Virus record (IMG/VR): IMGVR_UViG_3300031998_000058
Coordinates: 8,321-72,320 of that record
DNA length: 64,000 nucleotides
Source of the DNA: a virus
Taxonomy: Duplodnaviria > Caudoviricetes
Reading direction: 5' to 3' (one strand)
Numbering within the stretch: position 1 is the first letter of the stretch; every line of letters begins with the position of its first letter. Position numbers and translations under genes: made by a program. Shown here one piece after another: positions 1-64,000 of the stretch. Under the pieces are notes generated by a model, which saw only the letters and a program-made list of their open reading frames with translations, was not told where the DNA came from and ran no database searches.

Positions 1-1747
1 AGTTCTTTATCCCGAAAGGAGTATCACTTCGGATCGCCGTACCAGTCGTATGCCCTTCCTCGCCAACAAACACGGGTGCGATTTCATACAGATACTTTGT
101 ACCATCGGTTCGTGCCGTGTAGTCATAGAATCCGGTAGCACTCACAGGGAGAAGTGCCATTGGCTCTGAAATCTGATCGTTCTCTTCCGTTCTGTAAATA
201 GCCCATCCAGATAACTCTTTCCCAAAGTAATACAAAGAACCTGCATTCAGCCCTGCTTCAAAAGTGGCGTAGAACACCAGACCATCTACCGAAATAGGCT
301 TAGATGCTTTTTTATCGTACATGGCTTTCACGATAGCCGGAAGCAACTCTTCGTTCGTAATCATCACTTCCAGGAAATAACACAGTTGAGTTCCATATAC
401 TCTCACGGAAGTAATGTCACTGAATGTTACTCCAGTAAGCGTATCAGTTGTCTTGTCTGTGACATACATGGTGTCTTCTTGCGGATAAAGGTCATCAGCA
501 GGATACAATGTTTCTGACGGATATAAACCACCTGTCATATAGTCTATCCGCAGATAGAACGTCGGGTCTCCGTTTTCGGGAACCACAAGTATCGTTGATA
601 TGGTAGACTCCCACCATATCGGGCTATATGATTGCAGAACGGTGCTACCCTTCTTTAATTTCAACGTCCTTGTGGAGTGCGTATAAACAAGGCTCACTAC
701 ATCGGAACTATTGGAAGCACCAAGTTCCCAAAGAATCGCATCAGCCTTATTAAGTTTTCCCTTATACATGAGTGTCCACGGAGTATCAAAATCCATTGGG
801 CGTTCGCTCACGGTGTCCCATGTTACATAATCGTCCGTTGAATAAAGCCGCAGATTATCTTTCGCAGTGATTTTGTATTTACCGGTCGGAACTCCTGGAA
901 TCGTAAATGCACCTTTCCATTCGACACGTATTGCCGACTTTGTTTGAGATGGCGTTACAGCAATCGGAAAGTCCATGGTTATCTGTTCGTAATCTGCTAT
1001 GAAACTATGCAGGTCGGATGTGTACGGTCTTCCGTACCGGTCTCTCGCTGTACACTGTAAGACATATGACACACCATTAATAAAGCCTGAATAATACAGA
1101 GACAAATCCCCAGACCCATATATTTTGCCAGTGTCATAAATCGTGTCTCCGACTATGGGGTTCTGTATATCTCCATCATTGATTGACAGAACCCACCGGA
1201 ACCACTGCAAGTTGGTATCTGTGAACGAAAGAAAGTCGAAAGTTTTTTCTCGTGCTGTGATTGTATAGCATTGCGGGTCTGTGGGATCATAACCACTTTT
1301 TCGCACAAAAGTAGCAGGGTATGCTGTTTGAAAAGAAACCGGTCCGGTTTTAATTCCATGCCTTTCTACATCATAAAGGCTTAGTCTTTCCTCATACCAC
1401 TGTGTAATCACAAGGCTATATTGACGGCCGTTTCCATAACCCTTTCCATCCGATACCGGTGGCAATTCACTATTCGGAATCGTATGTGAGTACCGCTGTA
1501 TTTCTCCAAGGCTGTCTCTTCCGTAGAACGGACACCCTTCTTCAATCCAGGGAGATTCATATATGAGCCGACTTTCAAAATCATCAGCTTCCATCGTCAT
1601 GTCATATATTCTGAGTATGCAATCTTCCATTGGGGAAGGCCCATTAACTTGCCAAGATATTGTGAGGTCTTCCCTTGCATCAACCGTTCCATCCTCAGTG
1701 CTATTCATTAGACTTGGTATGATATTTGTCGCCTTATATAAAGCCAT
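1..1747 (-). CDS. Tail/baseplate protein, partial (runs off the left edge; absent from the ORF track)
   Basis: ATG at 1747 after an AAAGGAG RBS, directly downstream of the tape measure gene. I read an open frame of about 582 codons (MALYKATNIIPSL...) to the window edge, containing an LYPxxxLYPxxxLYP motif seen in tail proteins. Confidence 0.65.
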   Translation of the reverse strand, partial: MALYKATNIIPSLMNSTEDGTVDAREDLTISWQVNGPSPMEDCILRIYDMTMEADDFESRLIYESPWIEEGCPFYGRDSLGEIQRYSHTIPNSELPPVSDGKGYGNGRQYSLVITQWYEERLSLYDVERHGIKTGPVSFQTAYPATFVRKSGYDPTDPQCYTITAREKTFDFLSFTDTNLQWFRWVLSINDGDIQNPIVGDTIYDTGKIYGSGDLSLYYSGFINGVSYVLQCTARDRYGRPYTSDLHSFIADYEQITMDFPIAVTPSQTKSAIRVEWKGAFTIPGVPTGKYKITAKDNLRLYSTDDYVTWDTVSERPMDFDTPWTLMYKGKLNKADAILWELGASNSSDVVSLVYTHSTRTLKLKKGSTVLQSYSPIWWESTISTILVVPENGDPTFYLRIDYMTGGLYPSETLYPADDLYPQEDTMYVTDKTTDTLTGVTFSDITSVRVYGTQLCYFLEVMITNEELLPAIVKAMYDKKASKPISVDGLVFYATFEAGLNAGSLYYFGKELSGWAIYRTEENDQISEPMALLPVSATGFYDYTARTDGTKYLYEIAPVFVGEEGHTTGTAIRSDTPFGIKN

Positions 1748-1779
1748 ATTTTACAGTGCTCCTTTCATGGCAGAATGAT

Positions 1780-4700
1780 TCATCTGGCAGTTGCCACGTA
1801 ACTCTTTAATTCTCTAGACATCTTCGCAAGCTCGTATACTGTTGTGCGCTGGGCTTCAGCTTCTGACAATGAAACATCTCCGAATTTGTACACGTCTCCG
1901 TTTATCTGCTCACCCACGCTTGTTGTTGCCTTTTTCTTCATATCTTGAGTCGCGCCTGCTCCATATAGCATGTTCAACTCATTTACACGGTCTTTGAAGA
2001 TGCTGTCTGCCTTCGGGTTTAACATGGCTTTTGTCAGTTCAGGCGGAAGTACCATCTCGTCTTCTTTGGTAGCCTTGATTCCACCAAGTCCTTTTAAAAT
2101 ACCTCCCGAATCGTACTCAGGAACATCAAGCCACAAATTCGGAGTCGATATCGAATATCCAGTACCTTGCAGGATTTTACTGAGTGCCTGGATGGTGGAA
2201 TACATAGCTTCCGTCGCATTTTCCCCCAATGCTTTAAGAGCATGTCCTAACGACTCTGCCGGTTCTGTCAGTTCATCAATGACTTTCTGCCATGGTTCAA
2301 TCAGCTTGTCATACTTTTCATTGATTGCGGCTTCTGCAGCCTCATATTCTTTTTCCTCGTAGTATTCATCAATGTCATCCTGCGCTGATTGGACTTCTTT
2401 CTCAGCCGCTTCTACATCCTGTGCGTTCGCGACCCACTCCCACTGTCCTTTAGCAGCATTCCAGACACGGACATTCCGTTCTGCTCTGGCGTTTGCAAGC
2501 CTTTCCTTTGCTTCCGCCAATGCAAGCTCTTTTGCTTCCAGCTCATTCTGCTCTTTCTTAGCGTCACGGGCTGCTTTCAGTTTTTCCAGTTCGGCATCAC
2601 GTTTTTCATTGATCTTGTCGATCTTTCGTTCTGCTGCGGCTATTACCCTGTCGTATAACTCCTGCTCTTCGTCTTTGATGTCCTGTTCTATCTGATACAG
2701 TTCCGCGCGAACTTTGTTGATTTCTTCAGCAGGAGCCTTTGCCGCTTTCATGGCTGCAATCTGTGCTTTGAGGGCAGCCTGGATCTCACGCTGTTTGGCG
2801 ATTTGCTTTCTGAGTGGGGCATCTTTTGCCTCCAACACATCAAGCTGGGATTTCAGAAGCGATACCTCACCTTCTGCTTCTTCGACCGCCATGTCTTTGA
2901 TATCCTGTTCTAGCTCAAGCTTTTCTTTGAGAAGACGGTTGATCTCTTCTTCATGGCCGCCCATCGTTTCCAGCAGCGCAATCTGCTCTTCAAGGTTATC
3001 GACGATTTCCTGTTCTTTCGCCTGGCGTTCAGATAATGGACGATCCTGTGCTTCCATCAGCTCCAGTTCTGATTTCAGAAGAGACTGTTTTTCCTCAAGT
3101 TCTTTCTTGGCAAGCTCATCTGCTTCTTTCAGCATTGCAAAATACTCTGCATAGAGCTTGTTAATCTCTGCCTGGTCTCCGCCTGTCTGCTCAAGATAAT
3201 GAGCCTGCTCTAAGATGGCAGCCGCTACTTGCTCAGTCAGTTCCTTCTGACGTGCATACCCTTCGTTGATGTCCCCGCAGTATTCGTAGATTGCCTTTGA
3301 GTATTCCAGCCATGATTTCGCAAGTTCGACACCGGATTTAAGCGCTTCCAACGTTTCATCAGTTGTGGTTGTAGTTGTTCCAGTCTGACGAAAGCCTTGT
3401 GAGCTGTCCGATGATTTAGATTTATCATTGCTGTCTGATGCAGGAGGAGTGTATCTTTGAGATGTTCCCTGATCATAAGCCGGGACTCCGCTGCGCTGAA
3501 GTATATCCTTCGTTTGCTCTGCATTAAAGACTTTTGCATCTTTCTGAAGCACGGTAATGACAGGCTTGCCACCACCGGCAATCCTTGCCTGTCCATCTTC
3601 GACGATCAGTTCAGGACCATTACCATCATTTACAAGCGCCATGCCGCCGCTTGATCCTTCCGTCCCCTCTGCATCCGCTTCTATTCCTTTGAAGGGCGTT
3701 TGCTGAACGTCAATTCTTATTTTATGTGTAGTGCTTGTAAGAGCTGAAAGAACGCTTACGATTTGCGACAGTTTCTGCTGTGCCGGTGTGATGTTCGCAT
3801 CAACGGTTACTTCCGGGGCTAGTTCATCAACATCATCTGCTTCCTCCGTAACCTCTTCCATGCCATCAGTAGCATTTTCAGTGTTGCTATCAACAGTTAC
3901 TGTAGCATCTGCTGATCCATCACGGATGCTCTTAAGCCGCGCTTCCAGCCCTGCAAGGATTGTTTCTGCGTTTTCTAATTGTTCTGCTTTTACATCTACA
4001 CTGATGTTCTCATTATTATTGAGTTCATCCATGTATTGTTTGATATAGCCTATTTGTTCGGTGAGCTTAACGACATCGGTTGTATCAAAGTTGATTTTAC
4101 CCATGCGCTCCAGCAATTCGCAGACCACATGCATGTGGTCTCCAACAGATATCGCAGTATTGTCGGCCTCCTCAAGCGTTGCGTCTACATCAGCTATTAG
4201 GCCCTTATCATCAAGCTTAAAAATCTCTTCAACGGTCCACTCCCCATCTTTGAGCGCTGCATCCAATATTCCGTGAAGATATGAAGCAACCGCTTCCGAC
4301 GTTAGCTCTTCAGGCTGTCCTGTTCCTGTTTGTAACATTGGCGAATAAGCGATTGTGATCACTTGGTCGCCTATTCCAAACCCCATGCTTCCGCCTTTTA
4401 CGGTCGAATGAGAACCGTCTTCATTGATCTGCACTTCTCTGTCGCTTAGATCAATATTTCCGAACTTAACAAATTCTTCATAGGCTTTCTGTGCAGTGTT
4501 AATCAGGCGTTGTGTCTTCTTATCTGTTTTTTCTATGGCGGAATCAACACCGGACAGATCGAAATCCGTGTTTGTGTCTTCTGAAGCCTCTGATACCTCT
4601 GCTACATCATCATATAATTCCCGGACATGTTCTTTTGCGGTTTCGACATCACCATAATCCACAGTGAACTTTAGTTTGTCAGATTCGTTGATCTTATCGA

Positions 4701-7700
4701 CGTATTCCAGCGCCTCATCCAGCTCCACCCCGGCTTCTTGGAGTGCAGTGATAAATGGCTCGAGCGCAATGGCGTCATCTGCACCTAACGCACCAGCTTC
4801 TTTAGCAAACTTCTTGATCTCGGTCTCGGACATATTGAGACCTTCGTTCCATGCAGACAACGCATCACGGATTATTTCTATTCCTTCAGCCGACCAACCA
4901 AGTGCCTCTGCCAGCAGCTCGTAGTCTTCAATCAGCCAGTCAATCTGCCCGGTTTCTTCGTCAAGATGTATAGACGCTGCGATTTCATCACCCTTTTTGA
5001 TGATGCGGTTCCCGAGGTCGTCCATCTCGCTTGTCCAACCGTTAAAGAACTCTTCTCCAGATGCGCCCCATAAAGCCTCCAGGAACTTAGCGCCCATGTC
5101 CTCTCCGCCGGTAGCCTGCCACACACCATCTTCATCAAGATAGCCAGCAAACTCTTTCATGAATGAGGACGCAATCAGGTCAGCTTTGCTCTTTCCATTC
5201 TTCTTGGCTTCGGCAATAGCTTCCGGGCTGAACAACAGATCTGCGAGAGCACTAATATAGGTAGAGTCTTTCAGACCCTTCTCAATATCTTTCAGGGCAT
5301 TCTCGACAGCCTTGTTGAGTTCTTTATAATCGTCGCCCTTCATCTCTTTGATGGCTTCCTGATACTCTTCGAGGGCTGTCTTTGCATCTTCGGCGGCGTC
5401 GGTCACTTCGTTTAATGACTCAGCGAGCGGGCTGTCTGCAACTCCTTCTGCCGCATCAGCCGTTCCGTTCATAACGTCATTCAATGTTTCCTGGGCGGCT
5501 ATAAGCGGGTCTAATGTTTCCGCCCATTCATCTATCACTTTAACTGCGTCATCGTATTTTTTCTTTGCTTCCGGCGCAGACTTAGCCAGATTCGTAAAGA
5601 AATCTATCTTCCCTGCCGCTTTCTTATCTAATGCGTCTCTATATTCGATAGCGCGTTTATACGCATCTATCAGTGCATCTATCTCTTCGTCGGTGTCAAA
5701 TCGCTCAGACAAAGTTTTTTGCCATCCGGATGCCGCCATCCTGGACGCGGGATTACCCCATACTTTAGCAAGGTCCCAAGCATAATCCGGCATGCCCTGA
5801 GTTTTTTCCTGTAACGCCTGTTTTGCTTTCAGCACTGCTTGTTCAGCACTTGTCTGCATATCCTCACGTTTTTTCGCGATGAGGTCTTCGTATGCGCCGG
5901 TCAAATCGACAACCGCACCTTTTTCAATCCCCATTGCATCTTTAAGGGCCGCAGATGCAGAGTTCAGTTCTTGGCTTGTTGCCAAGCCTTTCTCGTGTAA
6001 TGCTTCGGTTTCCTGATATGCTTCATATAGTTCTTCAAGCGTGGCAATTTCGCTCTGCGCTGATTCGGCGCTTTCTCGAAATGCTTTAGACTCTTCTATC
6101 AAGCCATCAACGACTTCTTGCTGTTCTTGTGTGAATTTGTTATACAACATTATCGTTGTGGTAAATGCTGCCGTAACAGCCGTTATACCCAACGCAACCA
6201 TATTGAAGGTATTCGCTTGAATTGTTGCTTTACGATATTCCTCTTTAGTCAGTTCCAGGTTGTTCTTTAACCCGGCATACGATCCTTTAAGCGTTTCTAA
6301 CTGAGCTGAAAGTTTTTGATACTCTGCGCTGTTTTGCTGGCCGTTCTGTGCCAAGAGCTGCATCTGTTGCGTAACAGACGAAACTTCTCGTGTATACTGA
6401 TAAATAGCATTTTTTGCAGCAGAAAAGTCTTGGGCCATCTCTTTCGCAACGTTACCCAGTGAAATTGCCTTCTTGAACGCTTTAATAGATGCTAAGACTC
6501 CGCCTGTAGTAGCAAGCATGTTTCCAAGGTTCCCATATAAGTCAAGCACCTTAGTAAGCCCTTCGATAACGCCTTTAAAGAAATCGCTCTTTAATGTCTT
6601 TGCGACAAACTCTGTCCATGTATTGCTAAGGATTTTGGTTTTTGCTTCCCATGAATCAAGCATTGTGGAAACTTCTGCATCTGCAGTTCCGGCAGCTGTC
6701 CCCATGCCTTCAAGCATCTCTTTATAAGTGCCCCACTGTTTCAGCAAGGCGTCTAACTGGTTTACACGTAGCTTTCCGCCCAGAGCCATTTCAATCTGTG
6801 CCAGCCCAGACTTTGTAAGATCATGCTTTTCATACGCAGTGGCCAAGGCATCTAAAGCCTTCATGGGATTGATCAGATCACCGGTGGCTTCAGCCGCTTT
6901 TACGACATCAGGAGCATACTTATTCAAGGCATCACGGAGACCGTTGATTTGATCCTTAGTAACCGTAACACCCTCTTCTACTTCCTCAGTTGTATCTCCC
7001 AGAATGTTCAGGATCAGAGCACGAGATGCCGTAGCCGCCCTGGAAGCAGTCTCCTGCGTGGTAGCGGTAATTGTTCCGAGCATCGCCATAGTTTCTTCAG
7101 CAGTCATTCCGGCCATGCTTGCAACGGAAGCAACCCTCGGAAAACCTTCTGCAAGTTTATCAAGGGTTGTAGCGTAATTGTTGTTGATATAGTCAGCCTG
7201 GTCTACCAGCATAGACAGCTGCTCTATATTCCCTCCAAAGCCAAAAGCCTTATCTCCGGCAATCAGGAACTTATCAGCTACTTCCTGAGTGGTATCACCA
7301 ACGAGCATAGTCTTAGTGGACAGCTCGGCCATTTCATCAGCGGTATCCGCAAATCCGGCTTTCGTATATTCATATACTGCCGCCATGTATTCGCTGGCCA
7401 GAATCCCGTATCTGCTGGCTGTTTCATATGCAGTGTCTTCCAGCCACTTTACGTCTTCTTTGCTTTGCCCTGTGACTTTTCGAATGTTGGTCAACTCTGT
7501 GTCAACCTTTTGCATTTCCTGAACAGCGTTTGCAAAGGCAGAAGCCACACCATTAATAGCCCCCTGGATCGCGGACCACTTTATTTTTGAAGTGATGGCT
7601 GTACCAAGATCAGATACGCTTCTTGTTGTGTCCTTAGTGATACTGTTCATCTTGCCCATGGTGTTCGCTGTGTTGTCGAGCTGCTGAGCGTTGACACCTA

Positions 7701-8046
7701 TGTTGACAGTCCTTGGTTTTTCAAGTTCCTTAATGCGTGCTTCGAATGGCTCAAGTTTTGACGTATCTGCCTGGACATTGACTTTGGCCGTATGATCCTT
7801 TTGAACGGCCTTTAGGCGCCCCTCAAGAGTTTTCAGTTTTCCCTCGTTAGTGTTGACTTTGACGTTAACGCCATGTGCTTTTTCAAGCGCTTTAATCCGA
7901 GTCTCTAATGTACGTAAAGACTCGGTTTTTGCCTCAACCTTAACAGTGACAATATGCTGCTTCCCTGTCAGGGTCTTCAGCTTGTTTTCTAAGGTCTTTA
8001 AACTTGAATCATTTACTTGAACTCTAAGGGTAAGTGTGGCTGCCAT
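1780..8046 (-). CDS. Tape measure protein (TP901-like core)
   Basis: 2088 aa, Ala/Glu/Lys-rich and helical. Core segment VDTELTNIRKVTG...ETASRYG...NNYATT is typical of tape measure proteins; position at the end of the tail operon fits. Confidence 0.9.
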   Translation of the reverse strand: MAATLTLRVQVNDSSLKTLENKLKTLTGKQHIVTVKVEAKTESLRTLETRIKALEKAHGVNVKVNTNEGKLKTLEGRLKAVQKDHTAKVNVQADTSKLEPFEARIKELEKPRTVNIGVNAQQLDNTANTMGKMNSITKDTTRSVSDLGTAITSKIKWSAIQGAINGVASAFANAVQEMQKVDTELTNIRKVTGQSKEDVKWLEDTAYETASRYGILASEYMAAVYEYTKAGFADTADEMAELSTKTMLVGDTTQEVADKFLIAGDKAFGFGGNIEQLSMLVDQADYINNNYATTLDKLAEGFPRVASVASMAGMTAEETMAMLGTITATTQETASRAATASRALILNILGDTTEEVEEGVTVTKDQINGLRDALNKYAPDVVKAAEATGDLINPMKALDALATAYEKHDLTKSGLAQIEMALGGKLRVNQLDALLKQWGTYKEMLEGMGTAAGTADAEVSTMLDSWEAKTKILSNTWTEFVAKTLKSDFFKGVIEGLTKVLDLYGNLGNMLATTGGVLASIKAFKKAISLGNVAKEMAQDFSAAKNAIYQYTREVSSVTQQMQLLAQNGQQNSAEYQKLSAQLETLKGSYAGLKNNLELTKEEYRKATIQANTFNMVALGITAVTAAFTTTIMLYNKFTQEQQEVVDGLIEESKAFRESAESAQSEIATLEELYEAYQETEALHEKGLATSQELNSASAALKDAMGIEKGAVVDLTGAYEDLIAKKREDMQTSAEQAVLKAKQALQEKTQGMPDYAWDLAKVWGNPASRMAASGWQKTLSERFDTDEEIDALIDAYKRAIEYRDALDKKAAGKIDFFTNLAKSAPEAKKKYDDAVKVIDEWAETLDPLIAAQETLNDVMNGTADAAEGVADSPLAESLNEVTDAAEDAKTALEEYQEAIKEMKGDDYKELNKAVENALKDIEKGLKDSTYISALADLLFSPEAIAEAKKNGKSKADLIASSFMKEFAGYLDEDGVWQATGGEDMGAKFLEALWGASGEEFFNGWTSEMDDLGNRIIKKGDEIAASIHLDEETGQIDWLIEDYELLAEALGWSAEGIEIIRDALSAWNEGLNMSETEIKKFAKEAGALGADDAIALEPFITALQEAGVELDEALEYVDKINESDKLKFTVDYGDVETAKEHVRELYDDVAEVSEASEDTNTDFDLSGVDSAIEKTDKKTQRLINTAQKAYEEFVKFGNIDLSDREVQINEDGSHSTVKGGSMGFGIGDQVITIAYSPMLQTGTGQPEELTSEAVASYLHGILDAALKDGEWTVEEIFKLDDKGLIADVDATLEEADNTAISVGDHMHVVCELLERMGKINFDTTDVVKLTEQIGYIKQYMDELNNNENISVDVKAEQLENAETILAGLEARLKSIRDGSADATVTVDSNTENATDGMEEVTEEADDVDELAPEVTVDANITPAQQKLSQIVSVLSALTSTTHKIRIDVQQTPFKGIEADAEGTEGSSGGMALVNDGNGPELIVEDGQARIAGGGKPVITVLQKDAKVFNAEQTKDILQRSGVPAYDQGTSQRYTPPASDSNDKSKSSDSSQGFRQTGTTTTTTDETLEALKSGVELAKSWLEYSKAIYEYCGDINEGYARQKELTEQVAAAILEQAHYLEQTGGDQAEINKLYAEYFAMLKEADELAKKELEEKQSLLKSELELMEAQDRPLSERQAKEQEIVDNLEEQIALLETMGGHEEEINRLLKEKLELEQDIKDMAVEEAEGEVSLLKSQLDVLEAKDAPLRKQIAKQREIQAALKAQIAAMKAAKAPAEEINKVRAELYQIEQDIKDEEQELYDRVIAAAERKIDKINEKRDAELEKLKAARDAKKEQNELEAKELALAEAKERLANARAERNVRVWNAAKGQWEWVANAQDVEAAEKEVQSAQDDIDEYYEEKEYEAAEAAINEKYDKLIEPWQKVIDELTEPAESLGHALKALGENATEAMYSTIQALSKILQGTGYSISTPNLWLDVPEYDSGGILKGLGGIKATKEDEMVLPPELTKAMLNPKADSIFKDRVNELNMLYGAGATQDMKKKATTSVGEQINGDVYKFGDVSLSEAEAQRTTVYELAKMSRELKSYVATAR

Positions 8047-8063
8047 TGATTATCTCCTGCTTT

Positions 8064-8507
8064 TCAAAAGCCCCTAAGAACTAATTGATGTTTAAGTTCG
8101 TTTGCGAACCTTTCCTCGTACTTTTCTTCTGCGTCTTCCATGAATGGACGAGCCCCCGCGCCGTGCATCTCCTCACCGATTTCAACAGCCTCTCCCAAAG
8201 GTATTCCGGTTTTCTGTGCATCTTCACTTGTTTGCCATGGGGCAGTCGCTTCAATTATCAATGTCATTTCAAGAGAATCCCCAATGTAAGTGGTGGTTAA
8301 TTTAGGAGTTAGGTTGGCTCGATCCTGCAAGCCGCCTTGTTTTTTTCGTCTATAAGGATCAAGTTCTTCCCGTTTATACGAATAGACGTTTTCGTCCATG
8401 ACTTCCTGAATGGTTTCCTGTACGCTCCGTTCAATTTCATGCGTCATGGCTCCTTCAATCGCATGTATCAAAGTGCCTTGGTATTCCGCAACTGATGAAA
8501 AGTCCAT
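8064..8507 (-). CDS. Hypothetical tail-completion-like protein (HK97 gp10-like C-terminus)
   Basis: Probable start MDFSS at 8507 with GAGGTG RBS; ends ...GARPFMEDAE..., resembling the gp10-like RPF motif. Confidence 0.4.
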   Translation of the reverse strand: MDFSSVAEYQGTLIHAIEGAMTHEIERSVQETIQEVMDENVYSYKREELDPYRRKKQGGLQDRANLTPKLTTTYIGDSLEMTLIIEATAPWQTSEDAQKTGIPLGEAVEIGEEMHGAGARPFMEDAEEKYEERFANELKHQLVLRGF

Positions 8508-8526
8508 GTGATCACCTCTTCTTTCA

Positions 8527-8593
8527 CATATGCGATAACACAACGCTTTGTGTTATCGCATATGCCTCTGTCCCCGCGAAAAGGGACAGAGGC
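8527..8593. other. Back-to-back perfect hairpins (16-bp stem/6-nt loop and 11-bp stem/8-nt loop)
   Basis: catatgcgataacaca-acgctt-tgtgttatcgcatatg followed by gcctctgtccc-cgcgaaaa-gggacagaggc, immediately after the major tail gene; no U-tract. Confidence 0.7.
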
Positions 8594-8622
8594 TACAGGG
8601 GGAGATGTATGGATAACTGCTG

Positions 8623-9747
8623 TTATGAAGCAGCTTCCACGCTGATATTTACCGGACAGGTGAATTCATTGCCGGCACTGTCGGTATACTTGACAGTGAC
8701 TTCTGTATCACCTTCCGCTATGCCTTCTACTAACCCGGAAGTGCTTACGCTTGCATAGGTGTTTCCGCCACTCGCAAGCGTGTAAGTGAAGCCCTGGGAA
8801 TAGCTGGAGGGTTTCGCTGTTGATCCGTCACCGTAAACGAACACGGTCGGAATACGTGCTTCCTCACCAACCACTACAGAAACCTCTCCGCCCATTACAG
8901 CAAGTCCCTGAAGCGCCTGTGCGTCATCATCGGGAGCATATACGTAGTAAGCAAGTGTAGAGGTATCGCAGTCTGAGCAGACAGAAGATACGACAGACGC
9001 ATCATAGGCAAGAGCCTGACCGGAAACCTTAGTGGTATCGTTCTGGCCCTGGTCGCCGGTGATTCCACCATCAGCCTGCAGTTTGAGGAACGGGATAGTC
9101 AGATAGATCCAGCCTACTCTGGTGCCCTGAGTAGATCCACCGGAAAGGTTGCTGTAAACAGCAATCTGCGCTTCGAAACGAACCACTTTCGGGTCGATCA
9201 GAGACTGGATGGTAGCAATCTGCGCAGAGGTGTTCTGTACATCGTACCATACCTTATATGTCTTTCCTGAAACAGCTGTAAAACCACTGATATCACCTTC
9301 CTCGCTGATCTGATAAGCAACACCATCGGTGAGCATAAGGCTCTTCGCACCGACTTCCTGGACGTAGCAGATGGCCTCGCTGTTTCCCAGTTTCGCAACC
9401 GGAACGCCTTCTGATACGTTGATACTGAGTGATTCTCCGGAAGCAGTAACAATCTGGCATCTCGGGACCGGAGCTGAATAGCTGAAGCGTGCTCCCATCT
9501 GGGCAGCCTTCGCCCACAGGGAGAAGTCAGCCGCTTCGAAGCCAACCGCGATGCTTGAGTCTGAGGGGATCATGGCAGCAATGGGGTTGCCTAATCCAGC
9601 CCTGATCTCGTTTAAGTTGGTGCTGGGTGTGATTGATCCCACGCTTGTCTTATTAGTTTGGTAATAGATATCCCCTGTTTTTACGTCTGAAAGAATGACG
9701 TTACAAGTACCCTTTGCATAGAGTCTCTCATCATTAAATGTAATCAT
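8623..9747 (-). CDS. Major tail (tube) protein with C-terminal Ig-like (Big_2-type) domain
   Basis: 374 aa in the tail operon. C-terminus ...YASVSTSGLVEGIAEGDTEVTVKY... is a Big_2-like pattern. Confidence 0.65.
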   Translation of the reverse strand: MITFNDERLYAKGTCNVILSDVKTGDIYYQTNKTSVGSITPSTNLNEIRAGLGNPIAAMIPSDSSIAVGFEAADFSLWAKAAQMGARFSYSAPVPRCQIVTASGESLSINVSEGVPVAKLGNSEAICYVQEVGAKSLMLTDGVAYQISEEGDISGFTAVSGKTYKVWYDVQNTSAQIATIQSLIDPKVVRFEAQIAVYSNLSGGSTQGTRVGWIYLTIPFLKLQADGGITGDQGQNDTTKVSGQALAYDASVVSSVCSDCDTSTLAYYVYAPDDDAQALQGLAVMGGEVSVVVGEEARIPTVFVYGDGSTAKPSSYSQGFTYTLASGGNTYASVSTSGLVEGIAEGDTEVTVKYTDSAGNEFTCPVNISVEAAS

Positions 9748-9799
9748 GTATCTATTCTCCTTAATATGATCAGATAATCTTCGGTTACGTCTTGAGGAC

Positions 9800-10633
9800 T
9801 TATATCGCCCCGGCGTCTTTCATCGCCTGCATTCCTGCTCCGTTTGCAAATTTATTCAGGTCCACCAAGGCATCTGAGCTGTCCTTAATCCTCTGGAAGA
9901 ATGGATGTGGTGTCGGATTTCCGCCTTTCCACTTTGCGCCTGATCCTTCTGCGATAGCGCATACCTGATAATCAATGATCCGTTTGTGCATCTTCAGAAG
10001 TCTCGTCAACCGCAGTACCGGCCATTGGTAAATCTCTTTTTCAGAGACACCGCTCAGCACTACGGCAGCATCGACCATATCAGTCTTTTTGGCGTCAAGC
10101 TTTACTGCTCCTTTTTCCGCCAGGTCCTTCTCCGCTTGTACGAGTTCCGGGTTATCGAGCTCGTCCCGGATCTCGATTCCGTTCTGAGCTGCAATAATCG
10201 GCCTCATCTTCGCAAACTGCGAAGGCGTTATTGTCCTCGTTTCGCCCTGTGCATCTGTAAACATCAGGGCCTTCAGGTTCGTCGGGTCGTCCACTGAAAC
10301 TACTTGTTGAAATTGCTCGCATTGTGTTCGTACATCGTCCTGGTCTTTAGCAAGCCGCAGAGCTAAGACCAAAGCAATGACTACGCTTGTGAGCAACCCC
10401 GTTGCGTTTTTTCCCGCGACAACCCTTTCACGATCCATCTTGAAGAATGCAGATAGCAGTGGGACTGACATTAAATCTATCGGCAGTGATTGCTGCATAT
10501 AGCCGATTCCCGCACTCGCTATCAGATACTCTTCATAGAACTCCACCGTAAATGGGTAGAGTGTGAAGCCTGCTATTTCGATTGGTTCATACATTTCAAC
10601 AAGCTTCTTGTATTTAGCAGGAAGTTCTTTCAC
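9800..10633 (-). CDS. Hypothetical tail-module protein (possible tail assembly chaperone or tail component)
   Basis: 277-aa ORF between structural genes; assigned by position only. Confidence 0.4.
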   Translation of the reverse strand: MKELPAKYKKLVEMYEPIEIAGFTLYPFTVEFYEEYLIASAGIGYMQQSLPIDLMSVPLLSAFFKMDRERVVAGKNATGLLTSVVIALVLALRLAKDQDDVRTQCEQFQQVVSVDDPTNLKALMFTDAQGETRTITPSQFAKMRPIIAAQNGIEIRDELDNPELVQAEKDLAEKGAVKLDAKKTDMVDAAVVLSGVSEKEIYQWPVLRLTRLLKMHKRIIDYQVCAIAEGSGAKWKGGNPTPHPFFQRIKDSSDALVDLNKFANGAGMQAMKDAGAI

Positions 10634-10694
10634 CTGATTGTCTCCTTCCGATGCTGCGTGTAATAAACGAAACTGCTATCTTCCGTATATGTGC

Positions 10695-11408
10695 TTACCA
10701 GCTGACTACCACATCAGTTGGCGTTCCGCTTTCCTGCCAGTCAATAGCAAATATCGTATCCGAATAAATTTGGTCCCCCTCCGAATGGTACGTCGTATAT
10801 CCACTGTCTCCGTGAATCGGTTTGCTGTAATGGATCGTACCGATTCCGGCAATGTCTACTCCATGCAATGCCTCAACAAGACATTGATGAATAGCAAACG
10901 ACCTGCTATACGTTGGGGATTTTGTTATATTGTCCAGTGCATAATTCGTTATGATCTGGAAGTCCACTCCCAGGATGACCTTCAGGTCTGACCTTGGGAT
11001 GGCATGCGTCATAAAGCACTTAACCAAGATCCTAGCGTCCGTCTCGCTCGGCTTCGTGTATATCTGTCCCATCAGCCTATAGCCTTTAGGATGCTTTTCC
11101 CGCGACTCTTCCGTAGACAATGTGACATCATCTCCGTTGTAGAGTAAGGACCGTTTCTGATCTGGTGTTGGCAATGGCTGCGCAAGCGGATTGGCTTCGT
11201 CGTACCACAGATATTTCGCAAGCCTTACCCTTGGACGCGTATTGTCATCTTTTGGCACGTATCCATACTTATCAGGAAGATCAAGCAGATAAGTCAATAA
11301 TCTATACGGAATCAGTTCTGCCCCTTTCAGAGACGTAAACTGGTTCGGCTTCTCGTATGGATAGTAAGGACTGTCAAAGTTCCTCGGTTTCTGATAAGCC
11401 ATCGGCAT
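10695..11408 (-). CDS. Hypothetical tail-module protein (possible tail terminator)
   Basis: 237-aa ORF; assigned by position only. Confidence 0.35.
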   Translation of the reverse strand: MPMAYQKPRNFDSPYYPYEKPNQFTSLKGAELIPYRLLTYLLDLPDKYGYVPKDDNTRPRVRLAKYLWYDEANPLAQPLPTPDQKRSLLYNGDDVTLSTEESREKHPKGYRLMGQIYTKPSETDARILVKCFMTHAIPRSDLKVILGVDFQIITNYALDNITKSPTYSRSFAIHQCLVEALHGVDIAGIGTIHYSKPIHGDSGYTTYHSEGDQIYSDTIFAIDWQESGTPTDVVVSW

Positions 11409-11970
11409 TACCTTCTCTTTGCTTTTTATATTCTCTGAGTTGTTTTTCGCTCTTCTCTGCCTGCTGAATCACTTTCTCCAAAGCCTCTGGTGTTGATGAT
11501 GCTTCCAAATACGCCAGCAGTCGTGTCGCAGAACTGTTCATTGCTTCCAGCAACCCTTTAATATCAGAGTCAAGCCTGTATTTCAGTTCTGAATAGTCCG
11601 TCAGGATATCAAAACAAGTGTCTCTCAGCGCCGCATTATTCTTCATGCGGTTCATATCTTCAAACACATGCCCTCCGGCATACATATCGTACTCAGGTAT
11701 AGACATTAACCATGGATCATCATCCTCTGTTTCAATCTCTTTCCCGAGATACATCTTGACGAATGCACCCATCAAGAAGCGGCTGCGCCGATCCGTGTTG
11801 ACTTTGTAACAGGACGGTAATGCGCTGTTCAGGCTTTCGCTGTTGGCCGTGATATCCAAAGTGTCAAAGCACTTGGTTGCCGTCTCGTTGATAAAAGCCA
11901 TCTTGTCTACGGTCGATACATACGTAACTGCATTCCTCACATCATCATCAGTAAGCTTGTAAAACTCCAT
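11374..11970 (-). CDS. Hypothetical protein
   Basis: Start MEFYKL at 11970 with GGAGG 8 nt upstream. Confidence 0.55.
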   Translation of the reverse strand: MEFYKLTDDDVRNAVTYVSTVDKMAFINETATKCFDTLDITANSESLNSALPSCYKVNTDRRSRFLMGAFVKMYLGKEIETEDDDPWLMSIPEYDMYAGGHVFEDMNRMKNNAALRDTCFDILTDYSELKYRLDSDIKGLLEAMNSSATRLLAYLEASSTPEALEKVIQQAEKSEKQLREYKKQREGNADGLSETEEL

Positions 11971-12027
11971 GCGTCTTTCCTCCATCTTCTTCTCGCATAA
12001 GTTTATTGATGTATATATCAACGCCGA

Positions 12028-12207
12028 TTATTTAACGGCGGGTTTTTCTTTTTTGGGGCAGGATACGCCGGTGCAATTTATCTCCCACTGACCTGTATTC
12101 TGGCAAAACTTCTGATGACCGCAGTAATCCATTTTGCCCTCGATAGCCCTACAGTGGATGGATACATCTCCCCGTTTCTTGTAAGCGTGTTTGCATTTGC
12201 AAGCCAT
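12028..12207 (-). CDS. Small Cys-rich protein, first gene after attenuator 1
   Basis: MACKCKH...HC...YCGHQKFC...C...C with GGAG RBS. The longer start in the ORF track lies inside the terminator. Confidence 0.55.
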   Translation of the reverse strand: MACKCKHAYKKRGDVSIHCRAIEGKMDYCGHQKFCQNTGQWEINCTGVSCPKKEKPAVK

Positions 12208-12230
12208 TGTTTGTAATCTCCGATTTATCA

Positions 12231-12310
12231 AAATAAAAAAGGGCCAACGCACCCTGGAACTAACCAAAGTGAGTTGACCCTTGTTGGTCGTTGCTGTGTC
12301 CTTGTTGACA
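12231..12310 (-). promoter_or_regulatory. Attenuator copy 1 (dual hexaloop plus overlapping terminator)
   Basis: Minus strand: TGTC-AACAAG-GACA, spacer CAGCAAC, GACC-AACAAG-GGTC, terminator GGGTCAAC...GTTGGCCC followed by TTTTTTATTTT. Confidence 0.85.
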
Positions 12311-12340
12311 GAGCCAAATATATAAACTATATCATATTGA

Positions 12341-12369
12341 ATTATAACATAACATAATGCAATTTGTAT
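12341..12369 (-). promoter_or_regulatory. Promoter P1: ATACAA-N17-TATAAT with extended -10 (TG)
   Basis: TGtTATAAT about 30 nt upstream of attenuator 1; same layout as P2. Confidence 0.6.
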
Positions 12370-12378
12370 AGTGTTTAT

Positions 12379-13668
12379 TTACATTGCTACGATTCTAGAA
12401 CGATATGTTCCCCAATTTGATGCATTCATAAAGGCATTATATAAACTAGATGGCACAAATATACTTCCACTTTGTCCTGCTACTGCTCTATAACCACCGA
12501 TAGGGGTGCTACTAAAAGCGTCGGTATTTTTCAATTCAGGAACCGCGGAAACTTCATTCAAATACAGAGACACCAAACGCCAGCAACTTTCAAACGCTCC
12601 CTTTCCGATGTATGCGCATTTTGGAAGGCTTAAAGTTGTGATTGAATGACAATTTGCAAAAGCCCACAGTTCAATAGTTGTGCACGCAGGAATACTAATG
12701 CTATTTAGATTTGTGCATCGTTCAAATGCACGGCTTCCTATAGACCCGCAAACCGAAAGGTTAATAGTTGTTAAAGAACTACAATATTGAAACGCCTGGT
12801 CTCCAGTAACAATGCAGTTCGGAATGCTGATATTCGTTAAAGTGCGGCAATATTGAAATGCTGCTGAATCAACCGCTGTGCATGCGGGAAGGTTTACGCT
12901 TGTTAGGGCGTAGCACTCTGCAAAAGCCATGTATCCAATAGTTGTGCAGGCAGGAAAGCTTGCCGATTCCAAAGAAGAACATAGTTCAAACGCAGCTTCT
13001 CCGATGTCTGTACACACTGGTAGGTTAATTGATGCCAAGGAATAACATGCGTAAAACGCTTCACTCCCCACATTTAAACACGATGGCAAAAACACTTCAC
13101 TTAATCCAGAGCATCCCAAAAATGCCCCTGATCCGACCATCGAACATACTGGAAAAGATATGGATGTAAGGTTTGTGCATGAACAGAAAGCTCTTTCCCC
13201 AATTTCTTGTACTCGTTCCATACTAATTGAAGTAAGACCGCTATTACGATAAACCGCATAATCTCTTACTTTCTTTAATGTATTTTCGGTCACGCTTCCA
13301 GATACCGAATATCCTCCCAGTAATACTTTCATTCCAGTACCACCTTCTGTCTGCCCGCTTGCTATTTTGAAGTCTGGATTAATATCATCCATCTCTGCTA
13401 TGGCTATATGATTATCCCCAGCGTTTCCGTTTCCCATTCGCAAAACCAGAACATTCGCGGATGATTCCACGTTGAATAGTTCCCTGGTGCATTGTATGGT
13501 TCTCTCACCGTCAAATGGAATCGTAACTGCAAGTGTTCCATCTCCATTATTCGTTGCTACCGTAGCACGATAGAAAGAAACATCATTTGAACATTCCTCT
13601 TCCAGTTTTGGCTTTATATAGTTTTTCCATAAGTTCTCAGCGAACTCGGTCATGTCTTGATTGTTCAT
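12379..13668 (-). CDS. BspA-type leucine-rich-repeat protein 1
   Basis: Start MNNQDM overlaps the upstream stop (ATGA). Shared N-terminal module, about 10 22-aa repeats (C..L..V.FP.C..IG..AF) and the conserved cap STPIGGY...SNW. Confidence 0.85.
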   Translation of the reverse strand: MNNQDMTEFAENLWKNYIKPKLEEECSNDVSFYRATVATNNGDGTLAVTIPFDGERTIQCTRELFNVESSANVLVLRMGNGNAGDNHIAIAEMDDINPDFKIASGQTEGGTGMKVLLGGYSVSGSVTENTLKKVRDYAVYRNSGLTSISMERVQEIGERAFCSCTNLTSISFPVCSMVGSGAFLGCSGLSEVFLPSCLNVGSEAFYACYSLASINLPVCTDIGEAAFELCSSLESASFPACTTIGYMAFAECYALTSVNLPACTAVDSAAFQYCRTLTNISIPNCIVTGDQAFQYCSSLTTINLSVCGSIGSRAFERCTNLNSISIPACTTIELWAFANCHSITTLSLPKCAYIGKGAFESCWRLVSLYLNEVSAVPELKNTDAFSSTPIGGYRAVAGQSGSIFVPSSLYNAFMNASNWGTYRSRIVAM

Positions 13669-15869
13669 ACAGGTACGATCCTTTCTGATATCGAAGCCCA
13701 ATTAGACGCAGCAACAAATGCACCGTATAAACTGGTCGGCACATATACTGATCCATATTGACCAGCAACATCGCTGTATCCCCCAATTGGTGTGGAGAAG
13801 AAAGCAGAGGTTCCAATTGATGTCACTTGCGATACTTTATCCAAGTATAGTGCAATCAAGTTGTAGCAACCGGAAAATATGCGCTGACCCAGATAAGTGC
13901 ATCTGGAAAGATACACCGTTGTCAGATTATGGCAAAGATAAAGCGCGTAAGCATCGGTCGATTGGCAGATTGGAAGGCTCACTGTTGTAAGATTATCGCA
14001 AACGCCAAGCGCCGCGTTCCCCAGAAATTCACATGCTGGAAAATACACCGATGTTAAACCTGTTCTGTTAAACGCCCCAGCTCTGATTGCAGAGCATACT
14101 GGAAAAGAAACCACGCTTATGTTTGAACAGTTCGCGAATGCATTATCGCCTAAATATTCACACGTTGGGAAATTAGCAGATTCCAAATTCATACATTCAT
14201 CAAACGCATAACTTCCGATATAAGAACACGTAGGAAAATTAATTGATTCTAGTCCTGCGCATCCACGAAATGCGCTGTTTCCAATATAAGAACATACTGG
14301 GGAAGATGCTTGTGTTATCGAGCATAGATAAAAAGCCTCCGCTCCAATATATTCACATGATGGAAAATGTGCATACGACAAGCTTGTACACCCAAAAAAT
14401 GCGCCCGCTTCAATGGATTTACATTTTGGAAAATAAGCGGACACCAATCTTGTGCAATCACGAAATGCACTGGTTCCAATATTCGAGCACAGTGGAAAAG
14501 ATGCCACAGTTATACCACAATACCGAAAAGCCTGATTCGATATCGTAGTACACGCTGGGAAGTCTGCGGATTCTAAACTCTGGCACTGGAAAAATGCACC
14601 TGCGCCTATATAAGAGCATTGAGGAAATGAAGCATATCTTAACGTATTACAATATGTGAATGCGGTTGCCCCAACATATGAGCACATAGGAAAATTGGCC
14701 GATACCAGATCAAAACAACTCCAAAACGCAGAACTTCCGATATAAGAACACACAGGAAAATCAGCTGACGCCAATTCGGTGCATTGATAAAACGCACCTA
14801 CTCCAATTGAAGAGCATCGTGGAAATGATATTGTATTTAAACCAAAACAAGACCGAAACGCATAAGCTCCAATTGTTTCACATAAAGGGAAATTGACGGA
14901 CGACAAACTCGTACACTGTGAAAAAGCACTACCGCCGATATAAGAGCACAGTGGAAATGAGACCTCCGTCAAGCTCGAACAATATCCGAATGCATACGAC
15001 CCAATATATTTGCACGAAGGAAAATGCGCAGATTCTAAGCCTGTGCAATTTGTAAATACCGTCTCACCAATATAAGAACACATTGGAAATAGAACATTGG
15101 TTAATCTAGAACAATACCAAAATGCATAGTTCCCAATATAAGTACATTGTGGGAAAGATACCGTTTCCAAATTCGAACACGATCCAAATGCTGTACTGCT
15201 AATATAAGTACACAACGGAAAGGAAGCCGTCGTCAGATTCGAACAAAATGCAAACGCGGTGTCTCCAATATGAGTGCACGACGGAAAAGAGACCGTCTCC
15301 AAACCAATACATGACGCGAATGCCGCCCCGCCAACATTAGTGCATACGGGGAATAAGGCTGCTGTCAAATTCGAACAGTATGCAAACGCAACACTACCGA
15401 TGTTGGTCACTTGTGGCATACTAATCGAGAGTAGACCAGAATTCGAATACGCTGCATAAGAACGAATGCTCAATAATGTGCTTTCAGAAACCAGTCCAGA
15501 TACCGAATATCCGCCAAGCAAAACTCTCAGTCCTATTTCTGTTTCAACAGGCTCTGCGGTTCCACCAAGCATCCATTCATCATCATCAGTAGCTTTGGCA
15601 ACGACCACATGGTTGTTTGCGACATTTCCATTTCCAAACCTACAGATTATAACCTGCTCTCCTTCGTTGACATCTTCAAGCGCCACTGTCCTGTTGATTG
15701 TTCTTTCTCCATCGAACGGTACTTTGACAGTCAAGGTTCCATCATCGTTCTTCGATACCACTGTAGCACGGTAATATGAAACGTCATTCGTGAACTCCTG
15801 CTCTATCTTCGGCTTTATGTAGTTGTTCCATAAGTTCTCAGCGAACTCGGTCATGTCATGATTGTTCAT
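13665..15869 (-). CDS. BspA-type leucine-rich-repeat protein 2 (longest)
   Basis: Start MNNHDM at an ATGA overlap; about 24 LRR units; same N-module and cap. Confidence 0.85.
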   Translation of the reverse strand: MNNHDMTEFAENLWNNYIKPKIEQEFTNDVSYYRATVVSKNDDGTLTVKVPFDGERTINRTVALEDVNEGEQVIICRFGNGNVANNHVVVAKATDDDEWMLGGTAEPVETEIGLRVLLGGYSVSGLVSESTLLSIRSYAAYSNSGLLSISMPQVTNIGSVAFAYCSNLTAALFPVCTNVGGAAFASCIGLETVSFPSCTHIGDTAFAFCSNLTTASFPLCTYISSTAFGSCSNLETVSFPQCTYIGNYAFWYCSRLTNVLFPMCSYIGETVFTNCTGLESAHFPSCKYIGSYAFGYCSSLTEVSFPLCSYIGGSAFSQCTSLSSVNFPLCETIGAYAFRSCFGLNTISFPRCSSIGVGAFYQCTELASADFPVCSYIGSSAFWSCFDLVSANFPMCSYVGATAFTYCNTLRYASFPQCSYIGAGAFFQCQSLESADFPACTTISNQAFRYCGITVASFPLCSNIGTSAFRDCTRLVSAYFPKCKSIEAGAFFGCTSLSYAHFPSCEYIGAEAFYLCSITQASSPVCSYIGNSAFRGCAGLESINFPTCSYIGSYAFDECMNLESANFPTCEYLGDNAFANCSNISVVSFPVCSAIRAGAFNRTGLTSVYFPACEFLGNAALGVCDNLTTVSLPICQSTDAYALYLCHNLTTVYLSRCTYLGQRIFSGCYNLIALYLDKVSQVTSIGTSAFFSTPIGGYSDVAGQYGSVYVPTSLYGAFVAASNWASISERIVPV

Positions 15870-16843
15870 ACAGGTACGATCCTCGATGATATATTTGACC
15901 AGTTGTTTGCACTGCAAAAATTACTGTATAGACTTGCGGGTACAAACACACTTCCGTATCTACCAGCCGATCCGCTATATCCTCCAATGGGAGTTGAATT
16001 AAAAGTGTCATATTGTAAAGTTGTTACTTGAGATACACTTTGCAAGTATAATGAAATCAAATTAGTGCATTTGTAAAACACACTATATCCGATGCTGCTA
16101 CATTTCTGAATTTCAGCTACAGATAAAAGTGTACAATTTTCAAATGCATGACTCTCAATACTTTCACAAACAGGCATGGATATCTCTTTCAATGATACAC
16201 AATTTGCGAAATCATAGTCGAACACATGCTTACACTTTGGCAAGTATACAGAGGCTAAATTCGAACAATTTTCAAACGTATGCCCTCCAAGCCCAGAACA
16301 TACTGGCAACGATACTTCACTAAGGTTTGTACAGAAACTAAACGCCCTACCAGCAACATTTTCACACGCAGGTAAGTGTACCGTAGTTAAAGCTCTACAG
16401 TTTATGAATGCATCGTGCCTTACAGTCTCGCATAAGGGAAAATATATTGACGCTAGGCTGATGCAGCTTTGAAAAGCACCGCTTCCCACATAGGTACAAG
16501 CTGGAAAGCTGATATTTTCCAGGGAACTACATCCATTAAAAGCATACATGCTAATACTTGTGCATGCAGGAAAACTAATTGTTTTCAGACTGCTACATTG
16601 AGTAAAAGCCATCTCTCCTACCTTCATGCACTTAGGAAATAGAGCTGTCGATATTCGATAACAACTTCGAAAAGCACTGCTCTCAATTTCTGTACACTTA
16701 GACAAGCTAACATATGTCAAATAACTCTTTCCGCTAAATGAACTGTACTCAACGCTTGGTGCAGTGCCAGTCAGCATAAATGTTGTATCTATTTCTATCG
16801 GTTCAGCTCCTCCGAGCGACCACGTTAATAGTTCTTCAGGCAT
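15866..16843 (-). CDS. BspA-type leucine-rich-repeat protein 3 (lacks the N-terminal module)
   Basis: Start MPEELL at 16843 with AAGGAG RBS; LRR units and cap only. Confidence 0.8.
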   Translation of the reverse strand: MPEELLTWSLGGAEPIEIDTTFMLTGTAPSVEYSSFSGKSYLTYVSLSKCTEIESSAFRSCYRISTALFPKCMKVGEMAFTQCSSLKTISFPACTSISMYAFNGCSSLENISFPACTYVGSGAFQSCISLASIYFPLCETVRHDAFINCRALTTVHLPACENVAGRAFSFCTNLSEVSLPVCSGLGGHTFENCSNLASVYLPKCKHVFDYDFANCVSLKEISMPVCESIESHAFENCTLLSVAEIQKCSSIGYSVFYKCTNLISLYLQSVSQVTTLQYDTFNSTPIGGYSGSAGRYGSVFVPASLYSNFCSANNWSNISSRIVPV

Positions 16844-16859
16844 GTTTTCTCCTTGTTGA

Positions 16860-18173
16860 TTACACAGGAACAATCCTTTCTGATATCGAAACCCAATTAG
16901 ACGCAGCAACAAATGCATTGTATAAACTTGCTGGTACAAATACGCTTCCATATCTCCTGGCTTCCACACTGTATCCACCGATAGGTGTGCTTGAAAATGT
17001 ATTATTACTAATAACAGGAACTGTAGATACTTCATTCAGGTACAGTGAGATCAATCGAAAGCATGCGCTAAATGGCAAGGTTCCAAAACCAGTACAGACC
17101 GGAAGGCTGACAGTTTCCAGTGATGCACAATATACAAATGTGCTACTACCAATCGAGGTACAAGCCGGAAGATTAACAGACCGTAAAGAACTACAGAAAC
17201 CAAAGGCCATGCTTCCAACATATGTACATGCCGGAAAACTAATTGTTTCCACAGCAGAGCATGCATAAAACGCATGGCTTGAAATAGTCTTACAGGTAGG
17301 CAGGCTGATGTTTTCCAGAGCTATACACCACCCGAACGCATCACTCCCAATAACTGAACAAACAGGAAGACTGACAGTTTTTAGCTTTGTACAAGCCTCA
17401 AATGCACTCATCCCAACAGATGTACAATTTGGAATATTGACAGTTTCCAAGGAACTACATTTAGAAAATGCTTCTGATTCCACACGCGTACAGACCGGAA
17501 GGCTAAGAGTTGAAATGTTAATGCACCCTAAAAACGCACGAGTTCCAACAAAGGAACACGAAGGAAGATTTATTTCCGTAAATGAAGAGCAATCCACAAA
17601 CGCATCATGGTCGATGTATGTACAGACTGGAAGACTTATTTCTGCAAGTGACAAGCACCATCTGAATGCGCTTGGCCCTACTGACAAACATGCACTAATG
17701 TTCACTTTTGACAGAGAGTAGCATTGTGCAAACGCACGGGTTCCGATATGAGTGCATTGCGGAAGGTCTACTTCTGTTAATGGGGTTGAATAAAACGCCA
17801 CGCTTGGAACACTGGATGCATTTCCCGTTAAAAGAAATGGTGTGTCTGCCTGTATAGGTCCTGGTCCTGGAACAGACCCATCACTATAGGTCATCATGGC
17901 AATATGGTTATCCGCAGCATTGCCGTTGCCATATCTCCAGACAATGACTTCTGAACCTTCTTCGATAGCATTCAGTTCCTTCGTGACTCTGATGGTCTTT
18001 TCACTGTCAAAAGGTGCTTTTACATTCAAAGTCCCGTTTCCATTATTAGCAATAACGACAGCACGGTAATAAGAAACCTTATCTTTGGCAAAAGTTTCCC
18101 TGTACTTTGGCTTGATGTAATTATTCCAAAGGTTTTCGGCAAGTTCTGCCATTGCTGCGCTGTCGTTATCCAT
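16860..18173 (-). CDS. BspA-type leucine-rich-repeat protein 4
   Basis: MDNDSAAMAELAENLWNNYIKPK N-module, LRR units and cap. Confidence 0.85.
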   Translation of the reverse strand: MDNDSAAMAELAENLWNNYIKPKYRETFAKDKVSYYRAVVIANNGNGTLNVKAPFDSEKTIRVTKELNAIEEGSEVIVWRYGNGNAADNHIAMMTYSDGSVPGPGPIQADTPFLLTGNASSVPSVAFYSTPLTEVDLPQCTHIGTRAFAQCYSLSKVNISACLSVGPSAFRWCLSLAEISLPVCTYIDHDAFVDCSSFTEINLPSCSFVGTRAFLGCINISTLSLPVCTRVESEAFSKCSSLETVNIPNCTSVGMSAFEACTKLKTVSLPVCSVIGSDAFGWCIALENISLPTCKTISSHAFYACSAVETISFPACTYVGSMAFGFCSSLRSVNLPACTSIGSSTFVYCASLETVSLPVCTGFGTLPFSACFRLISLYLNEVSTVPVISNNTFSSTPIGGYSVEARRYGSVFVPASLYNAFVAASNWVSISERIVPV

Positions 18174-18190
18174 AAATATTGTATTCCCTT

Positions 18191-18469
18191 TTAATGTGTT
18201 TTCTGCTCTGCCAGATGATGACCGGTTTTTTCAATAACGGTCAATCGTGTTTCATGATCCGCTATCTTATCATCGTGCTCATCTAACTGTTCCTGAAAGT
18301 CTTTATGCTCTGCCGCATTTTCCATTTCCATTTTTTTGATCTGTTCACTAACAGTGCTCAAGATTACCGTCAGTTCGGTCATGGCCCTGGTGTTCTTGAT
18401 CAATGGTGTTGAGACAGCAATAACAAAACCTACGATGGCTATTAGCACTGTAACTATGGTCCATTCCAT
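18191..18469 (-). CDS. Holin-like small membrane protein (N-terminal TM helix plus coiled coil)
   Basis: MEWTIVTVLIAIVGFVIAVSTP... followed by a coiled coil ending HETRLTVIE, an XhlA/haemolysin-like layout. Confidence 0.55.
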   Translation of the reverse strand: MEWTIVTVLIAIVGFVIAVSTPLIKNTRAMTELTVILSTVSEQIKKMEMENAAEHKDFQEQLDEHDDKIADHETRLTVIEKTGHHLAEQKTH

Positions 18470-18622
18470 TGCGTTTTTCCTCCCTTCTTTTGCAAATCAA
18501 CTCAGTCAATCGGCATCTGTCGGGATGCGCCGTCATGTTCTGGTTTGTTTACGGGTTCCTCAGTTCTACAAGCTCGTGTAAGATTATCCCCCATGTCGCA
18601 ATACACCATTGCCATCTTCTTC

Positions 18623-19642
18623 CTACACTCCTTTAATTTCTTCGACGTGTTTCAGCCACGCGTCTATTGTTATCGTCTCCATCGGCATTCCTTCCGCTAC
18701 TGCCCTGTTTCGGATTCCGTTGGAGATAGACATCTTCTCCTGTTCGGTCAACTTCTCCCACCGATGTTTATGTTTCGCAAAGTAATCTGCGAACCGGTTC
18801 TCTACTGCATCACGATAGTCCTGGTTATTAATGTCAATCCATTCCTTCTTGTTCATGGTATAGTAAGCATCAAATATCATGAACGCCGCATAGAAGTTTG
18901 CTTTGTCATCGTGACCTCTCCTGCTGAATTCATCAACCAGGGCATCATTGGAATCCAGCATATTATTATAGGTCTTTAAGATATAATCCTTGTCGTGCCT
19001 GCAAACGCTTTCCTCTCTCCACTTCCAGAGATAGAACGGTGTCTGGCAATACTTGGCTTCCTTCGTTAAGTTCTGTGCAAGGATGTTGAAGTAACTGTCC
19101 TCATGGATCGTCAATTTCGGGTTGAACCTGATATTCTTGTCCAGAAGGTATGAGCGCCTGTGGAACTTACCGTGAACAAATGTCGAATCCATATCGTGAT
19201 TCATATAGACTATCTGCTTCCTGTCCGGCGTTCTGGTCTCTTCGATGAAACAACTTGTGATTGTATCAAATCCACCGTCCTTGTTCATTTCATTGAAGAT
19301 AATATACAGACCGCATACGTGGCAGTACATATCGTCTATATCACACCAGGTTATGTACTCTGCTTTAGCGGCATCCAGGCAAGAGTTTCTTGCTGCCGAT
19401 ACTCCCGCATGTTCCTGCCTAATCTGCTTGACTTCGAACGGATACTTCCTTGCTATAACGTATTCCCCTGTAGCATCAAGGTCTGTCGTGAACTCAAAGT
19501 CATGGGATTCTTCCCCGTCATGACAAATGATTACACCGATTTCGTTGAAATCCACGGACTGCTGAACAGCTATGGAATCAAGTAACGGGATAATAACTTC
19601 TGCCGGTTCCTTGTAGTGCGGAACTAAAATCTGCAATTTCAT
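18623..19642 (-). CDS. Glycosyltransferase family 2 (GT-A fold)
   Basis: ILVPHYKE...LLDSI; GVSAARN..LD.A...YI.WCDIDD (DxD motif); EDSYF. Confidence 0.85.
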   Translation of the reverse strand: MKLQILVPHYKEPAEVIIPLLDSIAVQQSVDFNEIGVIICHDGEESHDFEFTTDLDATGEYVIARKYPFEVKQIRQEHAGVSAARNSCLDAAKAEYITWCDIDDMYCHVCGLYIIFNEMNKDGGFDTITSCFIEETRTPDRKQIVYMNHDMDSTFVHGKFHRRSYLLDKNIRFNPKLTIHEDSYFNILAQNLTKEAKYCQTPFYLWKWREESVCRHDKDYILKTYNNMLDSNDALVDEFSRRGHDDKANFYAAFMIFDAYYTMNKKEWIDINNQDYRDAVENRFADYFAKHKHRWEKLTEQEKMSISNGIRNRAVAEGMPMETITIDAWLKHVEEIKGV

Positions 19643-19672
19643 ACTTTCTTTTCCCCCTGTGAATTAAATTGC

Positions 19673-19752
19673 AAATAAAAAAGGGACAACACATCTCGCA
19701 TTTCTACGAAATGTATTGACCCTTGTTGGTCGTTACCATGCCCTCGTCGGCA
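19673..19752 (-). promoter_or_regulatory. Attenuator copy 2
   Basis: TGCC-GACGAG-GGCA, spacer TGGTAAC, GACC-AACAAG-GGTC, terminator GGGTCAATACAT...ATGTGTTGTCCC followed by TTTTTTATTT. Confidence 0.85.
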
Positions 19753-19781
19753 TAGCCTGTATACACTTTTTATTATTATAT

Positions 19782-19810
19782 ATTATAGCATACTGGTCTT
19801 ACAGTTGTAC
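19782..19810 (-). promoter_or_regulatory. Promoter P2: GTACAA-N17-TATAAT with extended -10
   Basis: TGcTATAAT about 30 nt upstream of attenuator 2. Confidence 0.6.
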
Positions 19811-19865
19811 ATAACAATATGGTTTGGACATTATCAAGCGTAATGACAACGTGAGCGTGTTGACG

Positions 19866-20214
19866 TTATCTGTCGCCCACAATTGCCACATCTGAACACG
19901 GCATGATAAATCTATACATTCGTGTGCTACCCGGATACACAGAGGAGCCGGTAGTACTTGGAACGGTCTGGTTGCCAATATAAGCTTTATCAGATACCAA
20001 AGGTGGTGAAGACAAGTATCCCGAAGTATAAACAATCACGTAATCCCCGACCTGAACATTAATCGGTAAATCACTTGCCGTATATTCTTCTGTAGTGTTA
20101 TCAGGGTTAGTGACTATTATTGTTGTTATTAAGGCGAGTGCCTCAGAATTAGCACTCAACTCAAAGCTACTCGTACCCCCCCCCTAAAATTGTGGTTGAA
20201 GCATTAAAAATCAT
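19866..20214 (-). pseudogene. Small beta-domain (InlB-B-repeat-like) gene, frameshifted at a G9 tract
   Basis: RBS AGGAGG and ATG at 20214 read MIFNASTTILGGGYE*. With G8 at 20176-20184 the leader joins the 19866-20159 frame, which ends ...YRFIMPCSDVAI. Confidence 0.7.
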
Positions 20215-20283
20215 ATTGTTCCTCCTAACTGATTACTTAAAAATATTATCGTTGTTATAATGTATTGGCGTTAACATTATTAA

Positions 20284-20676
20284 TTATTCTGAGCTTTCAC
20301 GCTGTAAAATAAGTAAAACATCTGTAAGTCCCTGTTCAAAGGATATATCTATTGAAGAACCGTAAAAAACTGACTGTATGACTGAAAAAGTTACTTGATA
20401 CTCTTGTTCGTCGAAATCATCACCTTCCATTCTTAGAGGCACACTATACGTATCCTCCGCGTAGCTTGTTGCGATACCTACATCGTTATAAAGTTCACCA
20501 TTCAGGTATCCAATTCCATAAACCCACATAGGTTTATCTGTTAAAATCGTAACGCCCGGCAATTCCACAAATTTACCAGAATAATCCTCTGATGTGAAAT
20601 GTAAGACAACTAAATTAGGGCTGTCTATACCCCCCCCTTTTTTTTGAGTCACAGTTGTAGTCATATTGAATATCAT
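20284..20676 (-). CDS. Small hypothetical fibre/decoration-cluster protein with an in-frame A8-G8 tract
   Basis: MIFNMTTTVTQKKGGG...; A8G8 at 20630-20645. Confidence 0.7.
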   Translation of the reverse strand: MIFNMTTTVTQKKGGGIDSPNLVVLHFTSEDYSGKFVELPGVTILTDKPMWVYGIGYLNGELYNDVGIATSYAEDTYSVPLRMEGDDFDEQEYQVTFSVIQSVFYGSSIDISFEQGLTDVLLILQRESSE

Positions 20677-20689
20677 ATATGCCTCCTTA

Positions 20690-20977
20690 TCAATCCCTGC
20701 TCCATGTCACTGTTATATCCGAACTTGGCATTTCGTAAAAATCATAAAAGATCATATCATAGAGCGATTTAATCGGATTTAATGTGTCACCTCCGGCAGT
20801 AACAGTCGCAGTTCCACGTGCATAAGTGACTACAATGATAGTACCGGCCTCCTCTTGAGTTAACGTCGTTTCGAAATCTCTGATGGAAAGAATTCCTACT
20901 GACCCAGATTTTGCTATGTTGTAGAGCGTCCCTCCGCCCCCGCCGCTATTAGTCTCGCTCAAATTAAAAATTGCCAT
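20690..20977 (-). CDS. Small InlB-B-repeat-like (Flg_new_2-like) protein
   Basis: MAIFN...GGGGG leader; EEAGTIIVVT...FYEMPSSDITVT. Confidence 0.6.
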   Translation of the reverse strand: MAIFNLSETNSGGGGGTLYNIAKSGSVGILSIRDFETTLTQEEAGTIIVVTYARGTATVTAGGDTLNPIKSLYDMIFYDFYEMPSSDITVTWSRD

Positions 20978-21038
20978 AGTTACCTCCTAAGAACCTGCCA
21001 CGGTGTTACCCGTAGCAGGAAATAATCGTTTTGTGTTG

Positions 21039-21274
21039 TTAACTTTTTCCTGCGCTTACAAATACATCATAATCTGGCATTGTAAACGTCCATGTGTCCC
21101 CAGTAGCGAGTGTTCCGCTGGATGCTATTGTTTGACTGGATGAATTTGTTACCCAAGCAGAACAGTTCCTTATTGCAGTGACTGTTACTATTTCCCCAGC
21201 TACTGCACTTTGTTTATCCAACGCAACATAGCCTGTATTATTATTTGTAATGCTATGAGGGACTAGCTGCTCAG
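21039..21274 (-). other. InlB-B-repeat-like domain lacking its own RBS; joins the 474-aa fibre protein if G9 becomes G8
   Basis: SAVAGEIVTVT...WTFTMPDYDVFVSA; G9 at 21275-21283. Confidence 0.65.
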
Positions 21275-22695
21275 CCCCCCCCCTCAATAATCATCACATT
21301 GACAGCTACAGCAGCCGTGGGAGTTGTTGAGCAGTTAAAGGTAAGCGAATTAGCCGCCTGTGCCGAGCAGTAAACATCCGCTGCCGTGTATACATCCTTG
21401 CTTGCCGGAGCGTATGTAACGATGATTCCTGAGTTCGCAGTAACGCCTGAAACGGTCTTCGTACAAGAGCCGTTAGACCAGTCAGAAGTGGCGATATTTA
21501 CAGTAGCATAGGTAATGGAAACACCACCGGACGCTGCCGCCGCTGCCCATGCTCCGCTGACTACTGTAAGCACCTTGTCATTGTCGGACGATGTTACTGA
21601 CGGAAGTGCCGGGATTGATATATTTCCGCTTCCAAGTAAGCTGGTGCTGTTGATAGTCTTAATATTTGTTCCGCTTACCAGTGTGTCCTGCTTGTCCTCT
21701 ACCATCTCAAGCAGAGACTTTTCTGCCGTCCAATGTGCCTCTGTCCATGACTCTGCCGTGGTAATAGCCGTATTGCACTTATAGATGCCATAACTGTATC
21801 TTACTCTGTCTCCAACAGCGTATGTCTCAGATGAAGAGTAAGCAGGAATATTCGTAATCAAAGTTCCAGCTATCGAGTTCATTGCTTTCGGTGTTAAAGC
21901 TAACGCCTCACTGGTACTGGTTGCCGATGAACTCAGCTTCGTCAGGCCGTAATAAGTAGTCGTAGCAGTTCCTTTTGCACTCATGACAAAATTCGTGCCG
22001 TCATACACAAAGTCAATTACTTCACCTGATACCCAGTAATATCTGTCAGTAGTTGTAGTTCCTACTCTGGCGATGTTAGATGCGCCTGTTCCATCTACGT
22101 TCAGAGTGGCGGTGCCATTATATGAGTTACCGCTGGTCATCTTTATACGAACCATTGCGCCGGTGGTCTTGACAAAATCGCCATTGGTCGTGGTTGCTAC
22201 TTTAGCCGCTGTACCGGCACTGGTAGCACAAGTTGCGTAATATGTCTTATATGATCCAGGTGACTGACAGATATATCTGTAGTAAGTCCCATCATACATA
22301 AAGTAGACGACATTGTTTGCCGCCCACTTACAGAAGTTGGTCGCGCTTGCTACAGCGGAACCAACATAGATTGCCGCCGCACCTGTGGAGTTGATGTTCA
22401 ATGTAGGCGCGGCTGCCGTGTTTGCTGTTGAGAATAATACGCCGATGATCGCTCCCTTTTCTTTGGCGTATCCCGAACAGGTCACGGCTTTTGCCGCTGT
22501 CGATGCCGTTGTGGAGCAGGTTCCGTACCATGTGGTCGTACCGCCAACGGATATGTCCCCTGATCCCAACAGGCTTGTATTATTAATGGTCTTGATATTT
22601 GTGCCGCTGGTCAGAATCGGCTGATAGGTTGCATCAGCTTTATCTTTGATGTCGCCGACCAAATATTCAACACCTGTGTTGTCTATGTATGCCAT
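21271..22695 (-). CDS. Tail fibre/adhesin-like protein
   Basis: Two YxTCxT...AAK...G..F...N...TLN...TGA modules, two SGTNIKTIN.TSLLGSG motifs and a CBM5/12-like YSSSETYAVGDRVRY...W segment. Confidence 0.65.
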   Translation of the reverse strand: MAYIDNTGVEYLVGDIKDKADATYQPILTSGTNIKTINNTSLLGSGDISVGGTTTWYGTCSTTASTAAKAVTCSGYAKEKGAIIGVLFSTANTAAAPTLNINSTGAAAIYVGSAVASATNFCKWAANNVVYFMYDGTYYRYICQSPGSYKTYYATCATSAGTAAKVATTTNGDFVKTTGAMVRIKMTSGNSYNGTATLNVDGTGASNIARVGTTTTDRYYWVSGEVIDFVYDGTNFVMSAKGTATTTYYGLTKLSSSATSTSEALALTPKAMNSIAGTLITNIPAYSSSETYAVGDRVRYSYGIYKCNTAITTAESWTEAHWTAEKSLLEMVEDKQDTLVSGTNIKTINSTSLLGSGNISIPALPSVTSSDNDKVLTVVSGAWAAAAASGGVSITYATVNIATSDWSNGSCTKTVSGVTANSGIIVTYAPASKDVYTAADVYCSAQAANSLTFNCSTTPTAAVAVNVMIIEGGG

Positions 22696-22751
22696 TGCAT
22701 TCCTCCTTTGTTAGAAATGTTTAATTGGCGTGTTGGTTGTATAATGTTGTT

Positions 22752-23026
22752 TTATCTAGGGTCGCTATCAGTAATAGTAATATTGCTTTCTGGCATTTCA
22801 AAATAATATATCCTCTGGTAATCCTGAGGAGCCATAAATCCTGTGTCTACAAATGTCACCTCTGGAACAGATGTAATATCTCCACTCATATCTGCACATA
22901 TATACACGGTATCACCGGCATAGGCCTCAGTGATTATATCGCTTACTTGCCCTCTATCGCCTGGTCTTGATCCGGGCGTAAAACTCGCATAAGCCGTAGT
23001 TCCACTAATCGAGTAGGCTGTCACTG
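22752..23026 (-). other. InlB-B-repeat-like domain; joins the 164-aa protein if G8 becomes G9
   Basis: EAYAGDTVYI...IYYFEMPESNITIT; G8 at 23027-23034. Confidence 0.65.
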
Positions 23027-23515
23027 CCCCCCCCACGCAGAATTGACTGCTGTCGCAATCTCCTGTTCTGTCATGGCGGTCATGCTGGTTCCTACACTCC
23101 CGACATACTGATAATGACTCCCGTCATAAACAAACTCATGCGCTCCGGCTGCCAGAACCTCCGCACTGATTGCCGAAGAGCCACGGTATACCGCCACTGC
23201 GCCAGTGGAATTGACGTTCAGGGTGGGTGAAGCCGCCGTGTTGCCATTACTGAACGTAATGATAATAGACTTGCCTGAAGCCAGCGTGAATCCAGAACAA
23301 GTCACAGTTTTGGCAGCCGTCCCTGCTGCCGTAGTACATGTACCATAATCGGGGCCTCCGCTTGCCGCTGAGATTACCCCGTTGTTGTCAACATTAATCG
23401 TAGTGCCGTCCGGCTGAACCACGCCCAAGCTGGACGTGGTTGCCGGTACAACACGACTATCTTTCAAATCATATGATTGATTGTTTGGGAGGACGATTGC
23501 TTTGATATTCGCCAT
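23021..23515 (-). CDS. Fibre-like protein with one YGTCTT...AAK module
   Basis: MANIKAIVLPN...; the module is homologous to those in 21271-22695; ends AWGGQ* at the G-tract. Confidence 0.65.
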   Translation of the reverse strand: MANIKAIVLPNNQSYDLKDSRVVPATTSSLGVVQPDGTTINVDNNGVISAASGGPDYGTCTTAAGTAAKTVTCSGFTLASGKSIIITFSNGNTAASPTLNVNSTGAVAVYRGSSAISAEVLAAGAHEFVYDGSHYQYVGSVGTSMTAMTEQEIATAVNSAWGGQ

Positions 23516-23553
23516 GATTCCCTCCTAATATAGTCTGTGTGATGTGTAGTAAA

Positions 23554-24930
23554 TTATTCGCTATCGGGTGTAACCGTGATCTTAGCCGCAGAGCCGGAGA
23601 AGGTTGCCGCAGACGGTACAGTAATGTTGCCGGTTTCCAGTCTGACCGCAGAACCAGAGAAGGAAGCAGCAGAAGGAACAGCAATAGCTCCAGTTTCGAG
23701 ACGTACACCAGTGCCGCTGAAGGAAGCGGAAGCCGGTACGCTGATGTTTCCGGTGACAAGCCTTGCGCCAGTACCAGAGAAGGAAGCTGCGGACGGAACA
23801 CTGATGTTGCCAGTCTCAAGCCTTACAGCAGAACCTGAGAAGGAACCAGCTGTCGGAAGGTCGAACGCAGCATTCGCCAGGGTCATGTAATCGCCAGCGA
23901 ACTCGTAAGCAGCATCGCCAGTCTTAACAGTGACATCAGTTGCAGTGATGGAATCGCCAGTGGTGAATCCAAGCTGATAGAACGTAAGGACTTCATCAGC
24001 TACATTGTAGTAGGTGATGGCATTGTCCGGAGCAGAAGCAGTCGGAGCCGCCGCTACTACGCTCTTGGCTACAGTGACAGCAGACGGATTGTGGATCGTG
24101 GATGTAGCGCCTGCGCTTGCAGTGGAAATAGTACCTGCGCACTGGAAGGTGTGAGCCGCAGATGTGCCAGCCGAAGCAGTGATGGCCGGAGCTGTGCTGG
24201 AAGTCGTGAAGGATACAGTACCAGCAGGTGTGTAAGTAGCATCTCCAGAATCAGCTACAGAGACAGCAGCCTTTCTGCCTTCTTCTGTCAGAGTTATGGA
24301 GCCAGCAGGTGTGTAGGTCGCATCTCCTGAAGAAGCAGCCGATACGGTCGCAGTCCTTGCTTCCTCTGTCAGAGTGATCGAACCTGCGGGAGTGTAGGTC
24401 GCTGCACCAGAAGCTGCGGGGCTGACCGCTGCACTTCTGTTTTCCTCGGTAAGAGTGATGGAACCAGCCGGTGTATAAGTAGCTTCACCGGTAGCTGCCT
24501 GACTGACCGCTACAGTCTCAGTGCCATTGGTAAGAGTAATCGTACCGGCAGGAGTGTAGTTCGCAGATGCAGTATCGACATAAGCCATGTCGCCAAGATC
24601 AGACAGGTCGATAGCTGTGGTTCCTAATTTCTCCCAGGAGTAGTTGTTGCCAACTTTTACAGTGATGTACTCATCATATACGTTGTTCTCACGATCCTCG
24701 CCGGGAACAAGATAGATGGTGTACATTGTGGCGGACGAAGCTACCAGAGTACCAGTGATGGTCGTAGCGCCGTCTTTCCATGTAACATCTTTCGGGGTCG
24801 TGGCAGCATCGGTACTGATAAGGTACTCAAACGAGTTTAAGCTCTCTATAGCTGACCGTGCGACTTCATCCTTGATGTCATAGGTTACGCCATTAGGCAT
24901 CGTAATTTGTTTGATTGTGGGATTAGCCAT
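23554..24930 (-). CDS. Repetitive Ala/Thr/Ser-rich fibre or collar protein
   Basis: Start MANPTIK with GAAAGGAG RBS. Four 27-aa ATYTPAG repeats and four 20-aa SFSG..RL.TG.I.VP repeats. Confidence 0.65.
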   Translation of the reverse strand: MANPTIKQITMPNGVTYDIKDEVARSAIESLNSFEYLISTDAATTPKDVTWKDGATTITGTLVASSATMYTIYLVPGEDRENNVYDEYITVKVGNNYSWEKLGTTAIDLSDLGDMAYVDTASANYTPAGTITLTNGTETVAVSQAATGEATYTPAGSITLTEENRSAAVSPAASGAATYTPAGSITLTEEARTATVSAASSGDATYTPAGSITLTEEGRKAAVSVADSGDATYTPAGTVSFTTSSTAPAITASAGTSAAHTFQCAGTISTASAGATSTIHNPSAVTVAKSVVAAAPTASAPDNAITYYNVADEVLTFYQLGFTTGDSITATDVTVKTGDAAYEFAGDYMTLANAAFDLPTAGSFSGSAVRLETGNISVPSAASFSGTGARLVTGNISVPASASFSGTGVRLETGAIAVPSAASFSGSAVRLETGNITVPSAATFSGSAAKITVTPDSE

Positions 24931-24951
24931 TGTTAACAGTTCTCCTTTCAA

Positions 24952-25464
24952 TTAAAGATTGTTTTGAAATATTAGTGTTTCCGATTCGCATGAAACGGCG
25001 AGTCGCTCATTCCAGATTGCTTTTTCTTCAGGTGTAACGTGGATTGACATATCGTTGATATGAATGCCCAATCTCTCTTCCACCAGCTCGATAGCTTCCG
25101 CCATGGATACCTTGACTACATCTGTTCCTGTCCACGATCCTGTATGGTTGTTCTTGAACCGATACAAATCGTCTTCATAGATTACGTAGTCCCCCGCCTT
25201 ATACGACAAGGTGCTATCGAACTCAGGCGCAATCATGTCCTGCGTTTTTGCTAACTCTTCTACGATTTCCCCTGTGGATGATGCCTTCATCCAGCAATCT
25301 TCGTCCCATGGACCGGTTGTGGATTTGGTGCATATATAAAGCTCATCGTCATAGATGCAGTATTCACCAGGCTTATAGCTTTTGCTCGGATCATAGTCTT
25401 CCGCCGATGGTGAGCCGCCCCCGCCAGACAAGGCTTTTATTAAGATATAATCTGTTACTTTCAT
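24952..25464 (-). CDS. Protein with two CBM5/12-like carbohydrate-binding motifs
   Basis: YDPSKSYKPGEYCIYDDELY..W and FDSTLSYKAGDYVIYEDDLY..W. Confidence 0.6.
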   Translation of the reverse strand: MKVTDYILIKALSGGGGSPSAEDYDPSKSYKPGEYCIYDDELYICTKSTTGPWDEDCWMKASSTGEIVEELAKTQDMIAPEFDSTLSYKAGDYVIYEDDLYRFKNNHTGSWTGTDVVKVSMAEAIELVEERLGIHINDMSIHVTPEEKAIWNERLAVSCESETLIFQNNL

Positions 25465-25488
25465 CTATAGTCTCCTTCGCAGTGGCGC

Positions 25489-25656
25489 TTATCCGAGTTC
25501 GAGCCATCGTTCGTTCTCTTCATCCCAAGCAAAAATCTTTTGGGTATCCATTTCGACAAATGTGCTACCGTTTCTTATATTTCCTGTAGGCTTATCATCC
25601 GTGCTGAGTCCTACAAACTCATCTGTTAAATGTCCATCTTCTGTGACCATGACCAT
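25489..25656 (-). CDS. Small hypothetical structural protein
   Basis: MVMVTEDG...GLSTDDKP...NGSTFVEMDTQKIFAWDE; GAAAGGAG RBS. Confidence 0.6.
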   Translation of the reverse strand: MVMVTEDGHLTDEFVGLSTDDKPTGNIRNGSTFVEMDTQKIFAWDEENERWLELG

Positions 25657-25679
25657 GCTCCTTTCTGAAAACTTGTTGT

Positions 25680-27002
25680 TTAGATTCCTTCTAACCAAAG
25701 CGTATGAGATACGCTGTGTTCTCCATATGATGCTGTTATCGTTAATGGCGTTACGCTTCCACCCCAGCATGTCACGGCCGCTTGATTGGGATATTCGGCA
25801 ATCGTATATGCTTCTTCATCCGCACCATTTGCTGTCCATGTGATTGCCTGTTCTGTTGCCCGTCCTTCTTCGTAGTAATAAGCCTCAAATGTGATTGAGC
25901 TGCCATACGGCAAACGTCCCGGATAACTATTCAGAAACGCTACATGAGGATCCGCATCAATTCCTTCTACATTAACAGTGAAATTAATGTTCCGGTCGGG
26001 ATTCTGATCCAGTATGACTCTGATCGTTGCGATTCCTTCGCCTACCGCAGTCACATTCCCTTCCGCGTCAACAGTCAGAACGCTTTCATCGCTGCTCTCC
26101 CACGAATAACTTACCGGGTGTTCTTCCGTTGAAGAAACTTCCTCCGTCTCGCCCAGGTAGCTTCTGGTACTGCGTGCCATAAACTGTTCTGTATCTCCCA
26201 CTGTCAAAGTACTGCTGCCAAGGACATTTATGTCCCAAGCAAATGTCTTGCCTCCGGCCACGCGGTTGACCATATCATCCGTGTTGTCGTTTGGCTCGTC
26301 GTATCTAAGTGCAAATTCCATCAATCCGACGGAATCGTCTTCAAAAGTGAATTCAGCCTGAAAGTCCGAAAAGCCTGTAAGCATATATGCCGATGAGCCG
26401 AGAATGATCCTGCTGTTATGGAACAGTTGTTTTGTCGCTGCATTGGATTGGATCGCTGCAGGGAAATATCCTTTCGTGATCATGGTTGATCTCTGTGAAT
26501 CCGGAGTGCTGGCCCTCATCATGTCAAGGTTCACGGCCAACGGTTCCCTGCAAAGATTTCCGTAATAGTCCAGGTAATTCCAAGTGGTATCGCATCTTCT
26601 GACAACAGCTGTCCCGCCATCCCCCATGTTTCTCGGGTCATCTACCAGCCAAACGCTTCCCAGCGCAATAATCTTTGCCCCTTTCCGCAGATACTCATAT
26701 TGACGTTCTGCTATTAGGATCCGTTTATGATCATCGGCTGTAGATGTAAGCGTTGCGTTACTTACGATATCCGTGAACCGCAGATGAACTTTCGTATATT
26801 CAAACGGTTCTTCCGGGTTTAATCCCTGGACTTCTGCCTCAACGTAATTGCTGGAGTATTTTGCTTTTTCCTGTATGAATGTTCTTGTCTCCGGGGCGTT
26901 ATATTCCTTTTGCTTACCGCTGTATTGTTTTGGACGATAGCTCCTATAAGAAAGAGAGGCGCTGTTTATTATTCTTGTTTTAGCAAGTTCATCTTTGAGC
27001 AC
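25680..27002 (-). CDS. Structural (neck/head-closure-like) protein with an Ig-like domain
   Basis: GTG start with AAGGAGG; Big_2-like segment SWESSDESVLTVDAEGNVTAVGEGIATI. Confidence 0.55.
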   Translation of the reverse strand: MLKDELAKTRIINSASLSYRSYRPKQYSGKQKEYNAPETRTFIQEKAKYSSNYVEAEVQGLNPEEPFEYTKVHLRFTDIVSNATLTSTADDHKRILIAERQYEYLRKGAKIIALGSVWLVDDPRNMGDGGTAVVRRCDTTWNYLDYYGNLCREPLAVNLDMMRASTPDSQRSTMITKGYFPAAIQSNAATKQLFHNSRIILGSSAYMLTGFSDFQAEFTFEDDSVGLMEFALRYDEPNDNTDDMVNRVAGGKTFAWDINVLGSSTLTVGDTEQFMARSTRSYLGETEEVSSTEEHPVSYSWESSDESVLTVDAEGNVTAVGEGIATIRVILDQNPDRNINFTVNVEGIDADPHVAFLNSYPGRLPYGSSITFEAYYYEEGRATEQAITWTANGADEEAYTIAEYPNQAAVTCWGGSVTPLTITASYGEHSVSHTLWLEGI

Positions 27003-27024
27003 AGCTATCCCCTCCTTCCACTTC

Positions 27025-27729
27025 TTATATCAACGTCTTTGCACTTGTTTTAAGAGTTACTGGCATGATCCGGTTGTATGCAACATCCTGTTCGTATTTT
27101 CGCAGTTCAGCATTGAACGTCTGGATCTTTGTCTGAACCTTGTCGCTCAACTTGGCCGTATAAGTAGACTCGTTAACAGTGCTATAGTTCGAGTCGTGAA
27201 TCTTCGGCGTCTGATTGAGCCAGTTATTATCGAACCGGTCGTACCATACAAGCGTTACAGCTTGTCCGAACAGCCTGAGCATTGACAGGGTAAGGTCCGC
27301 AAACGATCCATCCGTATAAACGAATATCTCGTATTGCGCACCAACCTGTGTCTGGACCGTGAACGTGATGTCTCCCGTCTCTGCATCGTATGAAAAGTCT
27401 TCGTATGGAATTGCATACGTACCATCTTCCGAACGCAAGACGACCGAGCACAGCTCATATCCAATAAGCCCTGTGTGTACTACGGTCTCCTCGGTGAGGC
27501 TCTCGTCTGTTGCGGTCCATTCCGCCGAATCGAATTTGGCTTCTATGTAATTACTGTTGATATAATCAAACAGCTCAGGCGGACGATTGAGTAATGGCAT
27601 GGCAGCAGAAACATAAGCGCTCATCGTTCTGTAAAACGCAGCCGGATTTACGTTTAGTTCTTCGGTCAGCCGAATATCATCGATGTATATCATGGCTTGG
27701 CTGATTACTTCTGATACTGTCGTTGCCAT
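27025..27729 (-). CDS. Putative head-tail connector protein
   Basis: 234-aa ORF; assigned by position only. Confidence 0.35.
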   Translation of the reverse strand: MATTVSEVISQAMIYIDDIRLTEELNVNPAAFYRTMSAYVSAAMPLLNRPPELFDYINSNYIEAKFDSAEWTATDESLTEETVVHTGLIGYELCSVVLRSEDGTYAIPYEDFSYDAETGDITFTVQTQVGAQYEIFVYTDGSFADLTLSMLRLFGQAVTLVWYDRFDNNWLNQTPKIHDSNYSTVNESTYTAKLSDKVQTKIQTFNAELRKYEQDVAYNRIMPVTLKTSAKTLI

Positions 27730-27749
27730 TTTGTTACTCCTGTTCTTGA

Positions 27750-28730
27750 TTAAAAGCCGATCAGCTTCTTAAAGGTCGTCGGGCCACAAACACCATCCAC
27801 GGCAATTTTCTTTTTCTTCTGGAACGCACGAACCGACGCTTCCGTAGCACGACCGTATGACTGGTCGCACACGCCCTGGTAATAACCATCAGCACTCAGC
27901 AGTTCCTGTGCCAGATATACGTAGATGTTCTTATCTCCAGCCTGTACCTGATGCACGACCTTCGGATTTCCTGCTATGCCAAGGATGTTCGTCCATGTAG
28001 CGGAATCGCATTCACCAGTGACCTTCAGTTTTCCGCCATGGTCTTTGATATACTGCTGATACTTTATGACTGCCTTGATCGTGAGGTCTCCGTAGCTTCC
28101 GTCAATCTTCTTCTGCGGATACATACCTCTGCTGCATAGCAGTCTCTGTAACAGCTTGACCTTCTTCCCCTGGCTTCCACCTTTGATCTTCGATACTTTG
28201 AAACTGTGCGTATCATCCGGTTCCGGCTCTCCCCATCTGCAAGAGGATGTGTATAAGCAGCAGATATTTCCTGCGAAATCGCTGAACGGATGCCATCCTG
28301 TTCTAACGGTCGATGCCGGATCATACACAAGATACTGGTCTGTGTTTGCATCGTATCCGACAACCGCAATGTAGTGGCCGCTCGTCGTCCACATGGGACT
28401 GACTACGTTATGCATCAGGAGTACACCTTCGCATCCGCTTTTGATCACGTTCTTCCACTGTTCGAATATGGAGCAGTCATACGTACCGTCCATACTGGAT
28501 CCAAGCATCTTTCCGTCTTTGCCATAAGCGGCAAGCGCAGCATTGATGCCTCCCCAATATGTTCCGTGACCATCCGTAGTGGCATAGCCATTAGCGGTCA
28601 TCCAGTCAGCCACCGTAAGTGGAGAGATTTCCAGAAGGTCTGCTACGGAAGTAGGTCCGCATCCTTGAGAAGCAAATGACCCTCCACAATATGTAGCGTT
28701 GTAGTTATATTGTTTGTAATCACAAGACAT
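27750..28730 (-). CDS. Endolysin: C39-like cysteine peptidase plus two peptidoglycan-binding domains
   Basis: QGCGPTS (catalytic Cys), TSGHYIAV (His), two LQ..L...G...G.YG..T..AV..FQ PG_binding_1-like repeats; next to a holin. Confidence 0.8.
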   Translation of the reverse strand: MSCDYKQYNYNATYCGGSFASQGCGPTSVADLLEISPLTVADWMTANGYATTDGHGTYWGGINAALAAYGKDGKMLGSSMDGTYDCSIFEQWKNVIKSGCEGVLLMHNVVSPMWTTSGHYIAVVGYDANTDQYLVYDPASTVRTGWHPFSDFAGNICCLYTSSCRWGEPEPDDTHSFKVSKIKGGSQGKKVKLLQRLLCSRGMYPQKKIDGSYGDLTIKAVIKYQQYIKDHGGKLKVTGECDSATWTNILGIAGNPKVVHQVQAGDKNIYVYLAQELLSADGYYQGVCDQSYGRATEASVRAFQKKKKIAVDGVCGPTTFKKLIGF

Positions 28731-29009
28731 TTACTGTCCCTCCGTTTTCTTAGTCTCTTTAGCAGCCAGACGTTCTTCTTTCATAACGGCATCGCCTTTT
28801 AGCGCCGCTTTCGTATAGCTGTTGTTAAACCAGAAGGTAACTACAGACGTAACGATCAAGAAGAGTGTGCTTACCAGTTCGGATACCGTTGCTTCTTCGA
28901 ACGGAAGTATAGGTTTTCCGGCTGCGGTCAGTGCCTGATTGATGATCGCAATGATCAGAACGACTGTTCTCGCTATGGTTGCACCGGTAATCTTATATTC
29001 TCCCTGCAT
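28731..29009 (-). CDS. Holin, SPP1 family
   Basis: TIARTVVLIIAIINQAL...WFNNSYTKAA..GD. Confidence 0.85.
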   Translation of the reverse strand: MQGEYKITGATIARTVVLIIAIINQALTAAGKPILPFEEATVSELVSTLFLIVTSVVTFWFNNSYTKAALKGDAVMKEERLAAKETKKTEGQ

Positions 29010-29025
29010 TCCAACTCCTTCCCGA

Positions 29026-29763
29026 TTACTCGATCAGATCCTGTTTGTTCATCCCCTCAAGAATCGCCTTGAACCCAGGCTGCGGAGCAATCTTATTCAT
29101 TTTCACGACGACATCCCTTGATACCTTTCTTTTGGTTTCGGGATTCATCCATGATTCGTAATAAACTTTGGCAACAACCTTTTTGCTGGCGTCACACAGA
29201 TCGGTATATATGTTTACAATGTCATCTGAGCATTCGAGCATGCGTGTGAAGACCTGTTTATCAAGGACTTCACCGGGTTTATAATTGACTCCGTACATCT
29301 CCCGTTCTTCATCTGTGAATCCGCCAAGAACGATCAACCATCTGTCTTTAATGAAGTCTCTCGTCATGGAATCAAGGATCCTCGACAGGTCGTTCTTCGG
29401 AACGCTGAAGTTTCCAACCTTTCCGGTGATTTTTCCATACTCGCCTCGTTCTCCAATGAGAAGCTCGTTCTCGTCTGCGACCGGTGCCAGCCATAAAAAG
29501 TCAACTCTTTCCCTGTCCTGGCTCACAAAGATAGTCTGCGGAACTGTATTCACCTGTGTTTTGAGCTGATTCATCTGCTCCTGAAGCATGTTGTTCTGCT
29601 CTTGTGACATCTCGAACTGTTTCTGCAGCATCTCGTTCTGTTTCTTCAGTTCTTCCAATAGCGCATTCTGTTTCTGCTCATCGGTTGTTGTAACCTCAGT
29701 TTTCGCCGGTTCCGCTTTTGCGGTCTGGTTAACTTCATTCTTCTTTGTTGATCTGGTTGCCAT
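29026..29763 (-). CDS. Hypothetical head-module protein with coiled-coil N-terminus
   Basis: Start MATRST with AAAGGAG RBS, immediately after the capsid gene. Confidence 0.55.
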   Translation of the reverse strand: MATRSTKKNEVNQTAKAEPAKTEVTTTDEQKQNALLEELKKQNEMLQKQFEMSQEQNNMLQEQMNQLKTQVNTVPQTIFVSQDRERVDFLWLAPVADENELLIGERGEYGKITGKVGNFSVPKNDLSRILDSMTRDFIKDRWLIVLGGFTDEEREMYGVNYKPGEVLDKQVFTRMLECSDDIVNIYTDLCDASKKVVAKVYYESWMNPETKRKVSRDVVVKMNKIAPQPGFKAILEGMNKQDLIE

Positions 29764-29882
29764 AAGTGATATCTCCTTTCTATCCTCTTTTCTCGATATC
29801 ATTATTCAAACGGCTGTGGGGAGGGCTTGCACCTCCCCTGCGAAATATCTCCAGCCCTATTTCAGGAGGTCTATGAATACGA

Positions 29883-31106
29883 TTAGATCGATGTCTGGCC
29901 TACCTTATCTGCGAATACAGCAGCAATCTCAAGCGCGACTGTCATGTTCGCACCGATCATGCCGTCACCGTTACGCATCGGGTCGAACTCGATGGTGATC
30001 GGAGTGACTGTGTTCATCGCAATCTTGAACGGCTTCCTTGCGTTGGAAGCGAGGATCCAGATTTTGTTTGTCGGAAGCAGTGTGGTTACTGCATCGTTCT
30101 GCGTTCCGGGAACCACTGCGTCTACGAGGGGCATCAGTTTGACGCCCATATATTTTCCGAGATATCCGCTGTTCACATACTCCTGGCCGAGAAGAGTAGC
30201 GATAGCAGCATCCATATCAGCATTCGTGGTGCCAGTAGCTTCCTTCGGAAGGACCTTTGACAGAGCTACAAGTCCGCCCCATGCAACAAGGTTTCCGATA
30301 CCGGTCTGGTTAACAGCGCTCAGCTTGTTCGCCAGGGTTACCCAGTTAACAGAGCTGAACGTAGTCGTAAGACCACTGGGAATAAGGGTCGCATCTGCTG
30401 AAGCAGTTGTCAGAGCCGCAACGAACATGCCCATCGTCTTCGCGTAAAGTCCAGCAGTAAGATTCGCGAAGAAACGTCCGAAGTCCATATCGTTAGAGAT
30501 CAGCTGCGTCCATTTGAATTTGAGCGCTGCGCTTCTCGGTTTCGGGTTCATGGTGATGTCCTGTGCGTACAGGGTGTTATCCGGCACGTTCCTGATTGCG
30601 CCCCAGGAAGAATCCTGAAATACTACAATGTCATTTGATGTGACGGTAACAGAAGCAGTCTCACCAAATCCTACCGGAATGACATCAGCAAACGGAGCAA
30701 CCGCTTCGGAATAAACTCTCGGCATGATGGGGCTTTCAATCTCTTCATAGAGGCTCTGGAGCACTTTGAAGAAATCTCTGTTTGTGTAGAACTTCATGCT
30801 CTGGCGCTTGAAGTCTTCATAGGTTTCAGGAGCAGCAGCTCCAACCTGATTGCAGGCTACCTTGGCTGCATAAAGCAGATGTTTCGCCTGGAACTTCTCG
30901 TTGTAGTCTCTGTAGTCTCCGTCAGAGATCATGGAGACACCCGATGTATCCGCGGTATGCAGAGCGTTGCACATAAGTTTTGCACCCTTACGGGAATGCT
31001 CTGTCATGAGGATACGTCCCATTGTGACCAGCTCGTCACGCTCCGGATCCTGGCTGTTGACAAGAAACAGTTTGCTTGAAATGTTGTTAAAAGCTAATTT
31101 TGTCAT
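29883..31106 (-). CDS. Major capsid protein
   Basis: 407 aa, after protease and decoration genes; strong RBS; downstream hairpin near 29818-29841. Confidence 0.7.
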   Translation of the reverse strand: MTKLAFNNISSKLFLVNSQDPERDELVTMGRILMTEHSRKGAKLMCNALHTADTSGVSMISDGDYRDYNEKFQAKHLLYAAKVACNQVGAAAPETYEDFKRQSMKFYTNRDFFKVLQSLYEEIESPIMPRVYSEAVAPFADVIPVGFGETASVTVTSNDIVVFQDSSWGAIRNVPDNTLYAQDITMNPKPRSAALKFKWTQLISNDMDFGRFFANLTAGLYAKTMGMFVAALTTASADATLIPSGLTTTFSSVNWVTLANKLSAVNQTGIGNLVAWGGLVALSKVLPKEATGTTNADMDAAIATLLGQEYVNSGYLGKYMGVKLMPLVDAVVPGTQNDAVTTLLPTNKIWILASNARKPFKIAMNTVTPITIEFDPMRNGDGMIGANMTVALEIAAVFADKVGQTSI

Positions 31107-31124
31107 TGTTCACACACTCCTTTC

Positions 31125-31706
31125 TCAGCTGCCCACAGACACTTTGCATGCCTTGACATCAATGTATGCGAAGGACTTGCGTGAGCCTTTGGTGAAGTAT
31201 CCGCTGCCGACCTTCTCGAAGTAGATCGAACCTGCAGCTGTCGGTGCGCTGGCTTCCTTCTTCAGGAAACCGCCGTCGATGCTGAAGTATGTGCCGGTCG
31301 CGTCGTCCGCGTTGCCTGCGCCAAAGCGATAAACATTGATGTTGTCGAATCTAACCAGAGTGAAGGTATCGGTATCGCCGGCGTTGATGCCAAGACCAAG
31401 GGTCTCATGGCCGATGTGATACCTGTTGTTTCCACCCTGGAGCATCTGCGACTCATAGGGGTTGCACGCATAGATCGGGGTGTCGATGTTCGCATCGGAA
31501 GTAGCGGCATTCATGATGTATGCGTTTTCGTTGTAAATTCCGGCAAAGCCTTCGCAGGGAAGCAGGCCGTTCGTCACACAAAGTGTTCCGGCACTGCAGT
31601 CAGCAGGATCATCACTGACCTTGTACAGACCTGTCACGTTGCAAAGCTTGTCCCATTCATTGTTTGAAACTCTCGCTTCAAAAGCGGTATTTGCTGTAAA
31701 TGACAT
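31125..31706 (-). CDS. Head decoration/cement-like protein
   Basis: 193 aa between scaffold/protease and capsid; assigned by position. Confidence 0.45.
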   Translation of the reverse strand: MSFTANTAFEARVSNNEWDKLCNVTGLYKVSDDPADCSAGTLCVTNGLLPCEGFAGIYNENAYIMNAATSDANIDTPIYACNPYESQMLQGGNNRYHIGHETLGLGINAGDTDTFTLVRFDNINVYRFGAGNADDATGTYFSIDGGFLKKEASAPTAAGSIYFEKVGSGYFTKGSRKSFAYIDVKACKVSVGS

Positions 31707-31724
31707 ATCTCATTACTCCTTTAC

Positions 31725-33170
31725 TCAAATTTTTTCAGCTTTCCATTTGGCCAGCAGTGATGCTACGTCATTCGCCTTGGCCGGATCTTCCTTGGCCATA
31801 TCCCACAGATACTGGGACTGCGCTTTAGCAGCGTTTCTGGCAACGGCAGCCTTGTCGAACTCCATGACTGCAGCGGCGCATTTCGCTAATACTGCATTGC
31901 AGACAGCTTCTTCTCCGCACCAGTCGCCTTCACCATTGATACACTCGGTATAAGCGCCGGCATCAACCGCGGCGTTGATATCGTCAAGAATCGCTTCGTT
32001 GACTTTCTCTTCGCGGTTCGCGTTGAATTTAGCAAGTGCTTCTTTTGCTGCCGCTTTAGCTGCTTTCAGCCTGCGTCTCTTTTCCGCAGCCTCCATTGAT
32101 TCAAGGCTTTCTTCTGCTGTGGTCAGCTTTTCCTTTGTAGCAGTAAGTTCGGTGTTTGCTTTTACGAGGTTCGCGCTCAGCATGGCGGTGAGCACGTCAG
32201 ACTCAATATCAATGTGCTCTTCGCCAAACGCGAACTGCACATATAAATCGACATCCGTGATCTTCTTCGGATCAATCATCGCGTCCATGCTGTCCATCGT
32301 ATAAGTAGCAGTCGATCCATCAGCAGCCATCAGACAAACATGGATGCCTGCGTCGTTCCGGCCTGCTGCAAGAACGGTGTACCCCTCGAACTTAGGTGCT
32401 AAATCGGCAACCTGTTTCTTCGTGAATACCTGCATCGTTGATTCTCCTTTACGATTTAATTGTGTTTGCGGCTTTTTGGTTTCTGTGCCTTCATCCGGTT
32501 CTTTGTTCTCTCCCGGATCGACAGTGACGTTATCATCGTCTTCATCGTCATCGTCTTCGGCATTTATTAATGAAGCGGCCCGGAGCTTCAGCTCCTGGAA
32601 CTCACTTTCAATCTCTTGTAACGCTTTGATATTTGCGCCTGGGATCGCAGGTGCTACACCCGATCCGAGAATAGTGACGCCGATTATGTTATAGTTGGTA
32701 AACACCTCTACATTCGGATCGTCTTGATCTATATGACCCTCTATAACCTCCGTCTCTACCGAAACTTCCATAACACCTTGTCGCTTGATATACTCCACTA
32801 ATTCATGAGCGTAAAAATCAAACAAACGACCTTCTGCGACCAACCAGGTCTCACCATCTTCTTCTATAAGTTTCAAATCCTTTGGGTCGTCACTAATGGT
32901 TCCCACCACTTGTTCCAATCCAGGCTTGCTTATGAAGCTGTAGTATTTTTCTCCGTTGGCATCTATGCGCTCCTCCATAAGGTGGCCGTCACCAATGCGT
33001 CCGCCCGGAAAAGCGCATAATATTGGGCATCCAAGGGCAGACATGTAATGCTCGTCTAAGTTCTGGTAATTCCATTTATTCCTGTTAAGTCCAGAGCGCA
33101 TCATTCTCAGCGAAACTCCAAACTCATACTTGTTTAGTTTTTGTGTGATTCTTAACTCCGCTATTGCCAT
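31725..33170 (-). CDS. Prohead protease/scaffold protein
   Basis: N-domain with GH..., MEVSVETEV and GVTILG..V.PAI..A motifs; acidic linker and helical C-terminus. Probable start MAIAELR (the ORF-track start lies in the terminator). Confidence 0.65.
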   Translation of the reverse strand: MAIAELRITQKLNKYEFGVSLRMMRSGLNRNKWNYQNLDEHYMSALGCPILCAFPGGRIGDGHLMEERIDANGEKYYSFISKPGLEQVVGTISDDPKDLKLIEEDGETWLVAEGRLFDFYAHELVEYIKRQGVMEVSVETEVIEGHIDQDDPNVEVFTNYNIIGVTILGSGVAPAIPGANIKALQEIESEFQELKLRAASLINAEDDDDEDDDNVTVDPGENKEPDEGTETKKPQTQLNRKGESTMQVFTKKQVADLAPKFEGYTVLAAGRNDAGIHVCLMAADGSTATYTMDSMDAMIDPKKITDVDLYVQFAFGEEHIDIESDVLTAMLSANLVKANTELTATKEKLTTAEESLESMEAAEKRRRLKAAKAAAKEALAKFNANREEKVNEAILDDINAAVDAGAYTECINGEGDWCGEEAVCNAVLAKCAAAVMEFDKAAVARNAAKAQSQYLWDMAKEDPAKANDVASLLAKWKAEKI

Positions 33171-33219
33171 ATGACTTGTGCCTTTCTGAATCTGTTCTCC
33201 TATCACTGGATAATTTTTC

Positions 33220-33292
33220 AAAAACAAAAGGACTCAGAAACACACCCTGTGTTTCTAAGCCCTTGTTGGCTATTCTGCCCATCTCGTTATGA
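33220..33292 (-). promoter_or_regulatory. Attenuator copy 3
   Basis: TCAT-AACGAG-ATGG, spacer GCAGAAT, AGCC-AACAAG-GGCT, terminator GGGCTTAGAAACAC...GTGTTTCTGAGTCC followed by TTTTGTTTTT. Confidence 0.85.
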
Positions 33293-33303
33293 ACAGTAAT
33301 TAT

Positions 33304-33483
33304 TTAGTTTCTCTGTTTACCTCTTCCGCACGGCGGCGTTTCGAATTCTTTTTTTCTCGCTATCCTCACGTTCTCCTCGAATATCAGTGTGCGATACGAA
33401 GTCCGTGTAATTCTGACGTCAGCGTGCTTGGCCAATATTTGGTTGATGACCGGCAAATCTTCTGCGCCTATGTATTCTCGCAT
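33304..33483 (-). CDS. Small 59-aa protein (not in the ORF track) ending 11 nt before attenuator 3
   Basis: GAGGGG RBS 7 nt before ATG; MREYIGAEDLPVINQILAKHADVRITRTSYRTLIFEENVRIARKKEFETPPCGRGKQRN*. Confidence 0.55.
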   Translation of the reverse strand: MREYIGAEDLPVINQILAKHADVRITRTSYRTLIFEENVRIARKKEFETPPCGRGKQRN

Positions 33484-33494
33484 TCATTGTCCCC

Positions 33495-35294
33495 TCAACC
33501 ACCATAACTATCCTGATCTTTTTCCTGGCCTTCACTGGTAATCCCTTCGCTCTGCGGTCTCCCACCCTCATCTCTTGTGGGGTCTGCATTCGGATCCGTG
33601 ATTTTTCCGTGTGGCGGCAATCCAGATCCTTCCGGTGATCCGCTGAACGATGTCACAAGCGGCAGTCTCTTATCCAGTATTCCGCTTTCGTATATCGCAT
33701 CGCTCCAGGCAATATCTTCAATGATGCTTCTGTCGTTCAGTGCATTCAGCATCATGTTAGCCGGCAGGATGCCGAGCGTCATTTCTTTTCTCGCCTCTTC
33801 CCTGAGACGTTCATCTGATTCCAGGTCACCAAACATGTAAAATCTAAAGTCGTATTTAAGATTCAGGTTATCGATGACGCTGTTCATCATCCGTTCCATG
33901 CAACGATAAATTGTTTTGGAGAACTGCGACTCTATCTTCAGTGATATCTGTGCCAGACCAGACCTTGCATCTGATGTAGTGGGGATAATTCCTCCCAGTC
34001 CGGCTTTATTCATCGTGTCCTGGTATCCCTGAGATACAATGTTCGTAGCGCCTGGAGCTTCCGGAAGAGTCTCCATCCGCATGTTCTTAAATGGTGCTGA
34101 GTATATTCCTATGCCACTGGTATTGTTCATGTTTAAGGTGTTGTACCACAAAGCCTCAAACATCATTCGTCCAGCATTACTAAGCTTGTACTGATCCTCT
34201 GTATATGAATCCTTGTTCTCATAATACGGTATCTCACCGGTCAAAATGGCTATCAATGGATTCTGGAGGAGCTCAAGCTGAAGGCTTTCCAGCTGCGACA
34301 GCTGAAGCATATCAAGAAGCAGGCCCGTGAAAGGTGTTGCAACATCACGCGATACATCGTCTATCTCAAACGTAAAGACCTTATCTACCGGCAGCGTTAC
34401 CCAATAGAACCATCTTCCATTCTGGCAATATACATCTGCATCCGGCTTACGCTCTGCAAGCTTTACTATGTTGATAGAATTTCCGCCCGCATAGACTATT
34501 TTGCTTCCTACGCCACGCGGTATTTCTTCCAGACTCATATCATAATCTTCAAGATACGGCAGGAACAAATCGCCAAACTGTCTGGGATCCGTCCCGTATT
34601 GCGAAAAGTACATCATGTCAAAAGCCACAGTGTACTTGGATATATTGTTGTATCCTACTATCTTCGTCCAATCACTCGGAAGCTGCTGCAGGAATGCGTG
34701 ATTAACCTTGTTATGAGCTTTATCAACACTGTATCTCGGCGTGTAAAAAACCTTTCCCTCTTGTAGCGACTGTCCGGCTATCTGGTGTGTATAAGACTTG
34801 ATATCAAATGTTGTGCGAAGCTTCTCTAACAGTTTCCACTCACGCCAGAAGTCGGGTTTTGCTGCATCTTCTTTCTCTGTGAGATACGGAGCTACATAGC
34901 TGTGATAGGTTAAAAGATTCTGATATACGACTCTCGTATGGAAGAATGGATACGACGGGCTTTCGAGCCAGTGTACGGCCTGTCTGATTTCTTTCTCGTT
35001 GGAATCAACATCGTCCAACATTGACTCCACTTGGCTTTTCTTGAACTTCCGCGCCATCGATGATATGTGTTTGGCGCGACGATTCTGTGCATATGGATCC
35101 CGATTCCCAAGTGCTCCAGTTCCGGCCGCGATTCCAAAGGCCGCGACAAGCCGATCATACGGCATATCACCATATTGTTTGGACAGTTCTTGAACTCGCC
35201 TGGTTATTTCAGGAAAGCTCGCATACTTCAAACTGTTAAGTTCGGTCTCTACGTTAACCCTGTCCATCCTTTGCCTTTTCTTCCCGTAATGCAT
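33495..35294 (-). CDS. Portal protein
   Basis: About 590 aa directly after TerL; acidic/Pro-rich tail; layout reminiscent of SPbeta-type head modules. Confidence 0.7.
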   Translation of the reverse strand: MHYGKKRQRMDRVNVETELNSLKYASFPEITRRVQELSKQYGDMPYDRLVAAFGIAAGTGALGNRDPYAQNRRAKHISSMARKFKKSQVESMLDDVDSNEKEIRQAVHWLESPSYPFFHTRVVYQNLLTYHSYVAPYLTEKEDAAKPDFWREWKLLEKLRTTFDIKSYTHQIAGQSLQEGKVFYTPRYSVDKAHNKVNHAFLQQLPSDWTKIVGYNNISKYTVAFDMMYFSQYGTDPRQFGDLFLPYLEDYDMSLEEIPRGVGSKIVYAGGNSINIVKLAERKPDADVYCQNGRWFYWVTLPVDKVFTFEIDDVSRDVATPFTGLLLDMLQLSQLESLQLELLQNPLIAILTGEIPYYENKDSYTEDQYKLSNAGRMMFEALWYNTLNMNNTSGIGIYSAPFKNMRMETLPEAPGATNIVSQGYQDTMNKAGLGGIIPTTSDARSGLAQISLKIESQFSKTIYRCMERMMNSVIDNLNLKYDFRFYMFGDLESDERLREEARKEMTLGILPANMMLNALNDRSIIEDIAWSDAIYESGILDKRLPLVTSFSGSPEGSGLPPHGKITDPNADPTRDEGGRPQSEGITSEGQEKDQDSYGG

Positions 35295-35598
35295 TCTCCA
35301 GACGGTCCACCATCAACACCATATCATTCGATATTTGTTCACGGTGCTTTGCTGTCTCTTCAGCAATAATCACCGTATTGCAGTCTAAGAGCCAACGCAC
35401 ATCATCATCTGTCAAATAGCTAAGTTCACTTTCGCTTATTGTATTGTAGCATTTATTATATTTCTTTTTGTATCCCTTTACGTAAAATAAGATATATGTA
35501 GGGGTAATCCGATAAAATCTTTCGTCCTGAACCACCTCTATGTTCTCCATTGTGGTTTCAAGCGCGTACAATCGATACCTCACTTTTCTCTTACTCAT
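35254..35598 (-). CDS. Hypothetical protein between TerL and portal
   Basis: 114-aa ORF overlapping both neighbours. Confidence 0.55.
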   Translation of the reverse strand: MSKRKVRYRLYALETTMENIEVVQDERFYRITPTYILFYVKGYKKKYNKCYNTISESELSYLTDDDVRWLLDCNTVIIAEETAKHREQISNDMVLMVDRLENALREEKAKDGQG

Positions 35599-37429
35599 AA
35601 TGTCGCCCTCCCATTCTGCGAGTTATCATGCGTCCACTGCCGCCTCCTGCCGGCATGACTATTCCTCCATTCTGATATTTCTCAAGCTCCTTTGCCCAAT
35701 CACTTGTGCTTTTTTGTTTTACTAAATACAGACGTTCCAGTTTCTGTGCAAAACGCAGAGCATACTTCAGGGCCGACCAGCTATCTCTCTGGATTGAAGG
35801 TGTGATCCTTCGTTCGCTTATTCCGTTCCCAGACGGTACTTGTTTCAGGTTCTGGATCTGACTGACGAGCTCCTTTGTTTTTTTGAACGGCTTTGCTATG
35901 GCCACATCCGCATAATCATCTTTAATCCGGTGATATTGTTTATATGTTTTAACGCCTTCTGCTTCATCCGATGTCAGTAACTGTACATTGTGGTTCGCAA
36001 ATTGAGTCTGTGCATTACGGACCATTTCACTGTCAGGATCCGTTGCTCCTGCTCCACCTGCTTTGATCGGGTAGATGATCGGAATTGCGCCTTCCAGTTC
36101 GTAAGGTACGTATTGATCATGGTCATAAATACACAAAGGATTCAGACCGTCTCCCAGGTCTTGCATCAAGCTTTCTATGACCGCTTTTCCGTAAGCCCAT
36201 CCGTCTACAACAATATATGTTTCTGATCCTTCGTAACAAAACCGATACCATATCTCTTTCAGCTTCCTTGCCTGAAGCATCGCATCCATTGGCGCCCAAT
36301 CATCCAGCCACACAAGCTGTTTCAAATACTTGTCTCTCTTAAACCAGTCTTTCTGCTTTGTACATTTCACCACTCCACAAGCGCATTTTGCATTCATGAT
36401 CGAGTCTTCATACGAAACGTCATAAGCAACAATGTAAATGACGTCTTTCGGCTTTATCTTATTATCACGGTCTTTGCAACAATGGTGTTCTTCCATCAGG
36501 AGCAGGTTGCGGCTTTCTGCCAGGTCTTCTTCCCGAATGATGGGATTCTCCGAGGATCCTGTGTATCGACTGCACATCTCACGCATCCATTCGCTTGCTG
36601 TGGAATCCGCTTTACGCTGCATAGCCCATTCATAAGACCTCATTTGGGACAGTACGATTACTTCCCATGGTATGTCCATGACAAATGCTTTTTCGTTTGG
36701 ATTATGCGCAATCATCAGTTTTAAATGATTCCTGCGTGAAAGATATGCTGGATTCAACTTGCTTGTGGCCGAAGTGATGGAGTGCTGTTGAAACTTAATA
36801 AAGTTCGGATCCTCTTTCTTTCCTACTCTGTACTTGTTTCGAACAGCATACAAAACAACGGTTGAATACTCTTTATGGTCAAACGCAGGGTTTTCTTCCT
36901 GGGCATACTCTTCTGCAGTAACGTCATGGATATTTTTCCCTCGAACGGCATTGATTGTAATACGTGAGTTATATTGCGTATATATCTCCCAGTTATCGTT
37001 AGCTTCATGTTTTATCTTGTAATGGCTGGCGATTACCGGGTAATCTCGTGTAAGATCAGCGAATGCCGTAGCAGCAAGTTCTGCCTGCTGTTTGTACGAC
37101 GGGCCATAATAAGACGATTTAATCCCAAGCCACATCAAATTATGCGCAGATTTTTGAAAGATTTTGCATGTGGTCTTCGTGGCAGAACGACACCCTGTAA
37201 TATCAACGTATTGATTTCTTTCAAACGCACGGATCATGACCCTTTGTATCAGTTCCCACTGGTACTGCGCTTCGTCACTTCTAAAGATGTCTCCCATTAC
37301 GTCCGGATACCATCGGAAAAAGCTGATAAGAAAGAACCACGCATCTGTAATATAGTCATCATATTCTCGTTCCTGTACGTCTTTCTTGGCCTTTCCTCTT
37401 GTAGCACGCCATACTTTCTTTAAAGCCAT
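35591..37429 (-). CDS. Terminase large subunit
   Basis: Walker A-like GCRSATKT, Walker B-like TAEEY, nuclease motifs AYDVS, VVDGW.YG and RDSWSA. Confidence 0.8.
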   Translation of the reverse strand: MALKKVWRATRGKAKKDVQEREYDDYITDAWFFLISFFRWYPDVMGDIFRSDEAQYQWELIQRVMIRAFERNQYVDITGCRSATKTTCKIFQKSAHNLMWLGIKSSYYGPSYKQQAELAATAFADLTRDYPVIASHYKIKHEANDNWEIYTQYNSRITINAVRGKNIHDVTAEEYAQEENPAFDHKEYSTVVLYAVRNKYRVGKKEDPNFIKFQQHSITSATSKLNPAYLSRRNHLKLMIAHNPNEKAFVMDIPWEVIVLSQMRSYEWAMQRKADSTASEWMREMCSRYTGSSENPIIREEDLAESRNLLLMEEHHCCKDRDNKIKPKDVIYIVAYDVSYEDSIMNAKCACGVVKCTKQKDWFKRDKYLKQLVWLDDWAPMDAMLQARKLKEIWYRFCYEGSETYIVVDGWAYGKAVIESLMQDLGDGLNPLCIYDHDQYVPYELEGAIPIIYPIKAGGAGATDPDSEMVRNAQTQFANHNVQLLTSDEAEGVKTYKQYHRIKDDYADVAIAKPFKKTKELVSQIQNLKQVPSGNGISERRITPSIQRDSWSALKYALRFAQKLERLYLVKQKSTSDWAKELEKYQNGGIVMPAGGGSGRMITRRMGGRHYE

Positions 37430-37454
37430 TCTTGTTTCCTCCGAGTCTACTTAC

Positions 37455-37528
37455 ACAAAAAGACTAACACGCTTTGGCATTTCAAAGCGTATTAGCCCTT
37501 GTTGGCTGTTCCCGCACCCGCGTTGGTA
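37455..37528 (-). promoter_or_regulatory. Attenuator copy 4
   Basis: TACC-AACGCG-GGTG, spacer CGGGAAC, AGCC-AACAAG-GGCT, terminator GGCTAATACGCTTTG...CAAAGCGTGTTAGTC followed by TTTTT. Confidence 0.85.
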
Positions 37529-37552
37529 CGAGCAACTATATATTTTTGATTC

Positions 37553-38410
37553 TTACCGTTCTCTTACTATCCCCAGTTGCTGATATGTTCTTTCCTCAGT
37601 TTCGTTAGGCTCATCTGCGAATTCACATATGACATTCTCATCAAACTTCAGGTCTTCTCTCAACTCTGCTGTCTCCGGTAGATTGTCGTTCGCATACATG
37701 TTATTCTGTATCATGTGCAGCATCTGGTCTGCTGCATCTATGGTGTACGGATATTTCTGAGACGGCTGACCACCAAGCGCACCGAGGCGCCTAAGCAGCT
37801 GCTCCTGTACTTCCTCGCAAGATAATAACTTTCCTCTGCGCATAAGCCCTGCCTTTGTCAAGGCATCAACAATACTGTCCAGCTTCAGTTCTTCAACCGG
37901 CTTTGTATCCTTCTTTCTGAGCTGTTCTGCAGCCAGCCTGTCCTGTATAGTCTTATTGATTTGTGAGTACATGTTGATGTCATCTTTGGTTCCTCTTTCT
38001 CGACAGTGTTCCGCAAACAGTTGATCCTGACAGGTGGCACGCAGAACATACTCTGCCTGAACGTCCATTCCACCGGACTTCAGCTGACGATCCGCATACA
38101 TCTCAAACAGCTCATCTAAACGTCGATAGTCATCTTCTGTGTAGGGATTTGTTTTGCCTCCCGTCCCCCAGGTCATAGCCCAGCGTTCTTCATCATCCAT
38201 ATTATCTTTCAAAATAGTCTTAATATTAGTTTCGCCATCAAGAAATATCTTCTCACGTTGTTTCGCGTAATACTCTTCAAAGGTATCATACTGTACTTTG
38301 CTGCTATATTTTACATTGAACACTGCGCAAAAACAAAATAGTGCAACATCTTCCCCTATGTCTTCTGCCAGTATTTGAAAGCGTTTATCGCGCCATGTTA
38401 TACCGTCCAT
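37553..38410 (-). CDS. Putative terminase small subunit
   Basis: 285 aa immediately upstream of TerL; assigned by position. Confidence 0.5.
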   Translation of the reverse strand: MDGITWRDKRFQILAEDIGEDVALFCFCAVFNVKYSSKVQYDTFEEYYAKQREKIFLDGETNIKTILKDNMDDEERWAMTWGTGGKTNPYTEDDYRRLDELFEMYADRQLKSGGMDVQAEYVLRATCQDQLFAEHCRERGTKDDINMYSQINKTIQDRLAAEQLRKKDTKPVEELKLDSIVDALTKAGLMRRGKLLSCEEVQEQLLRRLGALGGQPSQKYPYTIDAADQMLHMIQNNMYANDNLPETAELREDLKFDENVICEFADEPNETEERTYQQLGIVRER

Positions 38411-38441
38411 TATGTCCTCCGTGTTTTCTGTAATGGTATTC

Positions 38442-38693
38442 TCAATTCTCGTGTTCTCTTCTCTGTTTGCTGAGTTCTTCTAAATATCTAAGAACGCCAA
38501 CCGCCAAATGTTCCCCTAATCTTCCGTGACTATGACATATCTGCTTATAATCTTGTAAAAGGAATCTCCACGCATCATCATCCGTTTGTGTGATCCGATA
38601 ATACTTCTTGAGCAATTCCCATGATGCTGTGAACGCATCCTGCTCTGCCGGAATATCTTTTGCACTCACTGTCAATGATCGATATTGTTTCAT
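38442..38693 (-). CDS. Hypothetical protein
   Basis: 83-aa ORF in the co-oriented chain. Confidence 0.5.
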   Translation of the reverse strand: MKQYRSLTVSAKDIPAEQDAFTASWELLKKYYRITQTDDDAWRFLLQDYKQICHSHGRLGEHLAVGVLRYLEELSKQRREHEN

Positions 38694-38875
38694 AAGTTCC
38701 CTTTACAAGTCCTCGTATTTATTGATTCTTCTTCTGCTTCCCAGTCTATACATGAGTCATCATACCCGGTCCAGTCAGAACAATACTCGCTTTCATTATT
38801 CACACATACCCAGTATCCGCTTTCTGTTCTTTTATGCCACTTGCAGCATCCGCATATTTGATCCGAATCACGCAT
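38690..38875 (-). CDS. Small Cys-rich protein
   Basis: CGCCKWH...CVN..SEYC..W....DSC.DWE. Confidence 0.55.
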   Translation of the reverse strand: MRDSDQICGCCKWHKRTESGYWVCVNNESEYCSDWTGYDDSCIDWEAEEESINTRTCKGNL

Positions 38876-38887
38876 GGTAATATCCTC

Positions 38888-39538
38888 CTATGAGATTTCT
38901 TTCGCTTCTTTCATTTCTTTGAATGCTTTCGCTATGATAGCAATATCCACTCCCATATCATCTGCTATCCAGGAAAGGCTTTTTCCAGCGTCGTACAAAG
39001 CTTTTATACGTCCTCTATCCAGTTCCTCCTGCGCACTCTCTTGCTTATCTTTCGTTATGCCGATTCGTTTGAGAGTATTTGTTACATTTGCAGGTGTGCA
39101 CCCAAGCTCCCTTGCTATCTCGGTGGTCCCCTTGCCGCTTTTGTACAGTTCCACCATTCTCTCTTTGCTGATTCCTTTGCTGGATCTTGACTGTTTTACC
39201 GGATCATGCACGCCTTCTTCATCGGTATCCTGGATTGTATCGAATGTTTCCAGTTCACAAAGGAAAGCACAGTTGCAAGCCACGTGCCAGAGTATCGGAA
39301 GACCACTTTCTTCATCCAGACCATGTGGGTTGTCCAGGTAGGCCATCCAGTGGCGATACATGGCATCACGATATCGTTGAATATCTACGCGCTTCCAATT
39401 GTCAACACCTCCATCCGGATACTTCATCATTCCGAATCGACGCACTTCTGCAATATCCCATATCATTTTTCTCGGTACAGCTGTCAGCATGAGTTTCCCT
39501 GCATCTGCTTTAGCTGTCTGGTCTCTGTCTTTATCCAT
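38888..39538 (-). CDS. DUF5664-like dATP/dGTP diphosphohydrolase fused to two HTH-like domains
   Basis: AKADAGK...FG..KY...NW...RYRDA.YRH...ESGLP.LWH.ACN..FL, then two Y..G....EIA..LG-type HTH segments. Confidence 0.7.
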   Translation of the reverse strand: MDKDRDQTAKADAGKLMLTAVPRKMIWDIAEVRRFGMMKYPDGGVDNWKRVDIQRYRDAMYRHWMAYLDNPHGLDEESGLPILWHVACNCAFLCELETFDTIQDTDEEGVHDPVKQSRSSKGISKERMVELYKSGKGTTEIARELGCTPANVTNTLKRIGITKDKQESAQEELDRGRIKALYDAGKSLSWIADDMGVDIAIIAKAFKEMKEAKEIS

Positions 39539-39541
39539 GTA

Positions 39542-40333
39542 CTATTTCACTCCTGCTCTTTCCTTGAGCACTTCCACCTTTTCAGCAATCTCGTCTTGAT
39601 AGTCTTCCATCATGTCTTTCCATCCGTCTTCGTAGTCATAGCATATATCCTCATCGCCAGCCGCAGATTCAATCGCCTCAACATATCCTTTGAGCATATC
39701 GAAGTCCTTCTCGTAACAATGGAATGAGTTAGCCCTGTGTGTATATTGACCGACTTCTACTCCAAGTTCTTTAGCTATCCGCTCCTGTAAGCAGATCAGA
39801 GCGAATGCATTCATGAATGTTGCCTTGCAAGCATCGTTGCTGCGGAAGAGAACTACGCAGTCTAATTTGCCGTTACGGATGAAATACTGGATATTCTGAA
39901 GACACGCAGGATCACTGGAATAAGCATCAGCACAAACATCTCTAATCACCATTACAGCTCTTCGACTTGACGGGTTATGTTTAAGTTCATAAATCACAAA
40001 ATCTATCTGGTCAAGACGAGTTAGATGGCTGACAGGATAGTTCGTCATGCGATCATGATATGTGTATTCCCAATTACCGGCTGCTATCTCAAAGTCCAGG
40101 ATACCGTCAAGCATCTCTTGTCGGTACTGTTCCAATTCTGCTGGCCCGCCGATAAACAGCTTAGAAATCCTTGGCTCTTCCAACGGTTTGAGGACTACCA
40201 TAGTCATTGACAGTTCCTTCTGTTTCTGGCTCCAGTCTGCACAGTCGGCTATCTCACCACTAAGTTCCAGTTCATGAAGCGCCATGTGGTACGCTTCCGG
40301 TAATGTTCTACCCCTTACTAATATTTCGTACAT
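39542..40333 (-). CDS. thyA: Thymidylate synthase (ThyA family)
   Basis: SRRAV, PACL (catalytic Cys), FRSND...MN (Asn retained), GQY.H..NS.HCY. Confidence 0.75.
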   Translation of the reverse strand: MYEILVRGRTLPEAYHMALHELELSGEIADCADWSQKQKELSMTMVVLKPLEEPRISKLFIGGPAELEQYRQEMLDGILDFEIAAGNWEYTYHDRMTNYPVSHLTRLDQIDFVIYELKHNPSSRRAVMVIRDVCADAYSSDPACLQNIQYFIRNGKLDCVVLFRSNDACKATFMNAFALICLQERIAKELGVEVGQYTHRANSFHCYEKDFDMLKGYVEAIESAAGDEDICYDYEDGWKDMMEDYQDEIAEKVEVLKERAGVK

Positions 40334-40348
40334 CTGATCTATTCCTCC

Positions 40349-40609
40349 TTAAGAGACAACGATATTTGCTTCCTTTGTATAGGCATCCATATAAAGCTCG
40401 CCCTTGTCCCCATTGTACGTGAACTCTGCATAGGTTGAGTCTCCGTCAATATTGGTGCTACATAAGCACTTATAATTCTGCAAAGTCTTGCAGGACCAGA
40501 CTACATAGGTGTTATTATAAGCGATTTGGGTGCTTCTGTGATTGTCGAACCATCTCTTCAACTCAAGCCTGCACGTAATCTGAAAATCTTCCATCCCTGT
40601 AAATTTCAT
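40349..40609 (-). CDS. DUF6275-like small phage protein
   Basis: YVVWSCKTLQN.K...ST......E.TYNGDK.ELY.DAY. Confidence 0.65.
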   Translation of the reverse strand: MKFTGMEDFQITCRLELKRWFDNHRSTQIAYNNTYVVWSCKTLQNYKCLCSTNIDGDSTYAEFTYNGDKGELYMDAYTKEANIVVS

Positions 40610-41816
40610 TGTTCTTCTCTCCTTTTTCCCTCGCTACAATAATCCGTTTCTTTTCGTTCTTCGTGCCAGCGATAGCACCACCAGCATTGTTCTTCCGGTA
40701 CTCTGTTGTCAGTGAATTCGTAATATTGGCAATACTTACAATGTATGATAGGCTCTATATCAGCAGTGGACATATACTCATTGCAAGGAAAACCTGCCGC
40801 TTCTCGTTCTTTATATTTCTTGAACAGTTCATCGTTGTCAAAAAACAGTGGGTTTCCAGGAACGAATATATCTCCTACGATGTTCTTGTCACGACGGCAA
40901 ACATTTGTGTGAATACAAGTCTTGCACATTTTACTTTTACTCATCACATTCCCCCGTTATAATTTCCGCAATGCTGACAATAATGAGCCGGATACAATGC
41001 TCTTGTCTGGCAGCTTGGGCAGTAGAATGCGATTTGTCTATTCCCGTCTGCATCTGTCTCTGTACAATCCACACACCACTTTTCCCCGATATTCTTCCTT
41101 GGCTGGTTAGCAGGCATCAATAATTTTTGTACGCTCATATCCATTTTCTTCTCAATCATTTGTTTTGTCTCCTTTAAACCAAACCTCTCAGCGCAAAAAC
41201 AATCTTTTGTTGGGCATATTTTTCGGTAATGCCACTCAAGGCTACAGGTTTGCAAGGAATCAATCGTTTTGCTCGAATATGGGCAATTCTTGACATACTC
41301 ATTTATTTCTTCTCTGGTCATCAGCCGTCCTCCTGCTTTCCAAATTCATCTAGCCAATACTCAATATCTTCCATAAGGCAGTTGCCGTCACATTCTGCAT
41401 CGTCATAAAATACTGTTTCTGCGAGAATGTTTAAAACATATGATGATTTATCTTGTCGTTTCAATAACTGATGTGCTGCGCGTAAAAGAGTTTCTGCCCT
41501 ATTTGTAGCTTCATTCATCATTCGCTATCAATTCTCCTTGATATCTCTCCAAGACCATACCCCAGTTCTTTTAGCTGCTGTAGAGCCATATCACGCTCCC
41601 ACTTAACCTGAGTAAAGACTTCCCTGGATACAACATCAGCGGCTTCAGGGCATCCTTCATCCGTCCAAAAGTCAATCGCATCTGCAATCGTCATTTCTTG
41701 CACAAAATGCTCTTCGTGCTCTTCGTCAAATATCTGCACGTGAACAAGTTTATCCGCATTAATATACTTCTTCGCCATCAGCCGTCCTCCTATTCCTCTC
41801 GCTCTTCTTGAGCCAT

Positions 41817-42077
41817 CTATTCCCAGTCCTCCGTTTCGTTCCACCGTTTTATCAAGCGCCTTCTGCATTTCTGCTGCTCGTTGTATGACATTGTTGTTAA
41901 TTCTTGATACATCATGTATGTGCAGCTTTCGCATTTGATATACCAACCCGGGCTTCCGCCTAACGGATGGTCGCACAGGCTGGCAAGTCCCCCGCTCATT
42001 CCTGCTATCCATTTGATGCTGACGGGATGTTTGCAGTTGGGGCAATGTTTCAATTCATTTGTTTCCTTCGCCATCAT
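41817..42077 (-). CDS. Lar-like Zn-ribbon protein
   Basis: ELKHCPNC...WYIKCESC...LIKRWN. Confidence 0.5.
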   Translation of the reverse strand: MMAKETNELKHCPNCKHPVSIKWIAGMSGGLASLCDHPLGGSPGWYIKCESCTYMMYQELTTMSYNEQQKCRRRLIKRWNETEDWE

Positions 42078-43250
42078 TCATCCTCCTCGATATATTCCTC
42101 ATAGTGGATACATGCTATCCCTACGTCTTTCTGCACTTCGCACTCTGCCTGACAGTTGACGTATCCTGTTCCTCTATCATCATTCTCCACGCATTTCTGG
42201 CAATGTATGGACAGCCAATCGTTAATCAGATTTTGTCTTTCTGCGGTTGTCATGATTCGTCCTCCTTATCATTTTCGTGACCTTACGAATATCATTTGCC
42301 ATCATCTTCGTCCTGAATTATCTGAGTCATCTTCCATCCCGTTCGCTTCTTGACCACTTCCGCAACTTGTGGCTTATAGCATCTGACGCACTTTCCGCCG
42401 TTGAACATACTGCACCAGTAATATTGTGGTTTCTGATTCGAGCGTTCTGCTTCTTCCCATTCTTGGTCTTGAAGTGGTACACGCCTGCGGTTATAGTACG
42501 GTCTTTTATCGTGTATCGTTTTGCGCTTTACCATTTACTTATCCCCCGTCATCCATTCTTGTGGTATTCAATTTTGTCTTCGGCAATAATGCTTCTCACC
42601 ATCCAGTCATATCCGCAGAACCCTCGATTCTTCCGTCTGAGTTTCGCCGCTTCTTTAGCATCTATGATTCTGCATGATACGCAAGCAGACCATCCGTCTT
42701 CCCACCTGTAATAGAATGATTTTCCATCAAGTTCTTGTATTCTTTTCTTATTTAAGCCAACGCTTCGGTCAGTCTTAGTGATAATGTGAACATCGTTTTC
42801 TTCTGACCACCTGCCGTTCCCCAAAACCACGGATCATCTTGCTTTTTCTCTATTTCCTCAATAAACGCATCCCTGTCAATAAACACACGCCGTGCGTTTT
42901 CCGTGCGTTTATCGTGTGTTTCTACCAGTTCCCCGTTCATGTGATATTCTGGAATATTCGGTATTTCTGCCGTCCAGTGTTCGCAGTCTTTTGAATCGCA
43001 TTGAAAACACATACACTTTCTGTTCTCCGGGCAAGTAAACCCTTTATCGTGCGTTTCTTCTAAGATTTTCCGTGCTAACTTTCCCGGGAAAACCATATCG
43101 TTATCTACGTTGACACCGTTTTCTTTCTGAAATTTGACAATGCGTTTATCGTGTGTTTCTTCCAACGCCTTGATAGCCATGTCAAACATTTCTTCGTTCG
43201 GCTTATATCCGCTGAACTCTTTTGCAAGGGCTTTCAACCCTTTAATTGCT

Positions 43251-43505
43251 TCATCCCTTGTCATTGTTCGTCCTCCTGTTCCACGCCTTTGCCGCTTCTC
43301 TCCACGAATCGTAAAACTCTATTCCGTTATGGTTGATGCCCGTTTCGCAGTCCACACAATTTACCGCAAAAACAAATTCACCCGTCAACGATACCGGCCT
43401 AATTAGCTTTACCTTTGTGCTCCCACAAAACGGGCAAGACTTTAAACCGTCATATTCGCTCGTGGTGGTTTTCTTTGCAGGTTTATTACGCACGAATAAT
43501 CTCAT
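43251..43505 (-). CDS. Lar-family restriction-alleviation-like protein
   Basis: LKSCPFCG...VNC.DC...EAAKAWNRR. Confidence 0.7.
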   Translation of the reverse strand: MRLFVRNKPAKKTTTSEYDGLKSCPFCGSTKVKLIRPVSLTGEFVFAVNCVDCETGINHNGIEFYDSWREAAKAWNRRTNNDKG

Positions 43506-46079
43506 CTTCTTCCCCTCCTAACGTCCGTCATCCTTCTCTTTGGGTATCCGTGCATTTTTAGCCAGTTATTTGTGTTAAAAAGCCTGATGTATTTAAGTTC
43601 TGCGTTTTTGCTTGTGTATGGTCTTAACTGTGCCAAAACACTTTTTATTGCTTCTGTTGCCAGTTCCGCCGAATACCCTAAACGCACCATTGCCTGACAA
43701 AGCTGTTCAGTGGTCAAATTAAGACCATCAAGGCTTACATTCATTCCATCCTCCTATTTCCCATCATCAGAATCTGCTTCTTCGCTCATCCGCACAAAAT
43801 CAAGTATGTCAACTAATTGTTCAGATATATATCCCTTTGAACAGTAGTTCATACCGCGGCACTCTTCGTAGATATTGTCGCATCTTTTTGCTATTGCTTC
43901 GAATAGGCCACCCTCAAGTTCCTTTTTCAACTCTTGATAATGTTCTTCTGGCGAAACAACTTTGATTGTGAATTCTGAAGTTTCTTCATTCTTCATGATC
44001 TGCCTCCTCAATTCTCGCTATCGAATCTTCAATCTGTCGCTTTGAGTACGCCCAAAAATCGCCGTCATCATAATCGGTATCGGGTTCAAGCTCTTTCCAC
44101 AACTCCAGACTGCGAATTGCCATGTCGTATGCAGCGTGCCCCACAATGCTCATGCCTGACTCTATGTGCGGTTTCATGGCTTTCAATTCACCGATTGCCT
44201 CTTCAATCTTCATGGTCTGCCTCCCTCGGAAAGTAAATAATCGCATCTCCGTTTGTTCCCCAAATAACGATTCCTTGACGGTCAGGTATATACAGTTTAA
44301 GTAACGGCCTGTAATCTGACGCTTTAAAGTGTCTGATTCTTGATGCCGCTATTTTGTAAATCTCTTCATTTGTCAGCTTCATGGTCTGCCTCCTTCTGAT
44401 AATGTGGGCAATTATATCTGACAAGCTGACCGGGTTTCGGGCAGTACTGGCAGGTTTGTTTTCGTTTACATCTGTTGCAGTCACCACTCTCAACCACATT
44501 TCTGTATGCCCTCAGTGCGTCTAAGATGTACGCCTGCTGTGCTATTGCTTCATCAAGTTTACTCATTCCTTCTCTGCCTCCTTCTCAGGGTCTATAACTT
44601 CAACGCTAATAGCGCAGGTGCTTATGCGGTGGTCTTCACTCGTAACATCATGTTCAATAATCGTTTCGGCAAAGCGTATCGCCTCCAGACGGTCTGTAAA
44701 ATCAAAATACCTTGTTTGGTATCCGACCTTAAGTGTTATTCTGTAAATAAATTTGCTCATTCCTTCTCTCCTTCCTTCTGGCGAATCATTTCATTCAACG
44801 CCTTCTTAAACTTGTCCATTGATTTTCTTGCTTTATCGCTTTCTCTGAATATTTCTCTTGCTTCTTCTATCGAAAAGAAATCTGTGCACGGTTCCCCTGT
44901 GTCTCCAGAAAACATCCATCTGTCATTTCCCTTCTCGCAGTAATTGATGTCATAGTTGAATACGTTGTGCCGTGACCAAAGGCAGTTATGACATACAGGG
45001 TTCATTATTCTTCCTCTCCTTCCTTCTGGTTGGTTAAGCCTCCCAGCCTATCTGAAAACATTCTTTAAACTTTGAAGTGTCGAACTTCTGGAAGATTGCC
45101 AGAAACTTTTCTGCTGTTTCCTTGTCATGTGTCAGAAACAAGAACGGAAGGTCAAAGCAGTGCCATTTTCCGTGTTCAATCGGAACATCGTTTACCGGCT
45201 CCTGACGTGTATCCTTTAAGAGCTTCCTATCATCTTCCGACAATTCAATACCTAACCTCTTTTCAATCTGCTCTACTGATAAATTCCCTAATCTGATTCC
45301 CATTCCGCTTTCTCCTTCCTATCTCTCCGACATAAATGTCGGGAACATCTTCAATCGTTCTTAAAACAGCGGTGGAATAACGATATTATTTTCTTCCACA
45401 AAACCGATATGTTTCCTTACTGCTTTTTCAATGTCCTGTAATGCTTGCTGATACCCTTGATTGTATTTCGTATTTATGACCTTATAATCTTGTCCTCCGT
45501 TGCACCAGAAGGACGGGGCATCATAAGCATTTTTAATACCCAAGTCGCTGATGATTCTGTCGAAAGCCTCATATTTCTCGTAAACCGCTTTCTGCTCGCC
45601 CGATAACTGTTCTATGTGTGCATAGACATTTTCAAAGTCTTTATCACTTCTGACTTTATCGTCATTCGGACACATCTTTCCGCAAGCACATCCCATAACA
45701 TAATCGTCAGGTATGTCGAACACCGCTATATATTTCATTCCTTCTCTCCTTCCTATCCTTGCGGGTACTCTCGCACCGATGCACCGTTTAACAGCCCCAG
45801 ATCGTCGGGTCTCCCCTGCTCCAGACTCTGTATGCGATTTCCCCGCTATTCCTGCGCCGGTCTTTCCCGGCTGTCACAGTGTATTTTTTCGTACTTTGCC
45901 GCGCTACCTTACACTGCCACTACGTCACGCTCCCACTTGTCACGGAAATGGGCGGGAACCGGATGCCATCTCCGAGCATCACCGGACAGGTTCTATGGTT
46001 TCCCTGCATTACCTCGGTTTTTCTCACCCTTTCGGATGGGCTATCAGGCAATAGATAGCTTGCTCAACCGAAAAGCCCG

Positions 46080-46165
46080 TGGAACCGGCAGGACTCGAAC
46101 CTGCAACCCCGTCTATAGCTTATTGTGCCATTACCACGGTATCTGCCAATTAATGCTACGGTTCC
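46080..46165 (-). ncRNA. tRNA-like RNA with an aberrant anticodon region
   Basis: Acceptor GGAACCG/CGGTTCC+A, T-arm GCAGG-TTCGAGT-CCTGC, D-loop-like AATTGGCAG; no canonical 7-nt anticodon loop. Confidence 0.6.
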
Positions 46166-46328
46166 GCATTTTGCCCTTGTCGCTATACAAGGAGTGTTAT
46201 GCAAGGGATACGCCCTCGGACGAACCACACGTCGTAAAAGCCTCTGTCCTTTTGTAACCCGCTGTTGAGGTCTGCGGCTGTCTGTCTTTCCAGACTGTCA
46301 GACAAGTCCTCCAGTTGCACAACTGGAT

Positions 46329-46468
46329 TGCTCCGGGTGAGGATTTGCACCTCACATGAACATGGAATTTTTTAAGGCTCCCCTCGTTCCCTTTCGGTTA
46401 CATATCAATGTTACGTACCATTGCCATATTCACGGGGAGAAAGCGTCTACCTATTCCGCCACCGGAGC
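46329..46468 (-). ncRNA. tRNA-Leu-scaffold RNA with about 85 nt in place of the anticodon/variable arms
   Basis: Acceptor GCTCCGG/CCGGAGC+A, D-arm TGGCGGAATAGGTAGACGC, T-arm GTGAGG-TGCAAAT-CCTCAC. Confidence 0.65.
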
Positions 46469-46495
46469 ATGCGCCGGTCTTTTCCGGCTGTCTGA

Positions 46496-46702
46496 TCAGA
46501 ACTGCTTGTCTCTTTCCTCGTCATCGACCAGAACGATTTCAGAAAGTTCTTTGAGCGCCGCAATGTTGGAGTCCATGAAAGAAACCAAGCCCCTGATATT
46601 TTCGCTTTCATCACTGGCAAGCACCATGTTTCTTGAGTCTTTGCAGCTGTTAATCAGCTTTTCCATGTTTGATTTGAACGTTTCTCTCCTCATCAGATTC
46701 AT
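46496..46702 (-). CDS. Hypothetical protein
   Basis: 68-aa ORF in the chain. Confidence 0.5.
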   Translation of the reverse strand: MNLMRRETFKSNMEKLINSCKDSRNMVLASDESENIRGLVSFMDSNIAALKELSEIVLVDDEERDKQF

Positions 46703-47136
46703 TTGTTTTCCTCCTTTGTTTGATCCGGCTTTCTTGTTTCAAATTTGTCGCAGGGTGTTTCGTACCCGTGGGTTAAACAACATGTTTCAAACTCGCACCG
46801 TCCGTATTTGTCGTGCCTTGTAGCGTCCTTATCCCAATGAGCACAATCTTTGCAGAACGATGTATTAAGTCCTAATGTGCGCTCCAGTTCTTTGATAGCC
46901 TCGTCAATATATCTCCTGTGACGTTCGTTCTGACCAGGTTTCGTGAACCACTTATCCTTAAACCACTTGACGGTCTTGTTGTACTCTCCGTTCGATGTGT
47001 CGCCACTGTCTGCCCACTCTTTATCGTGGAATACTTTAGCCAGGTCTTTGACCAGATCATTGAGTTCTCTGTCACCCAAGCTGTTTGTATATTCTTCAAG
47101 CTGACAGTAGAAATAGTTTAAGCTGCCGCCGCTCAT
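46699..47136 (-). CDS. Hypothetical protein (MSGGS family)
   Basis: MSGGSLNY.Y...D..K..HD.EW.DSGD. Confidence 0.6.
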   Translation of the reverse strand: MSGGSLNYFYCQLEEYTNSLGDRELNDLVKDLAKVFHDKEWADSGDTSNGEYNKTVKWFKDKWFTKPGQNERHRRYIDEAIKELERTLGLNTSFCKDCAHWDKDATRHDKYGRCEFETCCLTHGYETPCDKFETRKPDQTKEENK

Positions 47137-47354
47137 GTTTCTTTAACCTCCCATAAGTTTTCTTTCGCTGTTTGTTCAACCTTTGCAACCATGTTCATCA
47201 GCACTTCATGAAGCTGAATTTTAATAGGTTCGTTTCCATACGACATGAACTTACATTTGATCGGAACGTCTCTTTTGTACGGTTCTGTTCCGAGCTTGAA
47301 GTAGTCATCACCGTGGTAATAGTTATGTGTGAGAGTCAATTCATACACTTCCAT
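47133..47354 (-). CDS. Hypothetical protein
   Basis: 73-aa ORF. Confidence 0.5.
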   Translation of the reverse strand: MEVYELTLTHNYYHGDDYFKLGTEPYKRDVPIKCKFMSYGNEPIKIQLHEVLMNMVAKVEQTAKENLWEVKET

Positions 47355-47521
47355 CTATTCGTCCTTCCATTTCAATAGCATCAAAAACTATCTTCTTTCT
47401 TCTTCGTCTTCATTCGTACCATCATCCGCTGCTTCCAGGATCCCGTGAAACACTATTCCAAGTGCGCCGCCTAAGATAATGCCAATAAAGAATGCTACTA
47501 TTGTTCCCATTGATTTCCCTC

Positions 47522-48009
47522 TTAATGAATCACAATAAAGTCATGTGTTAACAGTCCGTTACTGATCACAACACAATTCTGCCTCGGTCGGTTCAGCTCT
47601 TCTCCTGTACCCCCCCTAAAATGAAGTGTATGCGCTTTCTGAACATCATGAGCTGTGTTATATAATCAAACGGTATTCCATCATTCAGCCATAATAACGG
47701 CATTATCAATGCATACTTCATTCCAAGAGCGTCCAGGCGTTTCACTACGTCTTTCTTCCGGCTGAATGGAGGGTTAGAAATAACAGCCTGCGCTCCTTTG
47801 GGCGGTTCCGTTTCAAAGAAATCAGTGTCGGTACAGATACACCGGTGACCATGTTCCGTAAGGATCCGGTCAAATGCGCCTCCCTTATCGTTGAACGGAA
47901 GCCATACTGTCATCGGACGTTTAATATGCTGCGCGATAGTTTCTGCATCTTTGTCACGCGTAAAATACTCATCTCCTCTTATACTTTCCAGATCCGTAAT
48001 TCCACCCAT
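47522..48009 (-). pseudogene. N6-adenine DNA methyltransferase-like gene, frameshifted near the C-terminus at a G7 tract
   Basis: DEYFT...VWLPF...DFF...ISNPPFS (motif IV). Stops at 47593 with G7; G8 extends it with GTGEELNRPRQNCVVISNGLLTHDFIVIH* to 47522, next to the following RBS. Confidence 0.65.
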
Positions 48010-48011
48010 TG

Positions 48012-48452
48012 TTACTGTTCCCCTTCTTCTGTCATTCGTTCAAATTCTTCATAGCAAGCCTTGCAGCCTATCGTGTTGATAATGTTGCAGTCTATATATC
48101 CATCTTGGAATTCACTGATATTTGCCTTCAAGCATGTTCTTACCATTTGGCCAGTGTAAGGAATGAAGCTTTTACACGCTGTCTCTGGATCAATCGGAAA
48201 TAACGATCCGCCTCTGCACCAATGGTCCTGTTCTCCAGGCATTTCACAATTTGACCAGCTTGTTCTGTGATGTCCAGTTCTTTTCTCGTATGGATCATGC
48301 TTCGCCCTGTAATCGTCATAACATAGTCCGTGAGGGCATCGTGAGCTCCACCAGTACAAACATTTCCTGCAACAGTTTTTACAGCTTGGTAATGACATGC
48401 GGTCATGCTCTATTACTGAGTCCATTCTTAAGTTCCCCTGTTTTAACAACAA
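48012..48452 (-). CDS. Cys-rich hypothetical protein (possible metal-binding)
   Basis: About 12 Cys, e.g. CKNCCRKCLYWW...C...C. Confidence 0.55.
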   Translation of the reverse strand: MLLKQGNLRMDSVIEHDRMSLPSCKNCCRKCLYWWSSRCPHGLCYDDYRAKHDPYEKRTGHHRTSWSNCEMPGEQDHWCRGGSLFPIDPETACKSFIPYTGQMVRTCLKANISEFQDGYIDCNIINTIGCKACYEEFERMTEEGEQ

Positions 48453-49540
48453 CTCAATCTCATCTGACCGGCCACCTGTTTTTCTTCTTCCATGCGCTTT
48501 GCTTTATATTCGTTGTACTGTTGCCGGTATCTGTAGCTATCTCCAAATATGTTCCATGCAGCCTTGACGACATTTGGTTCATACGGACGGATTATTTCAA
48601 GGTCATCAACAGCTCTATACGATATCGGACATCCGCAGCATCCAGTTCTTTTTAATCCATATACTTCATAAGCATCTGAATACCGAACACCGTAATAGTC
48701 CTTGTACCACGCCTTGTCTTTATCGCTTACGTAATACAGAGGCCGGAGCCGAAACTGACCGTTACTGGATTCCGTAAAGCAGAGCGATGTATTGTCTTTC
48801 CTTGGAACGGATCTCATGCCGCCCTCGTCTCTGCGTTCACCAGTAATGATCATCTCGTATCCCTTCTGGACCCGATGCGCTAACTGCTTCTTGCAATAGT
48901 CACAGCACTTGGCGCTGATCTGGAATGTTGGCGGGTACTCTGCAATAAAATCACGCATGTACTTTGATGAGTTGATGACCAGCTGAATGTTCGGTCTTGG
49001 TTCCCCGGCTGCATTGCAGCAGCACAGGAAGTTAATAACGCTTTCGCAGTTCGGATATCGTTCTTTCAGTTCCTTACGTTTTGCCGCCTTGTCCTCTGCC
49101 TGCTCGTATTCATCGGCTATAGACAGTGGAATTCCTTTCTTTTGCCAGTCCGACAGCCCTCCTGACATGATCTTTGAAACGAACGGTATTCCGTGTATCC
49201 TGGCCGACTGTACGATGTTTATCTTCGGCCTTGCCTCCAAAATAGTGACCCCGTACTTTTTCTCTGTTTCCTTAACATGGTCCTTGGTAGCCTTCATCTC
49301 AAGTCCGGTGTTAAAGAACACGTAATGGATCTCAGGAAGGTCAAATGCTTTTCTGGTTCGTTCCACCAGGTCGATCATAATATCGCTGTCCGCACCACCC
49401 GAATAACTACAAATTGCATTCGGATGTTCCTTCAATCTCTTTGCGATAATACTCTCTATTGCTGTAAATTTTCGTGCCGGCTCAAAATCTGCGTAAGCCG
49501 GTCTATCTGTATATACCCTGCTCTTAAATTCTTTTCCCAT
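48443..49540 (-). CDS. PAPS-reductase-family (PP-loop) protein
   Basis: SYSGGADS PP-loop, FFNTGLE, KCCDYCKK, TGERRDE, RTGCCGCP. Confidence 0.8.
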   Translation of the reverse strand: MGKEFKSRVYTDRPAYADFEPARKFTAIESIIAKRLKEHPNAICSYSGGADSDIMIDLVERTRKAFDLPEIHYVFFNTGLEMKATKDHVKETEKKYGVTILEARPKINIVQSARIHGIPFVSKIMSGGLSDWQKKGIPLSIADEYEQAEDKAAKRKELKERYPNCESVINFLCCCNAAGEPRPNIQLVINSSKYMRDFIAEYPPTFQISAKCCDYCKKQLAHRVQKGYEMIITGERRDEGGMRSVPRKDNTSLCFTESSNGQFRLRPLYYVSDKDKAWYKDYYGVRYSDAYEVYGLKRTGCCGCPISYRAVDDLEIIRPYEPNVVKAAWNIFGDSYRYRQQYNEYKAKRMEEEKQVAGQMRLSCC

Positions 49541-49561
49541 GTCTTTCCTCCGATGTCGTGC

Positions 49562-49813
49562 TCAAATCGTGCTCATCTGTTTTTTCTTTCCCTTGACTTC
49601 GTTTATGAAGAAGCTCTCACAAAAGTAATAGTCGCTTCCAGGTATCGCGAATCTTGCTGTGTACCATCCATACTTGTAATGCACATATGTCACAACACCT
49701 ATGTATGTTTTTCCTGTGATGGATGACTTGTTCATTACGATGTCACCGGGGCGTACAATGCCAGTAAAAATGTCCATATACTTTCCCTCCTGCTCAGGCA
49801 GATACGCTGCCAT
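49562..49813 (-). CDS. Hypothetical protein
   Basis: ORF in the chain. Confidence 0.45.
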   Translation of the reverse strand: MAAYLPEQEGKYMDIFTGIVRPGDIVMNKSSITGKTYIGVVTYVHYKYGWYTARFAIPGSDYYFCESFFINEVKGKKKQMSTI

Positions 49814-50492
49814 AGAGTCGATGGTTTAGTTTTTCCCCTTTGAATTCCACGATTCCACCATGGCACATTTCTATGATTCGGCTCCCTATCGCTTGATCAA
49901 AAGCAAGGATCTCCTGCACGCTTTTCTCTGTACTCACAATCACCGGAAGATAGTTCATGTATCGGTAATTGATAATCTCGTATAAGATGTTGATGTCCGC
50001 TTCTGTAAGTCTTCCTTTCAACATGTCATCAATGAACAACACCCGTGCCTCTGAATAGTGAGAAAGAATCTTCCCATAAGCTTCCTCGTCCAAAACGTTC
50101 TGCTTCAAATGAGTAGCCGCATTCCTGTACGCCATGTAAATGACGGGAATTCCTTTTTTCATTAATGCTCGCGATATTGCGATACCCAGATGAGTCTTTC
50201 CTGCTCCCACCTGTCCGCAGAACAGGATCGAGTTGGATCTATTGTGTTCATTCTTTTCGTAATCAACGGCATATTGCATGGCTCGTTGTTTCGCGTGTTC
50301 CAGGAAACGGTTCGTTCCGGTTATGTAATTGTCAAAGTTCTTTTTCTGGAATTCTTCAGAGATTCCGCTTTTCTTTAAAAGCTTCTCTGCATAACGGATC
50401 TTTAAGCAGCTGCACTGCTTTGCTACTTCCTCGCCATCCTCGTTGACCCTGAACGTATATCCCGTTCCACCGCATAAGGGGCATCTATCCAT
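49794..50492 (-). CDS. DnaC/IstB-like AAA+ helicase loader
   Basis: N-terminal CPLC..C.C Zn motif, GQVGAGKTH, LFIDD, IINYRY, SRI.EM. Confidence 0.85.
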   Translation of the reverse strand: MDRCPLCGGTGYTFRVNEDGEEVAKQCSCLKIRYAEKLLKKSGISEEFQKKNFDNYITGTNRFLEHAKQRAMQYAVDYEKNEHNRSNSILFCGQVGAGKTHLGIAISRALMKKGIPVIYMAYRNAATHLKQNVLDEEAYGKILSHYSEARVLFIDDMLKGRLTEADINILYEIINYRYMNYLPVIVSTEKSVQEILAFDQAIGSRIIEMCHGGIVEFKGEKLNHRLYGSVSA

Positions 50493-50497
50493 TCATT

Positions 50498-51373
50498 TCA
50501 CCTTCTTTCCTGCTCCGAGCCTGTATCCCAGTTGTTGACCAGACGCTCGATCAATTCCGGAGGATAGTCATTTGCAGCCTGTCGTGACGACAATGACGGG
50601 GCAGATGGCCGGATCCGGTCCCAGATGATCCCCTGCCAGTTCTGGCTCATGCTGAGACGTATTACATCGATGACCGGCTGTGGACCATACTCTCGTATTT
50701 TGTTGTCAATCTGCGAGAGCAGGTTCTTTAAACCTGTAGATTTATAGTTCTGTCTCTTCTCGCACTTGTAAGCTACCCACTCAAGAACGGTCTTCTCTAC
50801 TTCGGAAGAAAATCCATGTTCCAGGATGATTTCTTTGGCAGTGGGTCCGTGCGCACCTTGTGCGCTATTACTTTTACTCTTCTCTTCTCTACTCTTCTCT
50901 TCTCTACTCTGTGTATTACTGTCAGCATTTTTTGAGTTATTGCGTACATTAACTCGGTTATTGTTTGCAGAAACCTTATTAATGTCATCGCTTATTAAAA
51001 GGTATCTTTTTTCCAGTGTTACTTTTTCTCGCCTGGCTACGGCTTTTAAATATCTCTTCTGGATCCCGGATGATGTTAGGATCTGATATTTGCGAAAAAG
51101 TTCTTCTGAAAAAATACCTCTTCTGATGCAGGCAGCTACGATTTCCTGTATTAAGTTTTTGTCACCCCCTGTAGCACCGTGTTCCGACATAAACAGTAGT
51201 GACCTATCTTCGTCCCAGGTCATGTAGTAACCCCGCCCTCCGTAAATCTCCTGAAGCAACAGAACGACTACCGCAAACCCTTTGAGCCCAAATTCTGCCT
51301 GTATCAGCCGTACTTTCTCATCCATGTGACAGTCCAATTCAAAGTAGTCAAGACCTTCCTTGAATGGACGCAC
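50498..51373 (-). CDS. Replication initiator (DUF4373/Lin1244-like N-terminus)
   Basis: KEGLDYFELD...FGLKGF...LTS.GIQKRY; upstream of the DnaC-like gene. Confidence 0.75.
   Translation of the reverse strand: MRPFKEGLDYFELDCHMDEKVRLIQAEFGLKGFAVVVLLLQEIYGGRGYYMTWDEDRSLLFMSEHGATGGDKNLIQEIVAACIRRGIFSEELFRKYQILTSSGIQKRYLKAVARREKVTLEKRYLLISDDINKVSANNNRVNVRNNSKNADSNTQSREEKSREEKSKSNSAQGAHGPTAKEIILEHGFSSEVEKTVLEWVAYKCEKRQNYKSTGLKNLLSQIDNKIREYGPQPVIDVIRLSMSQNWQGIIWDRIRPSAPSLSSRQAANDYPPELIERLVNNWDTGSEQERR
50876..50910. repeat. Tandem 15-bp repeat inside the initiator gene (candidate origin iterons)
   Basis: actcttctcttctct x2 plus actct, next to an AT-rich stretch; encodes SREEK repeats. Confidence 0.45.
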
Positions 51374-51443
51374 TCTGTAATCGCCTCCCTTTCTTGCTCA
51401 GTAGCTTCGAATGCTGCAATGTTGTATGCGTTACAGACACGTC

Positions 51444-51938
51444 TTAAATTGACGGTCTGTAACTGTCAGCAGCGGAAACAGGTTCCGCTTCCGTATCGTC
51501 TCCCAGTGACTCCATTGTGTCGGCACGTTCGATCATTGCCCGAATCTCCGGTGTGGAATAGAGCGCCAGCAGAAAAGCATCCCACGATTGCGCATGCAGC
51601 CATACAGGATTCAACTCTACCCATTCACGTTTCTCTCCCTTGTGTTCGCCCTTTTCTGCGACAAACGTTCTGGTTGACTGCAAGCCAGCGCACAAAACGG
51701 TGTCACTCTTTTCAAGAGCGCGAGCTGCAAAGGATACGTCACTGTCTCCCCAGATCACCACATTCATAAAGCAGTGAGTGTAATACTTAAGGTTGAACGA
51801 TACTTTTGTGTTCTTGAAATATTCTATTTTCGGATCATCTGTCAGCCTGCCGCAGATTACGACGAATTGATATGTCTTCTCGTCATTTACGTTCTCGCTC
51901 TTGAACTTGGCAGAACGAAACAGTATACCTTCGTTCAT
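51444..51938 (-). CDS. ssb: Single-stranded DNA-binding protein
   Basis: VVICGRLTDDP...MNVVIWG OB-fold pattern; acidic tail; next to RecT. Confidence 0.65.
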   Translation of the reverse strand: MNEGILFRSAKFKSENVNDEKTYQFVVICGRLTDDPKIEYFKNTKVSFNLKYYTHCFMNVVIWGDSDVSFAARALEKSDTVLCAGLQSTRTFVAEKGEHKGEKREWVELNPVWLHAQSWDAFLLALYSTPEIRAMIERADTMESLGDDTEAEPVSAADSYRPSI

Positions 51939-52008
51939 AGCTCCTCCTGAATGTACTTGGTATCAGGGACGTCTTACGCGTCACGACAGACGCCCCTGTG
52001 AGTCATGA

Positions 52009-53022
52009 TTACTGTGGCATGGAAACATTTCCGTTAGAACGAATAAACTCTTCCTGTTCAAAATTGTTTTCTGGAGATTCCTGTTTGGCTTTTGCTGCAG
52101 CAGGATCTTTGCTGCTATCAGCCTCGGATACAGTCGCGGTGGACTCTACTACCGAACGAGCATTGTTCACAGTGTCTGCATTAGCCTTTAAGACAACAGG
52201 ATCGTCGGCATAAATAACACCATCGCTTCTCTCTTGGGCCAGCTCGTTATTTACCACCTCGCGCATCTGTGTGCTCAGCGGAGCCTTACCACTGTTCAGA
52301 AGCTGCATCAAAACAGTCTTCTTACACATCTTCAAATGTTCTTCTGAAAGTGGCGGTGCATACCAAGGTGATACCTTTCCGCGAAGCTTCTGTGCCATTT
52401 TCGGATCCGTTTTATCCAACTCACCGGAGATGAACTTTTCATATGTCTCACGATTGAAAGCCTGAGCGTATTTGTCCGCGTGGTTCAAAATCTTGTCATA
52501 GGACCAATAGATGGCTTTGAAGAATCCGTTCTGAAGCTCAAAGAATGCATAGATGCCGGACACCGGGAGCTTCTCACGTTCATCCTCGTCCTCGATCCAT
52601 TCGACTATCGGACGGCGGGTCTTTGGGTCCCTGCCTTTGTACTCGCCCTCTCTGACGTCATATGCATCGAAATCGATATAATATCCGGAGTTAGTGGCCA
52701 GCTGTGAAAACCCCTTATAACCAGTCTGGTAAGCTGCTGTCTTTCCATACGCAACGATGCTGTAATGGTCCAGGGCCAAGGACAACCCCATGCCTTCTCC
52801 TCTGAGTGCAGCCGCAACTACCGAACCAGGATCGCAGTCCTTGAGCTTGTCATCAGACGCAACAATAGAAATCAGTGTCGATGCAAAGTTGGCTGAACGT
52901 TGCGGATCCTTTAATGTGTTCTGAATCAGATTGCGAAGTTTGTCACCGTTAACGGCTTCTGAGAACGTAAGCCTTTCCTGTGGCCGAGCTGACGGGGCAA
53001 GCTGTTTCTGTACAACTTTCAT
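52009..53022 (-). CDS. recT: RecT-family single-strand annealing protein
   Basis: L..CDPGSVV.AAL..., AYQTGYKG..QLA..SG, VREGE, M.KKTV. Confidence 0.85.
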   Translation of the reverse strand: MKVVQKQLAPSARPQERLTFSEAVNGDKLRNLIQNTLKDPQRSANFASTLISIVASDDKLKDCDPGSVVAAALRGEGMGLSLALDHYSIVAYGKTAAYQTGYKGFSQLATNSGYYIDFDAYDVREGEYKGRDPKTRRPIVEWIEDEDEREKLPVSGIYAFFELQNGFFKAIYWSYDKILNHADKYAQAFNRETYEKFISGELDKTDPKMAQKLRGKVSPWYAPPLSEEHLKMCKKTVLMQLLNSGKAPLSTQMREVVNNELAQERSDGVIYADDPVVLKANADTVNNARSVVESTATVSEADSSKDPAAAKAKQESPENNFEQEEFIRSNGNVSMPQ

Positions 53023-53038
53023 GTTCTTTCTCCTCCTG

Positions 53039-53305
53039 TTATGCAAAGATTTGCTTTTTATATCTCAAATAGGTTGTTTTGCTGATCTGCAGTATTTGCA
53101 GGATTTCTCTACGAGTAACATGTTCTGAAAGCAGTTCTTTCAGCAGTTCTTTCTTATGCCTCGGATCATTACAGATACAGTTGTCACAATCGCTTTTCCC
53201 GCATGATAGGCATTTATTGATCTCTGCCTGCGGTGATGGTTTAAATGTCGAGACTGCTATCACTGCATCATCCGAATTCCATGGCAAGCGTCCCCTTATC
53301 ACCAT
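53039..53305 (-). CDS. Zn-finger plus HTH small protein
   Basis: CLSC...CDNC followed by REILQILQISKTTYLRY. Confidence 0.6.
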   Translation of the reverse strand: MVIRGRLPWNSDDAVIAVSTFKPSPQAEINKCLSCGKSDCDNCICNDPRHKKELLKELLSEHVTRREILQILQISKTTYLRYKKQIFA

Positions 53306-53323
53306 TATTCACCCCTCCTGTTT

Positions 53324-53740
53324 TCATATCTCTATAAGTGTTACATCCACGCGTGGGTTTTCTCCATAGACCTTATTCACGATCAGGCGGGATACTCCGG
53401 AATCGTCCTCAAACGCTATCTTGTTCAAGGCGTCTAACACTACTTTTGCCAGATTGTCACAGTCCACTTTCTTTGTGTGTAATATCTCGCCGGCAATCAT
53501 GGCCTCGCGTTTCTTTCGGCTGACGGACTGAGGTATCGGAAAAACGCCTGTGATCCTTGCCTCAATCGGAGCGTTCAGCTTCACGAATCCAACCTGTTCC
53601 GCATATGACATCTTGATCAGGTTCTCATAAACGATGGTCTCCTCTGGTGTGTATGCCCTGGCAAACTTCCCTTGGACGCTCACCCTCGGCCTTCCCTTAC
53701 CACGCGGATTCCCCGGCACGGAAAAAGTAACCTCGCTCAT
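53324..53740 (-). CDS. rusA: RusA-family Holliday junction resolvase
   Basis: P.GKGRPR, KVDCDNL.K..LDALN.IAF.DD. Confidence 0.9.
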   Translation of the reverse strand: MSEVTFSVPGNPRGKGRPRVSVQGKFARAYTPEETIVYENLIKMSYAEQVGFVKLNAPIEARITGVFPIPQSVSRKKREAMIAGEILHTKKVDCDNLAKVVLDALNKIAFEDDSGVSRLIVNKVYGENPRVDVTLIEI

Positions 53741-54573
53741 ACAAACCCCCTGAGCCTGCAGGACAGGCGATTCTGCGCACAGAAGTTAACAAGCTGTTCT
53801 TCCTCTTCTTGGGACGTGCATACTACGGAATATTCCTTTGCTCCCTTGAAGGTCTGGACCTCCGGTTCGGGTTCGGCCTCTGGTATCGGCTCAGCTTTTT
53901 GAGCACTCTTAGCCTCTTCTGCCCTCATTACTTTTGCCTTGGCATCTGCCACAGCCACAAGTCTCGTACGCATTTCAATCGCAGCTTCTAAACTGCCGGT
54001 ACGCTTGTACTCATCTAACATCATCCCGCGGTATTCTTCTTCGAGACTAAGGATCATAGCTACATTATTGTCAGAACGGTATATGGCATCATCGATTTCC
54101 TGCTGTGCAGTCTCTATGGAATACGTAGCGTTCGTCCACTTCGGGTTGACCGTCTGCTCAAACCTTATATACTCAGGGTATTTTTTTGGAGCGTTATCAA
54201 AATACTCGGTCAGTAACTGAATCTTTTCCGCTTTTGCTCTGGCTTGATATTCTTTTACCTGCATGTCCAGATTGTTGATTGCTTCTTCGCAGATTGCGGT
54301 GAGCCCCTTGCATTTTCTTTCAAACGCATCCAGCGGAGCTGTATAGACTTTCTTGACACGCTTGCGCATGTCATCGATATTCTTGAAGACCTTTCTTAAT
54401 TTTGCCAGGTCTGTTTTTGCGTCCGGAAGGTCCTCTTTTGTGACGACCATGTTCTTATAAGGAGCAATGATCTCGGAGAGCGCAACTTCCATCTCTTCCC
54501 AGTTTGCGCTCAGCTCCAGTTCATTAATGGTGGACAGTGCGGTATTATCTATGTTGAAAGTAAATTCTGCCAT
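53737..54573 (-). CDS. DUF1351-like protein (Mu Gam-like coiled coil)
   Basis: AK.DLAKLRK..K.IDD.RK.VKK.Y..P...FE. Confidence 0.7.
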   Translation of the reverse strand: MAEFTFNIDNTALSTINELELSANWEEMEVALSEIIAPYKNMVVTKEDLPDAKTDLAKLRKVFKNIDDMRKRVKKVYTAPLDAFERKCKGLTAICEEAINNLDMQVKEYQARAKAEKIQLLTEYFDNAPKKYPEYIRFEQTVNPKWTNATYSIETAQQEIDDAIYRSDNNVAMILSLEEEYRGMMLDEYKRTGSLEAAIEMRTRLVAVADAKAKVMRAEEAKSAQKAEPIPEAEPEPEVQTFKGAKEYSVVCTSQEEEEQLVNFCAQNRLSCRLRGFV

Positions 54574-54577
54574 GCCT

Positions 54578-54805
54578 TTATCCCTCCGCCCGAACCAGCT
54601 TGTATGTTGCGAAGTTCACCTTGTTTCCGAACTTGTCTTTTCCGCTTGTATCAGTGGTCAAAATAGGGTAGCCTTCTTTTCTGAGCTTGTGAACGATATC
54701 AGCCAGGCGCGATGCTCCGAAAAAGTTCCATGCTTCTTCTGACGTTAATGTCCTGCCTTTTTGCAGGTATTCCAGTACCATTTGCTTCTTAGTTACCTTT
54801 GTCAT
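54578..54805 (-). CDS. HTH_39-like DNA-binding protein
   Basis: TKKQMVLEYLQ.G.TLTS.EA...FG..RLA.I...LR..GY.I. Confidence 0.75.
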   Translation of the reverse strand: MTKVTKKQMVLEYLQKGRTLTSEEAWNFFGASRLADIVHKLRKEGYPILTTDTSGKDKFGNKVNFATYKLVRAEG

Positions 54806-55032
54806 GATTTGTCTACCTCCGTTATTTTTTGTACTCTGTCAGCCCACTCCTGAGATATCGTTGACTCCGGAAGGTTGACCTGCGTTACTATAGCTCGTTT
54901 TATTTCAGGCGGATCCCCTGCCGGCGCAAGCACCTTCATCAGAGGTGTGAGCGCAAGGTCCGTCCGGTATGTATATTCCTTGCCGGAATAAAAGTTTGTA
55001 TGTTTGTCCATATACTTGACTTTTATGATCAT
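54802..55032 (-). CDS. Hypothetical protein
   Basis: 76-aa ORF overlapping its neighbour. Confidence 0.5.
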   Translation of the reverse strand: MIIKVKYMDKHTNFYSGKEYTYRTDLALTPLMKVLAPAGDPPEIKRAIVTQVNLPESTISQEWADRVQKITEVDKS

Positions 55033-55134
55033 GACAGACCCCTTATTACTCCTATCGTTAAACAGACTGCTAACGCTCCTATGGTGATCAAAAACATGTG
55101 ATCAAAGAAATACTTCATGTGCTGTTCTCCCCCT

Positions 55135-55794
55135 TTAGAACAAAATTGTCATGGCCGGTATTGCTTTGTTCTGTACACTGTTCCAGAACTCGGTTTCTTT
55201 CTTCAAAAGCCATCCCATGTCCTCTTGTATGTCTTCTCTGTCAAATCGGTATTCCCGGATCGTCATATCCTCTTCACGATTGATGAGGGCTGCGTACAGA
55301 ACAACAAAGTCGTAGTCCATGACAATAATCTCGTGAAGGCACTGAAGGTAATAATTCCTCGGTATTTGACAATCCCATTTGGCCCATCCCGCTTTCCCGA
55401 CAGGGGTCGATGTTTTGATTTCCAGACAGCCTTTCTTCTTATTGGCTTTATCGATGATTCTTCCATCCAACGTTACAGTCATCCACTCTCTCCCCTTCTG
55501 ATACCAGATGTCATAAGGCTCATGACGGATGCTGTACTCGGGATGTTTGGCCTTATATAAGGTCCGGAGGGCAGGCTCCAATCTAATCCCCTGCTGTACA
55601 AAGAAATCGTTTGATACATCCCTAGGCTTCGCGCTACCAGTCTTCTCAGCCCACAACGCATCGGCGGTCTTCCATGGAGACTCCCCTACAACGGCAGCAG
55701 CATCTGATCCACCAATGGAATTTAAAGATGTCCTTGTTTGAAGCCACTGTTCCCTGGTCTTCGATTTGATTCTGCACAGTTTACTCATTAACAA
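55135..55794 (-). CDS. YqaJ-like viral recombinase exonuclease
   Basis: WL..R...IGGSDAA, G..LEP, TLDG, LEIKT, Y..QC.H. Confidence 0.9.
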   Translation of the reverse strand: MLMSKLCRIKSKTREQWLQTRTSLNSIGGSDAAAVVGESPWKTADALWAEKTGSAKPRDVSNDFFVQQGIRLEPALRTLYKAKHPEYSIRHEPYDIWYQKGREWMTVTLDGRIIDKANKKKGCLEIKTSTPVGKAGWAKWDCQIPRNYYLQCLHEIIVMDYDFVVLYAALINREEDMTIREYRFDREDIQEDMGWLLKKETEFWNSVQNKAIPAMTILF

Positions 55795-55818
55795 CTTCCC
55801 CCTATGTTTCTCCTACAC

Positions 55819-56052
55819 TTACACGTAGTACCCATTCTTGTTCCTATACCTTTTCCTTTTTCCGGTTGTAAGGCTTCCGTAGTATTGGTCCTTGGCCTCT
55901 CTGATTTTCTTTTTTAGTGCTGCATTCTGTCGGCAGAACTCTTTATAGTCTTCGCAAGTAGAATGGCAGCCAATAAATTTCTTTTCACAGTTTTTACATG
56001 GTGCAAACATATTTGTTCTCCAGTTATCGAATGTCCTTTTTAAGCGCCTCAA
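55819..56052 (-). CDS. Small Cys-rich protein
   Basis: PCKNCE...GCH.TCEDY. Confidence 0.55.
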   Translation of the reverse strand: MRRLKRTFDNWRTNMFAPCKNCEKKFIGCHSTCEDYKEFCRQNAALKKKIREAKDQYYGSLTTGKRKRYRNKNGYYV

Positions 56053-56257
56053 AAATTTCCTCTATGGATATCTGCCCATCGTTCTTCACTGCTATAAGGT
56101 CGCCAATGGTCAGATCCTCCATGTGGTGCATGCGTTTATACATTGTTGGCCTGCTTCGGTGCAGGATGTCAGACAGATTAGTTGCGTTGTATTTGCATGA
56201 GTTGAGCAAGCGTGTAAAGTTCTCAAATTGAATCTTTCTCCCCGTCTTCTGCTTCAT
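56024..56257 (-). CDS. HTH-like regulator, paralog A
   Basis: LA..L..S.PT..KR pattern; paralogous to 56254-56487. Confidence 0.6.
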   Translation of the reverse strand: MKQKTGRKIQFENFTRLLNSCKYNATNLSDILHRSRPTMYKRMHHMEDLTIGDLIAVKNDGQISIEEIFEALKKDIR

Positions 56258-56487
56258 TCGAAATCGCCTCGAATCGTTTCCATGATCTCGTCAAAGGTAA
56301 GCTCGGTAGACTTCACGATGTCTACGAGATCAAACAGGCAGTATTCGCCGGGGTTGCGTAAGCGTTGCTCGCTCATGGGTAAAGATTTTGATGTGATAAT
56401 TGCGAGATTAGCGGAGTTGTAACCGTGTTCTCTCAATAGAAGTTCTAACTTGCGAAATGGCTTATCAGAATTAAAGTCGTAATTCAT
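56254..56487 (-). CDS. HTH-like regulator, paralog B
   Basis: Aligns with 56024-56257. Confidence 0.55.
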   Translation of the reverse strand: MNYDFNSDKPFRKLELLLREHGYNSANLAIITSKSLPMSEQRLRNPGEYCLFDLVDIVKSTELTFDEIMETIRGDFE

Positions 56488-56512
56488 ATATTCCCCCTGA
56501 TTTTTTACGAAC

Positions 56513-56527
56513 GGGAATTTTATTCCC
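56513..56527. promoter_or_regulatory. Operator-like palindrome GGGAAT-TTT-ATTCCC
   Basis: Perfect 6-3-6 inverted repeat just after cro; related sites lie in the cI/cro intergenic region. Confidence 0.65.
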
Positions 56528-56530
56528 CTT

Positions 56531-56737
56531 TTAGCTCAAAAAAATTTTGTCTCTCTCCTCGTTGGTCAAATAAAGAGCATCGGTAAACGCTACAATTTGT
56601 GAAGCGGTGAATTCTCCTTTTTTCCCTCTGAGTTTATTGTAAATTGTATCTCTGGATATTCCGGTCTTTTTTGCGAGTGCCGTTATAGTGATTCCTCGAT
56701 CAGCAATGGTTTCTTTAAGAAGTGACATGTCTACCAT
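56531..56737 (-). CDS. Cro-like XRE repressor
   Basis: RGITITALAKKTGISRDTIYNKL; divergent from cI. Confidence 0.85.
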   Translation of the reverse strand: MVDMSLLKETIADRGITITALAKKTGISRDTIYNKLRGKKGEFTASQIVAFTDALYLTNEERDKIFLS

Positions 56738-56760
56738 AAAGTAGTCTCCTTTTTTATATG

Positions 56761-56902
56761 CGGATTTATAATCCTGTATATTGGTTCATGTGCGGGAATT
56801 TCATTCCACATTTCAGAGTATAACCTTTGTGGGAATATCTGTCAACATATTTTTTGAAAAATGTCTTTTTATTGTTGAATTTCTTTCCTTGTTCGGTATA
56901 AT
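56761..56902. promoter_or_regulatory. Genetic switch: divergent promoters and operators
   Basis: Minus-strand TTGACA(56845-40)-N17-TATACT; plus-strand TTGAAT(56875)-N16-TATAAT(56897); operator-like GGGAATTTCATTCCA at 56794 and half-sites at 56761 and 56831. Confidence 0.75.
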
Positions 56903-56920
56903 ATCATTAGAGGGGAAAGA

Positions 56921-57547
56921 ATGGAGGCAATCATGTTACAGGTATACGATAACATTCGAAAGAGGCGGAAAGAACTTGGGTACACGCAAGATGAACTTGC
57001 TAAGAAAGTCGGGTATTCGGAACGAAGTATGATAGGTAAGATTGAAAAAGGAGAGGTGGATTTATCCCAGTCAAAGATTCTGAAATTTGCCGATGCTTTG
57101 AACACAACCGCCTCTGCACTGATGGGATTAGACGGGATCGTTCCTGAATTGCGAAAAGGGTATTTACCTTTATATGGATGCGTATGCGCAGGGAACGGAA
57201 TCTTTGCCGACAATTATATTGAAGAATGGGTAAGCGTTGGCAATGCTTATAATGCGGAAGAATACTTTGTGCTCAATATCAAAGGGGACAGCATGGAACC
57301 GGAAATGCATGATGGTGATTCGGTCATAGTCAAAAAGCAGGAGACTGCGCAAGACAACGATTATGTCATCGCGCTTGTCAACGGAGACGAAGGAGTATGT
57401 AAGCAGCTGAAGCGTTATAAGGAAGGGATGGCGCTTGTGTCATTGAACCCACAGTACCCACCACGGTATTTCTCAGAAGAAGAAGTGACCGGAATACCTG
57501 TACGTATTTTAGGAAAAGTAGTAGAGTCCAGGAGGCTGTTTAAATGA
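56921..57547 (+). CDS. CI-like repressor (XRE HTH plus S24 LexA-type peptidase)
   Basis: TQDELAKKVG HTH, CAG cleavage site, GDSMEP (Ser), VCKQL (Lys). Confidence 0.92.
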   Translation: MEAIMLQVYDNIRKRRKELGYTQDELAKKVGYSERSMIGKIEKGEVDLSQSKILKFADALNTTASALMGLDGIVPELRKGYLPLYGCVCAGNGIFADNYIEEWVSVGNAYNAEEYFVLNIKGDSMEPEMHDGDSVIVKKQETAQDNDYVIALVNGDEGVCKQLKRYKEGMALVSLNPQYPPRYFSEEEVTGIPVRILGKVVESRRLFK

Positions 57548-58554
57548 AGCTGCCCGTTCCAAGGCAATTAGATAGCGGAAACTGGTTCGTCAGAGTGCAG
57601 GTAGGTGGTAAGCGTATCTCCGTTACGGAAAAGACGAAACAGAGATGCATTGATAAAGCTATGCTCCTCAAAGCACAGGGGCGTAACGGACTGCTTGCGC
57701 TTCATGATCCGGTCAACATCACATTACACGATGCGATGGACAACTATCTCATCGTGAGGTCAAATGTGCTCTCCGCTTCTACCATTGCTGGATACAGGGA
57801 CATACAACGACTCCGCTTCAAGAGTGTGATGGACAGTCCTATAAAGAACATCTCAAGCTGGCAGGCGGTCATCAATGCAGAAGCAAAGCTGGTGGCGCCA
57901 AAGACTTTAAAGAACAGCTGGTCGTTTGCCCATAGCGCCTTGAAGGAAGCTGGAGTTCCTGACAAGGACATCAAGGTGGAGCTTCCACAAATACCTAAAA
58001 ACGAAAGGCCGTTCCTTGATCCTGACGAGATCAAATCGTTCCTGAAGATAATAAAAGGAACGGAATGTGAGCTTGCTGCAATCTTAGCCCTGCACGGATT
58101 AAGAAGGAGCGAAGTCCGTGACGTGATGAAGTCTGATGTGGGTAAAGACGTGATCCACGTCAGAGGAGCCTGCGTTCGAAACGAGGACAATAAGTTCATC
58201 CATCAGAAAGCTAACAAGACTGAGGCATCCAGGAGGGATGTTCCGATCATGATACCGCGTCTTCGCAAGTTGGTTGCTGAAGCTCCGGAAGGATACCTTG
58301 TGACGACATATCCATCTTCTACATATAGACAGATCAATAGGCTTTGTAAGATGAATGGATTACCAGAGGTGGGATGGCATGGACTCAGGCATAGCTTTGC
58401 CAGCCTATGCTATCATCTCAGAATCCCAGAGCTGGAAACAGCAAGGCTTGGAGGATGGGACGATGTGAACACCGTCATCAAAATATATACACACCTTGCG
58501 CAGAAGGATAAGAAGTCTACAGAGAAGAAGTTAAAGGCGTTTTTCAATACGTAA
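57544..58554 (+). CDS. int: Tyrosine integrase
   Basis: GLRRSE (Arg), WHGLRH (HxxR), GGW, IYTH (Tyr); ATGA overlap with cI. Confidence 0.92.
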   Translation: MKLPVPRQLDSGNWFVRVQVGGKRISVTEKTKQRCIDKAMLLKAQGRNGLLALHDPVNITLHDAMDNYLIVRSNVLSASTIAGYRDIQRLRFKSVMDSPIKNISSWQAVINAEAKLVAPKTLKNSWSFAHSALKEAGVPDKDIKVELPQIPKNERPFLDPDEIKSFLKIIKGTECELAAILALHGLRRSEVRDVMKSDVGKDVIHVRGACVRNEDNKFIHQKANKTEASRRDVPIMIPRLRKLVAEAPEGYLVTTYPSSTYRQINRLCKMNGLPEVGWHGLRHSFASLCYHLRIPELETARLGGWDDVNTVIKIYTHLAQKDKKSTEKKLKAFFNT

Positions 58555-58567
58555 TGATCCGGATTTT

Positions 58568-58825
58568 CATTACCATTTCATTACCATTTTGAAGTAAAAA
58601 TAGTTGATTCTGAAGTAAAGATAGTTTACTGTTAAGAAAAGAAATTTTATCACGAGCAACATATATATATGTGATTTTCGTGCATGAATACCTATTTTAT
58701 AGTGGTTTACGATAACTGTCCAAATCGGGTTCAAGTCCCGTATGCTCCAGTTTTATTTTTACATATATATATGTGTTTCGCGAAGCGTTTTAGCAGATCT
58801 AAAATGGTAACATTACCATTTTGAA
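58568..58825. other. Probable attP: tRNA/tmRNA 3'-end core flanked by arm-type repeats
   Basis: Core CGGG-TTCAAGT-CCCG-TATGCTCCA at 58726-58749; CATTACCATTT at 58568, 58579 and 58811 plus an inverted partial copy at 58801. Confidence 0.75.
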
Positions 58826-59024
58826 CGCGGATTGGTAACAAGAAGGCCATCATTTTTCAATAATTTAGGCAGGGTATTTACCCTGCCTTCGGTGTCCAAA
58901 AAAGCTTTTGCACAGGACTGCCAGCTATGGCCCATACTGGCTTTCGTTGGTTCTTTCCTAATATTAATATCGTAAAGTCTGCGTTTTTGAAGGTGTTCGC
59001 ACATTCGGAAGACAACTATCGCTC

Positions 59025-59396
59025 CTATTTCTTAGAGGCATCCAGTCTTTTTTTATTATTTTTACAGGCATCTTGAATTTCGTAATTATCAGTATAAAGG
59101 ACCCCGACTTCAAGCGAGGATATATCGGCGGCTAACATTATCATATTCAGCCTTCCATCATCATCAAGTTTTTCAAGCTGCTGGTCTTTGATCAGATCGA
59201 ATTTACCTTCCAACCCTTTAAGTTCAGAATACAAAACCAAATAGTTTCCCTTGTTTACGCGGCCGTATTCATCAACCGTATCCAGGATTTCTTCGCAAAT
59301 TGACCGTGCTTCTTCCGGTATGCCTGACTGTTTGCATGCGCCAAAGCTCAATGCCATAGTGCATACGAGCAACAACACCACTATCTTTCTACCCAT
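59025..59396 (-). CDS. Putative lipoprotein (possible superinfection-exclusion or lysogenic conversion gene)
   Basis: Basic N-terminus, hydrophobic stretch and lipobox FGA-C. Confidence 0.7.
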   Translation of the reverse strand: MGRKIVVLLLVCTMALSFGACKQSGIPEEARSICEEILDTVDEYGRVNKGNYLVLYSELKGLEGKFDLIKDQQLEKLDDDGRLNMIMLAADISSLEVGVLYTDNYEIQDACKNNKKRLDASKK

Positions 59397-59448
59397 CCAG
59401 CTTGTCCTCCATGCTTCTATATTATAGAACCTCCTGCTTAACGGGTTA

Positions 59449-59499
59449 CAGCCACCAATACCACACTTCTCTCCCCTTGGTATTAGCGGCTGCTTTTTG
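59449..59499 (+). terminator. Intrinsic terminator (plus strand)
   Basis: cagccaccaatacc...ggtattagcggctg followed by cTTTTT. Confidence 0.6.
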
Positions 59500-59549
59500 T
59501 CATCCCGTCATTTCTTTCAGATAGGATAATCCCTCTGCATGTACTTATT

Positions 59550-59577
59550 ATTATACTACGATATAGTAGAAATTCAA
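59550..59577 (-). promoter_or_regulatory. Promoter TTGAAT-N16-TATAAT upstream of the lipoprotein gene
   Basis: Same TTGAATTTCT start and 16-nt spacer as the cI promoter. Confidence 0.55.
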
Positions 59578-59819
59578 TCCACTTTTTCTGCTACCGGATG
59601 ATAACCGTCTTCAGATTCTTCACTCTTGTACTGATGATTCTGCCTGGACGTAATTGCCAGATGATTCAGCTGGCGCCTGGTAACAAGATAGTCCGATTCC
59701 GTTTCGGTCGTGTATATCTTGTACCTGCAGTTCCGACAGATCCGTTCGCGCAGGACAGACTTCTTATACTTTGCTGTCTTAATTACCTTGGTTTTCCCAC
59801 CACATTCCGGACAGACCAT
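59574..59819 (-). CDS. Zn-ribbon protein (NrdR-N-like)
   Basis: MVCPECGG.TKVI.T...RERIC.NC..K..TTE. Confidence 0.65.
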   Translation of the reverse strand: MVCPECGGKTKVIKTAKYKKSVLRERICRNCRYKIYTTETESDYLVTRRQLNHLAITSRQNHQYKSEESEDGYHPVAEKVD

Positions 59820-60133
59820 TACTTATCCCCTCCACATGTCATCTGCGTCACATCGATCACATCACCTATGCATGTGTCGCTGATGGTCCGAACCACTGAA
59901 TACAAACGGCATCTTACAAACGGCATACTTCCAGGGTATTCAGACTGTATGATTTCCCCATGTTCGCAATCGATACACTGCGTATTAGGATCGACAGTAA
60001 CTGTTTCTGGTTTCGGCTGGTCGATGGTCGGCTGCTCTGCCAGCTTGGTCTTATTACATTGTTCGCACTCTGAGACCCACGGAGCATATACATTCTGGCA
60101 TCTTGGGCAGATCCAGCCTTTCACTTCTCTCAT
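59819..60133 (-). CDS. Cys-rich hypothetical protein
   Basis: GWICPRC...PW..EC..C and C.DC.H...C. Confidence 0.55.
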   Translation of the reverse strand: MREVKGWICPRCQNVYAPWVSECEQCNKTKLAEQPTIDQPKPETVTVDPNTQCIDCEHGEIIQSEYPGSMPFVRCRLYSVVRTISDTCIGDVIDVTQMTCGGDK

Positions 60134-60423
60134 TTTCTATCATCCTCCTCCGGGTCATCATTGTTAAGATTGTCTACTATGGCCTTCACGCAGCACTGGA
60201 TGTCAACGCAGATTTCATTACACCATGTACTTAGATTGTCCTTTGCAATTTCGCACGCTATTGCTCGTGGATTGATGTCTCTTATAGCATCCTTTAATCC
60301 CTTCTCAGGGCCGTTAGTGATCCAGCACTTCTTCACCATTTCTGAATACAGAAGATCCCGCGTAGTATTACTGTATTTCATGGCTACATTCAAAGCGTCT
60401 TCAACAGTTACCATCAAGCTCAT
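60130..60423 (-). CDS. Hypothetical protein
   Basis: 97-aa ORF. Confidence 0.5.
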   Translation of the reverse strand: MSLMVTVEDALNVAMKYSNTTRDLLYSEMVKKCWITNGPEKGLKDAIRDINPRAIACEIAKDNLSTWCNEICVDIQCCVKAIVDNLNNDDPEEDDRK

Positions 60424-60478
60424 ATGATTCCCCTTTCTTAGTTCATTGCGGTTTGAGTTTGTATCTATTGCTGTTCAG

Positions 60479-61792
60479 TCAGCGTTCCAGTGATTTGAAC
60501 GACGTAGTTGCCGACTGCCACAACAACTTCACTGTTCCGACCGGACCGTTCCGCTGCTTCGCAAAAATCAGATCCGCCACGTTTTTCTCGTCGGAATCCT
60601 CGTAATAATAGTCATCCCGATAGATGAAGCAAACAACATCTGCATCCTGTTCGATGGCTCCGGACTCACGCAAGTCAGATAAGACAGGACGCTTATCTGC
60701 CCTGGTCTCCACAGCTCTTGACAGCTGCGACAAAGCTACGACAGGAACGTTCAGTTCGCGCGCTAGCTGTTTTAAGCCCCTGGATATATCCGATATCTCC
60801 TGCTGCCTGGAATTTCCTTTTGAATTTGGCGAGGTCATCAACTGTAGGTAATCCACGAACACAACGTCCAGTCCCTGATCCAGCTTGATCTTTCTACACT
60901 TGGATATCATTTCCGCAGCAGTGATCCCTGGAGTATCATCGATAACAAGATTCGAACGTCCGATATTGTTTGAGGCGTCAATAAGCTTCTGCCAGTCTTC
61001 ATCTTCCAGATGCCCGCTTCTGAGTTTTGTGGCACCGATCCCGGTATTCATGGAGAGTAGTCTGTTGATCAGCTGTGAACGGGACATCTCGAGAGAGAAA
61101 ATGGCGACTGTATGTTTATACTTTAATACCATGTTGTTTGCGATATTCAGAGCAAGAGCCGTCTTTCCCATTGAGGGTCTTGCGGCTATCAGGATAAGGT
61201 CAGATGGTTGGAACCCCAATGTCATCTTGTTAATATCATAATATCCGGTGGATACACCTGTGATGTTGCCCTGGGTAACGGCCGCCTTTTCAATCTGTCT
61301 GATTACTTCTACGACAGCTTTGCTAATCGGTACAATGTCCGTCTTCGTTCCTTCCTGCAACAAATCGAACATTTGCTTCTCTGCCTTATCTAATATTGCA
61401 GAAGGATCCTCCGAATCATAGCATGCTGCACTGATCTCATCCGCGGCTTTAATGGTCCGGCGCAATACTGATGTCTTCTTTACGATATCGGCATACTCGT
61501 TCGCATGTACGGACGTGACCTCTTCAAGCATGATTGCTTTCAGTGCATCGTTCAAGCTGCCAGAATCCAGAACGCAATGCTGTAAGGCGTCACGTAATGT
61601 TACGATGTCTAACGCTTTCCCCGCTCCGCTGACCTCAAGCATTGCTTCGTAGATAGCTTTATGTACCGGCCAGTAGAAGTCATCAGGGCTTAGTCTGTGT
61701 ACAACGATATCAACCGCTTCCTTGCTTAAAAGCATGGAAGACAGCACTGATCGTTCCGCTTCTGTATTGCTGGGTGGCTTTTTCCCTGCCAT
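60479..61792 (-). CDS. dnaB: Replicative DNA helicase
   Basis: P.N.EAE.SVL, AARPSMGKT, FSLEM, VDYLQL, LSQLSR, SDLRESGAIEQDAD, KQRNGP. Confidence 0.95.
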   Translation of the reverse strand: MAGKKPPSNTEAERSVLSSMLLSKEAVDIVVHRLSPDDFYWPVHKAIYEAMLEVSGAGKALDIVTLRDALQHCVLDSGSLNDALKAIMLEEVTSVHANEYADIVKKTSVLRRTIKAADEISAACYDSEDPSAILDKAEKQMFDLLQEGTKTDIVPISKAVVEVIRQIEKAAVTQGNITGVSTGYYDINKMTLGFQPSDLILIAARPSMGKTALALNIANNMVLKYKHTVAIFSLEMSRSQLINRLLSMNTGIGATKLRSGHLEDEDWQKLIDASNNIGRSNLVIDDTPGITAAEMISKCRKIKLDQGLDVVFVDYLQLMTSPNSKGNSRQQEISDISRGLKQLARELNVPVVALSQLSRAVETRADKRPVLSDLRESGAIEQDADVVCFIYRDDYYYEDSDEKNVADLIFAKQRNGPVGTVKLLWQSATTSFKSLER

Positions 61793-62029
61793 GACCTATG
61801 CTCCTTTTTTTATACGGGCGCCGCCTCGCCCGTAATGGAATTTGTGTTAGAAAAGGGTTATTCTTTTTTTTATTTTGTTTTTACGCAAAACACCAGGCGG
61901 GGTGATTACGTCTTTGGGCGGGTGCAGCCGCCCGTTAGGACAAACCATAACAGATAGCAGGAAGAGCAATATGGGCTGACAATCGATCTGCACATCGGCT
62001 ATGAATCAATGCTTACGGATCCTACCAAA

Positions 62030-62102
62030 TAGCGGGGGCGAGATTCGAACTCGCGACTATAAACGTATGAGGCTTATCTGCTGACCACTGCATTACCCCG
62101 CA
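62030..62102 (-). tRNA. tRNA with CAT anticodon, fMet-like acceptor, degenerate
   Basis: TGCGGGG/CCCCGCT+A (1:72 mismatch), anticodon loop CTCATAC, T-arm GCGAG-TTCGAAT-CTCGC; lacks the three G-C pairs of initiator anticodon stems; no encoded CCA. Confidence 0.7.
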
Positions 62103-62121
62103 TTGTTTACCACTTTAACCT

Positions 62122-62388
62122 CTACTTATTCTTTCGGGCTCGCTTTAAACGTTCCGCTGCCGCTGCCTTTTGTTCCTCGGTCATTACCCTGGACGGGTTG
62201 TTGATCTTTAGATATCGGAGCGGGAACTGGCACAGGATACTTCCATCTTTGTTCTCTTCCATGATCCGTACATCGTTTGGATGCTGTTCTGCTAACTTCT
62301 TGATCTTTGTAATGTATCTTCCCTGTGAGATGGTGGCAGTCACAATCTCTTGATTAGTGATCCACTCAATGTTGTTTTCATACGCCAT
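62122..62388 (-). CDS. Conserved-type small phage protein
   Basis: EN.IEWI..Q..VTAT.SQ.RYI.KI..LAE.HP..V...N.DGSI...P...TEEQK.AAAERL. Confidence 0.6.
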   Translation of the reverse strand: MAYENNIEWITNQEIVTATISQGRYITKIKKLAEQHPNDVRIMEENKDGSILCQFPLRYLKINNPSRVMTEEQKAAAAERLKRARKNK

Positions 62389-62397
62389 CTTCTTCTC

Positions 62398-63532
62398 CTA
62401 TCCCAGAACCAGCTGTAGCTGTCCTGTTGCTTCTTCTTTCAGCTTTGGTTTCTTTGTCCGTGGTTTCCGCTTCTTTGGCTTTGGTTCTTCCCCTTCCCAG
62501 AACCGGCATGCCATCCATGATCGCTTCCAGTTGCTATCCTGGTCTCCGTGTTTCTCGCACATGAACTCTTTACTCCTGGCCGGAGACCTTACACAGCTTA
62601 TGCAATCTCCACAGGTATGTTCTGTATTGCATCCACCGGAGCGTTTATACATCAGGCTGATTCTTGCGCTCATTGACTCCTACTCGCTTTCTTCCAATAT
62701 GTATGGCTGATCTTTGCGTTCTTGTCTGTCATGCGTCCATTCCTAACGCTCTCGCACAAGACTTCCAGCAGGAATGTCTCTTCGGATTTAGGGTCGGACT
62801 TATATGCTTCTTCGTATCGGTCAAATATTGTCGGTAGTCTCTTAGTCACTGTCCTTCTCCTTCGCCTCAAACAAGTGTCCAACGCTTATCTGTCGCTCTA
62901 TAAATGCGTATTGCCAGTTTTCTATGAAAGCTCTGGTCTTGACCCAGCGGACCCAGTAAAAGCATTTCGCTTTGCTGTTAACGAACTCAGCCATGGACTT
63001 AATCTGTTTACCTTTTATGTATTTGGAGTTGCTCATGTTTTCTTCTCTCCTTCTCCAGCGCAATCCAGGCAAAAAATATCTATGTTCATTCCTTGATATG
63101 CAATACAATGGATTACTTGCGCACCATCACCAATAATCATCCGTGGAAACACCATTGTTCCGATATGAGTTCCGCACTTGGCACACGTTAAGGTCAATTG
63201 ATTGGTGAGCATCGCCTTTTGCGTTTCTGATTTTGGCTTGGACTTTTGCATTCTTCCTTCTCCTCTGCCTCTAAGAGCTGTCCTGATTTGATCCGGTGCA
63301 GTAACACATCCTTGTTCCAGGTCTTGACCTCTTCCTTGCTCTTTAATGTTCGTGTTCCGGCATATACTATGAAGTACTCAGCTTTGCTGCTTTTGAAATC
63401 AGATACGGAGATGATCGCTCTTCCGTCAGTATATTTATCCTTGTTTGTGTACTCCATTCGCATCATCTTGTCCTCTTTCTGTTTATTTACTTCCCGCAGT
63501 CGGAGTTGAACCGACATCTGCACCACGCCCAA
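62398..63532 (-). other. Chain of small hypothetical ORFs (62398-62673, 62670-62882, 62842-about 63036, 63033-63251, 63194-about 63466)
   Basis: Overlapping minus-strand ORFs in the ORF track; two are paralogous. Confidence 0.55.
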
Positions 63533-63695
63533 TCAATACCACGCATGATACTGACAGGACCCGCTCTCCCCATTGAGCTATACGGGAACCTGATGCCCAG
63601 AGCGTCCCCTGAGCCTTCTGCGCAATCCTGTTATGGTGGCCGTGACAGGTTCACGGGCTGATTGCTTCGACGCCACCATAAAGCGCATACGGGGC

Positions 63696-63756
63696 GAGTC
63701 AGGAGTCGAACCTGCGTTTCGGTGTGATGGGCACCGCTGTTGCCTTTGGCATACTC
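63696..63756 (-). ncRNA. Minimal or degenerate tRNA-like structure
   Basis: T-arm CAGG-TTCGACT-CCTG, stem-loop GGTG-CCCATCA-CACC, TGCC-AAA-GGCA; only a 4-bp closing stem. Confidence 0.35.
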
Positions 63757-63932
63757 TACGAATGTAATCAGCATTCCTCCCTTTGCCTACGCTTACCGCC
63801 CCATGAGCAGTCCATCCAAAGTTCGCTGACAATACGTTCCACTCCTTGCGGTTCCTCCGTTCTGATACAGTAACGGCTACCGATATCATCAACTGTGAAA
63901 AGTTCTCTGCTCTGTCAGTATTTCATTTCTAA

Positions 63933-64000
63933 TTGTGCGGGTAGGGATTTGCACCCCACATGAGCTAACCACCTTCTTTGTGGACAGACGTATCGGATTA
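63933..64000 (-). ncRNA. 3' half of a second TGCAAAT-loop tRNA-like RNA (truncated by the window edge)
   Basis: TCATGTGGGG-TGCAAAT-CCCTAC-CCGCACA resembles the 3' end of the 46329-46468 RNA. Confidence 0.5.

Follow-up and report, generated by a model that had tools for sequence, protein, structure and literature searches.

The window analyzed here, a 64,000-nt stretch of DNA from a gut Clostridia phage (IMG/VR record IMGVR_UViG_3300031998_000058; the phage is referred to below as G000), raises the question of how the late-gene blocks of such a phage are switched on. Late-gene control in phages of gut Clostridia is essentially unknown. An earlier note had described four recurring hairpin and terminator arrangements in front of late modules and had interpreted them as a candidate phage-specific antitermination system. 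The sequence, structure and conservation of these elements were examined, and a partner protein was sought.

Structure and location of the elements

The observation of the earlier note was confirmed, as all four elements are present on the minus strand at the positions it gave. Each consists of a first hairpin (P1, 8 bp, hexaloop), a 3-nt linker (AAC or AAU), a second hairpin (P2, 4 bp, loop AACAAG in all four copies) and a strong terminator with a U-tract, the 5' arm of the terminator being the 3' arm of P2. The note had given P1 as a 4-bp stem and the spacer as 7 nt, which required correction, whereas its loop sequences were correct (first loop AACAAG, GACGAG, AACGAG or AACGCG). The elements and the neighboring features are as follows.

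37453..37533, minus strand: site 4, P1 (loop AACGCG), AAC linker, P2 (AGCC/GGCU, loop AACAAG) and terminator plus U-tract, 20 nt after the stop of the gene for a 285-aa protein and directly before TerL
35591..37429, minus strand: large terminase gene (TerL), the first gene after site 4 (weak phrog_2 hit, plus clear homologs)
33495..35294, minus strand: portal gene (phrog_2739, E 1.6e-33), directly upstream of the 59-aa ORF
33304..33483, minus strand: 59-aa ORF, the candidate trans-acting antiterminator, with a Shine-Dalgarno sequence (GAGGGG) overlapping the portal stop
33219..33297, minus strand: site 3, P1 (loop AACGAG), AAU linker, P2 (loop AACAAG) and terminator, starting 7 nt after the stop of the 59-aa ORF and about 50 nt before the ATG (33169) of the first head-module gene; this is the syntenically conserved position
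19782..19811, minus strand: promoter-like site with an extended -10 (TG-TATAAT), about 25 nt upstream of P1 of site 2 (consensus scan only)
19673..19757, minus strand: site 2, P1 (loop GACGAG), AAC linker, P2 (GACC/GGUC, loop AACAAG) and terminator, preceding a GT2 gene and BspA-type LRR_5 genes
12341..12370, minus strand: promoter-like site with an extended -10 (TG-TATAAT), about 25 nt upstream of P1 of site 1 (consensus scan only)
12231..12315, minus strand: site 1, P1 (loop AACAAG, one mismatch in the stem), AAC linker, P2 (loop AACAAG) and terminator, preceding a Cys-rich 59-aa ORF and the block that ends in a 2088-aa protein

The 10-mer CCAACAAGGG (P2 closing pairs plus loop) occurs exactly four times, in each case at one of these sites, against 0.08 occurrences expected from shuffles. 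Each 85-nt stretch folds as P1 plus a long terminator hairpin followed by a U-tract, at -33 to -40 kcal/mol (z = -5.1 to -7.5). The U-tracts lie at 12231-12240, 19673-19682, 33219-33229 and 37453-37463. The alternative fold of P1 plus P2 is the minimum free energy structure of the first 44 nt, but is worth only -13 to -18.5 kcal/mol, with P2 alone contributing only about -5 kcal/mol. P2 and the terminator share the GGYY arm and so exclude each other. Among the four copies, 97.9% of cells pair and 9 of 12 pairs show compensatory changes; none of 500 shuffles reached this, and slid registers pair only 29-46%. Regarding the gene context, the labels 'tail' and 'protease-capsid' used in the earlier note were not backed by any family hit.

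Occurrence in related records

The earlier note had proposed a covariance model built from the four copies as a check, and a match to a known family with another function as a ground for refutation. Rfam yielded no match: the whole window searched at gathering threshold gave only a tRNA, and the four loci searched at E<=10 gave nothing. Covariance-model searches of the whole 72-kb virus record found only the four copies. A model of P1 plus terminator (R1) and a model of the four G000 copies only (R2) were too narrow and found nothing, or one copy, in relatives, and an exact-pattern scan of IMG/VR with the G000 loop and linker pattern gave three hits, all of them chance matches inside coding sequence.

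A broader covariance model (R3) and a structural scan found the element in 9 of 11 related viral and MAG records examined in this respect, at syntenic late-module boundaries. In a 10-sequence alignment from six records, 98.3% of cells pair and 11 of 12 pairs are compensatory; none of 500 shuffles reached this, and slid registers pair 33-44%. R3 found further untrained copies in the related records G004, G005, G006, G008, G009 and G010. The MAFFT alignment misplaced the G007 copies because of their 2-nt linker, so they were left out of the seed of R3, which still finds one of them (G007_b) only weakly, at 17 bits. Copies sit between the portal and head genes in nine records, and inside or before the tail block in five, with 1-3 copies in each relative. 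The element also occurs in a further prophage and in one conjugative element (see below). The term phage-specific holds for the loop sequence, but the system is a family spread over many phages and at least one conjugative element.

The P2 loop is identical in all four copies of G000 although the stems have diverged completely, and relatives with several copies keep theirs almost unchanged (G009 has one AAGGAG beside AAAGAG). Between genomes the loop differs (AACAAG, AAAGAG, GAGUGG, AAACGG, AAAAAG, AUUGG), a pattern that calls for a reader specific to each genome.

No match to the ANTAR domain (PF03861) was detected in six frames of the six phage records searched (G000, G007-G010 and G012) at E<=10, although the prefilter of this search returned no candidates in any of them and its sensitivity on these records is untested. 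Pfam scans of about 50 G000 ORFs at E cut-offs of 0.1-1, and of five members of the 59-aa protein family at E<=10, likewise gave no ANTAR hit. These searches leave undecided whether a cognate ANTAR protein is present in the same genome. The host of G000 is not known, and two of five host MAGs of relatives (G013 and G014) each encode one REC-ANTAR protein directly after glnA. No dual-hairpin leader was found in the upstream regions fetched for the two host glnA-ANTAR loci.

Candidate partner protein

The 59-aa ORF between the portal gene and site 3 encodes a basic protein predicted as a helix plus a beta-hairpin plus a basic tail. It belongs to an uncharacterized family of roughly 55 aa (45-90 aa) with no Pfam, PHROG or PDB relative and with nine nearly invariant positions over 44 sequences at 32% mean column identity. 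About 118 small members of the family were found, and a systematic census of the neighborhoods of all of them was not part of the analysis. It has no recognizable RNA-binding fold: Foldseek against the PDB and a wide VIA-align search gave nothing above noise (best E 1.3; best Z 3.1), and the PDB sequence-profile hits were only de novo TIM-barrel designs and are spurious.

A profile search over the ORFs of 12 related records found the family in all 10 element-bearing records and, even at E<=10, in neither G011 nor G012, which lack the element. In G014 the gene abuts the element although the pair sits before TerL rather than after the portal gene, whereas in G007-G010 and in contig C164 of MAG G013 a gene or a tRNA lies between the gene and the element. 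In independent metagenome contigs chosen only by protein homology, the element nearly always follows the gene directly (L087, L090/91, L092/93, L097, L101 and L102). In L100, a T4SS conjugative element, two tandem copies begin inside the 3' end of the gene, and in one exception, L089, a family member has no element within the 400 nt that are available. The protein closest to that of G000 (P0018, 60% identity) is followed by AACAAG/GACAAG loops.

A second, unrelated prophage in MAG G013 (contig C20) has TerL, portal, a divergent family member and then the element, plus a second copy upstream, with AAAAAG loops. Among 151 sampled genomes of the order of G013, the RNA was found only in G013, and the protein was convincingly found only in G013, at two loci; the matches in G025 and G116 lie inside large ORFs or contain stop codons.

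Two other proteins were considered and rejected. The HTH_39 winged-helix protein (54578-54805) at first resembled a phyletic match, but G011 has the syntenic homolog and no element. The 285-aa protein upstream of TerL is present in all relatives, including those without the element.

Interpretation

The interpretation given in the earlier note is supported by the comparative data as far as it held that the elements are conditional terminators read by a non-ANTAR factor, that they gate late modules, that no ANTAR ORF is seen and that the regulator-RNA pair is distinct. Its suggestion that a dimeric factor reads the two loops is not shown; a complex prediction for two copies of the small protein scored 0.20, which gives no verdict.

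The preferred explanation, to which a probability of roughly 0.55 is assigned, is a new small-protein/RNA pair that works by non-processive, ANTAR-like antitermination. In this view each element is a default-off intrinsic terminator: as the RNA emerges, P1 and the weak P2 would form first and, unless something holds P2 closed, its 3' arm would be captured by the much more stable terminator stem and transcription would stop. The holder is proposed to be the 59-residue protein of the phage, which would recognize the genome-specific loops (here ACAAG-type) of P1 and P2, stabilize the dual-hairpin fold and let RNA polymerase read into the next late module. As the mechanism would not be processive, every module boundary would need its own copy, which would explain the four copies here and the 1-3 copies in each relative. 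The RNA structures, their mutual exclusivity, covariation, conservation and synteny, and the co-occurrence of gene and RNA, are shown by the analysis, whereas the occurrence of termination and read-through, the binding of the RNA by the small protein and its stoichiometry are inferences, no binding experiment or transcript evidence being at hand. Gene and element are physically linked, so that their co-occurrence and the loop/protein correlation are partly expected from common descent, and the independent events are few (the G014 relocation, the conjugative element, the C20 prophage and the joint absence in G011 and G012). In G000 the candidate gene lies downstream of site 4, so its first expression needs leaky read-through or an internal promoter.

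Three alternatives were weighed, all of which are considered unlikely. The elements could be genuine ANTAR targets read by the REC-ANTAR (NitR-like) regulator of the host, which would tie phage late transcription to host nitrogen status and leave the small ORF unrelated. The architecture is that of ANTAR targets (PMC3369931, PMC8934654), many loops fit A1/G4 (AACGAG, AAAGAG, AAAGGG), and two host MAGs encode such a protein. However, the invariant P2 loop AACAAG lacks G4, whose mutation impaired EutV-dependent induction; GAGUGG and AAGUAG loops and AUUGG pentaloops occur in relatives; and one host genome (G013) carries two prophages with different loop sets (AAAGAG and AAAAAG), each with its own small-protein variant. 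In addition, the MAG G016 carries two elements but no ANTAR protein was found in it, although that MAG is incomplete, and R3 found no convincing chromosomal targets in five host MAGs. A similarly low likelihood is given to the possibility that the attenuators are regulated by some other unidentified phage or host factor, with the 59-aa protein being a morphogenesis or packaging accessory that merely shares the portal-proximal position. This would agree with its place among TerL, portal and head genes in nearly all phages and with the lack of an RNA-binding signature, but the pair persists outside that context in the T4SS conjugative element and in the different arrangement of G014, and no other ORF family shows the same presence/absence pattern.

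Least likely, the elements are constitutive inter-operon terminators, with the upstream hairpins being RNA-stability or processing structures or taking part in translation-coupled attenuation by the upstream ORF, without a dedicated trans factor. Terminators between phage modules are common, and site 3 and the G014 copy start 0-7 nt after the stop codon of the small ORF, so that a terminating ribosome would cover the 5' arm of P1. On the other hand, the 5' arm of P2 is not part of the terminator yet covaries with the shared arm (3 of 4 P2 pairs compensatory, 100% pairing), loop sequences are conserved within a genome while stems drift, sites 1, 2 and 4 are not preceded by that ORF, and the conservation of the protein family is unlike that of a leader peptide.

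A more far-reaching reading, which is not excluded but is held only tentatively, is that the protein family is a new class of sequence-specific RNA-binding antiterminator that has co-evolved with the dual-hairpin/terminator elements into many orthogonal protein-loop specificities, and that it times late-gene or transfer-gene expression across gut Clostridia phages and conjugative elements as a non-processive counterpart of lambda N/boxB that converges on the ANTAR RNA architecture. The analysis provides a concrete, testable two-part module, an 80-nt RNA and a 59-aa protein, which appears to gate head, tail and accessory (GT2/LRR) modules separately and recurs in many uncultivated phages and in at least one conjugative element. 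If the protein is the reader, it adds a new antiterminator family, shows convergent reuse of the ANTAR RNA design by a different protein, and offers a set of naturally orthogonal protein/loop pairs, useful as compact transcriptional switches in Firmicutes. The element could also help annotation pipelines to mark late-operon boundaries in metagenomic phage genomes.

Comparison with known systems

BglG/LicT-RAT and other hairpin-stabilizing antiterminators also involve a protein that stabilizes an antiterminator structure overlapping a terminator; RAT is a single imperfect hairpin of about 29 nt bound by a CAT domain, and no such domain appeared in the Pfam scans of about 50 G000 ORFs. In the conAn bipartite system of Gram-positive conjugative plasmids (PMC8191782), a gene for a small protein is likewise immediately followed by its RNA partner on a mobile element of Firmicutes, with low sequence conservation between systems. 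ConAn1 comprises 172 codons, with the functional part in the N-terminal ~100 codons (construct 1-103), and conAn2 is 260-600 nt, sits once at the start of the operon and confers processive antitermination on unrelated terminators. The elements described here do not fit that scheme, as the protein is smaller and the RNA is about 80 nt, includes its own terminator and is repeated; sequence relatedness to ConAn1 was outside the analysis.

Lambda N/boxB (nut) and Q share with the present system the control of progression of the lytic transcription program and a phage-encoded small basic protein and an RNA hairpin that differ between related phages, as N/boxB does in lambda, P22 and phi21. N and Q modify RNA polymerase and act processively over many terminators from one site. 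Here each copy is fused to its own terminator and the geometry is a dual hexaloop, which is not that of a single nut site (boxA plus a boxB pentaloop hairpin), and the predicted action is local structural competition; boxA-like elements were not examined and processivity was not measured.

The closest resemblance is to the ANTAR target RNAs (EutV/eut leaders of Enterococcus faecalis, NasR/nasF, AmiR/amiE; PMC3369931, PMC8934654), in which two small hairpins with roughly hexanucleotide loops and a short linker precede an intrinsic terminator whose 5' arm is the 3' arm of P2, termination is the default, one element serves each terminator, so that the mechanism is non-processive, and several copies lie within one gene cluster. 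The tandem hairpins and the mutually exclusive terminator are found in all four copies of G000. The requirement for A at position 1 and G at position 4 in both loops (PMC3369931) is not fulfilled, as the second loop has A at position 4 in all four copies, the first loop of site 1 is also AACAAG and that of site 2 starts with G. The loop sequence is specific to each genome, the associated protein is a predicted alpha/beta protein of roughly 55 aa and not a three-helix ANTAR domain, and the setting is phage late genes and a conjugation operon rather than metabolism.

Genome context of the elements

The 72,320-bp IMG/VR virus record, of which bases 8321-72320 were analyzed, is estimated to be 93% complete. 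The phage (G000) is temperate, with a repressor and an integrase that face a Cro-like gene:

56933-57547, plus strand: S24/HTH repressor
57544-58554, plus strand: integrase
56531-56737, minus strand: Cro-like gene

These genes are followed by a minus-strand early region (YqaJ, DUF1351, RusA, RecT, SSB, DnaC-like) and then by the late region, also on the minus strand. Relatives of the large terminase subunit (TerL) lie in MAGs labelled Acutalibacteraceae, Clostridia and Eubacteriales, so the host is probably a gut Clostridia bacterium. Shine-Dalgarno (SD) sequences are strong.

Structure of the RNA elements

An earlier note had described four minus-strand elements at 12231-12310 (site 1), 19673-19752 (site 2), 33220-33292 (site 3) and 37455-37528 (site 4), and all four were found at these places; the observation is confirmed. 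The sequence CCAACAAGGG occurs four times, against 0.08 occurrences expected. Folding yields the first small hairpin (P1) plus a long terminator with a U-tract (z -5.1 to -7.5). P1 has 8 bp and the linker to the second hairpin (P2) has 3 nt, whereas the note had given a 4-bp stem and a 7-nt spacer. The dual-hairpin fold is the MFE of the first 44 nt, but P2 contributes only about -5 kcal/mol, against -33 to -40 kcal/mol for the terminator fold; termination is therefore taken to be the default, with P2 in need of outside stabilization. Among the four copies, 97.9% of cells pair and 9 of 12 pairs show compensatory change, which no shuffle or slid register approaches. The whole record holds only these four copies. 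Extended -10 promoter-like sites lie just upstream of sites 1 and 2, whereas sites 3 and 4 follow directly on upstream genes.

A match to a known family with another function had been named in advance as an outcome that would count against the proposed antitermination system; Rfam yielded no match for the sites, either at the gathering threshold or at E<=10 around them. In the literature the ANTAR target is defined as two hexaloop hairpins with A1 and G4, the second of which overlaps a terminator. The layout matches this definition, but the invariant loop of P2 (L2, AACAAG) does not. No PF03861 match was detected in six frames of this phage or of five relatives at E<=10 (note that the prefilter of the search returned no candidates and its sensitivity on these records is untested), and Pfam scans of about 50 ORFs at E cut-offs of 0.1-1 showed no ANTAR domain either.

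Distribution among related records

TerL homologs (49-72% identity) identified nine viral records and seven MAG loci. A structural scan for two similar hexaloop hairpins plus an overlapping terminator recovered the elements in the related records G007, G008, G009 and G010 and in the MAGs G013 (contig C164) and G014. The proposed covariance-model search of relatives was carried out with a model (R3) built from 10 copies in six records, in the alignment of which 98.3% of cells pair and 11 of 12 pairs are compensatory. R3 then found untrained copies in G004, G005, G006, G008, G009 and G010 and in two further phage contigs of MAG G016. Records G011 and G012 have none; in these two records the portal gene abuts the next gene with no spacer.

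The positions are syntenic. The element lies between the portal gene and the head genes in nine records (the position of site 3), between the homologs of the 237-aa and 277-aa genes in five records, before the gene of the largest protein in two records, and before the 285-aa gene and TerL in G014. Each genome has its own loop set: AACAAG in G000, AAAGAG or GAAGAG in G004, G008-10 and G013, AAACGG in G005 and G006, and GAGUGG in G007 and G014. Within a genome L2 is constant or nearly so (G009 has one AAGGAG beside AAAGAG), while the stems differ completely.

In several relatives a conserved block of about 70-100 nt directly after the U-tract of the attenuator (contig L102, 3276-3342, plus strand; similar blocks in contigs L087, L090 and L092) matches Rfam RF02996 (int-alpA RNA) at 41.2 bits, against a gathering score of 35.8. 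G000 lacks this block. The function of int-alpA is unknown, and its placement between the terminator and the first head gene may be informative.

A small protein family associated with the element

A profile-based presence/absence screen of all G000 ORFs against the ORFs of the relatives singled out one reading frame:

33304-33483, minus strand: 59-aa ORF; its SD overlaps the portal stop and its own stop lies 7 nt before P1 of site 3

A homolog is present in all ten element-bearing records and in neither G011 nor G012, even at E<=10. The family has no Pfam or PHROG match. The AlphaFold model (pLDDT 79) shows a helix, a beta-hairpin and a basic tail, with no structural neighbor above noise. A profile search of 1.84 billion representative proteins yielded 147 hits, about 118 of which are proteins of 43-90 aa.

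Contigs were looked up for ten diverse family members. Wherever DNA continues past the gene, a dual hairpin plus terminator follows directly (L087, L090/91, L092/93, L097, L101 and L102); L089 is the one exception. In L100, a T4SS conjugative element, the gene and its elements lie at 3001-3396; the gene follows a coupling-protein (TraG/VirD4-like) gene and precedes PrgI- and VirB4-like genes, and two tandem dual-hairpin terminators (loops AAAUGG/AAACGG and AAACGG/AAGCGG) begin inside its 3' end. Four metagenome contigs (L088, L094, L095 and L096) end exactly at the stop codon of the small gene, as expected if assemblers break at a repeated element.

MAG G013 holds a second, unrelated prophage on contig C20 (L103, 35500-43261), with an element, then a GNAT gene, a TerL-like gene, a portal-like gene and a 49-aa divergent family member, followed by a second element; both elements have AAAAAG loops. 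The protein closest to that of G000 (P0018, 60% identity) is followed by AACAAG/GACAAG loops.

Interpretation

The RNA part is, with high confidence, a conditional terminator of the hairpin-competition type. The suggestion of the earlier note that a distinct, non-ANTAR factor reads these elements is supported and extended. The 59-aa family is the only ORF family whose distribution and position fit. Folds, covariation, synteny and co-occurrence are shown by the sequence analysis, whereas the role of the protein as reader is inferred, without binding or transcript evidence, and physical linkage inflates the co-occurrence. In most relatives the order is TerS-like gene, TerL, portal, small gene, element, head genes, which suggests a delay or threshold device: packaging genes and the factor would be made first, and structural modules would open once the factor accumulates. 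In G000 the factor gene itself lies behind site 4, a further weak point of the interpretation, and further copies would gate TerL, the GT2/LRR accessory cassette and the last block separately.

The alternatives considered were a host REC-ANTAR (NitR-like) protein, which is found beside glnA in two host MAGs, another unknown factor, and constitutive terminators. The pattern of loops (fixed or nearly fixed within a genome, different between genomes, even between two prophages of one host) argues for an element-encoded reader rather than a host ANTAR protein.

In mechanism the system works like ANTAR antitermination, but it departs from the ANTAR loop consensus, and no ANTAR domain was found in the six phage records searched. 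It resembles lambda N/boxB in being a phage-specific pairing of a small basic protein with a hairpin, but is built for local rather than processive action. The nearest mobile-element system with a protein gene and an adjacent RNA is conAn, whose sizes and processive logic differ. Regulation of this general kind is already known; new are the form that it takes here and, probably, the protein family that serves as reader.

Additional features of the genome

Further features of the record are the following:

12028-12207, minus strand: Cys-rich 59-aa ORF right after site 1, conserved in nine relatives including G012, without Pfam or PHROG hit; possibly a zinc-binding small protein of the tail-proximal block
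12379-19642, minus strand: accessory cassette between sites 2 and 1 with a GT2 glycosyltransferase (339 aa), three BspA-type LRR_5 proteins (437, 734 and 429 aa) and a 325-389-aa ORF, with its own promoter-like site and its own attenuator
62030-62102, minus strand: tRNA-Met (CAT), the only one of the two tRNA calls to reach the Rfam gathering score
63490-63588, minus strand: 99-nt tRNA-Tyr-like call (GTA)

Genes resembling those of nucleotide metabolism and DNA modification are located at 38888-39538, 39542-40333 and 48443-49540 (all on the minus strand). They comprise a dATP/dGTP diphosphohydrolase N-domain fused to two HTH motifs, a thymidylate-synthase-like protein and a PAPS-reductase-like protein, and hint at modified DNA bases.

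Follow-up and report, generated by a model that had tools for sequence, protein, structure and literature searches.

What are four long runs of G doing among the fibre genes of a phage, when three of them put the coding sequence that follows out of frame? The runs lie in the window (the whole stretch of 64,000 nucleotides analysed here, part of a 72,320-base record) as C on the plus strand and G on the coding, minus strand. The source is a gut or rumen phage of ca. 72 kb.

20176-20184, minus strand: tract 1, G9, in the OFF register; ON if G8 or G11.
20630-20645, minus strand: tract 2, G8 (20630-20637) abutting T8 on the plus strand and hence a composite A8G8 on the coding strand (A8 at 20638-20645), encoding KKGGG.
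21275-21283, minus strand: tract 3, G9; a fibre protein ends here in EGGG and a stop codon, and G8 would fuse it to the domain D4.
23027-23034, minus strand: tract 4, G8; a 164-aa protein ends here in WGGQ and a stop codon, and G9 would fuse it to the domain D5.

A first-pass annotation of this DNA had reported four G-tracts in 3 kb, all with G on the coding strand. Its coordinates and lengths proved exact, and the frames that it gave (G9 OFF, G8 in frame, EGGG and WGGQ before the stops at tracts 3 and 4) were the same when read directly. The clustering of the tracts exceeds chance, since they are the only G/C runs of at least 8 in both the 64-kb window and the whole record (four found versus ca. 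0.5 expected from first-order composition), they all fall within 2.9 kb out of 64 kb, and, of the Gly codons, GGG is used least in the long ORFs (15%). The other Gly triplets in ORFs of at least 200 aa number two, both with mixed codons. Each tract consists of Gly codons directly 5' of a beta-sandwich domain of 77-130 aa. Contingency loci are recognized by a run of at least about 7 inside an ORF or translation start region, which the G9, G8, G9 and G8 all reach, and by a shift of one base that takes a productive frame to a truncated or altered one, or back, as the frames read directly at these tracts show.

Tracts 1 and 2 lie in two of three small paralogous genes that begin with a short MIFN-type leader.

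19866..20214, minus strand: D1, small MIFN-leader gene split by tract 1; the leader ORF (20167-20214) reads MIFNASTTILGGGYE and then stops.
20284..20676, minus strand: D2, small MIFN-leader gene of 130 aa, reading in frame through tract 2 (ON).
20690..20977, minus strand: D3, small MAIFN-leader gene of 95 aa, with its Gly run in mixed codons and without a slippery tract.

The D1 ATG at 20214 has a strong SD (TTAGGAGGAACAAT) on its 5' side, and the domain frame of this gene (19866-20183) becomes open precisely at tract 1; with one G less, the leader is joined to the frame 19866-20159. The paralogues D2 and D3 are uninterrupted across the position where D1 breaks. In D3, correctly described before as a gene with the same leader and an interrupted G-run, the Gly codons are GGC GGG GGC GGA GGG; a sequence search with D3 gave no homologues, and its structural neighbours in the Atlas are Ig-like domains. 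Since D2 and D3 are in frame and ON alleles of similar genes exist in two other phages (L021 and L029, see below), the leader forms the N-terminal part of the protein. We dropped the idea that the leaders at tracts 1 and 2 are separate peptides acting by translational coupling, as each of the paralogues and ON alleles encodes one uninterrupted protein. A hairpin 3' of tract 1, enclosing the TTG at 20159, is marginal (z -1.75). The frames thus support the view that a change of one base in either direction at tracts 1 and 2 would toggle the whole small protein.

The other two tracts are found at the ends of larger proteins of the fibre cluster.

21039..21274, minus strand: D4, 77 aa, out of frame 3' of the 474-aa fibre, without start codon or SD of its own.
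21271..22695, minus strand: 474-aa fibre; it contains a Phage_fiber_2 repeat and a CBM_5_12-like stretch, and its C-terminal module ends in NVMIIE.
22752..23026, minus strand: D5, 90 aa, out of frame 3' of the 164-aa protein; its GTG (23022-23024) overlaps the TGA stop (GTGA).
23021..23515, minus strand: 164-aa fibre-like protein, with an N-terminus (MANIKAIVLPNNQSYDLKD) like those of two neighbouring fibre proteins.
23554..24951, minus strand: 465-aa repeat-rich fibre-like protein with a similar N-terminus (MANPTIKQITMPNGVTYDIKD), without a tract, given as context.

The 474-aa protein passes the Pfam profile of the phage tail fibre repeat (PF03406, Phage_fiber_2; 31.2 bits versus a gathering threshold of 22), on which its relatives P0008, P0009 and P0115 score 47-51 bits. 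Removal of one G at tract 3 joins the fibre to the 77-aa frame 21039-21272, and addition of one G at tract 4 joins the 164-aa protein to the 90-aa frame 22752-23024. Relatives of the C-terminus of the 164-aa protein were sought and none was informative; D5 itself has two sequence homologues. No stop codon interrupts the frames of D1, D4 and D5 over their 77-105 codons, and all three retain the motif and fold of the family. At tracts 3 and 4, a change of one base would, as these frames support, add a C-terminal domain.

The motif claimed earlier for the switched domains, of the type a.aG..V.v ... F.MP..Dv.i, is indeed visible in our alignments (A1 and A4). The label attached to it, divergent InlB B-repeat or Flg_new_2, fared less well. 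D4 matches PF18998 (Flg_new_2) with 17.3 bits (E 0.0047), under the gathering cut-off of 23.6 bits, and this profile gave no match for D1, D2, D3, D5 or nine related proteins or domains; otherwise the fold matches are generic Ig-like ones. The AF2 model of D5 is all-beta (pLDDT 88), and its best matches among solved structures are generic Ig-like adhesin domains (Z of at most 4.7), with InlB absent among the matches listed. In BFVD, the best row is a gut-phage protein named "Bacterial repeat domain-containing protein" (E 0.016, TM 0.50), and a profile search against PDB sequences found no match. As modelled, the domain at the switch is a small beta-sandwich of generic Ig-like fold, and its membership in the InlB B-repeat/Flg_new_2 family is unproven.

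Since the only four long G runs sit in Gly linkers before small surface domains, slippage by one base probably switches these domains on, off or onto a fibre. We lean towards reading the four runs as slippage-driven switches of the domains of the fibre cluster, and judge this moderately probable from the sequence and from comparison with other phages. By analogy with the genes described below, the four tracts may be heterogeneous in length, and we infer a binding role for the domains and a phenotypic effect of their presence.

For tracts 3 and 4, the comparison with other phages was made at the protein level. The end module of the fibre is the natural end of the protein in P0011, P0047, P0063, P0088 and P0119; in P0021, P0074 and P0083 the fibre terminates right after the Gly run, and in P0002, P0008, P0009, P0115, P0212 and the L021 fibre the run is read through into an extra domain. 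D4 matches (BLASTP E 2e-9) a C-terminal extension that the L021 fibre carries in frame and whose junction codons, GAG GGA GGG, are an interrupted run; D5 shares 50% identity with a domain that is in frame at the C-terminus of P0212. The AF2 model of P0212 has a confident, self-contained end module (pLDDT 91-98), then a linker of low confidence and, apart from these, a beta domain. These relatives come from Oscillospiraceae, Ruminiclostridium and rumen or gut samples. The tails GGGDN, GGGNN, GGGGGEN and GGGND with which read-through relatives end were considered as second switches, and this was dropped because the tail of P0021 aligns with them; they are probably, judging from the alignment, a conserved gene end with the ribosome-binding site of the next gene inside it, as in L012 and L021. 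No DNA relative of this phage was found among the INPHARED phages, nor any match to the whole fibre in IMG/VR. Alignment A3 found only distant fibres, all without G runs, in IMG/VR, JGI metagenomes and GTDB genomes, and P0083 found 17 loci in IMG/VR, none with G runs. Two records (L060 and L068) have a perhaps unrelated in-frame NVVIVFGGG junction.

The fused homologues support the earlier claim that two of the switches change domain content, with the reservation that tract 4 can also be read as a ribosome-binding site. In that case D5 would be the second gene of an ordinary coupled pair, translated from the GTG of GTGA as a free 90-aa protein, with G8 as its SD. The arrangement GGGGGGGG CA GTGA has an SD-to-start spacing of ca. 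5 nt, the gene caller of the source puts the start of a protein at that very GTG (P0210), and in L021 a G8 between the fibre stop and the start of the next gene must serve as SD. However, the GGAV before the GTG is kept in frame in the fused proteins P0002 (EGGAVAYS) and P0212 (DGAVT...TYSISG), and D5 lacks the MIFN leader of its free-standing paralogues. We consider the coupled pair unlikely, though the most serious of the alternatives, and it concerns tract 4 only.

DNA slippage as the switch can be examined more closely in the small genes. A scan of IMG/VR for the pattern of a MIFN leader followed by a run of at least G8 found a similar gene design in L020, L022, L026, L028 and L029, with tracts of G9, G10, G10 and G9 (all OFF) in the first four and G8 (ON) in L029; L021, also found in that scan, has G9 ON and G8 OFF. 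The flanks of L020, L026 and L028 are identical, and L026 and L028 align over 4,242 bp with 0 mismatches and a single gap, which is the tract itself (G10 versus G9). These three are all OFF (G9, G10, G9), which would be compatible too with drift after inactivation of the gene. Five records of this kind, of which two are 100% complete, have all their G/C runs of at least 8 within the fibre linker, within the MIFN gene or between the two, and no run of at least 7 was found in 27 other related fibre loci. In the group of L020, L022, L026 and L029, the gene adjoining the MIFN gene has (GA)n of varying length after its leader and the fibre linker carries C8 in Pro codons, so that simple repeats at junctions appear to be a recurring design. 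One more record, L063, has G18 at the end of a contig and looks like an artefact. The switch by slippage that the first-pass annotation had put forward thus gains from G8, G9 and G10 in otherwise identical DNA of an analogous gene and from the in-frame fused homologues, and loses the word "binary", as there are three registers per tract, one of them ON. Alternative frames, which it had proposed to look for in related genomes, turned up in the MIFN analogues; an IMG/VR scan with the back-translated fibre end plus a G7/G8 junction gave nothing or chance matches, with no further example.

The variable length also bears on programmed ribosomal frameshifting or transcriptional slippage, in which the length of the DNA would be fixed and mostly short fibre would be made, together with a set fraction carrying the Ig-like domain, as in T3, A2, A118, A500 and PSA. 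Ig-like C-terminal domains of phage structural proteins are often produced by +1 or -1 frameshifting, the direction being indifferent, and a G7 run in herpes TK is frameshifted at a low level (Atkins et al., 2016, PMC5009743). The beta domains D4 and D5 are likewise Ig-like and C-terminal, the G run could serve as a slippery sequence, and perfect re-pairing of Gly-tRNA is possible on G GGG GGG. However, the tract differs among otherwise identical analogues (G9 versus G10), and relatives have the same junction in frame with interrupted codons. Tracts 1 and 2, 10-12 codons into small genes, are not a two-isoform design because the short product would be merely a 15-aa peptide. The RNA 3' of tracts 3 and 4 is not unusually stable (z +0.63 and -1.24), although the absence of a predicted hairpin is still compatible with slippage. 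We regard a purely translational or transcriptional origin as improbable; the two are not exclusive, and ribosomal or transcriptional slippage could coexist with slippage of the DNA, giving both protein forms without a change in the DNA.

A still smaller chance goes to homopolymer errors of sequencing or assembly, by which the true lengths would be in frame at tracts 1, 3 and 4 and the domains would be constitutive or fused, with no switching. Several platforms are prone to errors in homopolymers of 8-9, the record comes from a metagenome assembly of unstated chemistry, and the G18 of L063 is artefact-like. Against this, the remaining record has long intact ORFs (2,088, 750, 612 and 599 aa), the A8 beside tract 2 is in frame, and the three out-of-frame tracts would require errors both ways (-1, -1, +1). 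In three separately assembled contigs, the analogues have G9, G10 and G9, all off the ON length, so error cannot restore one true in-frame value. Even if the consensus lengths were wrong, the tracts would remain the sole long G runs and would be prone to slippage.

Equally poor is the prospect that the tracts are scars of decay or recombination, with cassettes swapped at conserved leader or Gly-run junctions, some of them out of frame or knocked out, and D1, D4 and D5 unexpressed remnants: cassette exchange is clear (in L020, L022 and L029 the domain is ca. 60% identical between a conserved leader and 3' flank, and the extra domains of P0002, P0008, P0009 and P0115 are bounded by Gly runs on both sides), most analogues are OFF (4/5 in the L020 group) and mobile Ig-like domains may land in or out of frame by chance (an idea cited in Atkins et al., 2016, PMC5009743), but D1, D4 and D5 have kept open frames, motif and fold as described above, homopolymeric GGG occurs against codon preference at exactly such junctions in several lineages, and L029 and L021 have the ON allele.

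Under the reading that we favour, slippage-driven switching, the tracts would be hypermutable homopolymers (contingency tracts) placed in Gly-linker codons at the domain boundaries of a virion fibre cluster. Slippage of the polymerase during replication of the phage DNA would add or remove a G and generate mixed genotypes within one burst. At tracts 1 and 2, the register would set the presence of a small protein (short MIFN leader, Gly linker and beta-sandwich) that is ON in one of three registers, and at tract 3, and probably tract 4, a fibre protein would either stop at its natural end or gain an Ig-like beta-sandwich on a flexible linker. The outcome would be a heritable yet reversible variation from particle to particle in the outermost fibre domains, presumably a bet-hedging over the cell-surface or gut-surface ligands to which the particle holds.

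If the tracts slip, one phage genome could give rise to as many as 3^4 combinations of tract registers without a dedicated enzyme, each of four surface domains being present or absent independently of the others. Annotation pipelines would then report truncated fibres, or orphan genes in place of the appended domains, and predictions of host range from a single consensus sequence would miss the alternative forms. More tentatively, it is possible that in Clostridia-infecting phages of gut and rumen the homopolymer of a Gly or Pro linker is a joint with a double purpose, a random switch of tip domains (on, off or onto the fibre) and, together with the MIFN leader, a point of recombination at which cassettes pass between free-standing and fused forms. 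This would amount to an enzyme-free switchboard of fibre-tip domains, driven by poly-G, poly-C and (GA)n, with a purpose like that of diversity-generating retroelements or invertible fibre segments.

Phase variation by poly-G is a known device of phages. In Campylobacter phages, changes in tract length reportedly shift the frame and give mixed progeny without reverse transcriptase or invertase. Their hypermutable polyG tracts make the expression of receptor-binding proteins phase-variable (Sorensen 2021, Cell Rep 35:109214, as cited in PMC10579305, PMC12823448 and PMC10877375). The likeness is that phage genes for host recognition or fibres contain several poly-G tracts; the phage we describe belongs to another phage and host group with no sequence relationship, two of its tracts are at a C-terminal linker, where the effect would be the gain or loss of a domain and not a protein turned OFF, and the design recurs with poly-C (Pro) and (GA)n. 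If our reading is true, poly-G phase variation of phage host-recognition genes extends from Campylobacter phages to gut and rumen phages of Clostridia, with a second mode, the addition of a domain to a finished fibre in place of the killing of a gene.

In T2/T4 and other phages, simple repeats in ORFs slip and produce a reversible frameshift heterogeneity interpreted as bet-hedging; these loci are mostly runs of at least 6 across all gene classes, under-represented in the tail-fibre genes of coliphages (Gomez, Barrick and Waters, bioRxiv 10.1101/2025.10.21.683753). Our phage shares with them repeats inside ORFs and, as a proposal, frameshift by slippage, whereas its long runs are confined to the fibre cluster and to domain junctions. 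The third comparison is with T3, A2, A118, A500 and PSA, in which programmed +1/-1 frameshifting gives structural proteins a C-terminal Ig-like extension (Atkins et al., 2016, PMC5009743; Fraser et al., 2006, cited therein). Here too a small Ig-like domain lies out of frame behind a complete structural protein and short and long forms are possible, but the shift site is a long G homopolymer, of a kind that differs in length between the MIFN-gene tracts of otherwise identical relatives, no stimulatory RNA structure is predicted at tracts 3 and 4, and the same type of tract also gates whole small genes near their start. The switching by poly-G is thus the known trick, and what is different in this phage is probably its use for changing the domain content of fibres.

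The IMG/VR record has 72,320 bases, with a completeness estimate of 93%; the window, its bases 8321-72320, has a G+C content of 45% and its minus strand carries nearly all genes, in the following order.

Genes of the window along the minus strand
35591-37429, minus: terminase
33495-35294, minus: portal
between the portal and the Ig-domain structural protein, minus: capsid-region genes
25680-27002, minus: Ig-domain structural protein
24952-25464, minus: CBM_5_12 protein
21271-24951, minus: three fibre-like proteins of 465, 164 and 474 aa with similar N-termini; out-of-frame domain D5 lies behind the 164-aa protein (tract 4, G8, 23027-23034) and D4 behind the 474-aa fibre (tract 3, G9, 21275-21283)
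20284-20676 and 20690-20977, minus: small paralogous genes D2 (tract 2, G8, 20630-20637, in frame) and D3 (Gly run interrupted)
19866-20214, minus: small paralogous gene D1, split by tract 1 (G9, 20176-20184)
after the paralogues: GT2 glycosyltransferase, then XhlA-like protein, then four BspA-type LRR proteins
1780-8046, minus: tape measure

The fibre cluster therefore sits between head genes and tail genes, and it is separated from the latter by the four BspA-type LRR genes (LRR_5 scores reaching 224 bits) and the GT2 glycosyltransferase (12379-18173 and 18623-19642). As capsid genes directly precede the fibre genes, both here and in L026 (another IMG/VR phage record), the fibres are just as likely to belong to the head or neck as to the tail. 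The 465-aa, 164-aa and 474-aa proteins have an N-terminal motif, MA.I...(T/S)YD(I/L)KD, in common with a related protein (P0212) and with the fibre of a temperate phage (L021), which suggests alternative fibres that use a single docking site.

The positions, lengths and reading frames of the four poly-G tracts are exactly those of the first-pass annotation. No other G/C run of at least 8 exists in the whole record (ca. 0.5 would be expected in the window under a first-order model), all four have G on the coding strand and they cluster within 2.9 kb. Every one encodes a Gly stretch using GGG codons, which the long ORFs of the window use least among Gly codons (15%), and the only two Gly triplets found elsewhere in ORFs of at least 200 aa are both mixed-codon. 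Among 27 loci with related fibres (IMG/VR, JGI metagenomes and GTDB genomes) there was not a single G/C run of 7 or more, and therefore the tracts are not a by-product of the composition of this fibre family. The sole other G/C run of at least 7 in the window is a G7 (47610-47616, minus strand), six codons ahead of the stop of a 138-aa ORF (47593-48009) with no Pfam match; its flanks (TTTTAG-Gn-GTAC) are identical to those of tract 1. A hairpin with an 8-bp stem (20135-20165, minus strand) begins 12 nt past tract 1 and encloses a TTG at 20159 (z -1.75, equalled by 10 of 200 shuffles), a codon that the leader stop would overlap (TTGA) if this tract were read in the G10 register.

Alignments revealed that one type of small domain occurs five times around these tracts. 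Three of the copies (D1 to D3) are free-standing genes, hereafter MIFN genes: each has a strong ribosome-binding site and opens with a short M(A)IFN leader, after which comes a Gly linker; D3 indeed has the MAIFN-type leader and interrupted G run described previously. The other two, D4 and D5, lie out of frame behind complete proteins, without a credible start of their own. AlphaFold predicts D5 with confidence (pLDDT 88) as an all-beta fold, which resembles among solved structures only generic Ig-like adhesin domains (Z ≤4.7). A Foldseek search of the PDB gave no match, and the best BFVD row was a gut-phage “Bacterial repeat domain-containing protein” (E 0.016). The domains had been labelled as divergent InlB B-repeat or Flg_new_2-like; the shared domain type is visible in the alignments, but the Pfam match to Flg_new_2 was found for D4 only, and below threshold. 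Since the fold matches are also generic, we describe them as predicted small Ig-like beta-sandwiches and leave membership in the InlB B-repeat family aside.

The last module of the 474-aa fibre (...APASK..YCSAQ..LTF.C...NVMII) is present in many relatives. Some proteins end right at it (P0011, P0047, P0063, P0088, P0119), so the short form of the fibre is a natural, complete protein; others end just past the Gly run, like ours (P0021, P0074, P0083), or read in frame through it into an extra domain (P0002, P0008, P0009, P0115, P0212 and the L021 fibre). D4 and the L021 extension are homologues (BLASTP E 2e-9); in L021 the junction, GAG GGA GGG, gives the same residues without a homopolymer. D5 shows 50% identity with the extension that P0212 carries in frame. 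The P0212 model has three parts, a self-contained and confident end module (pLDDT 91-98), a disordered linker and a separately folded beta domain, as would be expected with the Gly run serving as linker between domains and the extra domain being optional. The fused forms predicted for the window would contain the junction peptides ...VMIIEGGAEQLVPH... and ...NSAWGGAVTAYS... The C-termini of P0002, P0008, P0009, P0021 and P0115 all read GGG(D/N/E)(N/D/S)(K)*, which looks like a conserved gene-end signature and probably overlaps the ribosome-binding site of the next gene. An unrelated phage protein (L060:3021-3046 and L068:4560-4585) has ...PSDISANVVIVFGGG with a G8 run, continues in frame into another region and may be another junction of fibre end and poly-G.

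Scanning IMG/VR for ATG ATH TTY AAY followed by 9-33 nt and G8 or longer gave 13 loci, six of them real counterparts of the MIFN genes. Five (L020, L022, L026, L028, L029) carry MIFNTTTPAGNAGG(G) and then a variable domain, with tracts of G9, G10, G10 and G9, all out of frame (OFF), and an in-frame (ON) G8, respectively. One phage sequence is shared by L020, L026 and L028, and over 4,242 bp the last two have no mismatches and one gap, which is the tract. In the temperate phage L021 the order is fibre, G8, three MIFN genes (with, in turn, an interrupted Gly run, an in-frame G9 and an out-of-frame G8), holins, endolysin and integrase. Its first G8 (L021:6396-6403) sits precisely between the stop codon of the fibre and the GTG/ATG at which the following MIFN gene starts (TAA GGGGGGGG TGTG ATG). 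Here it can act only as a ribosome-binding site, and its length would set spacing and not frame. In all five MIFN-gene records examined, including two complete ones, G/C runs of at least 8 occur nowhere but in the fibre linker, in a MIFN gene or in the gap between.

Other repeats accompany these genes. In L020, L022, L026 and L029 the next small gene (leader MSFIRVKC), some 330 bp downstream from the MIFN tract, has (GA)n right after its leader (ca. 13, 21, 13 and 8 units, respectively), which reads RERERE..., precedes a domain ending FVMPAEDVTIS and is a dinucleotide repeat at a junction of the same kind. An 886-aa collagen-like fibre has a C8 run in the linker that follows its end module (...EVWVVIQ); the run falls in Pro codons (DVTPPS; L026:4598-4605 and the same site in L020, L028 and L029) and is in frame in all four. 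Judged from these sequences, a short leader or fibre end, a simple repeat and a small domain form a recurrent design, of which at least one tract varies in length in nature, because G, (GA)n and C8 repeats occur at these junctions and L026 and L028 differ only in the tract. The alternative frames sought in related genomes are seen among the MIFN-gene analogues (G8, G9 and G10), the fibre relatives having been compared as proteins.

The proposal of the first-pass annotation, that the tracts act as slippage switches, gains partial support from the variable length of an analogous MIFN tract and from the fused homologues in relatives. The best reading, to which we give a moderate preference, is slippage at the DNA level, which would switch the small proteins ON or OFF, or the fibres between short and long, as heritable and reversible states. 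Its main rival is slippage in translation or transcription, a documented route by which a fraction of the copies of a phage structural protein acquires an Ig-like domain at the C-terminus (PMC5009743). As the sole mechanism, however, it is disfavoured by the lack of unusually stable RNA folds downstream, by the location of two tracts near the start of small genes and by the unconserved tract length of the analogues, and both kinds of slippage can coexist on the same run. For tract 4 a conventional alternative is that the G-rich run serves as ribosome-binding site and that D5, whose start overlaps the preceding stop (GTGA), is translated separately, although GGAV is kept in frame in P0002 and P0212, which argues for fusion. 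Decay after cassette exchange is possible, because most of the analogues found are OFF. Assembly error is an unlikely source of the pattern, as the remainder of the record reads cleanly, the three frame shifts go both ways and OFF tracts of two different lengths occur among the analogues.

Slippage at the DNA level would work in the same way as the hypermutable polyG tracts of Campylobacter phages (Sorensen 2021, as cited in PMC10579305), and the tracts fit the concept of phage contingency loci (bioRxiv 10.1101/2025.10.21.683753). The latter work, a preprint, reports a depletion of simple repeats in the tail-fibre genes of coliphages, whereas the tracts described here are located in a fibre cluster. 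What would be new with respect to the known systems is the host group, the recurrence with other repeat types and the placement at inter-domain linkers, by which domain content, rather than gene activity, would change.
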